A stretch of DNA of 64,000 bases from Desulfatiglandales bacterium (GCA_963666345.1 OY762721.1:256001-320000), one strand, 5' to 3'. Shown: positions 1-64,000, numbered from the stretch's first letter. Translations and numbers: made by a program. The notes: generated by a model from the letters alone, not told the origin.

Positions 1-175
1 TCTCCCTGTCGGAGCTTATTATTCCGGAAGTGATCCTTGTAGCCGTAAGCTTGGGGGGACTTCCTATCAGGTATACTGTTCCCTTGTAGGCGTTGGGCAG
101 ACAGAAAAGGATCGTTTCAATAATCTCCTTGCAGGCCTGCTCCAAAAATGCCTTGTCAAGTATATTGTCAAGCAC
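1..175 (-). CDS. Hypothetical protein, 5' part only (runs off the window start)
   Basis: Manual translation from GTG at 175 gives an open frame to the window edge: MLDNILDKAFLEQACKEIIETILFCLPNAYKGTVYLIGSPPKLTATRITSGIISSDRE. Divergent from the ORF at 349. Confidence 0.6.
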   Translation of the reverse strand, partial: MLDNILDKAFLEQACKEIIETILFCLPNAYKGTVYLIGSPPKLTATRITSGIISSDRE

Positions 176-348
176 TACCTTATATAGCCTCCATAAAATA
201 TAAGCGCCTTAAGGCGCTGCCATGCGTCAAGATAAAACCTTTTCGCCTCTGCATGGTAAAAGTTTTGTTAATTTATACCTTTTTTCATCTTTGTCAATGA
301 TAAATAAGGCCTCTTGACATTGCATTTCAAGGGTGTCAAATAGTTTCT

Positions 349-1209
349 ATGGAAAATAAAGGAATAATAATTGAAAACCGGCCTGAATCGAACGCCAGGG
401 TCCTGGTAGCCGGGTTCACCGGATGGGGAAACGCCCTCGAGATCTCAAGCTCCATGATGGATTATCTCATAAAAGGGCTTGGCGCGGTTAAATTCGCCAG
501 GTTAAACACGGATCTTTACTGCCGTTATATTGAAGAGCGCCCGGTCGTGCGAATAAACGACGGCGCCCTGACCTCAATAAGTCATGGCTTGGGTGAATTG
601 TATTTCGCCGACTCCACCCCTAACAATATCGTCATACTCAAGGCTCAGGAGCCCGCATTGAGATGGTTTCACTTTACCGAAGCGCTCTTATCACTTTGCG
701 GGCAGATGGGGATAAGGACGATCGTCACCATAGGCAGCATGTATGATAATGTCCTTCACAACGACAGGATAATGTCAGCGGTCAGCTCCAATGAGGAGCT
801 CTCGCTCAGGCTCAAGGAAAAAGGGATCCTTCCAATTTCCTATGAAGGCCCCTGCTCCATACACACGATCGTCCAGTCGGAGGGGGAATGGAAAGGATTT
901 GAATGCGCAAGCATCTGGTGCCACTGCCCCTATTACCTTCAGGGAACGACCCATTACGGCATACTCTCCCATCTCGGCTCTTTTCTCTCCGGTTTCTTCG
1001 GATTTGATCTGGACCTGACGGAATTAAACACACTTTGGAAGGAATTAAAGGAAAAGATTCAGGAAATAATCGACAATAACGGGGACCTCCAGGATATGAT
1101 CGCCAGGCTGAGAAAAGAAAAGGTGGGCGGATCATGGGCGCATATGAAGGAAGATGACCCGGGCCATGACAAGGTACTTGATATAAGGGATTTTATGAAG
1201 CCGAGGTGA
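349..1209 (+). CDS. PAC2 family (proteasome assembly chaperone-like) protein
   Basis: 286 aa with PAC2-like motifs: AGFTGWGNA, RPVVRI, EPALRW, YEGPCSI, WCHCPYY, DLDLTEL. Confidence 0.8.
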   Translation: MENKGIIIENRPESNARVLVAGFTGWGNALEISSSMMDYLIKGLGAVKFARLNTDLYCRYIEERPVVRINDGALTSISHGLGELYFADSTPNNIVILKAQEPALRWFHFTEALLSLCGQMGIRTIVTIGSMYDNVLHNDRIMSAVSSNEELSLRLKEKGILPISYEGPCSIHTIVQSEGEWKGFECASIWCHCPYYLQGTTHYGILSHLGSFLSGFFGFDLDLTELNTLWKELKEKIQEIIDNNGDLQDMIARLRKEKVGGSWAHMKEDDPGHDKVLDIRDFMKPR

Positions 1210-1216
1210 GAGTTGA

Positions 1217-1984
1217 TCAGGAATCGAGCCTCTTATCGCTGTCTCTTTTCTTTATTTCCTCTACAAGCCTGGTTATCACTGTCCCCGCCTGACCCTGAAG
1301 AAAGATATCCGTGACACTGTCCGTGAGATGGGTCCTCTCGGTGTTGATCTCTATAATCTTTGCCCCGTTCTTCTTGGCTATGGAAGGGATACTGTTTGCC
1401 GGGTACACCACCGCAGAGGTCCCCACTACCAGTACCGCCTGGCATGAAGAAGCCAGCCTGAAAGACCGGTCCATCGCCTCCTGGGAAATGGCCTCCCCGA
1501 AGAATATCACATCCGGCTTGAGAACCATGTCACATTCGCATCTTGGAGGATCGGCGCCCCTTCTCTCGTTTCCCTTGTAACTTCTGCCGCAGCGCAGACA
1601 GGAAAGGTTCCTTGAGTTCCCGTGGTATTCTATGACGTTTTTTGAACCTCCTGCCTGATGCAGGTTATCCACATTCTGTGTAATGACGCAATCCAGATAC
1701 CCCATCCGTTCAAGCTCTCCCATACCCTTATGAGCGCCGTTCGGCTTGGCCCCGGATACTATCGTCTCAAGTTCCCTGAGCATGTTCCAGACCTTCTCGG
1801 GATTTTCGCGAAAGGCTTTTATGGTGGCATATTCGGCCGGGTCGAACCTTGACCATAGACCGCCGGCACTTCTAAAATCCGGAATCCCCGATTCAACCGA
1901 TATGCCTGCTCCTGTCAGAGCCACGGACAACCTGGAATTTAAAATGGCGTCCGCGGCCCGGTAAATCAGTTTTTCCCATCCCAT
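1217..1984 (-). CDS. cobB: NAD-dependent protein deacylase (Sir2/CobB)
   Basis: Sirtuin motifs GAGISVESGIPDFR, TQNVDNLH, YHGN, two Zn-binding Cys pairs, KPDVIFFGE, GTSAVVYPA. Confidence 0.95.
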   Translation of the reverse strand: MGWEKLIYRAADAILNSRLSVALTGAGISVESGIPDFRSAGGLWSRFDPAEYATIKAFRENPEKVWNMLRELETIVSGAKPNGAHKGMGELERMGYLDCVITQNVDNLHQAGGSKNVIEYHGNSRNLSCLRCGRSYKGNERRGADPPRCECDMVLKPDVIFFGEAISQEAMDRSFRLASSCQAVLVVGTSAVVYPANSIPSIAKKNGAKIIEINTERTHLTDSVTDIFLQGQAGTVITRLVEEIKKRDSDKRLDS

Positions 1985-2040
1985 TTCAGATCTCCGGGCA
2001 TGTAAGACAACGTCGCGTCAAAAAGAAAGGCAGCGCCTGA

Positions 2041-2229
2041 TCAGGCCGGTTCAAACAGGATCTTCCCCTCGCTGTTGTTGTACAGCCTGAATTTCGCGTT
2101 AAGCGATTTCTGCTCTCCGAATATGCTGGTAAGCAGGATATGATCCTCCTTGAATTCAACGAGATCCACGCTTTCAAGGATCTTTTCTTCCTTTCCATCC
2201 CTTAACATAAATGCATGAGCCTCACACAT
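2041..2229 (-). CDS. cooT: CooT family nickel-binding protein
   Basis: From the internal Met: MCEAHAF...ILESVD...LTSIFGEQK. The MC start and S/D-IFGE motif are typical of CooT; 62 aa. Confidence 0.8.
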   Translation of the reverse strand: MCEAHAFMLRDGKEEKILESVDLVEFKEDHILLTSIFGEQKSLNAKFRLYNNSEGKILFEPA

Positions 2230-2277
2230 CTTGATCCCCCTCGCCAAAAAACAGTTAATCCCTGTTGTTCATATTCA

Positions 2278-2481
2278 TCAATCTTCAAGACAGGCAAGCG
2301 CCTTGCGGAGGCATTCGGTACTCTCAGCGGTGAGCCTTACCATCTCCCTGATCTGCCCCGCGCTTTCAGCTTTTCCAGACTGCTCCAGCTGTTCGGCGAA
2401 CATCTCGTATTCTTCCTGATGGTGTTCATTGTGACTTACCCAGTGTTCTATCCGGATCCTCGCCTTTTCTGCAAAATCCAT
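2278..2481 (-). CDS. Small His-containing helical protein (possible metal chaperone)
   Basis: 67 aa with motif HWVSHNEHHQEEY, GGAGG RBS upstream, co-oriented directly upstream of cooT. Confidence 0.7.
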   Translation of the reverse strand: MDFAEKARIRIEHWVSHNEHHQEEYEMFAEQLEQSGKAESAGQIREMVRLTAESTECLRKALACLED

Positions 2482-2857
2482 TATGACATTCCTCCAAGTT
2501 CAGATATTATTTTTTCCCCGCGACAACCAAACCTCTTTGAGGCACAAGGCAATGCCCGGACTTGCTTTAGTCTGTCAGGTTTATCTTTCACCTTGCTCAC
2601 GTTATTGAAACGTTAAGTAAAGCGTCTTTGATTGTCAATAAAATTTACTTTATATCAAGTTTGAATTGAGTTGGTAAAAATCATAATAATTAATGAAATC
2701 ATATGTTCATTAACTATAGGATGCTTTTAGATATTGACTACAAATATCTGCCGGAGTAATATCCTTTACTGCGAGGATTCATCGACTCAGACCAACATGG
2801 TATAAAAGATTTTTTCCGGCCAAATTCATATCCAAACATCCCAGGGGAGGATTTAAC

Positions 2858-3376
2858 ATGGATGAAATGCTTGAAGGCAAAAAAATCCTTATAGTTGACG
2901 ATGAACCGGATATCTTGGAGACCCTTGAAGAGATACTCGACATGTGCTCCATTGATACGGCCCCTAATTTCGAGACAGCCCAAAAATTCCTGAATAAATA
3001 CAAGTATGACGTTGCAATCCTGGATATCATGGGTGTCAGAGGATATGACCTGCTCAAGCTTGCCAATGAAAAGGGTATCCCGGCCATAATGCTTACCGCC
3101 CATGCCCTTAACCCTGAAAACCTGGTAAAATCGATAAAAGGCGGGGCACACTCCTATGTGCCCAAAGACAAGATTGCCGAGATCGACACCTTTGTTGAAG
3201 ATATAATAGCGGCCAGGGGAAAAGGGCCTGAGAAGCAGGTAAAATGGTTTGACAGGTTGAAGCCCTTTTTTGACAAGAAATTCGGTGCGGGATGGAAAGA
3301 ACAGGACAGTGAGTTCTGGGAAGAATTTGACAAGAGCTACCGGGTTTCAAAGGATGAAATCGAAAAGATGATGTAA
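2858..3376 (+). CDS. Response regulator (receiver domain plus C-terminal extension)
   Basis: ILIVDDE, ILDIMG, MLTAH, YVPK receiver signature; GGAGG RBS. Confidence 0.9.
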   Translation: MDEMLEGKKILIVDDEPDILETLEEILDMCSIDTAPNFETAQKFLNKYKYDVAILDIMGVRGYDLLKLANEKGIPAIMLTAHALNPENLVKSIKGGAHSYVPKDKIAEIDTFVEDIIAARGKGPEKQVKWFDRLKPFFDKKFGAGWKEQDSEFWEEFDKSYRVSKDEIEKMM

Positions 3377-3384
3377 TCCCTTCT

Positions 3385-4218
3385 TTATTCCACAATCTCA
3401 CAGACATCTTCAGATAAAGGAATCCTTACGATAAATTTTGCGCCCTTTCCCTGATCACTTTCAAGGGAAAGGCTGCAATCCATGTCCTCCACCAGGACCA
3501 TGACCCCGGCAAGGCCCAGCCCGTGCCCCCTTACGGTATAGGTATCGCAGGCGTCCATCTGAAAATAGCTTTCGAATATCTTCTTGTGATAAAATTCCGG
3601 TATACCTTCACCGTCATCCTTCACATAAAAAAGCAGGGATCCGGGATACTGCTCGATTCCAAGCTCAACCAGAGTCTTTTTATATTTCAGGGCATTGGTA
3701 AGCAGATTCCTGAGGATCTGTTTCAGTTTTGCCTCATCGAGCTTGAACTGCCTGCACCAGAGCTCATCGGTCACATTGAGCCTTATACCCTTGACCTCCA
3801 GATTCTCCCTGAGAACCCCTATGCCGGTGCACGCTTTTATCTTTTCGGACGTGGCCCCGTCCGCCAGATCGAATATCTCCACGAGTGACTGCTCTATGAG
3901 ATCGGAGACCGTGACTTTCGACCTGTTTATTATACCCTCCCTGGATCTTCCCAGTTCAAGGGCGTCACTTACCAGAGTCTGAATTACCTTTATATTTCTC
4001 AGTGCCCTGACAAGCACCTTTTCCTGTTTGTCTGTCAATGGCCCGTATTTTTCAGGCCTTCTGAAAAGGGAAGTGATTCCCGCCTCTATTACCGCAAGAG
4101 GGACTTTGAAATCATGAATGAGAAGGTCCAGCTTTATCCTCTCGCGCCTTTTTCCTCCTCTTCCGGCCGCCTGTTTATCTTCCTGTCCTGTCATCTTTTC
4201 AGCGCTGGTACTGGTCAT
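3385..4218 (-). CDS. Cytoplasmic histidine kinase without evident sensor domain
   Basis: H-box IHDFKVPL, N-box NLLTNALKY, DDGEGIP, GHGLGL. Start is uncertain (track gives 4272; Met at 4218 used). Confidence 0.85.
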   Translation of the reverse strand: MTSTSAEKMTGQEDKQAAGRGGKRRERIKLDLLIHDFKVPLAVIEAGITSLFRRPEKYGPLTDKQEKVLVRALRNIKVIQTLVSDALELGRSREGIINRSKVTVSDLIEQSLVEIFDLADGATSEKIKACTGIGVLRENLEVKGIRLNVTDELWCRQFKLDEAKLKQILRNLLTNALKYKKTLVELGIEQYPGSLLFYVKDDGEGIPEFYHKKIFESYFQMDACDTYTVRGHGLGLAGVMVLVEDMDCSLSLESDQGKGAKFIVRIPLSEDVCEIVE

Positions 4219-4518
4219 TTTTTTTAATATTTTTACTAGATTTTTGTGTATTGATCTTCGAAACAGCATCATAATTATACAGGATCTCCAAATCAGCCGG
4301 TCGACCGGATAGTTTCAATCCGGAAAACACACTCATACTCAAGCAGAGGGGGAATGGATGTTACAGCAATAAAATGCTCAAATATCACCTAGTTGAACGC
4401 TTTTTAAATAATTGCGTTGAAAAAAATTTATTATACAAAATTTAATTCTATTTATCTAGTGTTCATCCAAAAATTAAAGAACGGGCACTCATCACTGCCC
4501 AACAGGCCGGTTAGATCA

Positions 4519-5382
4519 TCAGGAGTAAAACAGGAGCCCGGCATAGCCCACGAAGCTTGAATCAGGCCTTACATCATAACTTGTGGCATATACCAGCTCT
4601 TCTCCCTGTACCGCTCCCAGGGTATGGGCCGCCTCCACGGCTGCTCCCGCGGCACCGCCGCAGCAGGCGTTACGGCTTTTAAGGGATTCCAGGACAATCC
4701 CCCTGGCATCCATATTCACCATGAGCTCCACGGCTTTCCTGTCGTTTTCCTCTCTTACCCATTTGAGCGCCTCTTTTCCCGACCCCTTAGGCGTAAATCC
4801 GTAATTCATGCCGTAGTGGGTAAGATCGGTTGAACCGATAACGATCATTCTTCTGCCGAGTGAAGTGCCTATCCCCGCCACCCTCGCAGCCAGATCAAGG
4901 CTGGTCAATGAAGGCGGAACACCTATCGGCAGGATCCTCGTTTCAGGGAAAAAATACTTTATAAAAGGCAGTTGAAGCTCAATCGTGTTGTCCTGCTCAT
5001 AGCGTGATCCGGTCTCAACGACAAATTCATACTCCGACTCGATCCCAGCGGCAAGCTCACTGTCGATCTCAATAGACCCCAGCGGGGTCTCCCACGCACC
5101 CGAGGTCATGATATATCTGTTGCCGGATGGAGGAAGGTGCCTGCCGAAGATTACGCATGTGTCGGGATCTTCATCCCCTTTAAGGCACCTTATGACAGAG
5201 CATGCTATCCTTCCCGAAAACACCCAGCCCGCGTGAGGGACTATACCTCCGACAGCGCTTCCACCCTCCGGGGGACAGGGGATGCCCTTCTGCATGAACT
5301 CCTCTATCTGCCTGCGGCACTCCGATTCTCTTCCCGGGTACCACGCGCCTGCCAAATCGGCCCTTCTGGTTTCCACTTTCAT
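4519..5382 (-). CDS. amrB: AmmeMemoRadiSam system protein B (MEMO1 family)
   Basis: AGAWYP, IVPHAGWVFSG, WETPLG, IELQLPF, STDLTHYG, SFVGYA. Confidence 0.92.
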   Translation of the reverse strand: MKVETRRADLAGAWYPGRESECRRQIEEFMQKGIPCPPEGGSAVGGIVPHAGWVFSGRIACSVIRCLKGDEDPDTCVIFGRHLPPSGNRYIMTSGAWETPLGSIEIDSELAAGIESEYEFVVETGSRYEQDNTIELQLPFIKYFFPETRILPIGVPPSLTSLDLAARVAGIGTSLGRRMIVIGSTDLTHYGMNYGFTPKGSGKEALKWVREENDRKAVELMVNMDARGIVLESLKSRNACCGGAAGAAVEAAHTLGAVQGEELVYATSYDVRPDSSFVGYAGLLFYS

Positions 5383-5551
5383 ACCTCCTTAAAACTTCCG
5401 TAAAATTTCCGGTAATGACCGGCTGCCTGACAGGTAAAGAATTTTGGTTGAAGCATCCGGTATTTACTGATATTAATCGATCCATTACCCTGTGGCTTAA
5501 ATGCGCACAGGGTAGTTTATTTAAAAAAAAGACTGAAAAGAGACATCTATA

Positions 5552-6196
5552 ATGCACTTTGATATATCGGCCCTGATAGTAAAGATTCCGGTCCTGCTTT
5601 TTGCCATAACCATCCATGAATACGCCCACGGAAGGGCGGCCCTCTGGCTGGGGGATCCCACCGCGAAAAACATGGGACGGCTTACGCTCAATCCCATTCC
5701 CCATATCGACCCGATAGGGGCAATCTGTCTGTTTCTGTTCAGCTTCGGCTGGGCAAAACCGGTTCCGGTAAACCCCAGGTATTTCAGGGAACCGAGAAAG
5801 GGCATCATCTTGATGTCCTTAAGCGGTCCTTTTGCCAACCTCTCGGCGGCACTTCTGGCAGGCCTGTGCCTGCGTTTTTTTCCCTTTCCCTTTGAGGTAT
5901 ATCTCAAGGCCCTTTTATGGCTGATCCTAATGAACATAGGCCTTGGGCTCTTCAACCTTGTTCCGATTCCGCCCCTTGACGGCTCGCATGTGCTTGAAAA
6001 CATCCTGCCGCAGAAAATCGCCCTGAGATACAGGCAGATGGGACGCTACGGCGCAATATTCATAATAGGGATCGTGATGCTGGACAATTTCGCGCACACC
6101 GGAATCATCGCCAAGCTCCTTGTGGGTCCGATCTTCAGGCTCGCCCACCTGTTCGCGGGCGACATACTCTTTCAGCTTATTCCCCTTTTGAGATAG
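5552..6196 (+). CDS. Site-2 protease (peptidase M50)
   Basis: HEYAH zinc motif, GDPT..GRLTLNP, GPFANL, FNLVPIPPLDGS. Confidence 0.93.
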   Translation: MHFDISALIVKIPVLLFAITIHEYAHGRAALWLGDPTAKNMGRLTLNPIPHIDPIGAICLFLFSFGWAKPVPVNPRYFREPRKGIILMSLSGPFANLSAALLAGLCLRFFPFPFEVYLKALLWLILMNIGLGLFNLVPIPPLDGSHVLENILPQKIALRYRQMGRYGAIFIIGIVMLDNFAHTGIIAKLLVGPIFRLAHLFAGDILFQLIPLLR

Positions 6197-6644
6197 CCCA
6201 CTGCGTAGGCGGACATTATCAATGGCCTCTTAAAGGAATAATTCAAGATTATCAAGAACAGGTCTAACGCGCAAGCCCTTTCAAGACCCTCACCGTTCAA
6301 AATCCTCAGCCATTATGAGCCTGTCCATATCCCCTCTTATAGCTTTTTCATCTTCTTTTATACCAATCTTCTCATCATACTCATTCAGATTCTATATACA
6401 CGATTCATAAGGCATCGAAGTCAACGACGTCCCTCATGTCCTCCCAAAAAAAGAATAAAAGCATAGGTGCGCCTTTTTTTTGCATAGATCCCAAAGCATC
6501 CGATCCACCCGACCGCGGGGCGTCCCGGTCGTTTGACACGCGGGCCGCAATTACCTATACTCCGCACACAACAGGAGAATTCCAACGCCGGGGGGGCTGC
6601 ATCCGGCCGCGGGTGCGACCAGCATACAAAGGAGGACAACGGGC

Positions 6645-7658
6645 ATGAAGGCATGGGTGCTAAGAGAGCAAGCCGCGATCGAGGAAAGACCGCTCACGCT
6701 TGAGGAGATCCCCACGCCCGATCCCGGAGACGATGAGATCCGCATCAAGACCCTGGTCTGCGGAGTATGCAGGACCGATATCCACATCGCCGAAGGAGAC
6801 CTGGCCCTCAAGAAATCCCCCCTTGTCCTCGGCCACCAGGTCGTGGGGGTGGTGGATGCCGTCGGAAAACGGGTCCAACGGTTTCAGAAGGGAGACCGGG
6901 CCGGGGTTTACTGGCTCTACCGTTCCTGCGGGACCTGCAGGTACTGCATGTCCCGGCAGGAAAACTACTGTCCCCGTTTCGAGGCCACAGGCTGGCACCA
7001 AAACGGCGGGTACGCGGAATACATGACCATCCCCGAGCGCTATGCCCTGCCCCTGGGGCATCCGTCCCTGGATCCGAGGGAGATCGCCCCGCTCCTCTGC
7101 CCCGGAATCGCCGGGTACGCGGCCTTAAAGTTGACCGGGGCCGTCAAAGGGGACAGGCTGGGCCTCTACGGCTTCGGCCCCACGGCCTACTTTGTACTCA
7201 AGGCGGCTCAATCCCTCGGGATGGAAGTCCTGGTCAGCACCCGCTCGCCCAAGAACATCGAACGGGCCAAAAAGGAGGGGGCTCTCTGGGCCGCGGACGC
7301 CTCCAAGGAAGCCATGCCTGAGCCCCTGCAGGCAGCCATCGTCTTTCCGCCTGCCGGCAACCTGGTCGAACCGGCCCTGGCCCAGGTGGAAAGGGGCGGC
7401 ACGGTTGTCCTGGCCCCGGTGAGCTCCTCTCCCATCACCATCGACAATTACAGTGAAAACCTCTGGGGCCGCTCAATCCAGACCCTCTACAACCTCAACC
7501 GCGTGGACGCGGAGGAATTCCTACATCTGGTGGAAGACCTGGACCTTGATATCGCCACGGTCGTGGTCCCCTTTAAGGACCTTGAGGACGCCCTGATACA
7601 GGTCAAACATGGAAAGGCTGAGCAGCCTAACGTGGTGATCCAGGTGTCGGAACCCTAG
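6645..7658 (+). CDS. Zinc-dependent alcohol dehydrogenase family protein
   Basis: CGVCRTD, GHQVVG, CGTCRYC-x7-C structural Zn site, LLCPG, YGFG. Visibly more GC-rich than its neighbours; AGGAGG RBS. Confidence 0.92.
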   Translation: MKAWVLREQAAIEERPLTLEEIPTPDPGDDEIRIKTLVCGVCRTDIHIAEGDLALKKSPLVLGHQVVGVVDAVGKRVQRFQKGDRAGVYWLYRSCGTCRYCMSRQENYCPRFEATGWHQNGGYAEYMTIPERYALPLGHPSLDPREIAPLLCPGIAGYAALKLTGAVKGDRLGLYGFGPTAYFVLKAAQSLGMEVLVSTRSPKNIERAKKEGALWAADASKEAMPEPLQAAIVFPPAGNLVEPALAQVERGGTVVLAPVSSSPITIDNYSENLWGRSIQTLYNLNRVDAEEFLHLVEDLDLDIATVVVPFKDLEDALIQVKHGKAEQPNVVIQVSEP

Positions 7659-7688
7659 GTTTCTGGTTCACCCGGGGGCGGCATCGGA

Positions 7689-7910
7689 AGGCCGGATGCA
7701 GGAGCCCTGATAAAGGGAAGCGGAGGCCTCAGAAAAGTACGCTGGAGCCTTCCGGGTAAAGGGAAGAGCGGCTCAATCAGGATTATTTACTATTGGATTT
7801 CACCTGACAGTATCTTAATTAACTTTCCTTATAAAAAAAGCGAACAGGAAGATCTCACACCAGAACAGCTTAGGGTTCTGCATGAATTGGTAAAGGAGTT
7901 TTTAGGATGA
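7689..7910 (+). pseudogene. 5'-truncated RelE/HigB-2-type toxin
   Basis: Manual translation: RPDAGALIKGSGGLRKVRWSLPGKGKSGSIRIIYYW...PYKKSEQEDLTPEQLRVLHELVKEFLG*. Its stop overlaps the antitoxin ATG (ATGA); N-terminus and start codon are absent. Confidence 0.8.
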
Positions 7911-8200
7911 AAAATGAAAATTTCGAAAAACTGGTTTCAAGTATAAAAGAAGCCGGCCAAATAATGGCAGGGGAAAAAGAACCAAGCCGCATTTTTGAAA
8001 TTGACGCACCGGATATCAGGGCTGTAAGGGAGAAGCTTAATGTCTCGCAGAATGAATTTGCCCTGATGATTGGGGTAAGCGTCCGTACTCTCCAGAACTG
8101 GGAACAGGGAAGAAGAAAGCCGGAAGGCCCTGCAAAGGCATTGCTTCGAATCGCATCCCGGAACCCGCAGGCTGTAATTGATGCTTTACATTCAAAATAG
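7907..8200 (+). CDS. XRE/HigA-type helix-turn-helix antitoxin
   Basis: IRAVREKLNVSQNEFALMIGVSVRTLQNWEQGRRKPEGPAKALL; translationally coupled to the toxin remnant. Confidence 0.88.
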   Translation: MKNENFEKLVSSIKEAGQIMAGEKEPSRIFEIDAPDIRAVREKLNVSQNEFALMIGVSVRTLQNWEQGRRKPEGPAKALLRIASRNPQAVIDALHSK

Positions 8201-8273
8201 ACTACAAATAATCAATTTTATTACATTTATATTAATCTACTGATTGTAAGTGCACTCCTGTGTCCCGCTGATT

Positions 8274-8459
8274 TCATTTTGATCCGCCCTGCTCTTCTTC
8301 ACATATATCGCATACCCGATCGAACCAGTCCTCGATCTGGTCCCGGTAATCATCCGGCTTTGCTTCCATTCCGCACGACCTGCAGACCACTCTTGCGCTG
8401 CATCACCGCCCTGTAAGCTCCGCTTCTCCTCCGCAGAATATGCAAATCAGGTTGTCCAT
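8274..8459 (-). CDS. Small Cys-rich zinc-ribbon-like protein with in-frame TGA (candidate selenoprotein; alternatively a pseudogene)
   Basis: MDNLICIFCGGEAELTGR[TGA]CSARVVCRSCGMEAKPDDYRDQIEDWFDRVCDICEEEQGGSK*. Purine-rich RBS-like TAAGGGGAG just upstream; hairpin TCTGCA-GGTCG-TGCGGA with its loop 22 nt after the TGA. Confidence 0.55.
8370..8386 (-). promoter_or_regulatory. Putative SECIS hairpin of the small ORF
   Basis: 6-bp stem (one G-U) with a GG-initiated loop; spacing similar to the hdrA and mvhD hairpins in this window. Confidence 0.45.
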
Positions 8460-8495
8460 ATCTCCCCTTATAACTCCGTACCCTTAGTCATTACA

Positions 8496-9105
8496 TCCAG
8501 CAAAGCCGGAGGCTTGATTTTGTGAACCGCTCAAAGCGGTTAGTTCCGGACCACCTAAAGGTGGCTAAGATTGAAACAGCCCTAATTGGTCGAGCTTCTT
8601 ATCTATTTCTCGGTGTTTTTTGATATACTGCCGGATCACCTCTTCATCGCGCCCGGCTGTTGAAACGTAATATCCCCTCGCCCAGAAGTGTTGACCGCTA
8701 AAGTTTTTTCGCTTTCCCATATTCTGACGCGCAATATGGATAGCGCTTTTACCCTGATATAACCTACAACCTGGGAGACTGCATATTTTGGCGCGATATC
8801 AGCATATGAAGATGGTCGCCCTTCATATGACCCTCATGAATCTTGCTCTCCTTATGGGATGCAAGCTCATGTACAACCTCTCCCAGATGCTTGCGCAATT
8901 GCCCGTAAAGCGTCTCCTTCCGATACTTCGGTATCCATACCAGATGATACTTGCAATCCCATTCTGTGTGGCTTAAGCTCTGAATATCGTTCATCGTAAG
9001 CCTCCTTGAAAGTGATTTTTGAGCGGTTCACAATCGGGTAGGCTTTCGTATTTTCCCGTAACTGTCAAACTTTGCGTGTCTCCCCGGCAAAGCCGGGGGT
9101 TTACC
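8496..9105 (-). mobile_element. IS200/IS605-family element (tnpA only), degenerate
   Basis: Related hairpins at both ends (TCCAGCAAAGCCGGA at 8496; CCCCGGCAAAGCCGGGG at ~9082), extra hairpins at 8525-8541 and 8551-8564, enclosing tnpA. Exact ends approximate. Confidence 0.8.
8565..8994 (-). pseudogene. tnpA: IS200-type Y1 transposase, two frameshifts
   Basis: CKYHLVWIPKYR and HUH motif DHLHMLI, then after frameshifts (~8793, ~8755) PKYAVSQVVGYI / GKSAIHIAR...HFWARGYYVSTAGRDEEVIRQYIK to TAG at 8565. Confidence 0.88.
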
Positions 9106-9149
9106 CGGATTAATTAAAGCCTATGATTTTGCATTTTTTGCCTCCGTTT

Positions 9150-9271
9150 GTCATTCCTTCAAGAAGCGCCTCTACTTGTTCCCCCTATGATATTACCCAT
9201 GGCGATTTACCTATCTATTCTTTGTGGATACCCTCATATCCGTGTCAGACGCCTGTGATCCGGCCGTACAC
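9150..9271 (-). pseudogene. Decayed C-terminal remnant, ADP-ribosylglycohydrolase-like (copy 1)
   Basis: Reads VYGRITGV*HGYEGIHKE*IGK, resembling the family's G-x-(L/I)-x-G-A-x-x-G-x-x-x-I-P-x-x-W tail; contains stops and a frameshift. Confidence 0.5.
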
Positions 9272-9367
9272 CTCAACAATAAAGGCCTTAAGGGCTATTT
9301 CAATTTCTCGCCGTGTGTCCGTGCTCATGGATGCAACCCTGTTTTCAGTTCGATTTTTATCCTTTGA

Positions 9368-10160
9368 CTATTTCTTTATTGACTCCATCAAGTGTTTTCC
9401 GGCTGAGGTCAGCCTGTACTTCTGCAAACGGCTAGTGGGTTTGTGCGGAATGGTCATTTCGACTAAACCAGATTTCATTGCCGGCTCCAGGTAAAGGTTG
9501 CGGAAGTTTTCTTCCCCTTTTAGTCCCAGGGCATCCTGCAGTTGTCTCCGGCTCAATTCGCTTCGACAGGCATTTAGAAGCCTTTTGACTTCACCCGTGA
9601 CTTCCAGGGATATTGGAGTATCCTTAGCTTTTTCAAATTCCGGCGTTTTGATGACAATCCGAAAAACATCGCCCGCCAGCAGTTCAGGATCACTACCGCC
9701 ATAGGCTTTGCCGTATTTCATCAGCCTCCGCACACCTGAACCGAGTTCATCCGCCCGCCCGATTTCCCGGAAAAAGAGAGCAATCACCGGGTTTTTGGGA
9801 AAGGGCGAAAAGGTTTCCGGATTGATGAGGCCGAAACCGTGTGACTTGTCACTGTTTTCAGTACGAACCTGCCCGCGCTCAAGGATGAGTTTGGCCGGAA
9901 AAAGGTTCGTGTATTCACGGTGAATCAAAATATTCGATGCCACTTCCCGTAAAATGGTGTCGCGGATACTAATACGCATGTCACCTTCCAGATAAAAAGG
10001 ATCAGGCAGGTGTTTTGCCACAAATGCCATGATGCGCTCATAAGTCTCAATCAAATTGGTGCTGACAAAATCACGATCATCGTACCTGCGGAGATTGATC
10101 TTGCGCAGGATCAGATCGGTACGGTAATGAGGCACAGCATAAAGGATGACCTCATCTTTA
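9368..10160 (-). pseudogene. N-terminally truncated ATP-binding protein (RecG-C/HATPase_c_4-like domain plus C-terminal winged HTH)
   Basis: LREVASNILIHREY, PFPKNPVIALFFREIGRADELGSGV, C-terminal NFRNLYLEPA...MTIPHKPTSRLQKYRLT. The usual N-terminal (AlbA-like) part is missing and the track's first codons derive from the adjacent remnant. Confidence 0.7.
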
Positions 10161-10167
10161 CTTTTCT

Positions 10168-10265
10168 TTAAAAAGCCCTGCTGCTGTCTCCTATCCATCC
10201 TTTGGGGATACCCTCATATCCACATGCACCAGAAATCCGGCCGTAGGCGAGGCTATGCACCGGTA
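10168..10265 (-). pseudogene. Decayed C-terminal remnant, ADP-ribosylglycohydrolase-like (copy 2)
   Basis: TGA...YGRISGACGYEGIPKGWIG (amino acids); 29/32 nt identical to copy 1 (10190-10221 vs 9210-9241). Confidence 0.5.
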
Positions 10266-10856
10266 AGAGGCGAAATTAAAGGGGCCAACGCCCCGTAATG
10301 ATGTCGGTTATCGGTTCAAATGTAGCGGGAGGGTTGAACTCCAGTGTTGTGCCGGGGGCGTTCTCTGCTGCGAGCCTTAAGAGGCATCCTGTGAATCTGG
10401 CTTTTGTGGCAGGCCTGTTCTTTTGCATATTCCGCCAGTGTGAGTCGGAAAAAGGTGCGCAGGGAAATAGAGCTTAAATACAAAATCGTGCAAAAAATGA
10501 GCATATTCATAAAAGATTAAAATTTACAAACATTTTCATAGCAAAACCTAGTCAATAAAGAAAGAATCATATTCAGATATTTTTATGGCCCAAGGCGACC
10601 AGCCGGCAAGACAGTGGAAAATAATCCGGACCTTGATTTCCTAAAAAAACGGGTAAATCACATCCGATCCGGCACAGGTACCTGGAACGCCACCCAGGGA
10701 CGGTTTCCAGGGACCTTTAGGCCCTTGATAAGGTAAAGTTTTTTCCAGACTTGGCTTTCACGATCAGGTTCTCTATAATAAGACCTGCAGGGCATCTTTA
10801 AAAAGACCCGGCATACGGCAGTTAAATCGCGCTTCAGGCCTGGTGGAGAGATAGCC

Positions 10857-11579
10857 GTGGAGGAAAAAAACCACAGTATTGATTCAAAAAAGTGTAAAAA
10901 ACGATTAGGCGTCCTGCAGGTTCTGGGCCTGTTATTGATCTTCACCGTTATTACCTCAGGCATAACCATACTGGTCTTAAAGTTCTATCTTTTCCCGTCA
11001 GAGTTTAAGCCCGTACGCCTCAATCCGCGCGAGGAGCAGGTCTTAAGCTCGAAACTTGAACACCTTGATTCAATGGCAACAGGAGCCGATTCAGCTCAAA
11101 ACCGGACCAGTGGAAAATCATCCCGAAAAGAGTCTTCCGATTCGAGTGTCTCACTTACCCCTGAGCCCTACAGCGAAAAAGGCGCCAAAAGACAGATCAG
11201 TTTCACTGAGAGGGAGCTCAACGCCCTTCTTGCCAATAACACGGATCTTGCCGGAAAACTTGCCATCGACCTGTCCGAGGATCTTATAAGCGCAAAGCTC
11301 ATATTACCTTTGGATGAGGATTTTCCAATATTTGGAGGCAAGACCCTCCGCGTGAGGGCGGGAGTGGTTTTTTCCTTTGATAAGGGCAAGCCCCTGATCA
11401 TGCTCAAGGGCATCACCATAATGGGAGTGCCCCTTCCGAACGCCTGGCTGGGAGGCATTAAGAACGTGGATCTGGTTCAGGAATTCGGCGCTGACAAAGG
11501 TTTCTGGAAGGCCTTTTCAGACGGGGTTGAAGACATAAAGGTGGAGGAAGGTCATCTGAAGTTGAGGCTCAGGGAGTAA
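10857..11579 (+). CDS. Membrane-anchored hypothetical protein
   Basis: 240 aa, single N-terminal hydrophobic helix, GVPLPNAWLGGIKNVDL segment, GTG start with GGAGA RBS. Confidence 0.75.
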   Translation: MEEKNHSIDSKKCKKRLGVLQVLGLLLIFTVITSGITILVLKFYLFPSEFKPVRLNPREEQVLSSKLEHLDSMATGADSAQNRTSGKSSRKESSDSSVSLTPEPYSEKGAKRQISFTERELNALLANNTDLAGKLAIDLSEDLISAKLILPLDEDFPIFGGKTLRVRAGVVFSFDKGKPLIMLKGITIMGVPLPNAWLGGIKNVDLVQEFGADKGFWKAFSDGVEDIKVEEGHLKLRLRE

Positions 11580-11902
11580 GCCGGGCCGCGCGTAAGCAGC
11601 ATACTTTTAATCGATTCCGATACAATCATCCACGACAGCTCTTCTGATAAAGGAACCGAGGCGATTTTCAAGCTCGAACTTTCTCCTTAAAGGACCACTA
11701 TGCCGGTGCGACCTGTGGTAAGCCGCGGTTAACAGGGCTGCAAAACATGGCATAAGAAATACATACGCAACCATGGGAACATTTTCAGATGGAGATTTAC
11801 AGGCCCCTCAAAATTCAAAACCGGAAAAGCAGAGGAGGTTCTTTTATTACAGCTTAATAGAAAACAGGGGAATTTTTCAACCTCAAAAAAAGGAGGTGCG
11901 TC

Positions 11903-12421
11903 ATGAAAAAATTTAAACGCTTTATTATGCTGACCATGGCTATAGGCATTTCAGTAGCCCTTTCAGGCTGCGGGGTCAGCAAAGAGGAGCATGAGAAAAC
12001 AGTCTCCGAGCTGAACAAGGCCAAATCGGACCTGGCTCAGGCCAATGCCAGGATTACAGAGATGGATAAAGAGCTGAGTGAGGCCAAGGCTCAACTAATG
12101 ACCGCCGCAAAGGAGCTCAAAAACGAAGAAAAAAAACCGGTGGCCGTTGAAAAGCCGGTAACAGAAGACACAGGCATGAAGGACAAGCTCGCAGCCCTTA
12201 AGGAAAAAGCCGCCAGCCTTACTGAAAAGGTAAAAGGCCTTACAACTGAAAACAGCCGCCTCAAGGAATTGCTTGAAAAATTAAAAGCCAAGATATCGGA
12301 ATTCAAAGAAAAGCTTGGAGGGATGAAAACCCCTGAAGCTTCTTTACCTGCCAAGGATCTGCAAAGTGAGGAACTTCCGGCCAAAGAGCTGCCTAAGGGC
12401 ATTATGGAAAAGAAGCCCTGA
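11903..12421 (+). CDS. Coiled-coil lipoprotein
   Basis: Lipobox LSGC, heptad-rich K/E sequence, AGGAGG RBS, short LPAK(D/E)L repeats at the C-terminus. Confidence 0.8.
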   Translation: MKKFKRFIMLTMAIGISVALSGCGVSKEEHEKTVSELNKAKSDLAQANARITEMDKELSEAKAQLMTAAKELKNEEKKPVAVEKPVTEDTGMKDKLAALKEKAASLTEKVKGLTTENSRLKELLEKLKAKISEFKEKLGGMKTPEASLPAKDLQSEELPAKELPKGIMEKKP

Positions 12422-12650
12422 TATTTTGCCGGCAGGGCTGTACCAGGGATACGACCCATTTCCCGCCCCAGGAGAATTACATCTGTTAAATATTTTAAGG
12501 GCGGTGAAAGGTACCCGTTCAATAAGGGGAAAGGTTTTTTCATTTTGATTATGTGCGAATTGAACGGCATCTGAAATCGATTCAAATATAAACAGAAAAA
12601 CCAAGGACTCTGGAGGAACAATTTTGAACTTAACCTGAACCAAACAGAAA

Positions 12651-12679
12651 TAGGTTAACCGTTAATACCGGTTAACCTA
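12651..12679 (-). terminator. Hairpin/terminator downstream of tRNA-Leu
   Basis: Perfect 11-bp inverted repeat TAGGTTAACCG/CGGTTAACCTA, followed on the minus strand by TTTCTGTTT. Confidence 0.6.
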
Positions 12680-12689
12680 TTGAATTTTC

Positions 12690-12777
12690 TGGTGCCTAGG
12701 ACGAGAATCGAACTCGTACGGTACTAAGTACCGAGGGATTTTAAGTCCCTTGCGTCTACCAATTCCGCCACCCAGGC
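12690..12777 (-). tRNA. tRNA-Leu (anticodon UAA)
   Basis: GCCTGGGTGGCGGAATTGGTAGACGC AAGGGA CT-TAA-AA TCCCT, long variable arm, GTTCGATTC T-loop, encoded CCA; 88 nt. Confidence 0.97.
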
Positions 12778-13146
12778 ACAAGCCGTATCCAAGGCAATGT
12801 CCGCTGCGAACAGAAAAGACACTTCATGGATGTTTAAGGTGACAAGCAGTTTAATAGGTAGATCTTTGAGAGTCAAGAATAGATATTCGCCCTTGAGCCT
12901 GTGGTTTTGCCGATGCCGGGTGGTAATCCGTAATCCCGGCTCATTATCGTTTCGGCTCCAAATTTTAAGGCAAAAATCCACGCATTACCGGCATTGAAAA
13001 TCCATTAGGATTACATATGCTTTTCAGTTGAAATTGTTGGCTGTTATCCCATTTTTTCATCTATTAGCCGTTTTTTTTGCCGCTATTTGTTCCATTCTCC
13101 GATTTAATACTTATATTAAGTAATATTCCAAAATTTTTCAGGAGGT

Positions 13147-14478
13147 GTGATGATGACACGAGGAATTTCAAAAGGTGTAATATTTTTTATTGCGGCATTA
13201 TTGTTTTCACTGTTCTCAACCCACAACCTAACGGCAAAAGCCGAGATGCTTTCATTTGACCCTGTAGATCTAAACCCGAAGGTCGAATCAGGAGAATATT
13301 CTCAGATAATCGACACCTTCATGGTAATCTTTGATTCATCAGCCTCCATGAGTAACGCATATTCCGGTATTGCCAAGATTGACATAGCAAAAGAGATAGT
13401 TGCCAGAATGGCGGCCACCATCCCCAGGATAGAGGTCCTTTCAGGCATAAGGACATTCGGAAATAGCCTTACGTTTTCTCCGAAGACCACTCTTGAACTT
13501 GAACTAGCCCAGTTTGATATGGCCGCGTTCAAGGGCGCGGTGAAAGACCTTAAGGCGGCCGGACCAAGCCCTCTTTGCATGGCCTTGGACGAAGCGGGAA
13601 AGGACCTGACCCAAGGAAAAGGCGACATGGCACTGATCGTGATAAGCGATGGTCTGGATATGACCGGAACACCTGTTGCCTCGGCAGAGGCCCTGAAACA
13701 GAAATACGGCACCCGCCTGTGCATCTTTACGGTACTTATAGGTGATAACTGGGACGGCAGACAGGTCATGCGAAAGATATCAAAGGCGGGCCAATGCGGG
13801 TATTTCACCACCGCCGATGAGATCGCCTGCGGAAAGGGAATGGCCGACTTTGTCAAAAACGTATTTTTTGCCGCATCCGGTGACAGGGACGGCGACGGTG
13901 TCATGGACCCGAAGGACAGGTGCCCCGGGACCCCGAAAGGGGTGAGGGTGGATAAAAACGGATGTCCCCCGGACTCCGACGGTGACGGCGTTTATGACTA
14001 CCTGGATGCCTGCCCTGGCACACCAATGGGAATAAAGGTGGATGAAAAAGGATGTCCTCTTGACTCCGACGGTGACGGCGTATGGGACAGCCGTGACAAG
14101 TGCCCGGGAACATACAAGGGTGCCAAGGTAAACGAGATGGGCTGCTGGGTAATCGAAGGGGTGAATTTCGATACCGCCAAATGGGATATCAAGCCGAGCT
14201 TCTATCCCGGACTGGATGATATCGTAGAAGTCCTCAACAAGAACCCCTCCCTTAAACTGGAAGTGCAGGGGCATACCGATAATGTCGGGACCAAGGCCTA
14301 CAACCAGGGCCTGTCTCAGAAAAGGGCCGAATCGGTAGTGGACTACCTGGCGCAGAAGGGCATTGATAAGGCAAGGCTTACATCGGTGGGTTACGGTCTT
14401 ACCAGGCCGATGGCGGATAATTCAACCGAACAGGGTCGGGCCCAAAACAGAAGGGTCCAGCTGTCACCCATCTACTAA
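13147..14478 (+). CDS. OmpA-family protein with VWA domain and TSP3-like Ca-binding repeats
   Basis: Signal peptide, MIDAS motif DSSAS and SDG, three DxDGDGV-x-D-x-x-D-x-CPGT repeats, OmpA C-domain (GHTD, NQGLSQKRA, NRRV). Confidence 0.9.
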   Translation: MMMTRGISKGVIFFIAALLFSLFSTHNLTAKAEMLSFDPVDLNPKVESGEYSQIIDTFMVIFDSSASMSNAYSGIAKIDIAKEIVARMAATIPRIEVLSGIRTFGNSLTFSPKTTLELELAQFDMAAFKGAVKDLKAAGPSPLCMALDEAGKDLTQGKGDMALIVISDGLDMTGTPVASAEALKQKYGTRLCIFTVLIGDNWDGRQVMRKISKAGQCGYFTTADEIACGKGMADFVKNVFFAASGDRDGDGVMDPKDRCPGTPKGVRVDKNGCPPDSDGDGVYDYLDACPGTPMGIKVDEKGCPLDSDGDGVWDSRDKCPGTYKGAKVNEMGCWVIEGVNFDTAKWDIKPSFYPGLDDIVEVLNKNPSLKLEVQGHTDNVGTKAYNQGLSQKRAESVVDYLAQKGIDKARLTSVGYGLTRPMADNSTEQGRAQNRRVQLSPIY

Positions 14479-14506
14479 AAGTCCGCTTTAACGACTCCTC
14501 ATCCTT

Positions 14507-14532
14507 CGAGGAAGGCGCTTGCGCCTTCCTCG
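14507..14532. repeat. GC-rich intergenic inverted repeat
   Basis: CGAGGAAGGCGC-TT-GCGCCTTCCTCG between two co-oriented genes; no U-tract. Confidence 0.6.
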
Positions 14533-14559
14533 CTTACTATCTGATTCCGGGAGGAAACC

Positions 14560-15297
14560 ATGCAATCCAAAAGATGTCTTGCAGCGGTAATGCTTGCCGC
14601 TTTGGTTTCATTAAGCGTCCCCTTTTCAGCCTCAGCCGGGTTCGGCGATATCCTCAAGGGGGCCAAGGAAAAATTTATGGGGGGCCAGGGAGCTCTTTCC
14701 GAAGGCACCATTATTGACGGTCTTAAGGAGGCCCTTCAAATAGGCTCGGAAAACGCAGTGGCATTTGTTTCAAAGGCCGACGGTTATTACAATAACCCCA
14801 GGATAAAGATACCTCTTCCCGACGCGGTTAAAAAGGTTGAAAAAATACTGAGGGGCGTCGGTTACGGCCCCAAGATCGACGCATTCGAGCTGAGCATGAA
14901 CAGGGCTGCCGAAAAGGCCGCACCCGAGGCCAAGGCCATGTTCTGGGATACCATAAAGGGGATGTCTTTTTCAGACGCGCGAAAGATCCTTGACGGCAGG
15001 GAAAATGAGGCGACCCTATATTTCAAGGACAAGACCCACTCCGGATTGTTCGAGAAGTTTAAACCAATCGTTCATGACGTAATGTCCTCGGTGGGTGTAA
15101 CAAAAAGGTATCAGGAACTTGACGCGAAGGTCAGGACCATACCCTTTACCGATTCTCTAAGCTTTGACCTGGATAAATATGTGACGGACGGCGCGCTGGA
15201 CGGGCTGTTTCTGATGCTGGCGGAGGAGGAAAAAAAGATCCGGCAGAATCCTGCGGCCCGCGTCACTGATCTGCTTAAAAAGGTGTTTGCTAAGTAG
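14560..15297 (+). CDS. DUF4197 family exported protein
   Basis: GLKEAL, KIPLP, SMNRAAEKAAP, DARKIL, ALDGLF-x5-EE-x-KIR-x-NPAAR-x-TDLLKKVF. Confidence 0.88.
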   Translation: MQSKRCLAAVMLAALVSLSVPFSASAGFGDILKGAKEKFMGGQGALSEGTIIDGLKEALQIGSENAVAFVSKADGYYNNPRIKIPLPDAVKKVEKILRGVGYGPKIDAFELSMNRAAEKAAPEAKAMFWDTIKGMSFSDARKILDGRENEATLYFKDKTHSGLFEKFKPIVHDVMSSVGVTKRYQELDAKVRTIPFTDSLSFDLDKYVTDGALDGLFLMLAEEEKKIRQNPAARVTDLLKKVFAK

Positions 15298-15299
15298 GT

Positions 15300-16997
15300 T
15301 TATTCATAGTCCCTGAGCGCTCTTAGACCGTGATTCATCGATTTTACCACCGCAAGTACCGTGAGCGCGAACGCGGCCGTAAAGGATGCGATTATGTATA
15401 TCCAGCGCCAGGAGGATATGGCTGCGTCATTAAACCGGGACATAAAGAGCACGTACACGGGGCCTGCCTCAAGCACTATCAGTGCGACTATATAAAGGGC
15501 GCTTAACATCATATACACAAGGCCGCCGAAACTGGTAGACACCTGTGAAATGTTCTCGTGCCTGAAACGGGGGTAGACCGCGCCAAGCCCGACACCCATG
15601 GCCGTTATTGCGAAGACCGCGAAAAACATGGTAACGGATGAAAGGATCATCATGAATCCGGTTACCTCAAGCAGGTAATTGGTGCACACGATCAAAAACT
15701 CCATCAATATCATTACAGGGAAGACAAAGAAGAAAAATTTCCCCCACAGGTAGCGCTTGAGCCCAATGGGAGATGCCTGGATTATCCAGTAAGACTCCCC
15801 TTCCGCACTCACCGCCGTAAATATGAAACGGGCCGATATGGCTGAAAGCACTAGCCCTGCCAGCCCCATATTGAGAAACCCGAGAAGGTTCTGCAAAAAA
15901 TCGACCCTGAAAAAACTCTTTTCAATAGGCAACACGCTGAAGTTATAGAGATAAACGACTACCAGGGCCACCAGCAGAAGGAGTTGAGACCACTGGGTAT
16001 TGTCCCTGAAAAAGGTCCTTACATCCTTCTCCAGCACGGCCCCCACATCCTGACTGAAGGGCTTTTTTATAAGGCCTGCCGCGATATCCAGGAGCCTTCC
16101 GGAACCCGCCATCCTGCTTTTTGCCTCCTGGGATTTTGAAAAACCCTGAAAATAGACCGCGCCTGCGACCCAGATATCTATTACCAGGAGGGAGGCGGCC
16201 GTAGTCCACATGAGAAGGATCTCAAAGACGTGCCCTTTTTCCGAAGAGGGCATGAGCGCGCCCCAGAGGGTCTCGGTTATCCATTGGCTGGGAAGATAGG
16301 GTGACTGGGGGGCCTTGAGCGCATCCATGTACTGCATGACGGTAAAAAAGGATTCAGGGTTCACGAGCCTTTCAGGCCTCATGAATCGGAACATGAAATA
16401 GAGCGCTATAATCATTATTACGGAAAGAAGCAGAATCAGGTCTCTTGTCCTTCGGGCAGGGAATATATACACCAGAAGCATCGTAATGAAAATGCCGATG
16501 GATCCGGCGATCAAGGCCATTGCCAGGCTCATGTGAAAAAGCGCAAAATAAAATCCCGGCCCCGGCCTGTACACATAGCCGTAGGCCAGAAGGATCGGCA
16601 GGCCGAAAATAATGAGCATCCAGGAGCTGTCCATGAATGTGTAAATGGAACGGGAGACGAAAAGTTCCTGAAGGCCCACAGGCGTTGAATGGCACAGTTC
16701 AAGGTCTTTTGAAAGATAGAGATTTGAAAGCGCCGTTATAATGTGGCTGAATAGGAGGAGAGAAAAAAAGACCAGAAAAACCATGCCCAGAAGATGCCTT
16801 GCCAGCAGATTCCCGATATCTTCAACAGACTGAAAATATATCAGCACACGGCAGGAAAGAAGGAAGCTCAGGCCGCAAAACCCGGATCCGAGAAGGCCCA
16901 TGAACAGCACGCGTCTGTTTTTTGTCCTTCCTGAGAACCTGAGCCTGTTGATAAAAGACATGAATCCGGGTCTAATAAGAAGAAGGAGATCTTTCAT
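15300..16997 (-). CDS. Putative ABC transporter permease
   Basis: Polytopic membrane protein directly downstream of an ABC ATPase; KDVRTFFRD..QWSQ segment. Confidence 0.8.
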   Translation of the reverse strand: MKDLLLLIRPGFMSFINRLRFSGRTKNRRVLFMGLLGSGFCGLSFLLSCRVLIYFQSVEDIGNLLARHLLGMVFLVFFSLLLFSHIITALSNLYLSKDLELCHSTPVGLQELFVSRSIYTFMDSSWMLIIFGLPILLAYGYVYRPGPGFYFALFHMSLAMALIAGSIGIFITMLLVYIFPARRTRDLILLLSVIMIIALYFMFRFMRPERLVNPESFFTVMQYMDALKAPQSPYLPSQWITETLWGALMPSSEKGHVFEILLMWTTAASLLVIDIWVAGAVYFQGFSKSQEAKSRMAGSGRLLDIAAGLIKKPFSQDVGAVLEKDVRTFFRDNTQWSQLLLLVALVVVYLYNFSVLPIEKSFFRVDFLQNLLGFLNMGLAGLVLSAISARFIFTAVSAEGESYWIIQASPIGLKRYLWGKFFFFVFPVMILMEFLIVCTNYLLEVTGFMMILSSVTMFFAVFAITAMGVGLGAVYPRFRHENISQVSTSFGGLVYMMLSALYIVALIVLEAGPVYVLFMSRFNDAAISSWRWIYIIASFTAAFALTVLAVVKSMNHGLRALRDYE

Positions 16998-17007
16998 GAG
17001 CAATACC

Positions 17008-17733
17008 TCATCCTTCGGTCAGTTTCAGGAAGATAGCCTCCAGATTTCCCTCTTCCCCCGCCTGTCTTTTCAGGTCCCCGGCACTTCCCCTGGCGATTAT
17101 CTTTCCTTTCCGGATAATGGCGATGTCGTCGCATACCTCCTCAGCCACCTCGAGTGAGTGAGTCGACATGAAGATCGTGGTTCCCTTCCCCGCCTCCTGT
17201 CTGAAGATATCCTTGACAAGCCTTGCGCCTCTGGGGTCAAGCCCGACCATCGGTTCATCCACTATGAGCAGATCAGGGCGGTGTATCAGGGCCGAGCACA
17301 TCACGAGCCTCTGCTTCATTCCGTGAGAATAGCCTTCCACAAGCTCGTTTTTCCAGCCGGTAAGATCGAATGTGTCAAGCAGCAGGCCGATCCTTTCTTC
17401 TATAAAGGAGTTGTTTACTCCATATAGCCCGGCGATAAAATGAAGGAAATCAAGACCAGTGAGTTTTTCATACACAAAGGGCCTGTCAGGGATAAAACCG
17501 ACACATCTTTTGACCTGTGAAGGCATTTCGGCCAGATCCATCCCGTTTATTATTATCCTTCCCTCACTCGGCATCAAGACCCCAGCCATCATCTTGATCG
17601 TGGTGGTCTTTCCCGCCCCGTTGGGACCAAGAAACCCGAAGATGGTCCCCTTTTTTATGTCAAGATCTATCCCGTCAACAGCCCTGAGGCCCTTGAAGTC
17701 CTTTGAGAGTTTTTTCAACCGTATCATTTCCAT
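17008..17733 (-). CDS. ABC transporter ATP-binding protein
   Basis: Walker A GPNGAGKTT, signature YSHGMKQR, Walker B LIVDEP, H-loop STH. Confidence 0.95.
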   Translation of the reverse strand: MEMIRLKKLSKDFKGLRAVDGIDLDIKKGTIFGFLGPNGAGKTTTIKMMAGVLMPSEGRIIINGMDLAEMPSQVKRCVGFIPDRPFVYEKLTGLDFLHFIAGLYGVNNSFIEERIGLLLDTFDLTGWKNELVEGYSHGMKQRLVMCSALIHRPDLLIVDEPMVGLDPRGARLVKDIFRQEAGKGTTIFMSTHSLEVAEEVCDDIAIIRKGKIIARGSAGDLKRQAGEEGNLEAIFLKLTEG

Positions 17734-17809
17734 ATGAACCCCGCAGTCAATGCGCCCGATCTTTCAGGGCAAAAGAAAACCCTTTCTTTTACACAGGGAT
17801 GTTGTCGAT

Positions 17810-19315
17810 TCAATAACCGTATTCGACTACCTTTAAAGAAAGCTTGCCTATAACCCCGATCAGCTTTGCATGTTCTTCCAGCCCGCCTTGGATCAGTTTT
17901 ATATGAGTCGCGTCCGCGGGCATCTGGTTCATGGTGGCGTCCATTGAAATCCATGCACCCACATAACACTCGTTCCACGCGTGATAGAAAAATTTTTCCC
18001 TTGCATACACGATTCCCACACAAAGCCGGGACGGGATCCCCGCGGCCCTTAAAAGGGCACCCAAGAGAACCGCATGTTCGTTGCAGTCCCCTGTCATTGT
18101 CCGTATGACATCTGAGGCGCTCGGTACCGATACAAGAGGTCTTTTTTCCATGTTGGCGTGGACCCATTTCATCAGCCTTGACGATACGGTTATCGGATCA
18201 TCTGATTTTCCAGCTATCTCCAAAGCCTTTTTGACCACAAGCGGATCATCGCTCTCCATGTTCATCTCAGGGGCAAGGAACCGCTTCATACCGTCTTCAT
18301 GCCCCTCAAACGGTATCCTGAAAGAAGCCGCAGCCGGGATCTCCTCTTTTCTTATCTCAAGTATCCCCCCCTTATAGACCTGTCTTCCGCGGTTCAGCAT
18401 GATCGGATCAAAATCTGCACTATCCGCCCCTTCCACTTCAAGCCTGAGAAAACTTGTCTTCTCCGCACTCCTGAGCCTTCCTTTCAATCCTACGGCGGCC
18501 AGCTCGTAGAAATCATCTCCTCCACGCTTGTCTATGTCAAAGGGGGCACTTGCGCCGCTTGATCTCACAAGGGTAAGCCCCATAAACCCCTCCTCTTTAA
18601 GTACCCGGCCCTGTTTATCGACCCAGAACGTCACGGCCTGACCGTACAGATTGCTTTCAAGCCTGAAGGCATCGTACCCGATGCGGTTGATAACGACCTG
18701 TTCTTTTGCCGCAACCCTTATCTCCATTTTCCTGTTTGACATGGTGGAGGGATCAAAAATCGGAAACAGGAACCGGCGTCCCAGAAGTATCTTTTCCCCC
18801 CTTAGGAAATACCCGATTCCGGCGGCCAGCATAGGAGGCTCATCCACGGGGATACTGACCTTTCTGCTCCTTTCCCCCCGGCCGATCTCGATATCAAGCG
18901 CCTCCGACCCGACACTTCCAGATACCAGAAAATCGACCACCCCGGAGCTTACCGTGAAACGGAAATTCTTGACTCGAAAACCCCTATCAACCACTGATCT
19001 TGTCACGGTCCTGAGATTGTTCGTCTGCCCCATGAGGTTCAGCTTCAAAAATATCTCCTCCTGAATCAGATAGTCCTTTTCAAGTGCCGTGGCCTGACTC
19101 ATTGAATATCCCACCTTTTTACCCTTCAGATATATCTCCATCCACTCTCTTTCTGAAGATATCTCCGGCAGGGACTCCCCTGCCTCAAGCCGAGGAGCAT
19201 CGGGGGGCCGGCTGAACCCGGTCTTCTGGATCAGTACGCCCAGAAGCACTATCCACAGGGCGACTATGGACAAGCCTAATATATTGAATACATGCCTTCC
19301 CCTTATCTTTCCCAT
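17810..19315 (-). CDS. Membrane-anchored transglutaminase-like domain protein
   Basis: N-terminal TM helix; catalytic motifs GDCNEHA, YHAWNE, WISMDAT. Start taken at Met 19315. Confidence 0.88.
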   Translation of the reverse strand: MGKIRGRHVFNILGLSIVALWIVLLGVLIQKTGFSRPPDAPRLEAGESLPEISSEREWMEIYLKGKKVGYSMSQATALEKDYLIQEEIFLKLNLMGQTNNLRTVTRSVVDRGFRVKNFRFTVSSGVVDFLVSGSVGSEALDIEIGRGERSRKVSIPVDEPPMLAAGIGYFLRGEKILLGRRFLFPIFDPSTMSNRKMEIRVAAKEQVVINRIGYDAFRLESNLYGQAVTFWVDKQGRVLKEEGFMGLTLVRSSGASAPFDIDKRGGDDFYELAAVGLKGRLRSAEKTSFLRLEVEGADSADFDPIMLNRGRQVYKGGILEIRKEEIPAAASFRIPFEGHEDGMKRFLAPEMNMESDDPLVVKKALEIAGKSDDPITVSSRLMKWVHANMEKRPLVSVPSASDVIRTMTGDCNEHAVLLGALLRAAGIPSRLCVGIVYAREKFFYHAWNECYVGAWISMDATMNQMPADATHIKLIQGGLEEHAKLIGVIGKLSLKVVEYGY

Positions 19316-19699
19316 GCCTTTAATTTCCCCTGTTTTAACATCGAGATACAGACACCCGGCCTTCGGCTTTAGGCAAATCGGACCAGGCACGAATGTTTCG
19401 GCTTTCTGCTGAAACCTGCCGGCGCCATCAAGAAACAGGCCGTTTCCGGATTGACGATATCCTGATATATTAACAACGGTTAAACGTATTCACAAGACCG
19501 TGTGCAGCATTTTGAGCAAAGCCCCCGGGTCTCCCCGACGCAGGCATAGCCGTTCTTTTCAGGCCCGGCTTGAAAAGCCGGGTTTTCCATAATAAAATAA
19601 GATAGGGATCTGTTTTTGCTGCCGGTTGAACATGGGGCGGTTTCTGGTTTAAACCGTGATTCGGGGAAGGTATATTTTTCTCGTATATCCGGCTGGTTG

Positions 19700-20209
19700 C
19701 TACATCTTGTACTTGCCGAAATCCTCTGGATTGAGGCTCTCCAGGATCTCCTGCCACTTTTTGCCTTTTTCCGATTTATCCTGAGGTTCGGCCTTCAGGT
19801 CTATCTGGCTGGAATTCTTTATGACCTCTTCTGCCACGAAAATCGGGGCCTTTACCCTTAGAGACAAGGCCAGAGCGTCACTCGGACGGGCGTCCACGGT
19901 CATTATCTTGTTGCCCTGCTTGAAATGGATAAGCGCGTAATAGGTATTGTTCTTGAGATCGCAGACCTCGATCTTCTGTACCTTCAGATCGACCATTTCC
20001 ATTACATCCTTAAAAAGGTCATGGGTCATAGGCCTGGAAAATTTAATCCCCTCCAGCTCACTGGCAATCGCGGTAGCCTCAAGCAATCCTATCCATATGG
20101 GCAGGGTCTTTTCACCGTCGACTTCCTTGAGTATGACGATAGGGCTGTTAGTTATCGGGTCCATTGTCAACCCTGATATAACCATCGGTCGATACATGTT
20201 TTCCTCCAT
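19700..20209 (-). CDS. Bifunctional nuclease family (DUF151) protein
   Basis: LPIWIG..EA.AI, RPMTHDL, VDARPSDALAL. Confidence 0.92.
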   Translation of the reverse strand: MEENMYRPMVISGLTMDPITNSPIVILKEVDGEKTLPIWIGLLEATAIASELEGIKFSRPMTHDLFKDVMEMVDLKVQKIEVCDLKNNTYYALIHFKQGNKIMTVDARPSDALALSLRVKAPIFVAEEVIKNSSQIDLKAEPQDKSEKGKKWQEILESLNPEDFGKYKM

Positions 20210-20511
20210 TGGTTATAAAATCTCCTAGGCCTTATATCTTTATGTTTCATTCTTAAACATAGACTCTCTTTTGTCAACACCGCTGGTCTAAAGAAAATTA
20301 ATTTGGCTCTTGCCACCTGAAAAATTTAATTGATACAATATCGGATTATGTACTACCTTTCCACTAAAGTTGACGAACGCGCCTCGAACCGCCGCCCTTA
20401 ACTCCGGCGCTGAAAGGTATTGATCACGGTAACGGAGGTTCACGGCATCTGGAACCTTTCACCATGCCGTCTGCATTTTGACTCTTACTAATACATCAAG
20501 GTTGACATCTT

Positions 20512-23064
20512 ATGGGAAAAGACCCCAAAAAGCCCCTTTTCACCTGTGTTGTAGATCATAAACCCGGGTTCTTTCTGAACTGGCTCCTTTACAGGCTCTT
20601 CAGGCGGGTAAGTTTTGAAGAGAGCATGAAGTCATCCCTCAGAGAGATGCACAGGCAAGGAACCGTGGTCTATTCCATCAAATACAGGGGGGGCCTCGAC
20701 TACCTCCTCTATCATTTCAAGTTCAGGCGAAGCCGTCTGCCATATCCGAAAATCGCATTTGACATGAACATGTCGATGATACTCCCCTTGTCCCAGCTTT
20801 TCAGTGTATTGAGTTCACAGATCTCCTATCTTCTGAAACATGGCCGATTCCCGTCCCCGCTCAAGACCGGATTTATAAAAGAGGCGATAAAACAGGGAGA
20901 CACGGCCCTGTTAACACTCATAGACCCGAAGGAATTTTCAAGGCACTATATCAAGGAGGAAAAGGGTTACCTTCATTTTCTCCTTGAGACCCAGCAGGAG
21001 ATGAAGCGGCCCATATTCCTTGTCCCGCAGATAATTCTTTACAGAAGCACCCCGGAGAAGGCCCATCCAAACATCATGGACATCTTTTTCGGATTCAAGG
21101 ACAACCCCGGTTTCATCAGGAAGATAGGGCTTTTTTTCAGATACAACCGACGTGCGTTCATCGATTTCGGCACACCGGTCAACATGAAGGAGTACCTGGA
21201 ATCCCAGGACCCCGACCGTCCCCTGGAGGATATCGCAACCGACCTAAGGCAGCTTCTCATAGAGGGCATTGACAGGCAGAAAAGGGTCGTACTGGGCCCT
21301 GTCATGAAGTCTTTGCAGCAGTTCAAGGAGACGGTATTAAAGGACCGTGATGTGGTAAAGGCGATAGAGGAGAGCGCAATCGGGAAAAAGAAAGGCCCCA
21401 GGTATCAAAGAAAGAAGGCCGAGGAATATTTCGAGGAAATAGCCGCCGATTTCAACATCACCTATGTGCAGTTTGCCCATTACATGCTTACCTGGCTATG
21501 GAAAAAGATGTTCCAGGGGATAGAATTCGAACCGGATGAACTGGCGATGGTAAGGGAACAGGCCAGGAAAGGTTCGGTGGTCTACATACCTTCACACAAA
21601 AGTCACATAGATTACCTTGTGCTCAACTATGTCCTTTTCCATTATCATATGCATGTGCCGAGGGTCGCGGCGGGAAAGAACCTTGCCTTCTGGCCCATGG
21701 GAAATATATTCAGAAAATCGGGGGCCTTTTTTATCCGCAGGACCTTCAGGGGCGCGAGGCTCTATGCCACGGTCTTTAAAAGATATGTCAAGGCCCTTCT
21801 AAAGGAGGGCCATCCGCTCGAATTTTTCATCGAGGGAGGCAGAAGCAGGAGCGGAAAGCTTATACTTCCCAAGATAGGCTTTCTCTCCATACTGCTTGAG
21901 GCCTACAAAGAGGGATATTGCGACGATCTCATCTTTGTGCCTTCATCCATTAGCTATGACCGCATTATTGAAGAAAAGGAATATCTGAGAGAGATCGGAG
22001 GCGGGAAAAAAGAAAAGGAAAATTTCATGCAGGTAGTAAGGGCCAGACATTTTCTCAAGCGCAAGTATGGAAAGATATATATCCGATTCGCGGCCCCTGT
22101 CTCTTTAAGGCAGTATCTTGCCCAACACCGCGATTTGGGAGAAGAAACCCACCGGCCCCTGGCCCTTCACCTCATAAGATCGATCAACAGCGTAACCCTT
22201 GCAACGCCGCTTTCCATAACCGCCACCGCGATACTTACAAAACACAGAAGGGGTTTTCAAAGAGAGGAGCTGATAGAGACCTCCCGCATACTGTATAAAT
22301 TTCTGGACATGTATGGGGTTCCCACAGCCACCAGCCTTCTCGATTTTGATCAGGCCATTTCCGATTCCCTCACGCACCTGATCGGCAGAAAGGTGGTAAA
22401 TCACCTGGAGGAGGTCGAAGAAAGCGGGACCTTTTACTATGTGGACGATGACAAAAAGCCGGATCTGGAATACTATAAAAACAGTATAATACACAACTTC
22501 ATAGGCCACTCCTTTGTGGCCGTATCCCTTCTCAAGGGTACCGATGAAATCAAGCCGGCCGATGATATCCTGTCTGATTACCTGTTCATGAAAACACTTT
22601 TCAAATATGAATTCATCTACAATGAAGAAAAAGATCCGGCTGAGGAGCTCGATGAAATAAACCGTTTCTTTCTGGATGAGGATTATATCGAATGGAATGA
22701 GGCAAAAAAGGGCTTCAGAATGACCAGGCTAGGCTTTGATCAGCTTCCGATCTGGGCCGAGCTTGCCAGGACGTTTCTCGAATCATACTGGATCACCACG
22801 CGTTCCTATCTGTCAGGAAAGCAGGGAAAGGTGGTGCCTGAAGACAGCCTCAAACAGATGAAATACCTGGGTCTGAGGTTTCATAAGCTGGGCATAATCC
22901 AGCATATCGAATCCGTATCACAGCTGACCTTTAAAAATGCGATCAAGTTTTTCAAAAAAGAGATTATGGTACAGTCCCCGGATACAAATGACCCCGGGAT
23001 CCCCATGGAAAAGATTCATCAAATAGGCAAAAGGATATATGAGTTATCCAACTATAAGGACTGA
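20512..23064 (+). CDS. plsB: Glycerol-3-phosphate 1-O-acyltransferase (PlsB-like)
   Basis: PSHKSHIDY (HxxxxD), GAFFIRR, FFIEGGRSRSGK; 850 aa. Confidence 0.88.
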   Translation: MGKDPKKPLFTCVVDHKPGFFLNWLLYRLFRRVSFEESMKSSLREMHRQGTVVYSIKYRGGLDYLLYHFKFRRSRLPYPKIAFDMNMSMILPLSQLFSVLSSQISYLLKHGRFPSPLKTGFIKEAIKQGDTALLTLIDPKEFSRHYIKEEKGYLHFLLETQQEMKRPIFLVPQIILYRSTPEKAHPNIMDIFFGFKDNPGFIRKIGLFFRYNRRAFIDFGTPVNMKEYLESQDPDRPLEDIATDLRQLLIEGIDRQKRVVLGPVMKSLQQFKETVLKDRDVVKAIEESAIGKKKGPRYQRKKAEEYFEEIAADFNITYVQFAHYMLTWLWKKMFQGIEFEPDELAMVREQARKGSVVYIPSHKSHIDYLVLNYVLFHYHMHVPRVAAGKNLAFWPMGNIFRKSGAFFIRRTFRGARLYATVFKRYVKALLKEGHPLEFFIEGGRSRSGKLILPKIGFLSILLEAYKEGYCDDLIFVPSSISYDRIIEEKEYLREIGGGKKEKENFMQVVRARHFLKRKYGKIYIRFAAPVSLRQYLAQHRDLGEETHRPLALHLIRSINSVTLATPLSITATAILTKHRRGFQREELIETSRILYKFLDMYGVPTATSLLDFDQAISDSLTHLIGRKVVNHLEEVEESGTFYYVDDDKKPDLEYYKNSIIHNFIGHSFVAVSLLKGTDEIKPADDILSDYLFMKTLFKYEFIYNEEKDPAEELDEINRFFLDEDYIEWNEAKKGFRMTRLGFDQLPIWAELARTFLESYWITTRSYLSGKQGKVVPEDSLKQMKYLGLRFHKLGIIQHIESVSQLTFKNAIKFFKKEIMVQSPDTNDPGIPMEKIHQIGKRIYELSNYKD

Positions 23065-23069
23065 ATATT

Positions 23070-23111
23070 CCGTGCGCCTTGAAGACCGGGTTCAAGGCGC
23101 ACGGCTTTTTT
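23070..23111 (+). terminator. Rho-independent terminator between convergent plsB and ppdK
   Basis: Perfect 14-bp stem CCGTGCGCCTTGAA/TTCAAGGCGCACGG followed by CTTTTTT. Confidence 0.85.
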
Positions 23112-25905
23112 AAATCAGCACATATTCTTCTTCCGTCAGCTTTGCGTGCGCCGCGGCCAGCCTTGCGATAGGTACACGCAGAGGTGAACAGGACACATAA
23201 GACATCTTAACATGGTGACAGAATCTTATGGCGTCCGGGTGGCCTCCCTGCTCCCCGCATATACCGATCTTCATTTCAGGCCTGGTCTTTCTGGCCCACT
23301 CTATGGTTATCATCATCAAACGGCCCACCCCTTTTATATCGAGATAGTCAAACGGATTGTGCTGCAGCACACCCCTTTCATTGTAGAGGGGCAGGAATTT
23401 GTTTTCCGCATCTTCTCTTGAAAAGGAAAAAGTGGCCTGAGTCAGGTCGTTTGTACCGAAGGAAATGAATTCCGCCAGTTCCGCTATCCTTCCCGCCCGC
23501 ATGCACGCCCTGACCACCTCCACCATGGTTCCGAACTCAAAGGGCACTTTTATTTCAAACTTTTTTTCCACCTCTTTATGTATCTTTTTCACATACCTAT
23601 GCACCCAATTCAGTTCCTCGAGAGTGCATACCTGAGGGATCATTATCTCTGGGCGAACGCGACCGCCCTCCTGTATATATTCCGCTGCCGCCTCGAGCAC
23701 CGCCCTTATCTGCATGGAATAGATCTCAGGATAGGTAATTCCCAGTCTTACCCCCCTGTGCCCAAGCATCGGATTGGTCTCGGAAAGAGTCTTCACCTTG
23801 TGAAGCATGTTTTCTTTTTCCTCGATAAGGGTATGGGCAAGATGCTTGTTCTTGAGTTCCTCAAGGCCGTGGGTAATCATCTCCAGATTGTGGGCATACC
23901 TCTGATGCAGCTCCGGATCCATCATCTTTAACGTGTCAGGCAGATCAGCCATGCCTATCACGGTCTTTCTCATTTCCTTCAGGTGCCCTATCTCATGGAC
24001 AATCTCTTCTGCGGATGGCAGAAATTCATGTATCGGAGGATCCAGGAGCCTGATCGTAACCGGGTAACCGTTCAGGATTCTGAATATCTCCTTAAAGTCC
24101 TCCCTCTGGAAAGGAAGCAGCCTTTCAAGAACCGCTTCTCTTTCTTGCGTCGTGTCGGCCAATATCATTTCCTGTACAATGGGCAGCCGTTTAATGTCGT
24201 TGAACATCCTTTCAGTCCTGCACAGTCCGATACCCATGGCGCCGTATTTCTTTGCCTTTTCCGCTGCCTCCGGCGTGTCCGCGTTTGCCATTACCTTTAT
24301 GTCGGCTATGTCGTCGGCCCACTCAAGAAGCACCAGCAGATCTTCGACAAATTCCGGTTCTATGGTGGCGACCTTTCCCTTGAAGACATTTCCAGTCGTC
24401 CCGTCAATGGTAATCGTGTCGCCTTCCCTGAATGTGACCCCTGAGATCACCGCCTCTCTTGAGAGATCGTCTATGACGATATCCTCACAACCTGAGACGC
24501 ACGGTTTTCCCATGCTCCTGGCAACAACCGCGGCATGTGACGTCTTCCCTCCCCGGCTCGTGAGGATCCCCTGAGCCGCAAAAAAACCATGGATATCCTC
24601 CGGCTTTGTCTCCTCCCGCACCAGTATCACCTTTTCACCCAGTTTTCCCTTCAGGGCGGCCCTGTCGGCGTCAAAGACCATCTTCCCGGAGGCTGCCCCT
24701 GGGGAGGCGGAAAGGCCCTGCGCAAGCACTTCGGCCTTTGATTCGGGATCAAGCCTGGGATGAAGCAACTGCTCCAGCATATCGGGCTGGATCCTCAATA
24801 TCGCCTCCCGCTCCGAGATAAGACCTTCATTTACCATGTCGATGGAGGTCTTTATGAAGGCCGCCGCATTCATCTTGGCGTTTCTGGTCTGAAGGCAGTA
24901 GAGCTTGCCCTTTTCTATGGTAAACTCAAAATCCTGAACCTCGCAGTAATAATCCTCAAGCGTATGCCTCAGGGCCTCAAGTTCCCGGTAAGCGGCCGGC
25001 ATCTGCCGTCTCAGCTTGGATATCGGTTCGGGGGTCCTGATACCCGCTACCACATCCTCACCCTGGGCATTCACCATATATTCGCCGTACAGCCTGTTTT
25101 CTCCGGTGCCTGGGTTTCTTGTAAATGCCACACCGGTTGCGCTGTCATTGCCCATGTTTCCGAACACCATGGTGCATATATTGACCGCGGTGCCGCTGGC
25201 CATCTTGGACGTGATCTTGAACTGCTTTCTGTAATCCACAGCCCTTTTTCCCATCCAGGAATCAAAGACGGCCTGCACGGCCAGTTTGAGCTGAACATAC
25301 GGGTCTTGAGGAAAGGGCTTTCCCGTCTCCTTTTTTACCAGATCAAGGAAAAGCCGGCACGCCTCCTCAAAGGCCCCGGCATCCAGCTGGGCATCGTTAT
25401 CCGCCTTGTTTTTCTTTTTTATCTCATTGAATATCCTGTCAAATTTAGCATCAGGCAGGCCCAGGGCAATGGAACTGAAAAGTTGTATCAGGCGGCGGTA
25501 GATGTCATAGACAAACCGTTTGTTATCCGTGAGTTCTATAAAGCCCTTTACTGTTGTGTCATTCAGACCGAGATTAAGGATCGTGTCCATCATTCCCGGC
25601 ATGGAAATGGCCGCCCCCGATCTTACCGATACAAGAAGGGGGTTTTCAGGCGAACCGAAGCCCTTTCCGGTCTTGTTTTCAAGCTCTTTCATCGAAGCGT
25701 TGATCTCATCCATCGAGCCCTTGTCAAGTTCTTTTTTCTTCCTTCCGAGATAGTCGAGACAGGACTCCGTGGTTATTACAAAACCGGGAGGTACAGGCAG
25801 GCCTATCTGGGTCATGCCGCAAAGATTGGCTCCCTTGCCCCCAAGGAGCTTTTTGTTCATGGCGTCGCCGTCTTCAAATGCGTAAACATGTCTGCGATCT
25901 TCCAT
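23110..25905 (-). CDS. ppdK: Pyruvate, phosphate dikinase
   Basis: LLGGKGANL, PLLVSVRSGA..SMPGMMDT, GGKTSHAAVVAR phospho-His, GLCRTE, SFGTNDLTQ, GICGEQGG. Start at Met 25905 after GGAGG. Confidence 0.97.
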   Translation of the reverse strand: MEDRRHVYAFEDGDAMNKKLLGGKGANLCGMTQIGLPVPPGFVITTESCLDYLGRKKKELDKGSMDEINASMKELENKTGKGFGSPENPLLVSVRSGAAISMPGMMDTILNLGLNDTTVKGFIELTDNKRFVYDIYRRLIQLFSSIALGLPDAKFDRIFNEIKKKNKADNDAQLDAGAFEEACRLFLDLVKKETGKPFPQDPYVQLKLAVQAVFDSWMGKRAVDYRKQFKITSKMASGTAVNICTMVFGNMGNDSATGVAFTRNPGTGENRLYGEYMVNAQGEDVVAGIRTPEPISKLRRQMPAAYRELEALRHTLEDYYCEVQDFEFTIEKGKLYCLQTRNAKMNAAAFIKTSIDMVNEGLISEREAILRIQPDMLEQLLHPRLDPESKAEVLAQGLSASPGAASGKMVFDADRAALKGKLGEKVILVREETKPEDIHGFFAAQGILTSRGGKTSHAAVVARSMGKPCVSGCEDIVIDDLSREAVISGVTFREGDTITIDGTTGNVFKGKVATIEPEFVEDLLVLLEWADDIADIKVMANADTPEAAEKAKKYGAMGIGLCRTERMFNDIKRLPIVQEMILADTTQEREAVLERLLPFQREDFKEIFRILNGYPVTIRLLDPPIHEFLPSAEEIVHEIGHLKEMRKTVIGMADLPDTLKMMDPELHQRYAHNLEMITHGLEELKNKHLAHTLIEEKENMLHKVKTLSETNPMLGHRGVRLGITYPEIYSMQIRAVLEAAAEYIQEGGRVRPEIMIPQVCTLEELNWVHRYVKKIHKEVEKKFEIKVPFEFGTMVEVVRACMRAGRIAELAEFISFGTNDLTQATFSFSREDAENKFLPLYNERGVLQHNPFDYLDIKGVGRLMMITIEWARKTRPEMKIGICGEQGGHPDAIRFCHHVKMSYVSCSPLRVPIARLAAAHAKLTEEEYVLI

Positions 25906-25971
25906 CAAATCCTCCAAATCAATTAAAATTTTGACTCAAAAAGACGAATCTCATGCTCAGACCGGCCCGGA

Positions 25972-26139
25972 TCATTTTCTTTTTTTCAGATATTCCAGGA
26001 TATATGCAAATCCCAGAAGTACAGATGCAAGCCCTGCCACCTTTAACAGGGAAAACTCACTGAAGAAGAATCTTGAAATAAGCAGCCCGAAAAGGCAAGA
26101 CAGAACAGCTCTTATGACAAATCTTTCAAAGGCCACCAT
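25972..26139 (-). CDS. Small two-helix membrane protein (55 aa, below the track cutoff)
   Basis: MVAFERFVIRAVLSCLFGLLISRFFFSEFSLLKVAGLASVLLGFAYILEYLKKRK*; fills the gap between co-oriented genes; basic C-tail. Confidence 0.65.
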   Translation of the reverse strand: MVAFERFVIRAVLSCLFGLLISRFFFSEFSLLKVAGLASVLLGFAYILEYLKKRK

Positions 26140-26162
26140 CTATAATGCCCCCAGGTGCCTGG

Positions 26163-26480
26163 TCACGATTTCTTGAAAGGGATAACCCTTCCCCCTCTGT
26201 CTCCGCCCTTGTCCTTTTGACCGGTGCCGTCAGGAGATATCGGCGGCTCGGCCCGCTTAACCTTTTCCAGCCTTACCGTGCGCCCACCCATGGTAAACTC
26301 GGCACCATCTATGTATTCATCCCTTAAGATCCATGTAGCCGTTTGAGTCGGTATGGTGAGAAAAAGGAGCGTAACATGATACCAGTCTTTTTTATAGTCC
26401 GCCTCAATGTCCTCTATTCTGGCAAACAAGGCAGGACTGTTCTGATAATATATTAAAACCACATCACCTTCTGCTGACAT
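26163..26480 (-). CDS. Hypothetical protein
   Basis: 105 aa, AAGGA RBS, ends in ...RVIPFKKS; co-oriented with neighbours. Confidence 0.75.
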   Translation of the reverse strand: MSAEGDVVLIYYQNSPALFARIEDIEADYKKDWYHVTLLFLTIPTQTATWILRDEYIDGAEFTMGGRTVRLEKVKRAEPPISPDGTGQKDKGGDRGGRVIPFKKS

Positions 26481-26525
26481 AATATTTCCTTTTAGATAGC
26501 AGTAAAACCGGACACAGGAATGCCC

Positions 26526-26867
26526 CTAGGAATCTTCTTTCAACACACTGCCCGGATCAGTTCTCAGCCCTTCAAGTTTATTTTCAAAACCGCTTCCCAG
26601 ATCAACTCCCATCTGTCTCGCCCTCTTTTTTGCGTTAAGCCCTATGTTGCGGGTGTCACCGTAGAAGCCTTCACTCTGTCTGGCAGCAGGGTCATAACCT
26701 TCCAGCCTGTCATTTTCAGACTGATGATATGAGACCCTGGAGATGAGCCTTTTAAATCTTGTCCCGTCGCATCCGGGGCATTTAAGCGATTCAAGCTCCT
26801 CGTCTTTCATGACAAGCACCTGAAACCGCCTGTTACACCCAAGGCACTCAAATTCGAATATCGGCAT
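26526..26867 (-). CDS. FmdB-family zinc-ribbon protein
   Basis: MPIFEFECLGC...CPGC...KRLIS. Confidence 0.88.
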   Translation of the reverse strand: MPIFEFECLGCNRRFQVLVMKDEELESLKCPGCDGTRFKRLISRVSYHQSENDRLEGYDPAARQSEGFYGDTRNIGLNAKKRARQMGVDLGSGFENKLEGLRTDPGSVLKEDS

Positions 26868-27537
26868 GGACCCGGTCTCCTCAAAAGGGCGAAAAAGCCC
26901 GCTTTTATTTTTTTATGTCGCAATAAAAACCTGCCGGAGCAACCCCTGAAACCGCCCTTTTCAAAAACAAGGGGACGTTTTTTCACAAATATGGATTTCT
27001 TATTTAATCCTTAACAAAATGAGGCATGATTGGCAAGATTTCAAATACGCCCTTATCGTGCGTTAATATCCCTTCTGAGACCGGCACAGGTACGCCCCCG
27101 ATCCGGGTGTGTCCATCCCCGGGCCGATGATCGCCCCCAACCACACCCTGTCGGCCCTGAGCATTCAGGTTTCATGATGACCTTTACTGTAAATGGTTTT
27201 TGACTAAAGGAGACATCCGACTGACGATAAATATGAATCACTAAAAGGGCCTTTCAGGATAAAAATCAACCTAAACCTGAGCGTGTCTTGATCGGATGGT
27301 AACTTTTCGTTCACCTGCACATGTGGCAGGGACATGAAATATTCCACATTTTCCTTGACACAAAACCTTTCCCTGTGGCATGTAACAGCACATAATTAAA
27401 CCTAGGGAAAGACGCCCCAGATTATTCCATCAAATCATTTCCGACTTGTTTCAGGGCCTTTCCCCCCGATGTTCGAAATAGATCCGAACGCATTACCCCT
27501 ATCACTATAAATTTTTCTTCCGCAGGAGAATCAGCTC

Positions 27538-30276
27538 ATGACCCAAGGTAAAGCAAAAGGTTCAGTAATAGTTATGGGGGGTGGTATTGCAGGGATGCAA
27601 GCGGCCCTTTCACTCGCAAACGCAGGATACGGCGTCCACCTGATCGAGCAGTCCGCCTCCCTTGGCGGTATGATCCCGAGCCTTCACCGCATCTATCCAA
27701 TATGCGCATGCTGCAGGCTGGATCCCAGAATCGCCGCCTGCCGACAAGACCCCAATATCAGGATACACCTCAATACAAGCATCCGGGATATTTCCGGGGA
27801 GACAGGAAATTTCAAGGCAGTGCTTGATTCGGACGGCCGGCAGGAAACCGTGGATGCGGGTGCCATCCTCCTAGCCGCCGGCATAGAGACCTTTGAACCC
27901 TCGCGCTATGACACCTATGCCTACGGCCGTCTGCCTAACGTGATTACCAGTGTTGAATATGAGCAGCTTCAGAAACCGCTCGGCCCCAACAGCGGCCTGC
28001 TCAAAAGGCCGTCCGACGGCAAAAATCCTGAAAAGATCGCATGGCTTCAATGCGTGGGCTCAAGAGAGGTCAACCAGTGTGACGCGCCATACTGTTCAAC
28101 CGTATGCTGCATGCACGCACTCAAAGAGGCTATGACCACCAAAGACCAGGATGAGGATATAGACACAAGTATATTTTACATGGATATGAGGGCGCAAGGA
28201 AAGGGATTTGAAGATTACCTCAACAATGCCGTTCAAAGAGGTGTCAATCTGATTCGAAGCAGGGTTCACACGGTTGATACCGTCCCCGGAAGTGACGATC
28301 TGGCCATAACCTACGCGGATGAAAGTGAAGAGCTTCATATTGAAAACTTCGACATGGTAGTGCTGTCCGTCGGTTTAAGACCATCTTCGACCGCAGTTAA
28401 CCTTGCAAAAAAATGCGGAATAGAGCTCAAGGAAAGTCAGTACATAGCCACAACGCCCTTTATGCCGGTATCCACAAACATACCGGGGATATTCGTGAGT
28501 GGAGGAATCGAAGGCCCGGCAGACATCTCCGAATCGATTATCCAGTCAAATGCAGCGGTCTCCGAAATCATATCGGTTCTTGCCCCTGAGCCGTTCAGCG
28601 CCCCGGCCTCTTACCCGGAGATAAGGGAACTGGATGATCAGGAGGCATCTATATTCGTGTCATACAATCTCTGCCCGGGAATGGACCCCAAGTTCGCGGA
28701 AAAAATCGCGGAATGTGCAAAGGCCCTTCCGGGGGTCGTCGCGGTCTCACAGGCAGAAGGAGACTTACTGGATGCGATCTCACAGGGAATAACAAAATGC
28801 GGAGCCAACAGGCTTGTCTTTGCGAGCTGCACCCCGGTTGTCCATGAAGGTCTTGTCAGGGAGGCCTTGAGGCTTGCCGGGATCAACCCCTATCTCTATG
28901 AGACGGTTGATCTCAGGGCGATAGGAGATGACACGATATCCACCCAGATCGAGGACCGCCTCCGCATGGGCGCATCCAGGGTTTCACTTATCTCCCCTCC
29001 ATCTTTAAGGGAAATCGCCGTTTCAAAAAGCGCCCTTGTCGTGGGAGGAGGTATTGCAGGCCTTGAAAGCGCGCGTGCCCTCTCTCTGGAAGGTTACCAG
29101 GTAACGGTCATAGAAAAGGAGAAGGAACTCGGAGGGCACGGCCTCCATGTAAGAAACACCTGGCAGGGCTTTGATGTACAGGGGTATCTGAAGGACCTTA
29201 TCTCCTCGGCCCGTAAGGATAAAAATATCACCATAATGACCGGAACCGAGGTCACTCAAAACAGGGGCTTCGCGGGCAACTTCGCAACTACCGTCATACA
29301 AAACGGAAAGGAAAAGGGCCTTTCAAACGGAGCCATAATCCTGGCCCCCGGAGGAGAGACAAAGAGGCCTGAAGAATACCTCTACGGAGAGCATGACAGG
29401 GTCTTTACCTGGCAGGAATTAAGCGCCCGGATGATTGAGGACCCTTCCCCCTTTGAAAACGCCTCAAGCGCGGTATTCATACAGTGCGTGGGATCAAGAC
29501 AGCCGGATTGTCCTCACTGCAGTAACTTCTGCTGCACCTTTGCCGTCAGGGCTGCGATAGACCTTAAGACAAATAATCCCTCCATGAAGATCTTCATCCT
29601 CTACAGAGAGATGCGCACGTTCGGTGAAAGGGAGAACCTGTACAAACAGGCCAGGGAAAAGGGCGTGATATTCATACGCTATGACATGGACTCAAAGCCG
29701 GAAGTTGAGGCGCTTGGGGATAAAGGGCTAAAGGTTACGGTCTTTGATCCTATACTGCAGAGACAGATTACCCTGGAAGCAGACTTTATTTCGCTTCAGA
29801 CGGCGATAGTCGGTTCGAACAACAACCGGATTTCTGATATCTTTAAGGTCGACCTTGATTCAAACGGATTTTTCGCGGAATCACCTGAAAAGCTGAAACC
29901 TCAAAGCACGACCGTTCCGGGAATCTACACGGCCGGGCTCGCGCACTATCCCAAGGACACTCTCAGCAGCATAGGACAGGCAAAGGCAGCCGCGGCCTGC
30001 GCTCTCGAGATCCTATCCAGGGACACGGTCCAGGTAGGCGGGGCGGTCGCAGAGGTTAATCCTGAAAAATGCGCGGTCTGCTGCACCTGTGTAAGGACCT
30101 GCCCCTTTCAGGTGCCTGTTATCGACCATAGCACGGGCGCGGCATATATAGATCCCGGACTTTGCCAGGGATGCGGCATGTGTGTCGCGGAGTGCCCCGG
30201 AAAGGCGATAGTCATGTCCACATGCAGCGATGATATGCTGGTTGAGGCCTCCTCTTTCCTGACGGCGTCATCATGA
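27538..30276 (+). CDS. hdrA: HdrA-like flavoprotein, tandem FAD domains, Cys-only paralogue
   Basis: Two GGGIAG FAD motifs, two QCVGSR...CS-x-x-CC motifs, C-terminal 2x[4Fe-4S] (CAVCCTCVRTCP, CQGCGMCVAECP); 912 aa. Confidence 0.9.
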   Translation: MTQGKAKGSVIVMGGGIAGMQAALSLANAGYGVHLIEQSASLGGMIPSLHRIYPICACCRLDPRIAACRQDPNIRIHLNTSIRDISGETGNFKAVLDSDGRQETVDAGAILLAAGIETFEPSRYDTYAYGRLPNVITSVEYEQLQKPLGPNSGLLKRPSDGKNPEKIAWLQCVGSREVNQCDAPYCSTVCCMHALKEAMTTKDQDEDIDTSIFYMDMRAQGKGFEDYLNNAVQRGVNLIRSRVHTVDTVPGSDDLAITYADESEELHIENFDMVVLSVGLRPSSTAVNLAKKCGIELKESQYIATTPFMPVSTNIPGIFVSGGIEGPADISESIIQSNAAVSEIISVLAPEPFSAPASYPEIRELDDQEASIFVSYNLCPGMDPKFAEKIAECAKALPGVVAVSQAEGDLLDAISQGITKCGANRLVFASCTPVVHEGLVREALRLAGINPYLYETVDLRAIGDDTISTQIEDRLRMGASRVSLISPPSLREIAVSKSALVVGGGIAGLESARALSLEGYQVTVIEKEKELGGHGLHVRNTWQGFDVQGYLKDLISSARKDKNITIMTGTEVTQNRGFAGNFATTVIQNGKEKGLSNGAIILAPGGETKRPEEYLYGEHDRVFTWQELSARMIEDPSPFENASSAVFIQCVGSRQPDCPHCSNFCCTFAVRAAIDLKTNNPSMKIFILYREMRTFGERENLYKQAREKGVIFIRYDMDSKPEVEALGDKGLKVTVFDPILQRQITLEADFISLQTAIVGSNNNRISDIFKVDLDSNGFFAESPEKLKPQSTTVPGIYTAGLAHYPKDTLSSIGQAKAAAACALEILSRDTVQVGGAVAEVNPEKCAVCCTCVRTCPFQVPVIDHSTGAAYIDPGLCQGCGMCVAECPGKAIVMSTCSDDMLVEASSFLTASS

Positions 30277-30392
30277 GATTTATCCGCCGATTCGGGGATC
30301 AGGGATCCCGTTTCCATGGTCTTTAATGTCTCAGGGTCGATTCCGTTACGGCGGCAGGTGTTGCCGAGCCAAACAAACAAGGAGAATTTTCC

Positions 30393-30800
30393 ATGAACGA
30401 TTTCACACCTAAGATAGTCGCCTTCTGCTGTTCAAACTGTGCCTCTTCCGCAGCGGAGATAGCCCACGGCATGTCAAAGACAATGCCGCCCAATGTTAAG
30501 ATTGTCCAGGTTCCGTGTACGGGCCGTATAGAAATCCTCCATCTTCTGAAACCCTTTGAAAACGGTGCGGACGGAGTCTATGTCGCCGGCTGTCAGGAGG
30601 ACAGCTGCCGGTATGTCAATGGAATCACCAAGGCGGCTAAAAGGGTTGAAAGCGTAAAAAAAATCCTGGAAGAGCTGGATATCGAACCGGACAGGATAGA
30701 CGTCTTCAATCTCTCGGCAGCACAGGGACAGAGATTCGTTGAAGTCGCACATGAGATGGTTGAAAAAATCAGGGATCTAGGGCCAAGCCCAGCCAAATAA
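30393..30800 (+). CDS. mvhD: MvhD/FlpD [2Fe-2S] subunit (Cys form)
   Basis: IVAFCCSNC, VPCTGR, GADGVYVAGC-x4-C, LGPSP. Confidence 0.92.
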   Translation: MNDFTPKIVAFCCSNCASSAAEIAHGMSKTMPPNVKIVQVPCTGRIEILHLLKPFENGADGVYVAGCQEDSCRYVNGITKAAKRVESVKKILEELDIEPDRIDVFNLSAAQGQRFVEVAHEMVEKIRDLGPSPAK

Positions 30801-30828
30801 ACCCAAGACATTTTGCGAGGTAATCATA

Positions 30829-31497
30829 ATGATCGTTGCTGAGTCAAAACCTATAAAGGAAATCCTCGACATGGTACAGCAATTCCACAGGATACTTGTG
30901 GTAGGCTGTAAAGGGTGCGTCACAGTCTGCAATGTCGGAGGCGCAAAAGAGGTTGCAATCCTCGCCTCCGCGCTCAGGATAGCCGGTAAGAAAGCGGGAC
31001 ATGCATTTGAGATAGAAGAAAGGACCTTGGAGAGGCAGTGCGATCCGGAATATATCGAGGAGCTTGATCCTGTAATCGAAGGCTATGATGCCGTCGTTTC
31101 AATGGCGTGTGGTGTCGGCCCGCAATTCCTTTCAGAACGTTACCTTTCCGTCAGGGTATTTCCCGGTGTGAACACCAAGTTCATGGGGGGGGCCGTGGAA
31201 CATGGAGTGTGGGCGGAAAGGTGCGCAGGATGCGGGCAATGCGTTGTACACCTTTTCGGCGGTATCTGTCCCATTGCCAGGTGTTCGAAGAGTCTTTTGA
31301 ACGGTCCCTGCGGAGGGTCCAATAATGGAAAGTGTGAAATTTCCGATGATGTAGACTGCGTCTGGGACATAATTGTGAGAAAAATGACGGAGCAGGGTCG
31401 GCTTGACGATTTGATCGAATTCGTTCCACCCAAGAGCTGGACCACTGCACGTGACGGAGGACCTAGGCGTATGGTCAGGGAGGAACTGGTGAAATGA
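30829..31497 (+). CDS. metV: Methylene-THF reductase small Fe-S subunit MetV
   Basis: GCKGCVTVC..GG, ERQCD, ACGVG, CAGCGQC...GICPIARCSKSLLNGPCGG...CE....DCVW; overlaps the metF start. Confidence 0.88.
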   Translation: MIVAESKPIKEILDMVQQFHRILVVGCKGCVTVCNVGGAKEVAILASALRIAGKKAGHAFEIEERTLERQCDPEYIEELDPVIEGYDAVVSMACGVGPQFLSERYLSVRVFPGVNTKFMGGAVEHGVWAERCAGCGQCVVHLFGGICPIARCSKSLLNGPCGGSNNGKCEISDDVDCVWDIIVRKMTEQGRLDDLIEFVPPKSWTTARDGGPRRMVREELVK

Positions 31498-32423
31498 GCG
31501 AGGTTAAATCTGGAAGCAACCTGGAAAAGGTTTTAAGGGCTGGTCATTTCGCATTCACAGGTGAGTGTGGTCCGCCTCAAGGCGCCAATGTGGAGCACCT
31601 CAGGGAAAAGGCCTCTCACCTGAAAGGCTGTGTTGATTCGGTCAATATAACCGACAATCAGACCGCGGTCGTCCGCATGTCCAGCTGGGCTGCGTCCCTT
31701 TTGATACTGAATGAAGGGATTGAACCCAATTTTCAGATGGTGTGCCGGGACAGAAACAGGCTTGCCATTCAAAGCGACATACTCGGCATATACTCTCACG
31801 GCATAAAAAACATGCTCTGCCTTTCCGGAGACCATCAAAAGTTCGGTAACCATCCTGACGCCAAAAACGTCTTTGATATCGATTCCATGCAGCTTATTCA
31901 TACTGCCAAGACCATGAGAGATGAAGGTAAATTTCTAAACGGTCAGGATATAGACGTGCCGCCCAAGATCTTTATCGGGGCCGCATCCAATCCATTTGCC
32001 GAACCCTTTGATTTCCGGGTATACAGGCTGGCAAAAAAGATCGCCGCCGGTGCCGATTTTGTTCAGACCCAGTGCATATACAATATGGACAAATTCAGGG
32101 AATTCATGAAAAGGGTCGTTGACATGGGGCTTCATGAGAAGTGCTTCATACTTGCCGGTGTCACCCCCATGAAAAGCGTAGGTATGGCCCGTTATATGGC
32201 AAAACAGGTACCAGGCATGGACGTGCCCTCTTCTCTCATAAAAAGGCTTCAGGGGGCTGGAAAGGGTAAAGTGGCGGAGGAGGGAATACAATTCGCCATA
32301 GAGCAGATAAATGAGTTCAAGGAGATGGAAGGAATAGCAGGGGTTCACCTGATGGCCATAGAATGGGAGCACCGGGTACCTGAAATCGCCGAAAGGGCGG
32401 GTATGCTGCCAAGGCCTCAGTAG
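31494..32423 (+). CDS. metF: Methylenetetrahydrofolate reductase MetF
   Basis: GECGPP, NITDNQTA, CRDRNRLAIQSD, LSGDH, KKIAAGADFVQTQ, GVHLMA. Confidence 0.95.
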   Translation: MSEVKSGSNLEKVLRAGHFAFTGECGPPQGANVEHLREKASHLKGCVDSVNITDNQTAVVRMSSWAASLLILNEGIEPNFQMVCRDRNRLAIQSDILGIYSHGIKNMLCLSGDHQKFGNHPDAKNVFDIDSMQLIHTAKTMRDEGKFLNGQDIDVPPKIFIGAASNPFAEPFDFRVYRLAKKIAAGADFVQTQCIYNMDKFREFMKRVVDMGLHEKCFILAGVTPMKSVGMARYMAKQVPGMDVPSSLIKRLQGAGKGKVAEEGIQFAIEQINEFKEMEGIAGVHLMAIEWEHRVPEIAERAGMLPRPQ

Positions 32424-32471
32424 AGTTTGCCAGAAGACCGTTTTTTTTGTATTTTCACGACAGTAAACTAC

Positions 32472-32566
32472 AAAAGTCCTTTAGGGAATCCTTACGCGAT
32501 GAGGGGGTAAAACCGGAACCCGGCAATCTCCTCGCGGGTAAGAATTACCCAAAAGGGCTTTTTTTT
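32472..32566 (+). terminator. Long imperfect hairpin with U-tract after metF (terminator or structured RNA)
   Basis: Nested pairings AAAAGTCCTTT/AAAGGGCTTTT, GGG/CCC, CTTAC/GTAAG, GCGA/TCGC, then a T run. Confidence 0.5.
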
Positions 32567-32663
32567 ATTAATCCTTTCTGATATACGTGTATATGCTTGT
32601 CACCTTTTGCTCACCATGTTTTATCTGAAAAAAGTTTTTGACGCATATAAGGGCGCCTGTCTT

Positions 32664-32915
32664 ATGATCATAAAGACCAAAAACGGCAGATCTTTTGATA
32701 CTGAAAAGGACCTTAATTCCGCTGAGCGGCATATAGTGCAAAAGCTTTTTGCCTGGGAACAGATGGCCGCAAGCCTTGAACAATTCAAGGGGAAAAAGGA
32801 AGAAGCACTCAAAAAAGGCTGGAACGGCTCCGGTCCCCTGCGTGAAAGCATCGCGATAAGGATAATTACAAGAGACATGGAACAAAAGGTTAGCGCACGT
32901 TTGGCGACCGGTTGA
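32664..32915 (+). CDS. Small hypothetical protein
   Basis: MIIKTKNGRSFDTEKDLNSAERHIVQKLFAWE..., 83 aa from ATG 32664; leads the regulatory cluster. Confidence 0.65.
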   Translation: MIIKTKNGRSFDTEKDLNSAERHIVQKLFAWEQMAASLEQFKGKKEEALKKGWNGSGPLRESIAIRIITRDMEQKVSARLATG

Positions 32916-32974
32916 CGAAGCTCACAAAACGACGATCACCATGATCGTCCAAAAGGCTTATCCTCTGTGATGCC

Positions 32975-34945
32975 ATGAATAAAAAGGCCAAAGACGGCGG
33001 GACCCGCGCGGCGACTTTCCCTGCCTCGGAAGTGAACATCCACAAGCCGACCATCTGTTTTGCAATCGTCGGCGGTGGAAAGGAGTGCGCCCTGCTCCTG
33101 CAGAACCTTTACCCGGACGGATTTTCCAGATTAAACATGGAACTGATCGCAATAGCCGACCGGCAAAAGGATGCACCGGGTTACGCATTTGCCGAAAAAT
33201 CCGGTTTATCGGTTTTTACGGATTATAGGCGATTATTTCAGATTAAAGGCCTGAATCTGATCGTGGAATTGACCGGTTCCGATCCGGTCGCGAAAGAGAT
33301 ATACGGAACCAAACCTGATAATATATCTTTCATAGACCACAGCCTGGCTCACCTCATATTTTCTTCCATATTCAGTGAATCCCCGGACAAACTACTTGAC
33401 AGGATATCCATGGATATCTGCATGAAGAGAAAGGAAAAGACCCAAACCGTCCTTGATTCCCTTCCCTATCGCGTAATGGTAGTTAACAGGGATATGACCA
33501 TAAGCATGGTCAACCATACCTTTCTCAGGGAGAAAAATCTTACCTGGGAAGAGGCCATAGGCAAATATTGCTACCAGGTAAGGTACGGACTCAAAAGACC
33601 CTGCTGGCAAAGCGGCATGACCTGCTACCTAAAAGAGGTAAAGGAGAAGGGTGAGATCGTAAGCTCCATACACGAATACCGGGATGAAAAGGGTGAGCAG
33701 CGTTTCGATGTGATCACCGCATCGGCCATACTGGATGATACCGGGAAAATCACCCAGCTCCTTGAGGCCTCAAGGGATGTCACGAAGAGGATAAAGCTTG
33801 AGAAAGACGCCCAGAAATCGAACGTATTTCTGCAGAATGTCATTCAGAGCACGGTAGACGGAATAGTAGTGGTTGATACCAGAGGTTATGTCCTTCTTTT
33901 CAACGAGGGCATGGAAAGGCTTACCGGATATACGGCGGAGGAGATAACCGCAAAAGGTCACGTAAGTTATTTCTATGACATCGACGTGGCCAGGGAAAAC
34001 ATGAAAAAGATGCGCAGTTCCAGGCATGGACCCGTAGGCAAACTTAACCCCATATCCATGTCCGTAACAACAAAACAGGGGGAAGAAATTCCGGTTACCC
34101 TCTCCGCCTCCGTCATAACCATAGATGGAAAGGAGGTGGGAAGTGTCGGTGTGTTCACCGACATGCGTGAAGTCCTGAAGATGCGCAAGGACCTTGAAGA
34201 GGCCCACCTCCAACTGGTGCAATCCGAAAAGATCGCCTCAGTGGGAAAGATGGCGGCAGGAGTCGCCCATGAAATAAACAACCCACTTTCAGGAATCCTT
34301 TTATACGCGGAACTTTTGAAGGAAAATCTGGTCCATAACCAGCAGCACATGAGCGATATACAGGAGATAATCGATCAGACCCTGAGGTGCAAGAAGATAG
34401 TCTCCGAACTTCTGGAGTTCAGTCGTCATTCGGTTGGAAAGGTTTCATCCTTCAGCCTGAAAAAGCTTATAACCAAGTGCATGGACCTGCTCATAAATCA
34501 GGCCATTTTTCACGACATAGACGTAACAACCGACATTGACGGCGACATGCCCGACATAGTCGGGGACATGGGACAGCTTCAACAGGTCTTTACAAATCTT
34601 TTCATAAATGCGGCCGATGCCATGCATGGCAAGGGGAGGCTTGACATTCACGCCTCGTACAATCATGAAAAGGGTTCCTTCAGGGTACTGGTCGCAGACA
34701 CCGGTCCCGGCATACCTGTCCGGGTCAGAGACAAGATCTTCGACATATTCTTTACGACCAAACCCACTGGAAAGGGAACAGGTCTGGGCCTGAGCATATC
34801 TCAGAACATCATCAAGCTTCATGGCGGAACTATTTCCGCGCAATGCCCGCCAGAAGGAGGCACTACCTTTGTGATCGAGATACCGAGGGAATACATGGAG
34901 CCGTTTGCCGATGAAGAGGTATTTATAGGGATGGAAGGACCATGA
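32975..34945 (+). CDS. Sensor histidine kinase (Rossmann-like N-domain, two PAS domains)
   Basis: FAIVGGG...AIAD...LIVELTG; two PAS domains; [38 protein letters not shown]. Confidence 0.92.
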
Positions 34946-36438
34946 ATGAAAAGACAGCCGTACTGGTGGTAGATGATGAAAGGTCGATTAGGGAAGGATG
35001 CCGCCGCCTTTTGACTGGAAGAGGCTTTTCCGTTGATACCGCTGAAAACGGACGGGTGGCCCTGGAGATACTTTCAAAAGCCCGCGTGGATATCATGCTC
35101 CTTGACCTTAAGATGCCTGTCATGGGAGGAGAAGAGTTACTGGGCATAGTCCGGAACAGCCACCCCCATATCCCGGTCATAATAATAACGGGACACGGAA
35201 CGGTTGATACGGCGGTTGAATGCATGAAAAACGGGGCCTATGATTTCATAACAAAGCCCTTTGAGGTCGACCAGTTTCTTCTTACCATAAACAGGGCTGC
35301 CGAAAAAAAACGCCTTGAACAGAGGGCAAGGCTCTTTGAAGAGGAAAACATAAAGAATCTATATGACATCACACTAGAAAAGAGTCGCCTCAGGACGATC
35401 ATCAACTGCATGGCAAACGGAGTAATGGTAACCAATCGCAATCTTGAGGTGGTCCTTCACAATCCGGCGCTCATGAGGCTGATGGAAATCCCGGAACAAA
35501 CCAGGACACCCGTTCCTATAAGCAAGATAATTGACAGCAAGTCTCTCATAGAGACTATAAGACAGATTCAAAACGGCGAAACCGGCCAGAGTGAGTTTAT
35601 CGCCCAGGAGATTCGGGTGGGGTCAAACATCCTGAGGGCGATTTCGGCGCCCGCTTTCGGGGTTGACCGGCATGTCTTTTTGAGTGTGGTAGGCGCGGTC
35701 ACCGTACTTGAGGACATTACGGCCTTCAAACAGCTCGATTTGATGAAGACGAACTTTGTCAACATGGTTGCACATGAACTCAGAAGCCCTCTGGTATCGA
35801 TAAGGCAGCTCAACAGCGTACTATGCGAGGGCCTGGCCGGGGAACTGGGTCTGAAGCAGAAAGACTATGTGGAAAGGGGTATAAAAAAGATCGATGTATT
35901 GCTGGAACTGATAAACGACCTGCTTGATGTCGCCAGGATCGAGGCGGGAAAGGTCGTGCAGCACAGGGTGCCGACCGATCTGCTCTCAATCATGGAAAAC
36001 ACGATTTCCCTCATGGAACAGCATGCCGCAGAAAAGCAAATAAAGATAATCCTTGAGTGCGGCGACATACGGCCTATCCAGGCGGATCCAAAGAACATGG
36101 AGGAGCTGTTCACCAATCTTCTCAGTAATGCCGTCAACTACTCCCCGGGAGGTGGTGAAATACGAGTCTCGGCCAAAGGACACGCCGGGTACGTGCAGAT
36201 AATGGTCGAGGACACCGGCATCGGAATACCGGTGGAAGAACTTCCCAAGATTTTCGATCAGTTTTACCGAGTAAAACACCCAAGTACACGCCAGGTAATA
36301 GGTACGGGTCTCGGGCTCTCGATCGTAAAGGGCATAGTCGAGGCCCACCATGGGAAGATAGAAGTGGAAAGTGTCATCAACAAGGGGACCTCATTTAAGA
36401 TTCTTCTGCCCTTAACAGCTGAAACGGTCGATCAATGA
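34942..36438 (+). CDS. Hybrid receiver-PAS-histidine kinase
   Basis: LVVDDE, LLDLKMP, FITKPF; VAHELRSPL, NLLSNAVNY, GTGLGL; ATGA overlap with the upstream gene. Confidence 0.92.
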   Translation: MNEKTAVLVVDDERSIREGCRRLLTGRGFSVDTAENGRVALEILSKARVDIMLLDLKMPVMGGEELLGIVRNSHPHIPVIIITGHGTVDTAVECMKNGAYDFITKPFEVDQFLLTINRAAEKKRLEQRARLFEEENIKNLYDITLEKSRLRTIINCMANGVMVTNRNLEVVLHNPALMRLMEIPEQTRTPVPISKIIDSKSLIETIRQIQNGETGQSEFIAQEIRVGSNILRAISAPAFGVDRHVFLSVVGAVTVLEDITAFKQLDLMKTNFVNMVAHELRSPLVSIRQLNSVLCEGLAGELGLKQKDYVERGIKKIDVLLELINDLLDVARIEAGKVVQHRVPTDLLSIMENTISLMEQHAAEKQIKIILECGDIRPIQADPKNMEELFTNLLSNAVNYSPGGGEIRVSAKGHAGYVQIMVEDTGIGIPVEELPKIFDQFYRVKHPSTRQVIGTGLGLSIVKGIVEAHHGKIEVESVINKGTSFKILLPLTAETVDQ

Positions 36439-37796
36439 CGCACGATATGCAAGACAGACAGGTTCTGGTTATTGACGATGAATCCGTTGTCAGAAAGGCG
36501 ATAAGCAGGGCACTTCAAAACAAGGGCATGATGGTGAAGACCGCTAAAAGCGGCCACGATGCAGTGGATCTGCTGAAAGGCGCCCCGTTTGACCTCATTC
36601 TGCTCGATATCCGAATGCCGGACATGGACGGAATAAGCCTTTTAAAAATAATCCGCTCCAGTTATCCCAAAACCCCGGTTATCATGATAACCGGTTATCC
36701 CAGCATTGACTCGGCCGTTCGGTGCGTCAGGCTCGGCGCCCTTGACTACCTTGTCAAACCGTTCCGGCTCGATGATCTGGATGCGGCCCTTGCCAAGGGC
36801 CTCACCCCGGAGCGACCCGATGCGATCCGGGGAAAAAGCCCGCACGCAGTGCCGATCGACTCCAAAAGGAACCTCATTATCGGCGAAAGTCGCCCAATGG
36901 CAGATCTTTATGAAAAGATATTGAAGGTGGCTCCCACTGACAGCACGGTACTTATCACGGGTGAGAGCGGTACCGGAAAGGAACTGGTAGCAAGGGCCAT
37001 ACATGTCAACAGTCTCAGAAAAAACAGGGAATTCGTTGCGGTTGACTGCTCCTCACTTGTGGAAAGCCTTCTTGAAAGCGAGCTGTTCGGTCATGTAAAG
37101 GGTTCATTTACAGGGGCTCATAATACCAAGCATGGCTTTTTTGAACTTGCCAACCAGGGCACATTCTTTTTTGACGAGATATCCAACCTGAGCCTCAATA
37201 TCCAGGCAAAACTCCTGAGGGTGGTTCAGGAAAGGGAATTCATGAAGGTGGGAGGCCACAAGAGGATAAGACTGGATATCCGAATAATTTCCGCATCCAA
37301 TAAAAACCTTGAACAGTCGATTCAAACAGGTGATTTCAGAGAAGACCTCTTTTACCGTATCAGCGTTGTCCCGATTCATCTGCCCCCCTTAAGACAGAGG
37401 AAGGCGGATATCCCGATCCTTACTCAACATTTCCTCAACAGATTCAGCCGCAAGATAAAGCGCCCCAAGCCTGAAATAACTCCCGACGCAATGGAGATAC
37501 TGATGGAGTATTCCTGGCCCGGTAATGTAAGGGAGCTGGAACATACGATCGAGAGGATACTCATACTTGAAGACACCGACATAATACGCCCGAGTGATCT
37601 TCCCTCCTTCATATCTCAACGCATGGGCGAATTTCAGATGTATTCGGAAGAACCTTTCAGCCTGGAAGAGCTTGAAAAAAAATATATACGTTTCGTGCTG
37701 AGAAGGACAAAAGGGAAAAAGGCAAAAGCGGCACAGGTGCTCGGCATCAACCGCAAGACCCTTGGCCTCAAGATCAAAAAATACGACCTCTACTGA
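36435..37796 (+). CDS. Sigma-54-dependent response regulator (NtrC family)
   Basis: Receiver domain, GESGTGKE, ESELFGHVKGSFTGA, FFDEI, WPGNVREL, Fis-type HTH. Confidence 0.95.
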   Translation: MTHDMQDRQVLVIDDESVVRKAISRALQNKGMMVKTAKSGHDAVDLLKGAPFDLILLDIRMPDMDGISLLKIIRSSYPKTPVIMITGYPSIDSAVRCVRLGALDYLVKPFRLDDLDAALAKGLTPERPDAIRGKSPHAVPIDSKRNLIIGESRPMADLYEKILKVAPTDSTVLITGESGTGKELVARAIHVNSLRKNREFVAVDCSSLVESLLESELFGHVKGSFTGAHNTKHGFFELANQGTFFFDEISNLSLNIQAKLLRVVQEREFMKVGGHKRIRLDIRIISASNKNLEQSIQTGDFREDLFYRISVVPIHLPPLRQRKADIPILTQHFLNRFSRKIKRPKPEITPDAMEILMEYSWPGNVRELEHTIERILILEDTDIIRPSDLPSFISQRMGEFQMYSEEPFSLEELEKKYIRFVLRRTKGKKAKAAQVLGINRKTLGLKIKKYDLY

Positions 37797-38086
37797 GGTG
37801 CAAAACCGCCAGTGCTACGAGTAATATTGTCACATTTGAGATATTTTATCGCCTGTGATAATTTCTCTTTATTTTTCAGGCAGTTATGCCAAAACATAGT
37901 TAAGGCACCGTTACAAATTGCCCCGAAAATTTCCTGCCATGGCCTGTTATGCCGGCTGGACCATATCCCTTCCGGTTTTCTCTCAAGCCGGGTCAACAAA
38001 TATTTCAAGGGGATATTCACCTCTTTTTGGTTAAAATGCCTTTCACCGCCCAAAATAAATCGGATCTTTCATGAGCCATAATTCAA

Positions 38087-38102
38087 AGGTACGAATATTG
38101 CT
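38087..38102 (+). promoter_or_regulatory. Putative sigma-54 (-24/-12) promoter
   Basis: AGGTACGAATATTGCT = GG-N10-GC with TTGC at -12; lies between the sigma-54 activator gene and the second Hdr/Met operon. Confidence 0.6.
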
Positions 38103-38287
38103 GTGTAATCTCTTAACATGTTATTTCCAATCCTGATTAGATGTCCATCCGGAAACCGGATTACAGGCATCGGCAAATTTCCGGACTGAACCTGGAACCT
38201 GGACATGTGACAACAAACGATATTTTGCCGTGTTGTCTTTACGATCCGCCGTAATCGACCCGTCCGATTGGGGGAAAGCAGTCGACC

Positions 38288-38662
38288 ATGGGCATTTCAG
38301 AATCGATATTAATCGCGGAACCTGTTGAGGGAATCTCAAGCGAACTGGACCGGTTTCTGAGTGAGACAGGTCTCAGCAGCGTGAGGGCGAAATCGCTTAA
38401 AGAGACAATACTCTGCCTCCAGGCTCAGAGATTTGATGCACTAATCCTTGATTCATCCCTTCTTGAACAGGACTGCGGATTCATATCCATAATCAAGGGG
38501 ATAGAAGAACAACTCCCCATCATAATCTGCGCCGACGTAAACACGCCTCAGCTTGAAAGCGATATACGTCAGCAGGGTATTTTCTACTACCACATAAAGT
38601 CCTTTGGAATCCAGGAACTGGAAATGGCAATTTCCAACGCCATCAAGAGGCAATCCTGTTGA
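38288..38662 (+). CDS. Atypical stand-alone receiver-like protein
   Basis: ILIAE...LILDSSL...LPIII...YHIKSF: receiver fold with a degenerate acidic pocket. Confidence 0.7.
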   Translation: MGISESILIAEPVEGISSELDRFLSETGLSSVRAKSLKETILCLQAQRFDALILDSSLLEQDCGFISIIKGIEEQLPIIICADVNTPQLESDIRQQGIFYYHIKSFGIQELEMAISNAIKRQSC

Positions 38663-38679
38663 CTCAGGAGGTCGACCGA

Positions 38680-39555
38680 ATGTCTATCAGTGAAAAGATC
38701 GAAGCTGGAAAATATGTTCTTCTAGGAGAATTTGAACCACCTAAAGGTCCTAATTTTTCGGGCCTTTTACGTAACGCCAATCACGTCAAGGGGCGGCTTG
38801 ACGCCCTTGTAATTCCTGAGATGGCAAATGCGGTTGTCAAGGCCAGTTCCCTGGGCGGATGCGCGTTTCTGGCAAGACACGGCTTTAATGCCGTGTTCCA
38901 GGCCTCCTGCCGCGACAGAAACAGACTGGCCCTGCAGGCCGATCTGCTGGCCGCTTCCGCCCTCGGCGTATCAGATATGATGGCGGTTAACGGCGAGGAT
39001 ATAAGATTCGGAGATCAACCCCAGGCAAGATCGGTATATGACGTTGATCTCATGCAGCTTATTGAAACCATGGCCGGTCTTAGAAAAGGAAAGGATATGG
39101 CCGGGATAGAACTGAACAGCACCCCGCGCTTCTCAATAGGCGCCACGATAAATGCGGGCGCTATGGGCGGGGCCCTGGACATAGAACTTGAGAACCTTGA
39201 GAAGATGATAGATCAAGGTGTTGAATTTGTTATCACAACTCCCGTATTCGACATGCACCGCTTTAATCAGTTTGCAAGGAGAATAGCAGGAATGAGCATC
39301 TCGGTCATCCCAACGGTCCTCTTGTTGAAATCAGCGGGAATGGCCCGCTATATCGACAGGAATATAAAGAACATCTCCATCCCCTCAGACCTAATAAGAG
39401 ACATTCAAAAATCGCCTGATAAACTAAAGCAATGCATTAAGATTACTGCTGATCTTATTGTAAAATTTAAGGAAAAAGGAATGGCAGGAGTCATGATATC
39501 AACCATGGGGTGGGAGGACAGGCTGCCCCTGATCCTTGATGAGGCCAGACTCTGA
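38680..39555 (+). CDS. Divergent MetF-family (MTHFR-like) protein
   Basis: GEFEPPKG, CRDRNRLALQADL, GVEFVIT-T-P, MARY. Start at ATG 38680 after AGGAGG. Confidence 0.85.
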   Translation: MSISEKIEAGKYVLLGEFEPPKGPNFSGLLRNANHVKGRLDALVIPEMANAVVKASSLGGCAFLARHGFNAVFQASCRDRNRLALQADLLAASALGVSDMMAVNGEDIRFGDQPQARSVYDVDLMQLIETMAGLRKGKDMAGIELNSTPRFSIGATINAGAMGGALDIELENLEKMIDQGVEFVITTPVFDMHRFNQFARRIAGMSISVIPTVLLLKSAGMARYIDRNIKNISIPSDLIRDIQKSPDKLKQCIKITADLIVKFKEKGMAGVMISTMGWEDRLPLILDEARL

Positions 39556-39580
39556 TAATCAAAAAAGGCGAGGTGTTTTC

Positions 39581-42500
39581 ATGACGGCATCAGGTAAGGC
39601 TCCAAGCGGTTCGGTCATGGTCGTCGGTGCAGGGATAACCGGTATGCAGGCGGCCCTGGACCTGGCTAGTTCCGGCTACTATGTTCATCTGGTGGAGAAC
39701 TCATCAAGCATAGGAGGAATGATGGCCAGGCTGGACAAGACCTTCCCTACCAACGACTGCGCCATGTGAATAATCTCGCCCAAACTGGTCGAGGTCGGCC
39801 GGCACCTGAACATAAACATAATCACCAACAGCTCAATAGAATCCATAAGCGGTGAGCCTGGAGATTTTTCAGTCGCCCTCCTTAACCGCCCGAGGTATGT
39901 CGACACGGAAAAATGTACCGGTTGCGGGGAATGCGCCAAGTATTGTCCCATATCCGTTCAAAATCTCTACAATCTCGGCCTTGACCGCAGGAATGCAACC
40001 TATATGGAATATCCTCAGGCAATTCCGCTTGCATTCGCAATAGACGATGAGTCATGCATCGGCTGCGGTCTCTGCGAAAAGATGTGCATTGCAGGAGCCA
40101 TCAACTATGAAGACAGGGCGAGGACCTCGATCCTTGACGTGGGCGCCTTGATTCTATGTCCCGGAAGCAAGGGGTTTGATCCTTCCGGGCTGGACATATA
40201 TGGCTACGGCAGGCACGCTAACGTTGTTACAAGCGAGGAGTTCGAAAGGATTCTGAGCGCCTCAGGGCCATATAGAGGCAACCTGATGAGGCCGCTTGAC
40301 AGGGAGGCGCCTCAAAAAATCGCCTGGATCCAGTGTGTGGGCTCAAGAGACACGAATCGATGCGACAAGGGATACTGCTCCTCCGTATGCTGCATGTATG
40401 CCATCAAAGAGGCCATGATAGCCAAAGAGCACTGCCAGGGCCGGCTGGAATGCAAGATCTTCAACATGGATATGAGGACATTTGGAAAGGATTATGAAAG
40501 ATATCTTCTCAGGGCCAGGGATGAAGCGGGAATAAAATTTATCAAATCAAGGATCCATACCATAGATGAGATAAGGGAATCCGGGGATCTTTCCATAACA
40601 TACTCGGATGAGCTGGGACAGCTGCTCACCGAGACCTTTAACATGGTCGTCCTGTCGGTGGGGCTAGAGATACCCCCATCCGTAATAGAGCTTGCAGGGC
40701 GTATAGGGGTGGAAACCGACTCATACGGCTTCGCAAAATCATCTCCCCTTGATCCGGTTGAAAGCTCAAGGCCGGGTATTTTTCTGGCCGGAGTCTTTCA
40801 GGGCCCCAAGGATATCCCCGCCTCCGTTACAGAGGCAAGCGCCGCGGCCTGTTCTGTTTCCACCATTCTGTCCGATTCAAGGGGCAAGGACGCAAAAGAT
40901 TTTCACGTTCCGGCCGAAAAGGACGTGTCTCTGGAAGAGCCTAGGATAGGGGTCTTTGTCTGTAACTGCGGAATAAACATAGCAGGGGTGGTGGATGTGC
41001 CGACGGTGACGGCCTATGCCGCACGCCTGCCTTTTGTGACCTTTGCCGATCACAATCTATTTACCTGCTCTCAGGATACACAGGACAAGATAAGAGAGGT
41101 TATAAGGAAAAAGGGCCTCAACCGGGTAGTGGTTGCCTCATGTTCTCCAAGGACGCACGAGGCGCTTTTTCAGGAGACCCTGCAGGCCTGCGGCCTCAAT
41201 AAATACCTTTTCGAGATGGCCAACATAAGGGATCAGGACTCATGGGTGCATGCAAACGATCCGGAAGCGGCCACGGAAAAGGCGAAAGATCTTGTCAGGA
41301 TGGCCGTGGCACGGGCGGGGCTTCTCAAACCTCTTAAGGAAAAACGGATACCCATCAACAAACGGGCACTGGTGATAGGTGGAGGCGTATCCGGGATGAA
41401 CAGCGCCCTGGGGCTTGCCGATCAGGGCTTTGACGTCGTTCTTGTCGAAAAGGAGGTCGGGCTGGGGGGACTGTCATCAGAGCTAATCAGGACTATTGAA
41501 GGTAAAGACATTCAAAGATACCTTCTTGAGACGATCGAAAAAGTGAGCAGCCATGAAAGGATTCAGGTGCTGCTTGGATCCCTTATCGTCGGCTTCACCG
41601 GATTCAAGGGCAACTTTACCACAGAGGTAATTGTAGGCCCAGGCATGTATGAACGCAAGATTGACCATGGAGTGGCCATACTGGCCACGGGCGCAAAAGA
41701 ATACCGGCCCACGGAGTATTTTTACGGTCAGGACCCTCATGTCCTAACCCAGATAGAACTGGGGCAGAGGCTCGACCTGAAAGGGGCTGATGATCTCAAA
41801 AACGTGGTAATGATCCAGTGCGTCGGATCAAGGAACAGGGAAAACCCAATATGTTCCCGTGTGTGCTGTCAAAGCGCCGTAAAAAACGCGATCCTAATAA
41901 AGGAACTCAACCCTCAAACCAACGTGTACATACTTTATCGTGACATGCGCACCTACGGCATGATGGAGAGATACTATTCCGAGGCAAGACAGAGGGGTAT
42001 AATATTTGTCCGCTTTTCAGAGGAGCGCCCTCCCCTTGTCGAACAGGGTGAAGAAGGACTGTCGGTCACCTTCAGGGACCATATAATAGATATGGACTTA
42101 AGGATCAATGCCGATCTGCTGGTATTGAGCGCCGGCATGGTACCTGAAAACACCCGGGAGCTGGCCTCGATAATGAAATTGCCCAGGAACGGAGAAGGAT
42201 ACTTTATTGAGGCCCATGCGAAGCTTCGTCCGGTGGATCTGGCAAATGAAGGCATATTCATATGCGGGACAGCACACAGTCCGAAACTGATATCCGAATC
42301 GATTACCCAGGCAAAGGCTGCCGCATCAAGGGCCGCGACCTTCTTATCACAGCCGGAGATAGTGCTTTCCGCCGTGACCGCGAAGGTAGATCCGGACATG
42401 TGCGCCTCATGCCTCATATGCGTAAGGTCCTGTCCTTACGGGGTGCCCAGGATAAACCAGGAGGGGGTAAGCGAAATAGACGAGGCCCTGTGTCACGGAT

Positions 42501-42607
42501 GCGGCATATGTGCTGCGGAATGTCCTGCAAAGGCAATAGAACTGAGATGGTACCGGGACGATCAGATTATGAGCAAACTGGACGCACTGTTCGAAGGAGT
42601 CATCTGA
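39581..42607 (+). CDS. hdrA: HdrA-like flavoprotein, tandem FAD domains, selenocysteine at codon 63 (1008 aa)
   Basis: Track ORFs 39536-39769 and 40004-42607 are one frame broken only by TGA 39767-39769 in LDKTFPTNDCAM[U]IISPKL, a conserved Cys/Sec position. The intervening frame is open and encodes CTGCGECAKYCP. Confidence 0.92.
39785..39802 (+). promoter_or_regulatory. Putative SECIS of hdrA
   Basis: CTGGTCG-AGGT-CGGCCGG stem-loop; loop GG lies 23 nt after the TGA. Confidence 0.65.
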
Positions 42608-43038
42608 TGAAGGATAACGAACCGATAATAGTGGCATTCTGCTGCAATTTCTGAGGTTACACCGCCGCGGACCTGGCAGGTTCGATGCGCATTCATTACC
42701 CAGGCTCAATCAGGATAATAAGGGTTCCCTGTACCGGCAAGGTCGACCTGATCCATATACTGAGGGCCTTTGAAAAGGGTGCAGACGGTGTCTATGTGGT
42801 AGGCTGTCTGGAAGGAGACTGCCGCTTTGAAAACGGAAACCTGAGGGCGAAACTGAGGGTCAGGCAGGCGAAAAAGATCCTGGACAGCATAGGAATAGGC
42901 GGGGAACGGGTACAGATGTTCAATCTCTCATCAGGGGAAGGACCGAGGTTCGCGGAGATTGCAACTGAAATGACGCAGAAGGTGAAAGAGCTGGGTCCGA
43001 ATCCGGTCAAGAGGGTAAACACGGATAGGGCGGCGTAG
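42607..43038 (+). CDS. mvhD: MvhD/FlpD subunit, selenocysteine at codon 16 (143 aa)
   Basis: ATG overlaps the hdrA stop (TGATG); MKDNEPIIVAFCCNF[TGA 42652-42654]GYTAADLAG continues in frame into track ORF 42685-43038 (VPCTGK, VGCLEGDC). Confidence 0.92.
42668..42684 (+). promoter_or_regulatory. Putative SECIS of mvhD
   Basis: CGGACCT-GGC-AGGTTCG stem-loop; loop GG lies 20 nt after the TGA. Confidence 0.6.
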
Positions 43039-43071
43039 GATTTACAATCCAAAAAAGCGAGGTAACCCTTC

Positions 43072-43740
43072 ATGATAGTCGCGGGAAAAAAGCCGATAGA
43101 GGAAATCATCGAGCAGGTGGAGCCATTCAGCTCAATCCTTGTGGCCGGATGCAACGAATGTGTGACAGTGTGTGAGGCCGGAGGGAAAAAGGAGGTGGGG
43201 GTGATCGCTTCCGCCCTCAGAATGTATTTCATGAACCAGGGCAAAGAGGTCAAAATTGATGAGATAACCTTTGAGCGCCAATGTGACCGTGAATTCCTGG
43301 AAGAGCTGAGGGACCGTGCAGACAGGTATGACGCGATCCTGTCCCTTGCATGCGGTGCCGGAGTACAGTTCATGGCCGAGACATACCCTTCCCTGCCGGT
43401 ATTTCCGGGAGTAAACACCTCTTTCATCGGGGTGACGGAACAGAGGGGATTGTGGACCGAGCGCTGCCAGGGATGCGGAGACTGCATCCTGGGCCGGACA
43501 GCCGGGATCTGCCCTATATCCAGATGCGCCAAGAGGCTGCTCAACGGCCCGTGCGGCGGATCCACAAAAGGAAAATGCGAAATCAACAAGGAACTCGACT
43601 GTGCATGGCAGCTTATTATCGAAAGGCTCAAGGAACTGGGCCGGCTTGAGGATTATGAAAAGATAATTCCGATAAAGGACTGGTCCTGTGAAAGGGCGGG
43701 CGGTCCGAGAAAAGTCGTCAGGGAGGATGTAATACTATGA
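43072..43740 (+). CDS. metV: MetV (second copy)
   Basis: GCNECVTVC..GG, ERQCD, CQGCGDC...GICPISRCAKRLLNGPCGG; same length (222 aa) as the first copy. Confidence 0.88.
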   Translation: MIVAGKKPIEEIIEQVEPFSSILVAGCNECVTVCEAGGKKEVGVIASALRMYFMNQGKEVKIDEITFERQCDREFLEELRDRADRYDAILSLACGAGVQFMAETYPSLPVFPGVNTSFIGVTEQRGLWTERCQGCGDCILGRTAGICPISRCAKRLLNGPCGGSTKGKCEINKELDCAWQLIIERLKELGRLEDYEKIIPIKDWSCERAGGPRKVVREDVIL

Positions 43741-44666
43741 GCGGCACACCCAGCAGACTTGAAAAGATTCTCACCCAAGGCCACCTCGCAGTCACCTCTG
43801 AATGCGGTCCGCCCAGGGGCAGCGATCCGGAGGCGATTACAAAAAAGGCGGATATGATAAAGGCCCATGTGGATGCGATAAACATCACGGATAATCAGAC
43901 CTCGGTGACAAGGCTCTGCAGTCTGGCAGCCTGCATTCATCTCAAGTTGAAGGGGGTTGAACCGGTCCTTCAGATGGTTACCCGCGACAGGAATCGAATA
44001 GCACTTCAAAGCGATATACTGGGGGCATCCTCTTTTGACATACACAACATATTATGCCTGTCGGGAGATCACCAGCAATTCGGGGACAACCCGAAAGCTC
44101 AGAACGTATTTGACCTTGATTCCATTCACCTGATCCAGACGGTAAAACAGATGAGAGATGAAGGAAAATTTTTGGGCGGAGACGACATCAACAGGCCACC
44201 TAAGATGTTCATAGGTGCCGCCGCCAATCCCTTTGCAGACCCTTTTGAAATAAGGGTCCCCAGGCTTGCCAAAAAGGTCGCAGCTGGCGTCGAGTTCATA
44301 CAGACCCAGTGTATCTACAACCTTGATCGCTTCGAGGAGTGGATGAAACAGGCAAGAGACAGGGGGCTTCACAAAAAGGTCTTCATACTGGCGGGACTCA
44401 CCCCCCTGAAGTCCGCCGGTATGGCCAAGTATATGAGAAACAGGGTGCCTGGCATGGATGTGCCGGAGGAGGTCGTAAAAAGGATGAGCGGCGTGCCGAA
44501 AGAAGAACAGGCCCGGGAAGGAATAAAGATATGCGTGGAGTCGATCCAAAGGCTGAAAGAGGTAGAGGGGGTGAGCGGCTTTCACATAATGGCCATAGAA
44601 TGGGAGGAGATGGTCCCGGAGATAGTTGAAAAAGGGGGGCTTTATCCGAGACCCGAGGCCGGATAA
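43737..44666 (+). CDS. metF: MetF (second canonical copy)
   Basis: SECGPP, NITDNQT, RDRNRIALQSD, LSGDH, KKVAAGVEFIQTQ; 309 aa like the first copy. Confidence 0.95.
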   Translation: MSGTPSRLEKILTQGHLAVTSECGPPRGSDPEAITKKADMIKAHVDAINITDNQTSVTRLCSLAACIHLKLKGVEPVLQMVTRDRNRIALQSDILGASSFDIHNILCLSGDHQQFGDNPKAQNVFDLDSIHLIQTVKQMRDEGKFLGGDDINRPPKMFIGAAANPFADPFEIRVPRLAKKVAAGVEFIQTQCIYNLDRFEEWMKQARDRGLHKKVFILAGLTPLKSAGMAKYMRNRVPGMDVPEEVVKRMSGVPKEEQAREGIKICVESIQRLKEVEGVSGFHIMAIEWEEMVPEIVEKGGLYPRPEAG

Positions 44667-44827
44667 TATAGCAGGGGCCCTTTGGACCTCCTTGCTCTGA
44701 TTTTCTCACTCATTTTCAACAGTAAAAGTCAATTATTTAGCTGAATTTAGTTTTCAAAATTGTTATAATAAATTTTATGGGGTAAATCGTTGCAACTAGC
44801 TGATATTCATTTACAGGAGGTTACATT

Positions 44828-45208
44828 ATGTCCAGGAAATATATACTCGTAGTTGATGATGACCCTGATCTCGTTGAAACAGTTGCCATGATGCTGGAGA
44901 GTAAAGATTGTGAAGTAGGCCGCGCATATGACGGGGTTGAAGCCGAGCAATCTATAAAGGAGAGACGCCCCGACCTGATAGTCTTAGACGTAATGATGCC
45001 CAGAAAGGACGGTTATGTGCTCTGCTCGGAGTTAAAGGCGGATGAACAGACCAGGAATATCCCTATTGTGCTGTTGACCGCCGTGGGTGAGGCGGTCCCT
45101 ACGACCACCTATACACACGCGGACGGCATGTCCACGGAGGCCGACGATTACATCGCAAAACCTATTGATACTGAAGGCATGTGGGCCGTTGTAAGCAATC
45201 TGCTTTGA
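44828..45208 (+). CDS. Single-domain response regulator
   Basis: LVVDDD, VLDVMMP, LLTA, YIAKP. Confidence 0.92.
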   Translation: MSRKYILVVDDDPDLVETVAMMLESKDCEVGRAYDGVEAEQSIKERRPDLIVLDVMMPRKDGYVLCSELKADEQTRNIPIVLLTAVGEAVPTTTYTHADGMSTEADDYIAKPIDTEGMWAVVSNLL

Positions 45209-45226
45209 TTAAATATCAGGCACCTG

Positions 45227-46240
45227 ATGACCCTCAATACAAGACTCGGCGGATTCAAGATCTTGAAACAGGTGGGCTGGATTTCGTTCAGGGCGTCTGC
45301 GGGACAAAAGGCTGCTGCTGCGAAATTCTCCCACCTCATGGCAAAAGAGAAAATAAACATTTCATTCCTTAACTGCGCTTACCGGGGGCATTGCTGGAAC
45401 CTGGACGCAGTGGTCGATGCTGCCCAGGCACGGTCTCTATCCGCCAAAGTGGAAAAAATAGTTGGGGTCGCGAATCAAAAAAGCAACAGGAGTTCGATCC
45501 TTTCCCTTTTTCCCCACAAAAGCAATCCCGAAATAACTGCGGAACTCATAAGACTGCTTGTCGACAAATCGATCCAACCCGCCTCAATCGCACAATCGAG
45601 TTCATCAATATCCGTGGTCGTCAAAGAGAGTTTAATTGAAACGGTTACTAAGGCCCTTTTCAGTTCCTTCGACTTCAGCACCTACAGGACACCGGAGGAC
45701 TGGAAACTGGCCCAAAAGGGAAAGGAGCGGCTATTTAAAGAGGTCGTTGCATCCTATCAGGAAAAAAAACCCAAGGTCTACAGCCTCGATCTGCATGAGA
45801 ATCAGGTCCTGTTCAGACTCGACCTTTACCGGGGTCGGGTTCATCAGTTCTGCCTTCTCCTGGAAAGGCTGGCACGGGAAGAAATCGGCATTCCCTTCTT
45901 TATATCAAGCCCTTTTGAGAAAAAGGAGGGCTGGAAGGTCTTTCTCTGCCTCCCGGGACCGGATCATAATTACCGGCGGATGTTCAAGGACATGTCCTGT
46001 CTGAATCAGATTACTTCAAGTGTGCCGGTATCGGTGTTTTCAATGACAGGACCTCATTTCGGTGACCGCTACGGCATAGCAAGTGAGATATTTCTATCCA
46101 TTGAGGATTCAGGTAGCGATCTGATGGGGCTGTGCTGCTCAATCGCCACGGTAACGGGCCTGCTACCCCAAAAACAGGTCCGGAAGGCGGCAGGCTCCCT
46201 TCAAAGACACTTTGATATCCCCGCGGTCGTTATAAAATAG
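45227..46240 (+). CDS. Tandem ACT-like domain protein (aspartokinase regulatory-domain-like)
   Basis: MAKEKINISFL, SSSSISVVVKE, VFSMTGPHFGDRYGIASEIF segments; no kinase domain recognised. Confidence 0.6.
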   Translation: MTLNTRLGGFKILKQVGWISFRASAGQKAAAAKFSHLMAKEKINISFLNCAYRGHCWNLDAVVDAAQARSLSAKVEKIVGVANQKSNRSSILSLFPHKSNPEITAELIRLLVDKSIQPASIAQSSSSISVVVKESLIETVTKALFSSFDFSTYRTPEDWKLAQKGKERLFKEVVASYQEKKPKVYSLDLHENQVLFRLDLYRGRVHQFCLLLERLAREEIGIPFFISSPFEKKEGWKVFLCLPGPDHNYRRMFKDMSCLNQITSSVPVSVFSMTGPHFGDRYGIASEIFLSIEDSGSDLMGLCCSIATVTGLLPQKQVRKAAGSLQRHFDIPAVVIK

Positions 46241-46256
46241 TCCGGCCCCGGAAGGT

Positions 46257-47330
46257 TCATCCCCTTTCACCGTAATTTTTCTCCATCCATTTCAGATAAT
46301 CGCCTGATCGGATAGATTCAACCCACTCCATGTGGTCCAGGTACCAATCGACCGTTGCCTCCATGGCCGTCTTGAATTCGTTTTTCGGTCGCCAGGCAAG
46401 CTCTTCACTTATCTTTGAGGCATCTATGGCATAACGTTTATCATGCCCCGGTCTGTCCGCGACAAATCGAATCAGCCTCCTGCCGGAATGCTCCCCTGTC
46501 CTTCCAAGCCGTCTGTCCATTACGTCGCACAGGGTATGTACTATCTCAAGATTCGTTCTTTCTTCATTCCCTCCGATATTATAGGTCTGGCCGGGCTCTG
46601 CCAGCTCAAACACCCTGAGAAGCGCATCGCAGTGATCAACCACGTACAGCCAGTCTCTGACATTGCTGCCGTCCCCGTAAACCGGCAGAGGTTTTTCTTC
46701 CAGTATATTGAGTATCATCAAGGGGATCAGTTTTTCCGGGAACTGATAGGGACCATAGTTGTTGGAGCAATTGGTTATGACAGCCGGAAGGCCGTAGGTC
46801 CTGTTATAGGCCCGCACAAAATGATCTGATGCGGCCTTTGAGGCGGAATAAGGACTTGAGGGATCATAAGGGGTCTTTTCCGTGAAATAGCCGTCTTGAC
46901 CAAGACTTCCGTACACTTCGTCAGTCGATACATGGAGAAACCGGAAGCCTTCTCCCACCTTCCCGTTCTCCCAGGCCCTCCTGGACGATTCAAGCATGCG
47001 GAAGGTCCCGAGCACGTTCGTCTCTACAAACCGGTCAGGTTCATAAATAGACCTGTCAACGTGCGATTCCGCAGCAAGATGAACGACCCCGTCAAAGATT
47101 TCCTCCCGGAACAGGTGATCAAGCGGTTTTTCATCCCTTATATCGCCCCTGATCAGTCTGTGACGACTGGACAGTTCAGGCGAAAGGTCCTCAAAATTGG
47201 CCGGATTACCAGCATAGGTCAGGCAGTCAAAACTAACGATACTCCATTGTTTCTTCTGCTCGAGTACGTAACGGACGAAATTGGATCCTATAAAACCGGC
47301 GGCACCGGTGACAAGAAGTCTTTTCTGCAT
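46257..47330 (-). CDS. rfbB: dTDP-glucose 4,6-dehydratase
   Basis: TGAAGFIGSNF, HLAAESHVDRS, HVSTDEVYG, SPYSASK, NCSNNYGPYQFPEKLIP, DRPGHD.RY. Confidence 0.97.
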   Translation of the reverse strand: MQKRLLVTGAAGFIGSNFVRYVLEQKKQWSIVSFDCLTYAGNPANFEDLSPELSSRHRLIRGDIRDEKPLDHLFREEIFDGVVHLAAESHVDRSIYEPDRFVETNVLGTFRMLESSRRAWENGKVGEGFRFLHVSTDEVYGSLGQDGYFTEKTPYDPSSPYSASKAASDHFVRAYNRTYGLPAVITNCSNNYGPYQFPEKLIPLMILNILEEKPLPVYGDGSNVRDWLYVVDHCDALLRVFELAEPGQTYNIGGNEERTNLEIVHTLCDVMDRRLGRTGEHSGRRLIRFVADRPGHDKRYAIDASKISEELAWRPKNEFKTAMEATVDWYLDHMEWVESIRSGDYLKWMEKNYGERG

Positions 47331-47403
47331 AATCTATTCCGATCATCTTAAAGTGTTATCATCTTTTGATTAATTTTCTCTTTCTGCGCCATTATCGTGT
47401 CTT

Positions 47404-47450
47404 ATCCCTGCCCATATAGATATGGGCAGGGATCTTGACATCGGTCAAGA
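47404..47450. repeat. Two adjacent inverted repeats upstream of rfbB
   Basis: ATCCCTGCCCATAT-AG-ATATGGGCAGGGAT followed by TCTTGAC-ATCG-GTCAAGA. Confidence 0.6.
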
Positions 47451-47504
47451 CGTTTGATATGAGGCAGAATTCATTCGGCTGAGGGCGGTATCTGACACTG
47501 TTGA

Positions 47505-47653
47505 CCAATCACTGACATACTCGGTCTTTTCATGCTCTCCGCTCCCGCCGTTAGGCGGTCCCAGCGCCGGCAAGTAGGCAAGACCTACTGCAGCCTTATT
47601 ACCTCGTCTGCGTATCCATCGATTATCCGGTGAACCGTATCCATCTCATGCAT
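47505..47653 (-). pseudogene. 5' remnant of an M20-family metallohydrolase-like gene
   Basis: MDTVHRIIDGYADEVIRLQ* then, after a frameshift, LAYLPALGPPNGGSGEHEKTEYV; resembles the N-terminus of DapE/ArgE-like M20 enzymes. Confidence 0.5.
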
Positions 47654-47677
47654 CCGCCCTGCCCCCCGCGTTGTCTT

Positions 47678-48322
47678 TTATCCGTTGTTTTCCGCCAGGC
47701 CTGATAGTTCGGCTATCGATTTCATTATCCTTTCAAGAAAGAAATCAGGCGTCTCATCTTCATTCAGGTAAAGGGGCCTGCCGAAGTTTATTCTCACCGA
47801 TGTTCTCAACCATCCTTTGACATACCTCACACCCACGGGAATAAAGGGAGGTGCAATATGGGAAAGGATCAATCTTACCATTCCCACTTTTCCCGGCCCC
47901 ATGCACCTCTTGTAATAAGTACCTTCGGGAAAAAGGACGAGCCCCTCTCCCTCGGACAGGCAATTCAAAACCGCTTTAAGAAAACGTCTGGTCGCCAGAG
48001 GATTCTTTCTGTTGAGAGGTATTCCGCCAAGAGAGCTTATAAACCACATGGTAAAGGGATTTGAAAACAATTCATGTTTTGCGATATAATAGAGGGACCG
48101 GGGCGTGGCCAGACTCATCAATGGAATGTCTTCCCACCGCTGATGTTTGGGCAGCAGGACAAAGCCATCCCTTGTAGGCAGATTATCTATCCCCCTTATT
48201 TCCAGATGAAAGAAAAAAAAGAGGATCACCCTTCCGAGATATCTGGTGATGTTAAAAACCCGGCTACTTCTTTTTATCAGACCGGCGTTAAAGTTCTTTC
48301 TGGATGCTGACATAAGTTTCAT
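47678..48322 (-). CDS. plsC: 1-acyl-sn-glycerol-3-phosphate acyltransferase family
   Basis: KHQRWEDIP (HxxxxD), IAKHELF, GGIPLNR, LFPEGT. Confidence 0.85.
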   Translation of the reverse strand: MKLMSASRKNFNAGLIKRSSRVFNITRYLGRVILFFFFHLEIRGIDNLPTRDGFVLLPKHQRWEDIPLMSLATPRSLYYIAKHELFSNPFTMWFISSLGGIPLNRKNPLATRRFLKAVLNCLSEGEGLVLFPEGTYYKRCMGPGKVGMVRLILSHIAPPFIPVGVRYVKGWLRTSVRINFGRPLYLNEDETPDFFLERIMKSIAELSGLAENNG

Positions 48323-48563
48323 CCATAGATGGAATAGATACGGCTCTTGCCCCGATTCAGCAACCTAAAAGCGATTCAGGGACACCGGAGCGAATTTCCA
48401 CTTTTTCCCACCGGGGTTCACCCGGCATTTTGAATCCTGACGTGCTGCACGGCGCAAAAAGGAAATCCCGATTATCCGACCGCCCCGGAGATGCTCAATC
48501 CGTATTTATTTCATTATGCAAGACCCGACCCAGTAAGCCTGGTCGACAAAAACGGGCGCTGTC

Positions 48564-50390
48564 TTACTCCACTGTCACACTCTTTGCCAAATTTCTCGGC
48601 TTATCGATGTCCCTTCCCAGGAAACTTGCACAATAATAGGCAAGCAGCTGACATGGTATCACCGCCAGGATGGGATTCAAAAAATCGAGCGTGGCTGGTA
48701 TCTCTATAACGTCATCGGCTATATCCCTGATCTTATCATCCCCCTTGGTAACGATAGCGACAACAGGCCCTTTCCTGCTCTTTATCTCGTTTATGTTGCT
48801 TATCATCTTTTCGTACATGTCGTCCCTCGGCACGATCGCCACGGTAGGCATTTCAGGATTGATGAGTGCGATCGGACCATGTTTCATTTCGCCTGAAGCA
48901 TACCCTTCGGCATGTATGTATGATACCTCCTTGAGCTTCAGCGCTCCCTCGAGTGCAATCGGATAGTTGAATTTCCTGCCGATAAAGAGCCAGTTTCTCC
49001 GATTATAATATTTTTCCGCCACAGCCTCTATATGATTGGCCTGAGAAAGCACATCCCTCGCAAGCTCGGGAAGTTTCTGAAGAGACCTGATCGCCTCTAT
49101 CCCCTCTGTCAGAGAAAGGCTCTGATGTCTTCCAAGAAGCAGGGCCAGCAAGGTCAGAATAACGAGCTGCGATGTAAAGATCTTTGTGGAAGCCACACCG
49201 ATTTCTGGGCCGGCATGATTATAGATACCAGCCGCTGTCTCTCTTGAAATGGAGCTTCCGACCACATTGACTATACCCAGCAGACTCGCTCCTTTTCTTT
49301 TTGCCTCCCTTATGGCTGCAAGGGTATCAGCCGTTTCACCCGACTGGCTGAGAGCGATTATAAAGGTGTTGGGAGGAAAATTAAGTTTCCTGTATCGAAA
49401 CTCAGACGCCAGCTCGACCTCCACATCGATCTCCGTAAGCTTTTCAAACATACACCTGCCCACGCATCCGGCGTAATAGGAAGTCCCGCAGGCCACGATC
49501 ACGATATGTCTGCACTTCTTGAGCATATCCCAGGCAGGCTCTATCCCTCCAAGCCTCGGAACCCCCTCTCCCGGCTCCAATCTGCCTCTCATTGCGTTGT
49601 TTATCGTTTCAGGCTGTTCATATATCTCCTTGAGCATGAAATGGGGGAAACCGTTCAATTCCGCATCATCAGCCTTCCATTCCACTGTTTCGGCTATCCG
49701 CTGTATAGGTTTTGCCTGAGCCGTTGAGATTGAGAAATCATCCTTCGTAATATGGGCAATTTCGTTGTCCTGAAGGTGAACGACCTGATTCGTATGTCGC
49801 ACCATTGCGGACACGTCGGAAGCGGCGAGGTTACCCTCGGGGCTTATGCCCAGGATCAGGGGGCTTCCTCTCCTTGCCACTACGATCTCACCGGGAGCGT
49901 CGGCATGAAGAACGGCCATACCGAATGTCCCCTCCACCTGAGAAATCGCCTTTCTTACGGCCCCGCTCAAATCACCTTCGAAATTGAGGCCTATCAGATG
50001 TGCGAGGACCTCCGTGTCCGTGTCGGACGCAAACCGTATACCTTCTTTTGCAAGCCGTTTTTTTATGGACAGGTAGTTTTCAACGATTCCGTTATGTATG
50101 ACAAAAACCTTTTTATCAGAGTCAATCTGCGGGTGTGCGTTTTCCACCGTGGGCTCCCCGTGGGTTGCCCATCTGGTATGCGCTATACCAACCGTTCCTT
50201 TCATCTCGATACCGTTTATCTTGCCTTCCAGGGCGGATATCTTTCCGGTGGCCTTTTCACAAGCTATCCCTTCTTCTCCCTGTATGGCCAGTCCCGCCGA
50301 ATCGTATCCCCTGTATTCGAGCTGTTTCAATCCCTCTATAAGAATCGGTTTTGCCTGCTTGTAGCCTATGTAGCATACTATACCGCACAT
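48564..50390 (-). CDS. glmS: Glutamine-fructose-6-phosphate transaminase (isomerising)
   Basis: MCGIV, LEYRGYDSAG, HTRWATHG, SQSGETADT, VASTK, PRNLAKSVTVE. Confidence 0.98.
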   Translation of the reverse strand: MCGIVCYIGYKQAKPILIEGLKQLEYRGYDSAGLAIQGEEGIACEKATGKISALEGKINGIEMKGTVGIAHTRWATHGEPTVENAHPQIDSDKKVFVIHNGIVENYLSIKKRLAKEGIRFASDTDTEVLAHLIGLNFEGDLSGAVRKAISQVEGTFGMAVLHADAPGEIVVARRGSPLILGISPEGNLAASDVSAMVRHTNQVVHLQDNEIAHITKDDFSISTAQAKPIQRIAETVEWKADDAELNGFPHFMLKEIYEQPETINNAMRGRLEPGEGVPRLGGIEPAWDMLKKCRHIVIVACGTSYYAGCVGRCMFEKLTEIDVEVELASEFRYRKLNFPPNTFIIALSQSGETADTLAAIREAKRKGASLLGIVNVVGSSISRETAAGIYNHAGPEIGVASTKIFTSQLVILTLLALLLGRHQSLSLTEGIEAIRSLQKLPELARDVLSQANHIEAVAEKYYNRRNWLFIGRKFNYPIALEGALKLKEVSYIHAEGYASGEMKHGPIALINPEMPTVAIVPRDDMYEKMISNINEIKSRKGPVVAIVTKGDDKIRDIADDVIEIPATLDFLNPILAVIPCQLLAYYCASFLGRDIDKPRNLAKSVTVE

Positions 50391-50475
50391 AATTCATGCT
50401 CCTGTCCTGTTAAAAATCAAGTCTTTCCAGGATCCCAAATGAACCTGGTTATAAAACAAAGGGGTGCTCTCCGGG

Positions 50476-51810
50476 TCATGAAGCAAAATGGTAATGGATT
50501 ATCGCCCTTCCAAGTTCGTTCGCCCTTACTCCCAGTGTCTTTCCATGAACCCCCAGAACCGAGATACAGATACCGTCTTTTCCTTTCTCCGGGAGTGCAT
50601 AGGCGCTCAACCAGTCATACTTGTATCTGTCGTCCATATCGTTGATTGTTCCGGTTTTAGCGCCCAATTCAACCTTTCTGAACAATTTTTTTCTTAAAAG
50701 TCTCTTAAGGGACTTCCTGCACGTGCCGTAAATCACGGTGCCATTCATGAGGACCCTCATCTGAGCGGCGGTTTTTTCCTTCATTACCCTGCCAAGCGCT
50801 TTGGGGGAACCCCTGTAAACGGTATTGCCCGAGTCTTCACTGGCATCCTTAATGAACCATGGCCGCATCATCACACCCCGGTTAGCTACCGCCGAGGCCA
50901 AAAGCGCGGCATGAATAGGGCTTATCAATGTCTTCTTGTTAAATCCTGATGCAATCTCTGCGAGCCCGAATTCATCTTCCGGGACTGAAACGGTACTGAC
51001 ACCGATCTGAAGTTCAAAATCGATTGTCTTGTTAAATAAAAAGCGTTGCGCATAATCACCCATCAAGTCTTTTCCGAGATGGTAGGTCCCCAGTCTCCCG
51101 AATACCGGGTTAATGGATGAAGCAAACGCATTTCTGAGGCTCGTGGTTGTCGCATATCTTCCGGGGCTTTTTTTGAGCTGACTCTTATAAAGGGTATGCT
51201 TTCTGCCCGCATATGCGATCTTTTTTTCAGGAGTGAAACCGGCAGACTCAAGCGCTGCTGCGGCGGCAATGATCTTGAAAAGGCTGGCCGCCGGAAATTT
51301 CGACTGCAGGTATACGCCATTGCCCAGTCCTGTCTCGTCATAATCGGCCATTGCAAGGATCCGGCCGTCTTCCGGCCTTATGACGACCACTGCCGCTTTA
51401 TGAGTTTTGGATCGAGCCAAAAGGCCGTTTATGTAGTTCTGAAGCTTAGGATTTATTGTGGTCTCTAGATTTAGCTTTCTGCCCCCGATCCGGATTCCGA
51501 TCTTTTCCCATGGACCATGTCCTGCCAGCCCCGATTCTTTGAGCGCAGCTACTATGTGGGCGCGGGAAAGTTCCCCGGCAGAGTGTCTCCGGTCACTTTT
51601 TGGTTCATCTTTTATGGAAGGCTCTTCCTTCAGGTGACCTGAGATCCACAATCCGGAGATATAAAAAATGCAGAGAAGGATAAATCCTCCCGCGGAAACA
51701 AGCAGCAAAAACGGCAACCTCTTTAAGAGGTCTTTTTTCCTATCATTCCTCTTGATCCTTCTCTGGTAATCCCGCCAGCCGGCATATGAATGTATCTCTT
51801 TTCCTATCAT
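50476..51810 (-). CDS. Penicillin-binding transpeptidase-domain protein
   Basis: N-terminal TM helix; SxxK (ASLFK), SxN (SSIN), KTG. Confidence 0.88.
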
Positions 51811-53090
51811 CTTGTACCGGGCCGAATATAATCGATACCGCCCATATAAGGTCTCAATGCTTCGGGGATTTCAACGGTTCCGTCAGGCTGCTGGTAGTTT
51901 TCAAGTATCGCGACCAAGGTCCTGCCCACCGCAAGCCCGGATCCGTTAATGGTGTGAACCAATTCGGTTCCCTTGCCGCCCTTTTTCTTAAAACGGATTC
52001 CCGCCCGCCTTGCCTGAAAATCGACAAAGTTGCTGCAGGAAGATATCTCTCTGTACAGCCCCTGCCCCGGCAACCAGACCTCAAGGTCATAGGTCTTTGC
52101 CGAAGAAAACCCCAAATCACCGGTACAAAGGGTTACGACACGGTAGGGTAGACAGAGACGTTTCAATACCTGTTCAGCATTACCGGTAAGCCGTTCCAGC
52201 TCTTCGTAGGAGGACTCAGGATTACAAAACTTGACCAGTTCCACCTTATTAAACTGGTGTTGTCTTATAAGACCTCTAGTATCCTTTCCGTAAGACCCGG
52301 CCTCTGATCTGAAGCACGGGGTGTATGCCACATAGTATAAAGGCAGGTCATCATCTGAAAGGATCTCTTCCCTGTGGATGTTCGTTACGGGAACCTCTGC
52401 TGTAGGGATCAGAAAAAGGTCCCATCCGTCTATCTTGAAAAGGTCTTCCTTGAACTTGGGAAGTTGACCTGTTCCGGTCATGGATGCCGAATTCACAAGA
52501 AACGGGGGAAGAACCTCAAGATAGCCATGTTCCCCGGTATGCAAATCAAGCATGAAATTAATAAGAGCCCTCTCAAGTTTTGCTCCCATCCCTCGGTATA
52601 ATGCAAATCTTGCCCCTGCAAGTTTTGCTGCACAGGAAAAATCAAGGATCCCCAGATTTTCACCGATCTCCCAGTGAGGCAGCGGCTCGAAATTCATCTC
52701 CCTGATCTCCCCCCAGGTCCGTATCACGGGATTATCTTCATCCCCCTTTCCGACCGGAACCGAATCATCAGGCATATTGGGTATAATCATCAAGAGACTT
52801 TCAAGCTCGGCAATACATTGAGACAGTTCTTTCTCCTTTTCCTTGATCAGGGATGAGACCTCCTTCATTTCAGAGATTACAGAAGAGGCGTCCTGGCCCG
52901 ACTTTTTCATTGAGGCGATCTGTTCGTTCACCTTGTTTCTTCGATGCCGCAGATCCTCAAGAAAGGAAAGCCCGTCACGCCTCTGTTTGTCCAGAGACTC
53001 AAATCCCGAGAGATCCAAATCGTAGTTTCTGTTTTTTACCATATTTTTGATGCCATCCAGATTGGATCTGGCGAATTTAAGATCAAGCAT
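51807..53090 (-). CDS. serS: Serine-tRNA ligase
   Basis: MLD, coiled-coil arm, [45 protein letters not shown]. Confidence 0.98.
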
Positions 53091-53540
53091 ACACTTCTCC
53101 TTGCAATGTTTATGATTTCAACCGGACCCAGCAGCTTCAAAAGGCTTCCCCGAATCCGCCGGTTGTTCCGGATCGTCCTCATTTTGTCGCGCGCTTCCGG
53201 GCATATCATTTTACCTGATAAAAGAATCCGGAGAGATGCCGATACAGTTCGATCGTCATGAACCATACAGGGATTCGCCATATCTTTCAATAGTAGATAT
53301 CAATTTTATATCCGATCCGCACCCCGAATCCACCGTCTAATTCAAATAGGCACGAAGATAAAAGGATTTTGTGCACCTGGGCTCACGCTGCCCCTTTTCT
53401 TCAATCCTATCTGTAAATGGCCTCTCCTTCTTAAAAAACCCTTTGATGTTTCAATTTCAAGCCAATATAATGATACAGGAAATCGGTTCAAATTAGATAA
53501 AAGAGTCAAAAAGACCTTAAGCAGGAGGTAACTCCAGGGC

Positions 53541-54596
53541 ATGTCCTTTCTTTTTGTCGGCTCCACAGGGGACAATGCGGGCCAGAGCCTTTTTACCTGG
53601 GCCCTTGCAAAAAGATTCACGCAAAAAGGTGCCTCGGTGGGCTTTTTAAAGCCCTTTGGTTCCAACCGGGTGAAAATCGACGGCCGATGGGTGGATCGGG
53701 ACGCCATCCTGTTCAAAGACTTCCTCAACCTTGATGTCCCCCTTGATACTCTATGTCCCCACCCTTTCGTTGAAGACGATATCAAAGAACCTCAAAAGAT
53801 CCTTGAACGGATAGAGGCTGTGGCTCATGAGCTGTCTGTTGAAAAAGACATTATCCTTGTCATGGGTTGTTCGCATATTTTTTTCGATAAAAACATGAAT
53901 AATGTGAACGACATATCGATAGTCAATAGGCTCAATGCCGACTTCATCCTTGTCAACAGATATTACAGTGTCTCAAGCTCCCTTTACTCAATATTTTCCG
54001 TTTGTTCAATGCTGGAGAGGACCAGCGGCATATTGATCAACAGGGTACCGGAAGCGGACATGAGAGAGGTGGAGGAAAAAATGGCACCTCTTCTCAAGGC
54101 CAAAGGTCTTCCGGTCACGGCGGTCGTGCCGGAGAAGGCGGCCCTGTCACTTCTTTCCGTTGAAGAGATAAGAAGGCGTCTGGCAGGTGAGATATTGTCC
54201 GGAAAAGGAAAACTGGAAGGGCCTGTCACAGGCATGACCGTGGGATCATCCGACCTTTCAGACGAACTGCGCATTTTCAAAAGGGTCTATAACAAAATCA
54301 TACTGCTGGGCCCGCACGATAAGGCTCTCGGCGTTGGCAACAGCCATGTCACTCGCCCCATTGCCGGGATTGTAATTACAGGGGGGATAAAACCGGCCCA
54401 AAAGATATCCGACCTGGCGGAGAAAAACGCCATACCTCTGATTCTTGCAAATAACGATACATTTTCAGCACTTAACCTCCTCGATAAAACCTCATCATCT
54501 CTGTCTGCAAAGGACGAATCAAAGCTGGATCATTTTATTGAACTTCTGGATAAAACAGAAGCCTTTGAAAATCTCCTGCACCTCCCGATCGTTTGA
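53541..54596 (+). CDS. AAA_26/BioD-like plus DRTGG-like domain protein (Pta N-terminal-like)
   Basis: FVGST...G.S..T..LA, GFLKPFG, GILINRV, GIVITGG...IPLIL...DTF; no Pta catalytic domain. Confidence 0.75.
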   Translation: MSFLFVGSTGDNAGQSLFTWALAKRFTQKGASVGFLKPFGSNRVKIDGRWVDRDAILFKDFLNLDVPLDTLCPHPFVEDDIKEPQKILERIEAVAHELSVEKDIILVMGCSHIFFDKNMNNVNDISIVNRLNADFILVNRYYSVSSSLYSIFSVCSMLERTSGILINRVPEADMREVEEKMAPLLKAKGLPVTAVVPEKAALSLLSVEEIRRRLAGEILSGKGKLEGPVTGMTVGSSDLSDELRIFKRVYNKIILLGPHDKALGVGNSHVTRPIAGIVITGGIKPAQKISDLAEKNAIPLILANNDTFSALNLLDKTSSSLSAKDESKLDHFIELLDKTEAFENLLHLPIV

Positions 54597-54652
54597 AGTT
54601 CATCAGACAGGGTAAAGAATCTCCAATCTAAACCGGAGAACGACCTTCCCGT

Positions 54653-55018
54653 TCAACCTATCGTATCTGTTATTATTGAAAGGAGCTTTTCAGGAGAAAT
54701 CGGTTTTGAAAGGAAGAGGTTTGCGCCCACATCCAGACCGAGTGCCCTGTCCTCTTCCCTGCTTTTGGCCGTAAGGAAAACAATCGGAGTATCTCCGCAC
54801 TCATCCTTTTCCCTTATTCTTCTGCATAGCTCAAATCCATCCATCTCCGGCATTATTATATCCAGCATCAAAAGATCGTATCCCTTCTTCTGCAGCTTTT
54901 CCAACGCCTCGACTCCACTCTTCACGGTCTGGACATCATAACCCTCCGGCTTCAGTAGTTCATCAAGGGCCATGAGGACCATTTCATCGTCATCAACAAT
55001 CAATATGCTTTTTGCCAT
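54653..55018 (-). CDS. Single-domain response regulator
   Basis: LIVDDD, MLDIIMP.MDG, FLTA, FLSKP. Confidence 0.93.
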   Translation of the reverse strand: MAKSILIVDDDEMVLMALDELLKPEGYDVQTVKSGVEALEKLQKKGYDLLMLDIIMPEMDGFELCRRIREKDECGDTPIVFLTAKSREEDRALGLDVGANLFLSKPISPEKLLSIITDTIG

Positions 55019-55019
55019 C

Positions 55020-57830
55020 TTAATACTCCTTTTCTTCTCTTTTGGCCGGAATAATGACTATAACCTCCGTACCCTTGCCTTTCCGGCTCTTTATCTCGAT
55101 TCTGCCGCCATGAGCCTCAATGATACCGTAACACAGCGACAGCCCCAGACCGGTACCCTTTCCGACAGGTTTGGTGCTGAAAAACGGTTCGAACAACTTA
55201 TGAAAATTCTCTTTGTCAATTCCGATTCCGGTATCTTTGAAAGAAACCGCTATCAATGTGGCATCATCCTCTTTTATCGAGTAACTCCTTATGTTAAGCC
55301 CCCTTTCCCCTTTTATTTCATCCATCGCATCCCTTGCGTTTGAAATGAGGTTCAGGAATACCTGTTCAAGCTGATTCGAATCCGCCATTATTACAGGCAG
55401 GTCACCGGAAAGGTCTTTTACCACCGAGATGCTGTGATTTATCAACTGCTGCCCTGTTATAAGAAGCGCCTTTTCTACCGGCACATTAATATCCAGTTCC
55501 TGAAATAACGGCTTTGTCTGTCTTGAAAACTCCCTGAGGTGTTCAACTATCTTTTCTATGCGGTCATTGCACTCCTTTATCAGCTCAAGCCTTTCTCGGT
55601 CGCCGGATTCAAGGAGGCTGTTTTTCAATATTACATAAAGGATGGTCTTTGACGCCATCAGAGGGTTGTTCAGTTCATGGGCGACTCCTGCGACAAGCTC
55701 TCCAAGCGCCCTCATCCTCGAGGCCTCAAAAAGCCTGACCTGCGCAGCCTTTAATTTTTGTTCAAGTATGGTCTTTTCGGTAATATCCTTGAATATTCCC
55801 GCAGTACCTATCAGCTGGTTGTCTTCATCTCTCAACTGGAAAAGGGATGTCAATATGGAAACGATGCCGCCGTCCTTTTTATTGACCTGCATTTCATAAT
55901 TCTCAGCCCTCTCGGCAGCCTTCAGATAGGTCACTATATCCCTTGCCTCATCCATGCCCCTTGTATAGATATACGATACATGCCTGCCCAGGACCTCCTT
56001 GCGGCTGAAACCGAGTATCTCTTCCATTGCCCGATTCATATATGTGATATTTCCCTTTAGATCGGCGGTCACGATCCCGTCCACAGAGCTTTCCATTATA
56101 TTTTCCAGGAATTCCTTGGTCTCTCTCAACTCCCTTTCAAGACCCTTCCGCTGAGTAAGGTCCCTGTCTATCTCTACAAATCCGGTAGTCTTGCCTGTAC
56201 GGTCCTTTATGGCTGTAATGGTCGTATGAGCGGGGAAATATTCACCATCCTTTCTCACCCTGACCATTTCCTGCTCGCATAACCCCTCGTGCCTGGTGCT
56301 TGCCGACATCTCTGCCTGAACTCCGCGCGCGACCTCTTCAGGCAGGATGGTTATAGCAATATTTTCTTTTCCGAGAAGTTCCTCCTTTTTCCACCCATAG
56401 ATCTTTTCAGCACCCTTGTTGAATTCGATTATCTTTCCATAAAAGTCCAAGGCTATTATGGCATATTCGGTGGCGCTGTCCAGGATGCTGTTGAGGAAAC
56501 GGGAAAGGTCCCTGTATTTTTCCCTTGATTCCTTCAGCTCCTGGGTCCTGTCCTCGACAATCCTTTCAAGATCCGACGTATAATGCTGAATCTGGGAGAT
56601 CATCCTGTTGAAAGACCTGCCCAGCATCCCTATCTCATCCTCACTTCGAACCTTGACACGCAGGGAAAGATCTCCACCAGCCATCCTGGTGGTTACTTCG
56701 GTCAAATCCTGTATCGGTCCTGTAAGGACCTTGGAGACCGTCACGGTCAAAAGCACAACAAGGACCAGAGAGGCCATGCCTACGAGAAAGATAAACTGCT
56801 CCGTTTCATAGAGGGAGTGATAGATCTCCTCTTCGTATGTGCCTGCGGCGATTATCCAGTCCCATGGTCTGAAATAGGTATATTTGTTTATCTTCTGTCT
56901 CGCCCCTTTTTCACCCAGTTCAGGATTTACCCATGGATACCTTATCGTACCCACTTCACCGTCAAGGAGCGACCTGGAATCCTCTACAACCGCCTTGATA
57001 TATTCAAAGCCTGAAGAATCCCTCGATTCAAGGATGGAATCGCCCTCTTTGGCCGGGTGGACCTTCAGGATGCCCTTGCTGTCCATTATGTACACATAGC
57101 CTGTCTCACCCACCCGTATCTGCTTTATCTCTTCTTTGAGCGAGTGAGCGCTCTGCTCCTTAACTCCCACGTAAAGGGCACCTATGACTTCCCCCTTGCT
57201 GTTTTTGATCGGTTCATAAGCCGCTATATACCAGTCATCCACGACAAACGCCCTTCCACGGTAAGGATACCCTTTCACGATTGCTCTTGCCACAGGACTT
57301 TCTCGGGGGATATAGGTTCCGATCCCTCTTTTACCCTCCTTGTCTATTACATTTGTCGATATTCTCAGAAGACAATCATCTTCTATCCGCTGAAATACGG
57401 TGCATGTTCCTCCGACAAGTCTCTGTACCTCGTCGACAAATGCATCGCTTTTCGTAATCTTCAGACCGCCCAGATTCCAGGCCGGCACCATAACCTTATG
57501 GGACTTCTTGGAAAACTGATTCACCGCATTGAAGCTGACCATTTCATTAATATCTATCTGAATTTCACTGCCGCGGAGAGATAAGAGTTCTTTTGCGACA
57601 TTGAGGTCGGAGATTACCTTTTTTTGAATCATCTCCTGCTGAATCTTACACATGGAATAGATATTTCTTACCAGATGCTCGAGGTTTTCTTCCGAAGTAC
57701 GCCTCAGGGCCTTGCCGAAGCGGTTCATGGATAGATGGGCGACGCAAAGGAGTGGAAGCAGGACCACAAGGATGGTCACACTTATCACTTTTGCTCTAAT
57801 TCTCCAGTTGCGGAGGGGGGGAATAATCAT
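55020..57830 (-). CDS. Cache-HAMP-PAS-PAS sensor histidine kinase
   Basis: Two TM helices around Cache-like domains (GGTCTVFQR, GETGYVYI, YPW), HAMP (DEIG.L..SFN.M), two [21 protein letters not shown]. Confidence 0.93.
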   Translation of the reverse strand: MIIPPLRNWRIRAKVISVTILVVLLPLLCVAHLSMNRFGKALRRTSEENLEHLVRNIYSMCKIQQEMIQKKVISDLNVAKELLSLRGSEIQIDINEMVSFNAVNQFSKKSHKVMVPAWNLGGLKITKSDAFVDEVQRLVGGTCTVFQRIEDDCLLRISTNVIDKEGKRGIGTYIPRESPVARAIVKGYPYRGRAFVVDDWYIAAYEPIKNSKGEVIGALYVGVKEQSAHSLKEEIKQIRVGETGYVYIMDSKGILKVHPAKEGDSILESRDSSGFEYIKAVVEDSRSLLDGEVGTIRYPWVNPELGEKGARQKINKYTYFRPWDWIIAAGTYEEEIYHSLYETEQFIFLVGMASLVLVVLLTVTVSKVLTGPIQDLTEVTTRMAGGDLSLRVKVRSEDEIGMLGRSFNRMISQIQHYTSDLERIVEDRTQELKESREKYRDLSRFLNSILDSATEYAIIALDFYGKIIEFNKGAEKIYGWKKEELLGKENIAITILPEEVARGVQAEMSASTRHEGLCEQEMVRVRKDGEYFPAHTTITAIKDRTGKTTGFVEIDRDLTQRKGLERELRETKEFLENIMESSVDGIVTADLKGNITYMNRAMEEILGFSRKEVLGRHVSYIYTRGMDEARDIVTYLKAAERAENYEMQVNKKDGGIVSILTSLFQLRDEDNQLIGTAGIFKDITEKTILEQKLKAAQVRLFEASRMRALGELVAGVAHELNNPLMASKTILYVILKNSLLESGDRERLELIKECNDRIEKIVEHLREFSRQTKPLFQELDINVPVEKALLITGQQLINHSISVVKDLSGDLPVIMADSNQLEQVFLNLISNARDAMDEIKGERGLNIRSYSIKEDDATLIAVSFKDTGIGIDKENFHKLFEPFFSTKPVGKGTGLGLSLCYGIIEAHGGRIEIKSRKGKGTEVIVIIPAKREEKEY

Positions 57831-57977
57831 TTCATCAAGGGGAAAATCCCGCTGCCGATTAAAGAGTCTGTTTTAAGCGCAATTCCGCCCTAGACAGGGC
57901 AGTTGAACCTTTTGTAAAACACCTGTTATTAAAACACATGCGGACCCTTATGCAAAGCTTTATCTTAAATACCGAAA

Positions 57978-58784
57978 TCAGAATACCGGATCGGGAAAGG
58001 TTACCATCGCTCTGGGCTTATCAACCATGCGATACATCACAGGTGACACCCAACCATCTTCCAGGACTTCATCTTCCAACTGTTCAAGGATCTGATCATG
58101 GATGGCCCAACTCCTCCCTCTCACGGTTTGGGCAAATTGGGGCATCCTGAAAGGAGATCCCCCATCAAGCCTGTTGTGGAGTTTTCCACCCGGCTGAAAC
58201 AATTCGTTGATCTTCATCATCTGGGGGTAGCCGCTCAAATAACCGAATCCATATCTTTCATAGACAATGGCATTGTGGTAGAATAAGGCCTCAAGCCTGA
58301 TGCTCTTGATGTCGAACATTCTGCAGAACGATTCCAATACGTTTATGACCTCGCCGGTGATCCTCAATCCCTTTCTGGTCTGGCCGGGGCAGAGCCCCTG
58401 TTCCATCGCCCTTTGCTCTTCAGCAATGTTCCTGGAAGCCCATCCGAACATGGTGTCCCTCCCCTCCTCGTCCACATTTGTATTATACCTTTCTGATCCA
58501 GGATCATTTACGATAAGGAAATCCCAGTCGATCCGGGTAATATCCGAGGTATCTGAAATCTGTATTGAATATAAAGGATCTTCCATCGCCTTAAGGGAGA
58601 TTTCTACCAGGCAGGTACTGTCTCCGTGGGGAGAAAAGAATCTGACCACCTTTTCCCCTGTTATATCGCGGAGGCTCACCGGATCGATCGAAAACCGGCG
58701 GTAAAGGGACGGGGGAAGCAGGATCCTGTAGATACCCAGCTTATCAGACAAGGAACTTCGGCTTATTCTATTTATCCATGCCAT
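57978..58784 (-). CDS. Hypothetical protein with GNAT-like motifs
   Basis: 268 aa; PGQTRKGLR and ALFYHNAIVYERYGF; divergent from the AcuC-like gene. Confidence 0.7.
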   Translation of the reverse strand: MAWINRISRSSLSDKLGIYRILLPPSLYRRFSIDPVSLRDITGEKVVRFFSPHGDSTCLVEISLKAMEDPLYSIQISDTSDITRIDWDFLIVNDPGSERYNTNVDEEGRDTMFGWASRNIAEEQRAMEQGLCPGQTRKGLRITGEVINVLESFCRMFDIKSIRLEALFYHNAIVYERYGFGYLSGYPQMMKINELFQPGGKLHNRLDGGSPFRMPQFAQTVRGRSWAIHDQILEQLEDEVLEDGWVSPVMYRMVDKPRAMVTFPDPVF

Positions 58785-59054
58785 CTTTGGTCCGCTCCCT
58801 TTCTATTTTCATTAAACGATTTCCCGAATTATGTCAAAAGAAAGAATTTATGCAAATATCAACCAATAAGAAACGATATTTTCTATTGACCTCTAATATA
58901 GCCCTCTGTTAATCTTGCATGCATTAAAATTTATCATAAATAATAATCAGTTCTGTTTATAGCACAATCAATGAGACAGTGAGCATCCACCATAAAATGA
59001 ACGGGTAAGCGGAAACAGCCTGTACAGCAAAAGGCGGTAAAGGGGGTATCGGCA

Positions 59055-60212
59055 TTGGAGCAGGTGGATGTCCGAAGAACCGGATCTGTATTTATCTATT
59101 CGGAAGAAATGGGCTGGTTTGATTTCGGTCCTGACCATCCTTTTAAACCTGAGAGGGCCACAAAAACCTTTGATCTTTGCACCAGGTATGGGGTCATGAA
59201 TTACCCCTGGATGAAGATCATAGAGCCTGAGCCACTCAATCCCGACCTATTAGGACTCTTTCACGGATCAAAATATCTCTCCCTGCTTGAAGATGCGAGC
59301 AGAGGCAATATAAGGCTTGAGATGCTTGAGAGGGGGCTGGGTACCGCAGACAACCCAGTGCTGCCAAGGATATATGAGTGGTCTCTTATGGCTGCAGGAG
59401 GAACATGCAGGGCCGCAAACGATATCATGAACGGCGACGCCCTTGTCGGGTTCAATCCTCTCGGGGGATTCCATCACGCCATGCCCGATAATGCAGAGGG
59501 TTTCTGCTACATCAATGATATTGTAACCTCAATAATGTTTTTACTTAAGACAAGAAAAGAGCAGAGGATAGTATATCTTGATTTTGACGCCCATCATGGA
59601 AATGGGGTCCAGGAGGCCTTTTACGGTGATCCAAGAGTCCTGTTCATGTCCCTGCATGAAACCGGCAGAGAGCTTTACCCATGGTCAGGGTTTGAAACGG
59701 AGACAGGGACGGGAAAAGGTAGAGGGTATAACGTAAACATACCGCTTGAACCGGGCACGGACGACGAGGTCTATTCCTATGTATGTGAAGAAGCGGTTTA
59801 TCCCCTTATCAGATCCTTTTCACCCGACATGATCTTTGTCCTTCTGGGGGCCGACACCCTCGTCTCCGACCCGCTTACTCACCTCAAACTTACCAATAAC
59901 GGTTACCAGAGCGCGCTGAAAGGTATAATAGATATATGCCCCAGGATTCTCGGACTGGGAGGGGGGGGGTATGATCTCTACAGGACTGCCAGGTGCTGGA
60001 CGCTCGCATGGTCCATTCTCAACAGGGTGGTTCCCAAGGACGAATTTGCAGGGCTTGTGGGAGGCATGATGTTCGGACCGGAGATGGAGGTCGGAAGCCT
60101 TTACGACCACCCATACCAGAGCGAAGGTGAAGTCAAGGAAGTCGCTTTCAGGGAAGCCCGGAGGGTGGTCGAATTCATAAAAAAGGAAATCTTTCCGTTT
60201 TACGATCTATAG
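59055..60212 (+). CDS. acuC: Zn-dependent deacetylase, AcuC/HDAC family
   Basis: HPFKPER, GGFHHA, GFCYIND, DFDAHHGNG, SLHE, GADT..SDPL, GGGGY. Confidence 0.9.
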   Translation: MEQVDVRRTGSVFIYSEEMGWFDFGPDHPFKPERATKTFDLCTRYGVMNYPWMKIIEPEPLNPDLLGLFHGSKYLSLLEDASRGNIRLEMLERGLGTADNPVLPRIYEWSLMAAGGTCRAANDIMNGDALVGFNPLGGFHHAMPDNAEGFCYINDIVTSIMFLLKTRKEQRIVYLDFDAHHGNGVQEAFYGDPRVLFMSLHETGRELYPWSGFETETGTGKGRGYNVNIPLEPGTDDEVYSYVCEEAVYPLIRSFSPDMIFVLLGADTLVSDPLTHLKLTNNGYQSALKGIIDICPRILGLGGGGYDLYRTARCWTLAWSILNRVVPKDEFAGLVGGMMFGPEMEVGSLYDHPYQSEGEVKEVAFREARRVVEFIKKEIFPFYDL

Positions 60213-60235
60213 ATTTTACCGGGACTCATCTGCAT

Positions 60236-60808
60236 TCAGACCCTCACGCCCAGGGGCAGCATCGTCCTGCCATATACCTCGTTTAGTACCTGCGCCACAG
60301 CTGCATAGATGGCGGAAAAACCGCAGAAGATCCCTTCCCATCCGGCAAGGATCCCTATGACCCTGCTGCCGGTGATGTGGTGAAGGGCAAGCAGCCAGAA
60401 AAGCAGGGACAGAGAAAGGAATATCGTTTGAAGCGCCCTGTTGAGTTTCAAGGTACCGATAAACATGCAAAATGTGAAAAGCCCCCACATGAACAGATAC
60501 CAGCTGAAAGATACGTTGCTCTGTTTGACCTCCCACCATCCCAGATTAGCGAAAACCAGCAGGAATACGAGTGTCATCCAGAAAAGGCCGAACGAACAAA
60601 AGGCCGTCGTACCGAAGGTATTTCCTTTTCTGAATTCCATTACACCGGCGATTATCTGTGCAAAGCCTCCATAGAATATCCCCATTGCGAGTATCATGGT
60701 ATCAAGGGGATAGAAACCGGCATTGTGGATATTGAGAAGCACGGTGGTCATTCCGAATCCCATAAGCCCCAGCGGGGCAGGATTTGACAGCGAATCTGAT
60801 TGGGCCAT
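60236..60808 (-). CDS. satP: Acetate uptake transporter (GPR1/FUN34/YaaH, SatP)
   Basis: [27 protein letters not shown]; about six TM helices. Confidence 0.93.
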
Positions 60809-60955
60809 TAGTTCACCTCCTGATGAGATAGGTACAGAAGCGGACTGCTCTCATTTTCATATGATTTTTCTCAAGTTCAGATCGAGCTGATTATCCCGGC
60901 CCTCCGGTTTTAGTGAGAAGCCGGGATATTGATTAAAACCGCCTTCCTTGAGCCT

Positions 60956-62935
60956 CTACTGTCTTCCTGATACCAGACTTTCCACTACATCCGGATCCGC
61001 AAGAGTGGAGGTATCACCCAGTTCGTCGATATGACCTTCCGCTATCTTTCTAAGAATTCTCCTCATGATCTTGCCGCTTCTCGTCTTTGGAAGCGCCTCG
61101 GTAAAATGCAGTTTGTCGGGAGAGGCGATCGGACCTATCTCCTTTCTCACATGAGCGACAAGTTTCTTTTTCAGCTCATCGCTGGGCTCATAGCCATTCT
61201 TAAGGGTCACAAAGGCATAAATCCCCTGCCCCTTTATCTCATGAGGAAATCCCACCACCGCGGACTCCGCTACGGCGGCATGGGCCACGAGCGCGCTTTC
61301 TACCTCGGCGGTTCCCATCCTGTGACCCGAAACATTTATGACATCATCCACCCGGCCCATGAGCCAGAAATAACCATCCTCGTCTTTTCTGGCTCCATCC
61401 CCTGAAAAATAGTACCCGGGATAGTCTTCAAAATACTGCTTCTTGAATCGTTCAGGGTCGCCGTAAACCGTACGCATAAATCCCGGCCACGGTTTTTTTA
61501 TGCACAAATGGCCTCCCTCATTAACATCGCATTCGGTACCGTCCTGCCTCAAAATCACCGGTTCAACACCGAAAAACGGCACCGTCGCCGATCCCGGCTT
61601 CATAGGCATTGCCCCTGGAAGTGACGCGATCAGGTGCCCCCCCGTCTCGGTCTGCCACCAGGTATCCACAATGGGACACCTTTCCTTCCCGACAACCTTG
61701 TAATACCACATCCATGCCTCGGGATTGATCGGCTCACCAACGCTGGCAAGGAGCCTGAGACTGCTCAGGTCCCTTTTGTTGACCCACTCATCGCCGTTTC
61801 GCATTATCGCGCGGATTGCGGTCGGTGCCGTATAAAATACATTTACACTGTAACGCTCGACCACCTCCCAGAAACGGTCCGGCTCAGGATAGTTGGGAAC
61901 CCCTTCAAACATCAAAGAGGTTGCCCCCAGGGCTAGCGGCCCATATACGATATAGCTGTGGCCAGTAACCCAGCCGATATCCGCCGTGCACCAGTACACA
62001 TCTTCATCTCTTAAATCAAAGACATATTTCACGGTAAGCATTGTGAAAAGCAGGTACCCGGCCGTTGTGTGAAGTACTCCTTTAGGTTTTCCGGTGCTGC
62101 CGCTGGTGTACAGGATAAAAAGAGGATCCTCGGAATCCATCGGTTCCACTTCACATTTGTGTGAGGCGCCTTTCATAAGCTCATCCCACCAGTAATCCCG
62201 GCCTGATACCATTTCAGTATCCTTGTCGATCCTCCTTACCACAACGCAGTTCTTCACACCTGGACAAGCCTTAAGCGCTGTGTCCGCGTTCTTTTTTGTG
62301 TCGAGGACCCTGCCTGAACGGTACCCGTAGTTGCAGGTGATTATCGTTTCCGCCTTGCAGTCCAGTATCCTGTCCTTCAGGGCATCAGCGCTGAATCCGC
62401 CGAACACCACACTATGGATAGCGCCGATGCGGGCGCATGCGAGCATGGAGATCGACAACTCAGGGATCATTGGCAGATAAATGGACACGCGGTCACCTTT
62501 TTTTACTCCAAGCCCTTTGAGCACATTGGCAAACTTGCAGACCTCCCGGTGAAGCTCCTGATACGTATAAGTGCGTGAATCTTCCAGAGGCTCACCCTGA
62601 AAAATAAGAGCGGCCTTGTTTTTTCTCCATCCCCCAAGGTGGCGGTCAAGGCAGTTATAACAGGCATTAAGCTTGCCCCCTGCAAAATATCGCAGAAAGA
62701 TGTCATCCCTGAAACTGTACTGTTCAACAGGACCGTCCCATTTGACAAACCAGTCGAGATTTTCTTGCGCCATCTCACCCCAGAATCCTTCAGGATCTTC
62801 GATAGACTTCCTGTAAAGGACCTCATACTCTTTCATAGTCTTTACCCGCGACTTGGCCACAAAATCCTGAGGTGGTTCAAATATCCGCTTTTCCGCATAT
62901 ACCGATTCCATCCTGTTCGTAGTTTGTTCGGCCAT
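60956..62935 (-). CDS. acs: Acetyl-CoA synthetase (AMP-forming)
   Basis: [53 protein letters not shown] with the acetylatable Lys. Confidence 0.98.
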
Positions 62936-63313
62936 TTCAATCCCCCTGTTTTAATTTGAGATGCAGTTGGGAAATCACCCCTTAATTATTTATGGCTGTC
63001 AATCAGTATTGAATGATCCGGATGTATGTTTCCCCGGATCCCGGCCATCCGGTCCGTAACATGAAAAACCTGACAGCGATAAACAGGCATATTCTCGGAC
63101 ATGCTCTTGGACATGCCTGCAATCAGGCTTCAGTGATTATAATTAGATATTAAGAAACCGAGGATGTCTATCAGGACAATCCTGTTTTTCAGGTAGGGAG
63201 TTTTACCGGTCGGAACGTTTGAATCGCTCCGGTAAAACATGAGAGTCAATAAGATTTTAGCTCATATATTCAGGATGTTAGACTTATGCTTAAGCCTTTT
63301 TATTTAAGATATC

Positions 63314-63961
63314 TCAGATTTTTATCAGGTTTTTTCTGATTGCGATCTTTGTAAGCTCTATGATTGATCCTACGTTCATCTTTTCCATGATATTATATTT
63401 GTGGGATTCAACGGTCTTACTCGAGATACAGAGCTTCTCGCTGATATCCTTAATCGCAAGACCTTCGGCCAGGAGGAGGAAAACCTCCCTCTCTCTTATG
63501 CTGAGGCTCTCCAGCAGATCCTTCTTCCCCTCGGCAAGTTCCCTGATATGGTCCTGCAGGATCGCATGGACCTTTTCACTTAAATAGACACCTCCATGCA
63601 TCGCGGCCTTTATGGCAAAGATGAGTTCCGTCATGGGGTCTTCCTTGAGCACGTACGAACTGATACCGGTCTGAAACAGATCGATTACGTACTCCCGGTC
63701 CGAATGCATGGTAAAGACGATTATACGGATATTAGGTTCGATCTTTTTTATCTGCATGGCAATCGCAATGCCGTTCATATCAGGCATGGATATATCGGTT
63801 ATAACGATATCCGGTCTAAGCGACCTTACATACATCATCGCCTGCACACCGCTTGTGGCCTCTCCCACCACCTGGAATTGAGTCTCGCCACTCAATGCGG
63901 CCTTTATTCCTTCAATTACCACCCTGTGATCATCGGCAATTAAGACCTTTTTCCCGCCCAA
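63314..63961 (-). CDS. NarL/LuxR-family response regulator
   Basis: LIADDH, ITDISMP, YVLK, LSIREREV...LAEG...ISSKTVESHKYNIMEK. Confidence 0.95.
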   Translation of the reverse strand: MGGKKVLIADDHRVVIEGIKAALSGETQFQVVGEATSGVQAMMYVRSLRPDIVITDISMPDMNGIAIAMQIKKIEPNIRIIVFTMHSDREYVIDLFQTGISSYVLKEDPMTELIFAIKAAMHGGVYLSEKVHAILQDHIRELAEGKKDLLESLSIREREVFLLLAEGLAIKDISEKLCISSKTVESHKYNIMEKMNVGSIIELTKIAIRKNLIKI

Positions 63962-64000
63962 TTCACCTTCCCTCCGCCATGACTCGTTACAAAACAGACG

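Follow-up and report, generated by a model that had tools for sequence, protein, structure and literature searches.

The gene order hdrA-mvhD-metV-metF occurs twice in a Desulfatiglandales bacterium, within a 64-kb window (the whole stretch of DNA analysed, with positions counted from its first letter). We propose, at about even probability, that these two ancient, separately promoted HdrA–MvhD–MetVF sets would be alternative methylene-THF reductase complexes selected by redox state or electron acceptor and not by selenium, with module 1 ferredoxin-free and module 2 coupled to ferredoxin and NADH. Gene calls and Pfam names agree with the twin order reported in the initial annotation, as do the translations with its equal lengths for MetV (222 aa) and MetF (309 aa) across the modules (Table 1). 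The genome carries the Wood–Ljungdahl sulfate-reducer markers acsB, fhs, folD and dsrA, and the locus is borne out as a genuine pair of HdrA–MvhD–MetVF modules with separate promoters in such an organism.

Locus architecture, conservation and phylogeny

The modules are 41, 48, 53 and 60% identical over the four genes (53% for MetV1 and MetV2). The locus extends beyond the four-gene modules, with a small ORF at 32664, receivers at 38288 and 44828, a MetF-like gene at 38680 and an ACT protein at 45227, and the two kinases, the NtrC-type activator and the −24/−12 site preceding module 2 were all located between the modules, where they had been placed. The small ORF product has 34 distinct orthologues, 30 of them aligned, and no match in Pfam or NCBIfam. 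No match to hdrB or hdrC was found inside the window; matches lie at other sites of the genome, which also holds a third mvhD-like/metV/metF set and about ten hdrA paralogues.

Table 1. Features of the twin-module locus, with positions in the window.
Feature	Position	Strand	Description
Module 1 promoter motif	27355..27386	+	TTGACA (−35 type) and conserved second block
hdrA1	27538..30276	+	912 aa; short fused double HdrA
mvhD1	30393..30800	+	135 aa; PF02662, [2Fe-2S] subunit, CxNCAS subtype, without Sec
metV1	30829..31497	+	222 aa; PF12225
metF1	31494..32423	+	309 aa; PF02219
Small ORF	32664..32915	+	83 aa; conserved, between metF1 and kinase 1
Histidine kinase 1	32975..34945	+	Soluble; Rossmann-like N-terminal domain, PAS, second PAS, HisKA, HATPase
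Hybrid kinase 2	34942..36438	+	Receiver, PAS-like, HisKA, HATPase
NtrC-type sigma-54 activator	36435..37796	+	Receiver, AAA+ with GSFTGA loop, HTH_8
Inverted upstream motif pair	37819..37924	37819–37833 −, 37910–37924 +	Conserved motif; putative activator sites
Sigma-54 (−24/−12) promoter motif, module 2	38087..38102	+	Motif match
Stand-alone atypical receiver	38288..38662	+	PF00072; first gene past sigma-54 site; conserved in relatives
MetF-like head gene of module 2	38680..39555	+	Catalytic Glu kept
hdrA2	39581..42607	+	1008 aa with TGA read as Sec; inserted ferredoxin domain
mvhD2	42607..43038	+	143 aa; Sec16 (TGA 42652)
metV2	43072..43740	+	222 aa
metF2	43737..44666	+	309 aa
Single-domain response regulator	44828..45208	+	Conserved 3′ of metF2; 74–87% identity in most relatives
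Tandem-ACT protein	45227..46240	+	Resembles aspartokinase regulatory region; conserved as module 2 end

The initial annotation had called for a phylogeny of the paralogues, and the MetF and HdrA copies fall in separate, well supported clades. MetF1 and MetF2 each have 99% support in a quick tree; the short HdrA forms a clade of its own (FastTree, 100% support), which includes sequences of Syntrophobacteria and is not sister to HdrA2. The HdrA of module 1 is a separate, older subfamily. In Syntrophobacteria it has folD/fhs as neighbours, and in ten of 11 distant loci (L059–L069) short hdrA-mvhD adjoins folD/fhs. Both MetF clades are found together in 23 of 40 relatives, with the entries for G004 and G021 taken from separate searches. 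Across the 40 relatives MetF1 tracks dsrA (25/4/4/7; p = 0.004 before allowing for kinship), and both are missing in all four members of family f3. The exceptions, namely four MetF1 genomes in which dsrA was not found and four dsrA genomes without MetF1, are mostly incomplete MAGs, and related genomes are not independent.

Proteins of the two modules

In pairwise alignment, HdrA1 lacks the 76-residue two-cluster ferredoxin domain of HdrA2, and this inserted domain is missing from all 47 members of the short HdrA set (891–923 aa). It is the low-potential exit of bifurcating HdrA (PMC12350162, PMC13518236, PMC9012536). HdrA1 is short of two [4Fe-4S] motifs and its N-terminal-type domain retains only two conserved cysteines. 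The motifs that look degenerate beside canonical HdrA are invariant across the 47 orthologues. The FAD motifs and the CVGSR...CSxxCC cluster motif are present in both halves of HdrA1 and of HdrA2. The predicted structure of HdrA1 (pTM 0.86) resembles HdrA structures, and sHdrA of Hyphomicrobium denitrificans (PDB 6TJR) matches residues 10–347 (model TM 0.88 by target). The equivalents of Glu356 and Lys409 (E142 and K196), a pair at the FAD that we take to have a role in HdrA electron bifurcation, occur in the first half only of all 47 short HdrAs and also in the first half of HdrA2. Given this retained pair, the short HdrA may still bifurcate through another exit. It also carries a Cys197 equivalent. 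In MetF1, the three catalytic or folate-binding positions (Glu, Asp and Gln) are intact.

HdrA2 is the complete form of the fused double protein: it has the inserted ferredoxin domain as well as the N-terminal-domain cysteines. An NAD(P)H-type (NfnB/GltD-like) insert, as in HdrL, is present in the module 2 HdrA of 15 of 21 assessable relatives and absent from both HdrA1 and HdrA2 of this genome. In the MetF-like head protein, the folate-binding Gln is missing in 20 of 20 sequences and the Asp position is variable, with the catalytic Glu kept (residue roles from PMC11094777).

In-frame TGA codons are located at 39767 (codon 63 of HdrA2) and 42652 (codon 16 of MvhD2), each followed by a hairpin; that of hdrA2 is found again 3′ of TGA in five other hdrA genes of the genome, which encodes selA, selB, selD and tRNA-Sec. 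Sec63 of HdrA2 sits at the Cys197-equivalent site, where HdrA1 has CxCC opposite CxxU. Alignment of both HdrA and MvhD places Cys of module 1 against each Sec of module 2, in agreement with the earlier description of these sites.

Promoters and signalling cassette

A motif search of 37 upstream regions yielded the TTGACA-type motif of module 1 at 17.8 bits, compared with about 9 in shuffles. In most relatives it is followed by a Rex-like box, the right half of which matches at least six of seven positions in 32 of 40 promoters and four of seven in this genome, where the box is decayed. The box is present in 12 of 14 Rex-encoding genomes (the exceptions being G030 and G266) and in none of eight that lack Rex (p = 1.4 × 10⁻⁴ before allowing for kinship). 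NADH releases Rex (PMC2883068), and in Desulfovibrio both sat and qmo are under Rex repression (PMC4045070). A search of this genome for rex gave no PF06971 match and a best tblastn E value of 0.008 at 23%; with both rex and the box wanting, evidence for its own redox link comes from the relatives and from kinase 1, whose Rossmann-like N-terminal domain weakly matches the Rex NADH-binding domain (E = 4 × 10⁻⁴, probability 35%). One of 23 kinase 1 orthologues matches NAD_binding_3. The kinase 1 PAS carries three conserved cysteines.

Module 2 has the features of a sigma-54 operon: a −24/−12 site, an enhancer motif, a GAFTGA-type activator loop and rpoN in the genome. Of 23 loci that include the receiver gene, 21 have the site and two have sequence that ends 140 and 0 nt upstream; none of six loci lacking that gene has it, and about 0.08 motifs per 600 nt are expected by chance. 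An enhancer motif was derived from relatives, and a matrix trained without this locus scores its two sites at 12.5 and 21.5 bits; these inverted copies (37819–37924) are likely to be activator binding sites. We infer that the NtrC-type activator would regulate module 2, because it is adjacent and shows joint loss in five loci, where the MetF-like gene directly follows kinase 2. Activator, receiver and sigma-54 site are jointly absent from six loci, and module 2 is thus not always under sigma-54.

Alternative readings and relation to known systems

That the locus is an assembly chimera, or module 1 a decaying duplicate, is very improbable and close to refuted. The genome was assembled as one contig, at 3.4% contamination, and HdrA1 appears degenerate beside canonical HdrA, but the order module 1–kinases–module 2 head is seen again, each time on one contig, in ten other Desulfatiglandales-type assemblies (G015, G021, G030, G033, L032, L039, L041, L046, L048 and L070), for which reason a chimera was rejected. 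The modules are only 64% alike in DNA over the best 1.4 kb, with similar GC content, the seemingly degenerate motifs are invariant, and contigs of a close relative span all four module 1 genes in RNA libraries from one marine-sediment study (presence only, not transcription). A selenium switch in the style of Methanococcus, with module 1 as a Sec-free backup and the cassette activating module 2 when selenium is available, is also unlikely. Cys does stand opposite Sec at both homologous sites, Sec occurs in none of 54 short HdrAs (as extracted) and in every module 2 MvhD read, and such a switch had been suggested for Hdr/MvhD paralogues of Desulfobacterium autotrophicum (PMC2702500). However, the HdrA copies differ in domain content and have deep separate ancestry, and the module 1 MvhD is a selenoprotein, as is that of module 2, in four relatives (G007, G021, G033 and G034), in two of which a single contig holds the kinases flanked by both modules. 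G032 has selA, yet only module 1 was found; the box that tracks rex sits at the module 1 promoter; no short Cys counterpart exists for five other Sec hdrA genes of this genome; and the known case is a LysR repressor on Cys genes, not a sigma-54 activator on Sec genes. Of the genes of this locus, none is an HrsM-like LysR repressor. Both FdhA of this genome are Sec-only, which is no objection to a selenium switch because FdhA of M. maripaludis is likewise Sec-only, and a survey of selABCD cannot discriminate because selA is present in 37 of 40 relatives. Of the switchable pair suggested in the initial annotation, the redox-state or flux-direction alternative is favoured, and the Sec/Cys backup reading finds no support in HdrA domains, clades, Sec in module 1 MvhD or the rex-tracking box.

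Two further readings keep both modules functional. Short HdrA and a long HdrA/HdrL could be partner subunits of one super-complex with MetVF, MvhD and HdrBC encoded elsewhere, the relay merely tuning stoichiometry. A single run hdrC-hdrB-hdrL-short hdrA-mvhD in Desulfacinum and Desulfosoma loci, the Glu/Lys pair and Cys197 equivalent retained by short HdrA, the 23 of 40 relatives with both modules and a proposal of HdrA heterodimers with complementary domain loss (PMC9012536) speak for this arrangement, which we nevertheless find rather doubtful: each module has its own MvhD, MetVF and promoter type, and near-complete genomes were found with only module 1 (G032 and G029, 97%; G025 and G006, 93%) or only module 2 (G040, 97%; G013, 96%; G037, 95%), the missing module being one not found and its absence not proven. 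It is doubtful, too, that the assignment is the opposite one, in which high NADH would open module 1 as a reductive electron sink, leaving methyl-THF oxidation, or methyl supply for biosynthesis under amino-acid control, to module 2. An electron sink fits Rex release at high NADH, a conserved ACT-domain protein closes module 2, and genomes without dsrA (family f3 and G037) retain module 2 alone, acetate oxidation having been proposed for such lineages (PMC13343851); yet the short HdrA lacks an NAD(P)H insert with which to accept NADH, sulfate-respiration genes are among the Desulfovibrio Rex targets and MetF1 tracks dsrA.

In the reading that we prefer, both complexes would serve the same step in the Wood–Ljungdahl methyl branch. 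Module 1 would be the default enzyme. From methyl-THF, two electrons would travel by way of MetV, MvhD and the short HdrA and, without ferredoxin, reach a sulfate-respiration partner of high potential that is linked to HdrBC/DsrC or to quinone. Module 2, turned on by the kinase–NtrC relay, would bifurcate or confurcate electrons so as to tie the methylene-THF step to ferredoxin and NADH for CO2 fixation or sulfate-free growth. We infer the direction of each module's reaction. The Cys/Sec difference would then follow from which HdrA/MvhD subfamily is in use and would not be the switch itself.

With metV and metF adjacent and HdrA and MvhD genes co-clustered in both, as in the gene definition of type IV MTHFR, the twin modules are a predicted variant of that enzyme. 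Type IV MTHFR of Moorella thermoacetica (PMC8760232, PMC9012536) shares MetV, MetF, MvhD and a fused double HdrA in one cluster and, with HdrA2, the complementarity of Cys197 and N-terminal domain. Unlike MetVF-HdrCBA-MvhD of Moorella, neither module has hdrB/hdrC; here two copies differ in HdrA wiring, one having a short HdrA from which the ferredoxin insert is missing, and a MetF-like head gene, receivers and an ACT protein are added in a sulfate reducer rather than an acetogen. In the accessible text of PMC6895022, Thermacetogenium phaeum likewise has hdrA and an MvhD-type subunit adjoining metFV with hdrBC elsewhere, a reversible Wood–Ljungdahl pathway and proposed quinone-linked methyl-THF oxidation; its single cluster lies next to CODH/ACS, and that text reports no second module, signalling cassette or short HdrA. 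Methanococcus maripaludis has the Sec/Cys pairs HdrAU/HdrA and VhuD/VhcD with the regulator HrsM (PMC11097638), and thus Sec/Cys at the homologous HdrA (197) and MvhD sites in one genome. Here, in contrast, the Cys copy belongs to another subfamily, lacks a domain and is not equivalent in cofactor content, the Cys-HdrA module can itself hold Sec (in MvhD of the four relatives above), and the promoter motifs indicate sigma-54 and Rex in place of a LysR repressor. Desulfobacterium autotrophicum HRM2 (PMC2702500) shares many HdrA–MvhD pairs, Sec and non-Sec paralogues and HdrL with an NADH-binding insert, and ANME HdrA variants (PMC9012536) share lost domains; the portions of these two sources available report no link to MetVF, twin arrangement or defined promoters. 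The Hyphomicrobium sHdrA shares with HdrA1 an HdrA core without ferredoxin insert but is a 349 aa single unit of sulfur oxidation, whereas HdrA1 has two fused units and a C-terminal ferredoxin domain and comes with MvhD. One reductase step would thus have two wirings: a cut-down HdrA behind a housekeeping-type promoter motif and Sec subunits behind a sigma-54 promoter motif.

Gene modules and probable selenocysteine codons

The window genome (G000; 4.16 Mb, single contig) has Desulfatiglandales, including strain NaphS2, as its closest named relatives and encodes dsrA, acetyl-CoA synthase, fhs, folD, selA/B/D, tRNA-Sec and rpoN. Gene calls and a domain search confirmed the two four-gene modules described in the initial annotation (see table). 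The identity between the modules is 41% for HdrA, 48% for MvhD, 53% for MetV and 60% for MetF. The conserved order of module 2 is receiver, MetF-like, hdrA, mvhD, metV, metF, receiver and ACT protein. The folate-binding Gln is missing from the MetF-like head protein in 20/20 sequences, although the catalytic Glu is retained (residue roles from PMC11094777); this protein could be a subunit without catalytic function or an enzyme for another pterin. Its gene is present in 24 of 40 relatives at 59-71% identity, and additional MetF-like paralogues occur at 30-44% identity. The small ORF between metF1 and kinase 1 received no name from Pfam, NCBIfam or Atlas. An Rfam scan of 26-47 kb (E up to 1) returned zero matches and thus no known riboswitch in that region.

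Both TGA codons of module 2 are best read from the sequence as Sec codons, since Cys faces each of them in homologues and a hairpin lies 3' of each; the reading in hdrA2 is further supported by recurrence of its hairpin in five other G000 hdrA genes. Sec63 of HdrA2 and Cys59 of HdrA1 fall at Cys197 in an alignment to PDB 5ODC, a position occupied by Sec in M. maripaludis (PMC13518236).

Locations of features in the window, in genome G000 and in a related locus
Feature	Location	Genes
Module 1	window 27538-32423	hdrA1-mvhD1-metV1-metF1
Kinase 1 N-terminal domain	window 32975-33424	
Inverted motif sites	window 37819 and 37910	
MetF-like head gene	window 38680-39555	
Module 2	window 39581-44666	hdrA2-mvhD2-metV2-metF2
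Candidate Sec codon, hdrA2	window 39767	
Candidate Sec codon, mvhD2	window 42652	
hdrL-type gene	G000:C1:1014790-1019197	
Third set	G000:C1:1218578-1223439	mvhD-like-metV-metF
HdrL run	G000:C1:2618430-2627450	hdrL-mvhD-hdrA-mvhD
Short hdrA pair	L069:8334-11507	hdrA-mvhD

The short HdrA and its distribution

A 76-residue inserted ferredoxin domain, the low-potential electron exit of methanogen HdrA (PMC12350162, PMC13518236, PMC9012536), is missing from HdrA1 and from 47/47 aligned orthologues (891-923 aa). CxCC is invariant in the 47 short HdrAs, and their N-terminal-type domain retains just two invariant Cys residues. The Glu/Lys pair by the first FAD, which has a role in electron bifurcation, is conserved in all 47, and the predicted model of HdrA1 (pTM 0.86) resembles HdrA structures. 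The module 2 HdrA is an HdrL with a ~450-residue insert in 15 of 21 assessable relatives; such inserts have been described as NADH-binding or NfnB-like (PMC2702500, PMC9012536). HdrA2 of the window is without an insert of this type. The HdrL run elsewhere in G000 could be the NADH input missing from the window's module 2. The two MvhDs of this run carry Sec at a second site, its HdrL clusters in the tree with the extra HdrA inside module 2 of two relatives (G015 and G016), and a separate hdrL-type gene has matches spread over more than one frame, with a frameshift probable.

In a quick tree from which duplicate or broken rows and all but three Thermoplasmata rows were excluded, MetF1 (52 rows) and MetF2 (23 rows) form distinct clades, each with 99% support. 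The HdrA tree, which took in 18 short-HdrA loci, places these proteins in a single clade (100% support) that includes Syntrophobacteria and is not the sister of HdrA2. The HdrA review by Appel et al. 2021 may list a short HdrA type. Short HdrA adjoins folD and/or fhs in ten of 11 distant loci (L059-L069), a link to the methyl branch that does not depend on MetVF. Among 40 relatives, MetF1 is present in 28, MetF2 in 29 and both in 21 at an identity of at least 75%; these counts become 29, 31 and 23 once G021, which has frameshifts, and G004, which is truncated by a contig end, are added on the basis of their loci. A phylum-wide MvhD1 search (E 1e-45) returned 94 of 401 genomes, a count in which canonical MvhD is mixed and which does not map the subtype.

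In ten further assemblies, module 1, the small ORF, the kinases and the head of module 2 follow one another on one contig, and this shared order makes both an assembly chimera and a decaying duplicate very improbable. The locus is real and conserved. In other relatives the cassette remains beside module 1 and module 2 is located elsewhere; in a 1.8-Mb genome (L008, G027:C33) the two modules are directly face to face without the signalling cassette. RNA-library contigs of a close relative, from four runs within a single study, span all four module 1 genes; these indicate presence only, and the runs were retrieved by module 1, so that thin module 2 cover there does not rank the modules.

Cultured carriers include NaphS2, which has module 1 with a Rex-like box, and Desulfacinum infernum and D. 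hydrothermale, with short HdrA beside folD/fhs. The Desulfacinum/Desulfosoma loci L060, L062, L064, L065 and L066 have a GcvH-like gene, hdrC, hdrB, hdrL, short hdrA and mvhD, then opposite-strand folD and fhs, with dnaN/gyrB adjoining. Behind the L069 pair lie genes for acyl-CoA dehydrogenase and etfBA in place of folate genes. Many Thermoplasmata loci (L073-L099) contain folD/fhs, a divergent HdrA (~28% to HdrA1, of similar length), an mvhD-like gene and metF, and may represent module 1's counterpart in archaea. The third set in G000, whose divergent mvhD-like gene has lost the first Cys motif, is flanked by glnA/an asparagine-synthetase-like gene on one side and glutamate-synthase-like Fe-S flavoprotein genes on the other; many relatives likewise have a MetF ~61-67% identical to MetF2.

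Predicted promoters and candidate redox input

The module 1 promoter was detected by cross-genome comparison only, consensus scans being at chance level (sigma-70, 19 versus 19.8; terminators, 23 versus 22.5). TTGACA and a fixed second block are conserved, and in 32 of 40 promoters a box 24-26 nt further on ends in a TTCACAA-type half-site resembling the S. aureus Rex site (PMC2883068). The box is present in 12/14 rex-encoding versus 0/8 rex-lacking genomes (p 1.4e-4, kin not being independent), counting genomes where rex status could be paired and including five extra genomes picked once their promoters were known. Box and rex co-occur in G001, G004, G006, G008, G009, G011, G015, G017, G018, G019, G432 and G433; rex is present and the box missing in G030 and G266; neither is present in G000, G022, G027, G032, G036, G039, G182 and G431, four of which are one family. 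No rex gene was found in G000; 22/24 genomes of the same family encode rex, in most cases twice. Both rex and box have been lost from the window genome, and module 1 is therefore likely to be unrepressed there.

A -24/-12 motif lies 28-201 nt upstream of the receiver gene of module 2 in 21/23 loci, the other two being cut by contig ends, and in 0/6 loci without the receiver gene (chance expectation ~0.08 per 600 nt); five of the latter loci are without the activator, and kinase 2 there abuts the MetF-like gene directly. A second upstream motif was found in relatives, and a motif matrix trained without the window located two inverted sites in it. No sigma-54 site was found in the 3 kb preceding seven further G000 hdrA/hdrL loci, fhs, folD or the ACS cluster; before hdrA1 such a site occurs in 2/47 upstream regions, and none was taken for hdrA1. 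The module 2 enhancer matrix gave weak matches in 8/47 hdrA1 upstream regions, the window's being negative (11.9 bits), and these matches are not counted as evidence.

The N-terminal domain of kinase 1, a soluble protein, is Rossmann-like, and the PAS domain next to it contains three conserved Cys residues. The former is weakly similar to the Rex NADH-binding domain (90 columns, E 4e-4), above three controls; together with the PAS cysteines, this sequence likeness hints at a redox input. The N-terminal domain has zero Pfam or PDB sequence matches and no name in Atlas, and PAS matches predominate in the Foldseek list. It is found, without a family name, in many Thermodesulfobacteriota kinases.

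Proposed roles of the two modules

The initial annotation proposed selection of the modules by selenium, redox state or flux direction. A selenium switch, with module 1 as a Sec-free backup to module 2, appears quite improbable: Sec is in no short HdrA and module 1 is Sec-free in most genomes, as such a backup would be, but its MvhD partner itself carries Sec in four genomes, and the proposed bacterial switch is thus not borne out. In G007, G021 and G034, MetVF1 is paired with a canonical MvhD that has Sec at the same site, and in G033 with one that has it at the second site; both modules flank the kinases on one contig in G021 and G033, G021 being the weakest example (frameshifts, 74% completeness). 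MetF1 of G007, G033 and G034 is nested within the MetF1 clade in a tree without G021, so that the MvhD partner looks exchanged, with Sec on both sides of a persisting pair. Every module 2 MvhD read carries Sec. A survey of selA, along the lines suggested earlier for selABCD, proved uninformative on the twin arrangement, since selA is near-universal (37/40 relatives) and leaves no correlation of presence possible; the three without selA have TGA-containing mvhD. FdhA of the window genome is Sec-only, which argues neither way because M. maripaludis is alike (PMC11097638). The locus is probably not a Methanococcus-type selenium pair.

The sequences show which genes are present, the loss of a domain, the clades, and the motifs with their co-variation. 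We tentatively propose as one possibility that Desulfatiglandales have two methyl-THF machines, a short-HdrA one that has lost the ferredoxin exit and feeds sulfate respiration under Rex/NADH, and a sigma-54-induced bifurcating one working in the other direction. In the reading that we favour, each module would form an MTHFR complex, with module 1 as the default, module 2 induced via the adjacent activator, and redox as the choosing signal. In the weakest step, module 1 would pass methyl-THF electrons to a respiratory acceptor, as suggested by the lack of both ferredoxin exit and NAD(P)H insert, by the association of MetF1 with dsrA (25/4/4/7) and by Rex regulation of sat and qmo in Desulfovibrio (PMC4045070). 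A shared super-complex containing subunits of both modules is unlikely, as is the reverse assignment, with the two directions swapped. The locus would work like type IV MTHFRs, yet departs from them in lacking hdrBC in the cluster.

Hdr-linked MetVF clusters are described in the literature singly, and Hdr paralogues with and without Sec are described as well. Paired modules, a short MTHFR-linked HdrA and sigma-54/Rex control were not found in the literature searched, which covered a minority of subscription papers and included PMC8760232, PMC2702500, PMC12350162, PMC5109826, PMC13416013, PMC13343851, PMC13518236, PMC9012536, PMC11097638, PMC11094777, PMC6895022, PMC4045070, PMC2883068 and bioRxiv 10.1101/2024.09.26.615249. 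For methylene-THF reductases linked to Hdr, the electron partners are unsettled (PMC8760232), as is the passage of acetate-oxidising sulfate reducers beyond the methyl-THF step. The modules provide, in one cell, a natural pair of HdrAs, of which one has the low-potential exit and the other does not, and each comes with a MetVF and a predicted promoter of its own; cultured carriers make both enzymology and regulation testable. If the proposed two-machine arrangement is true, one would have in the short HdrA a naturally occurring deletion variant that reveals the acceptor still missing for type IV MTHFRs.
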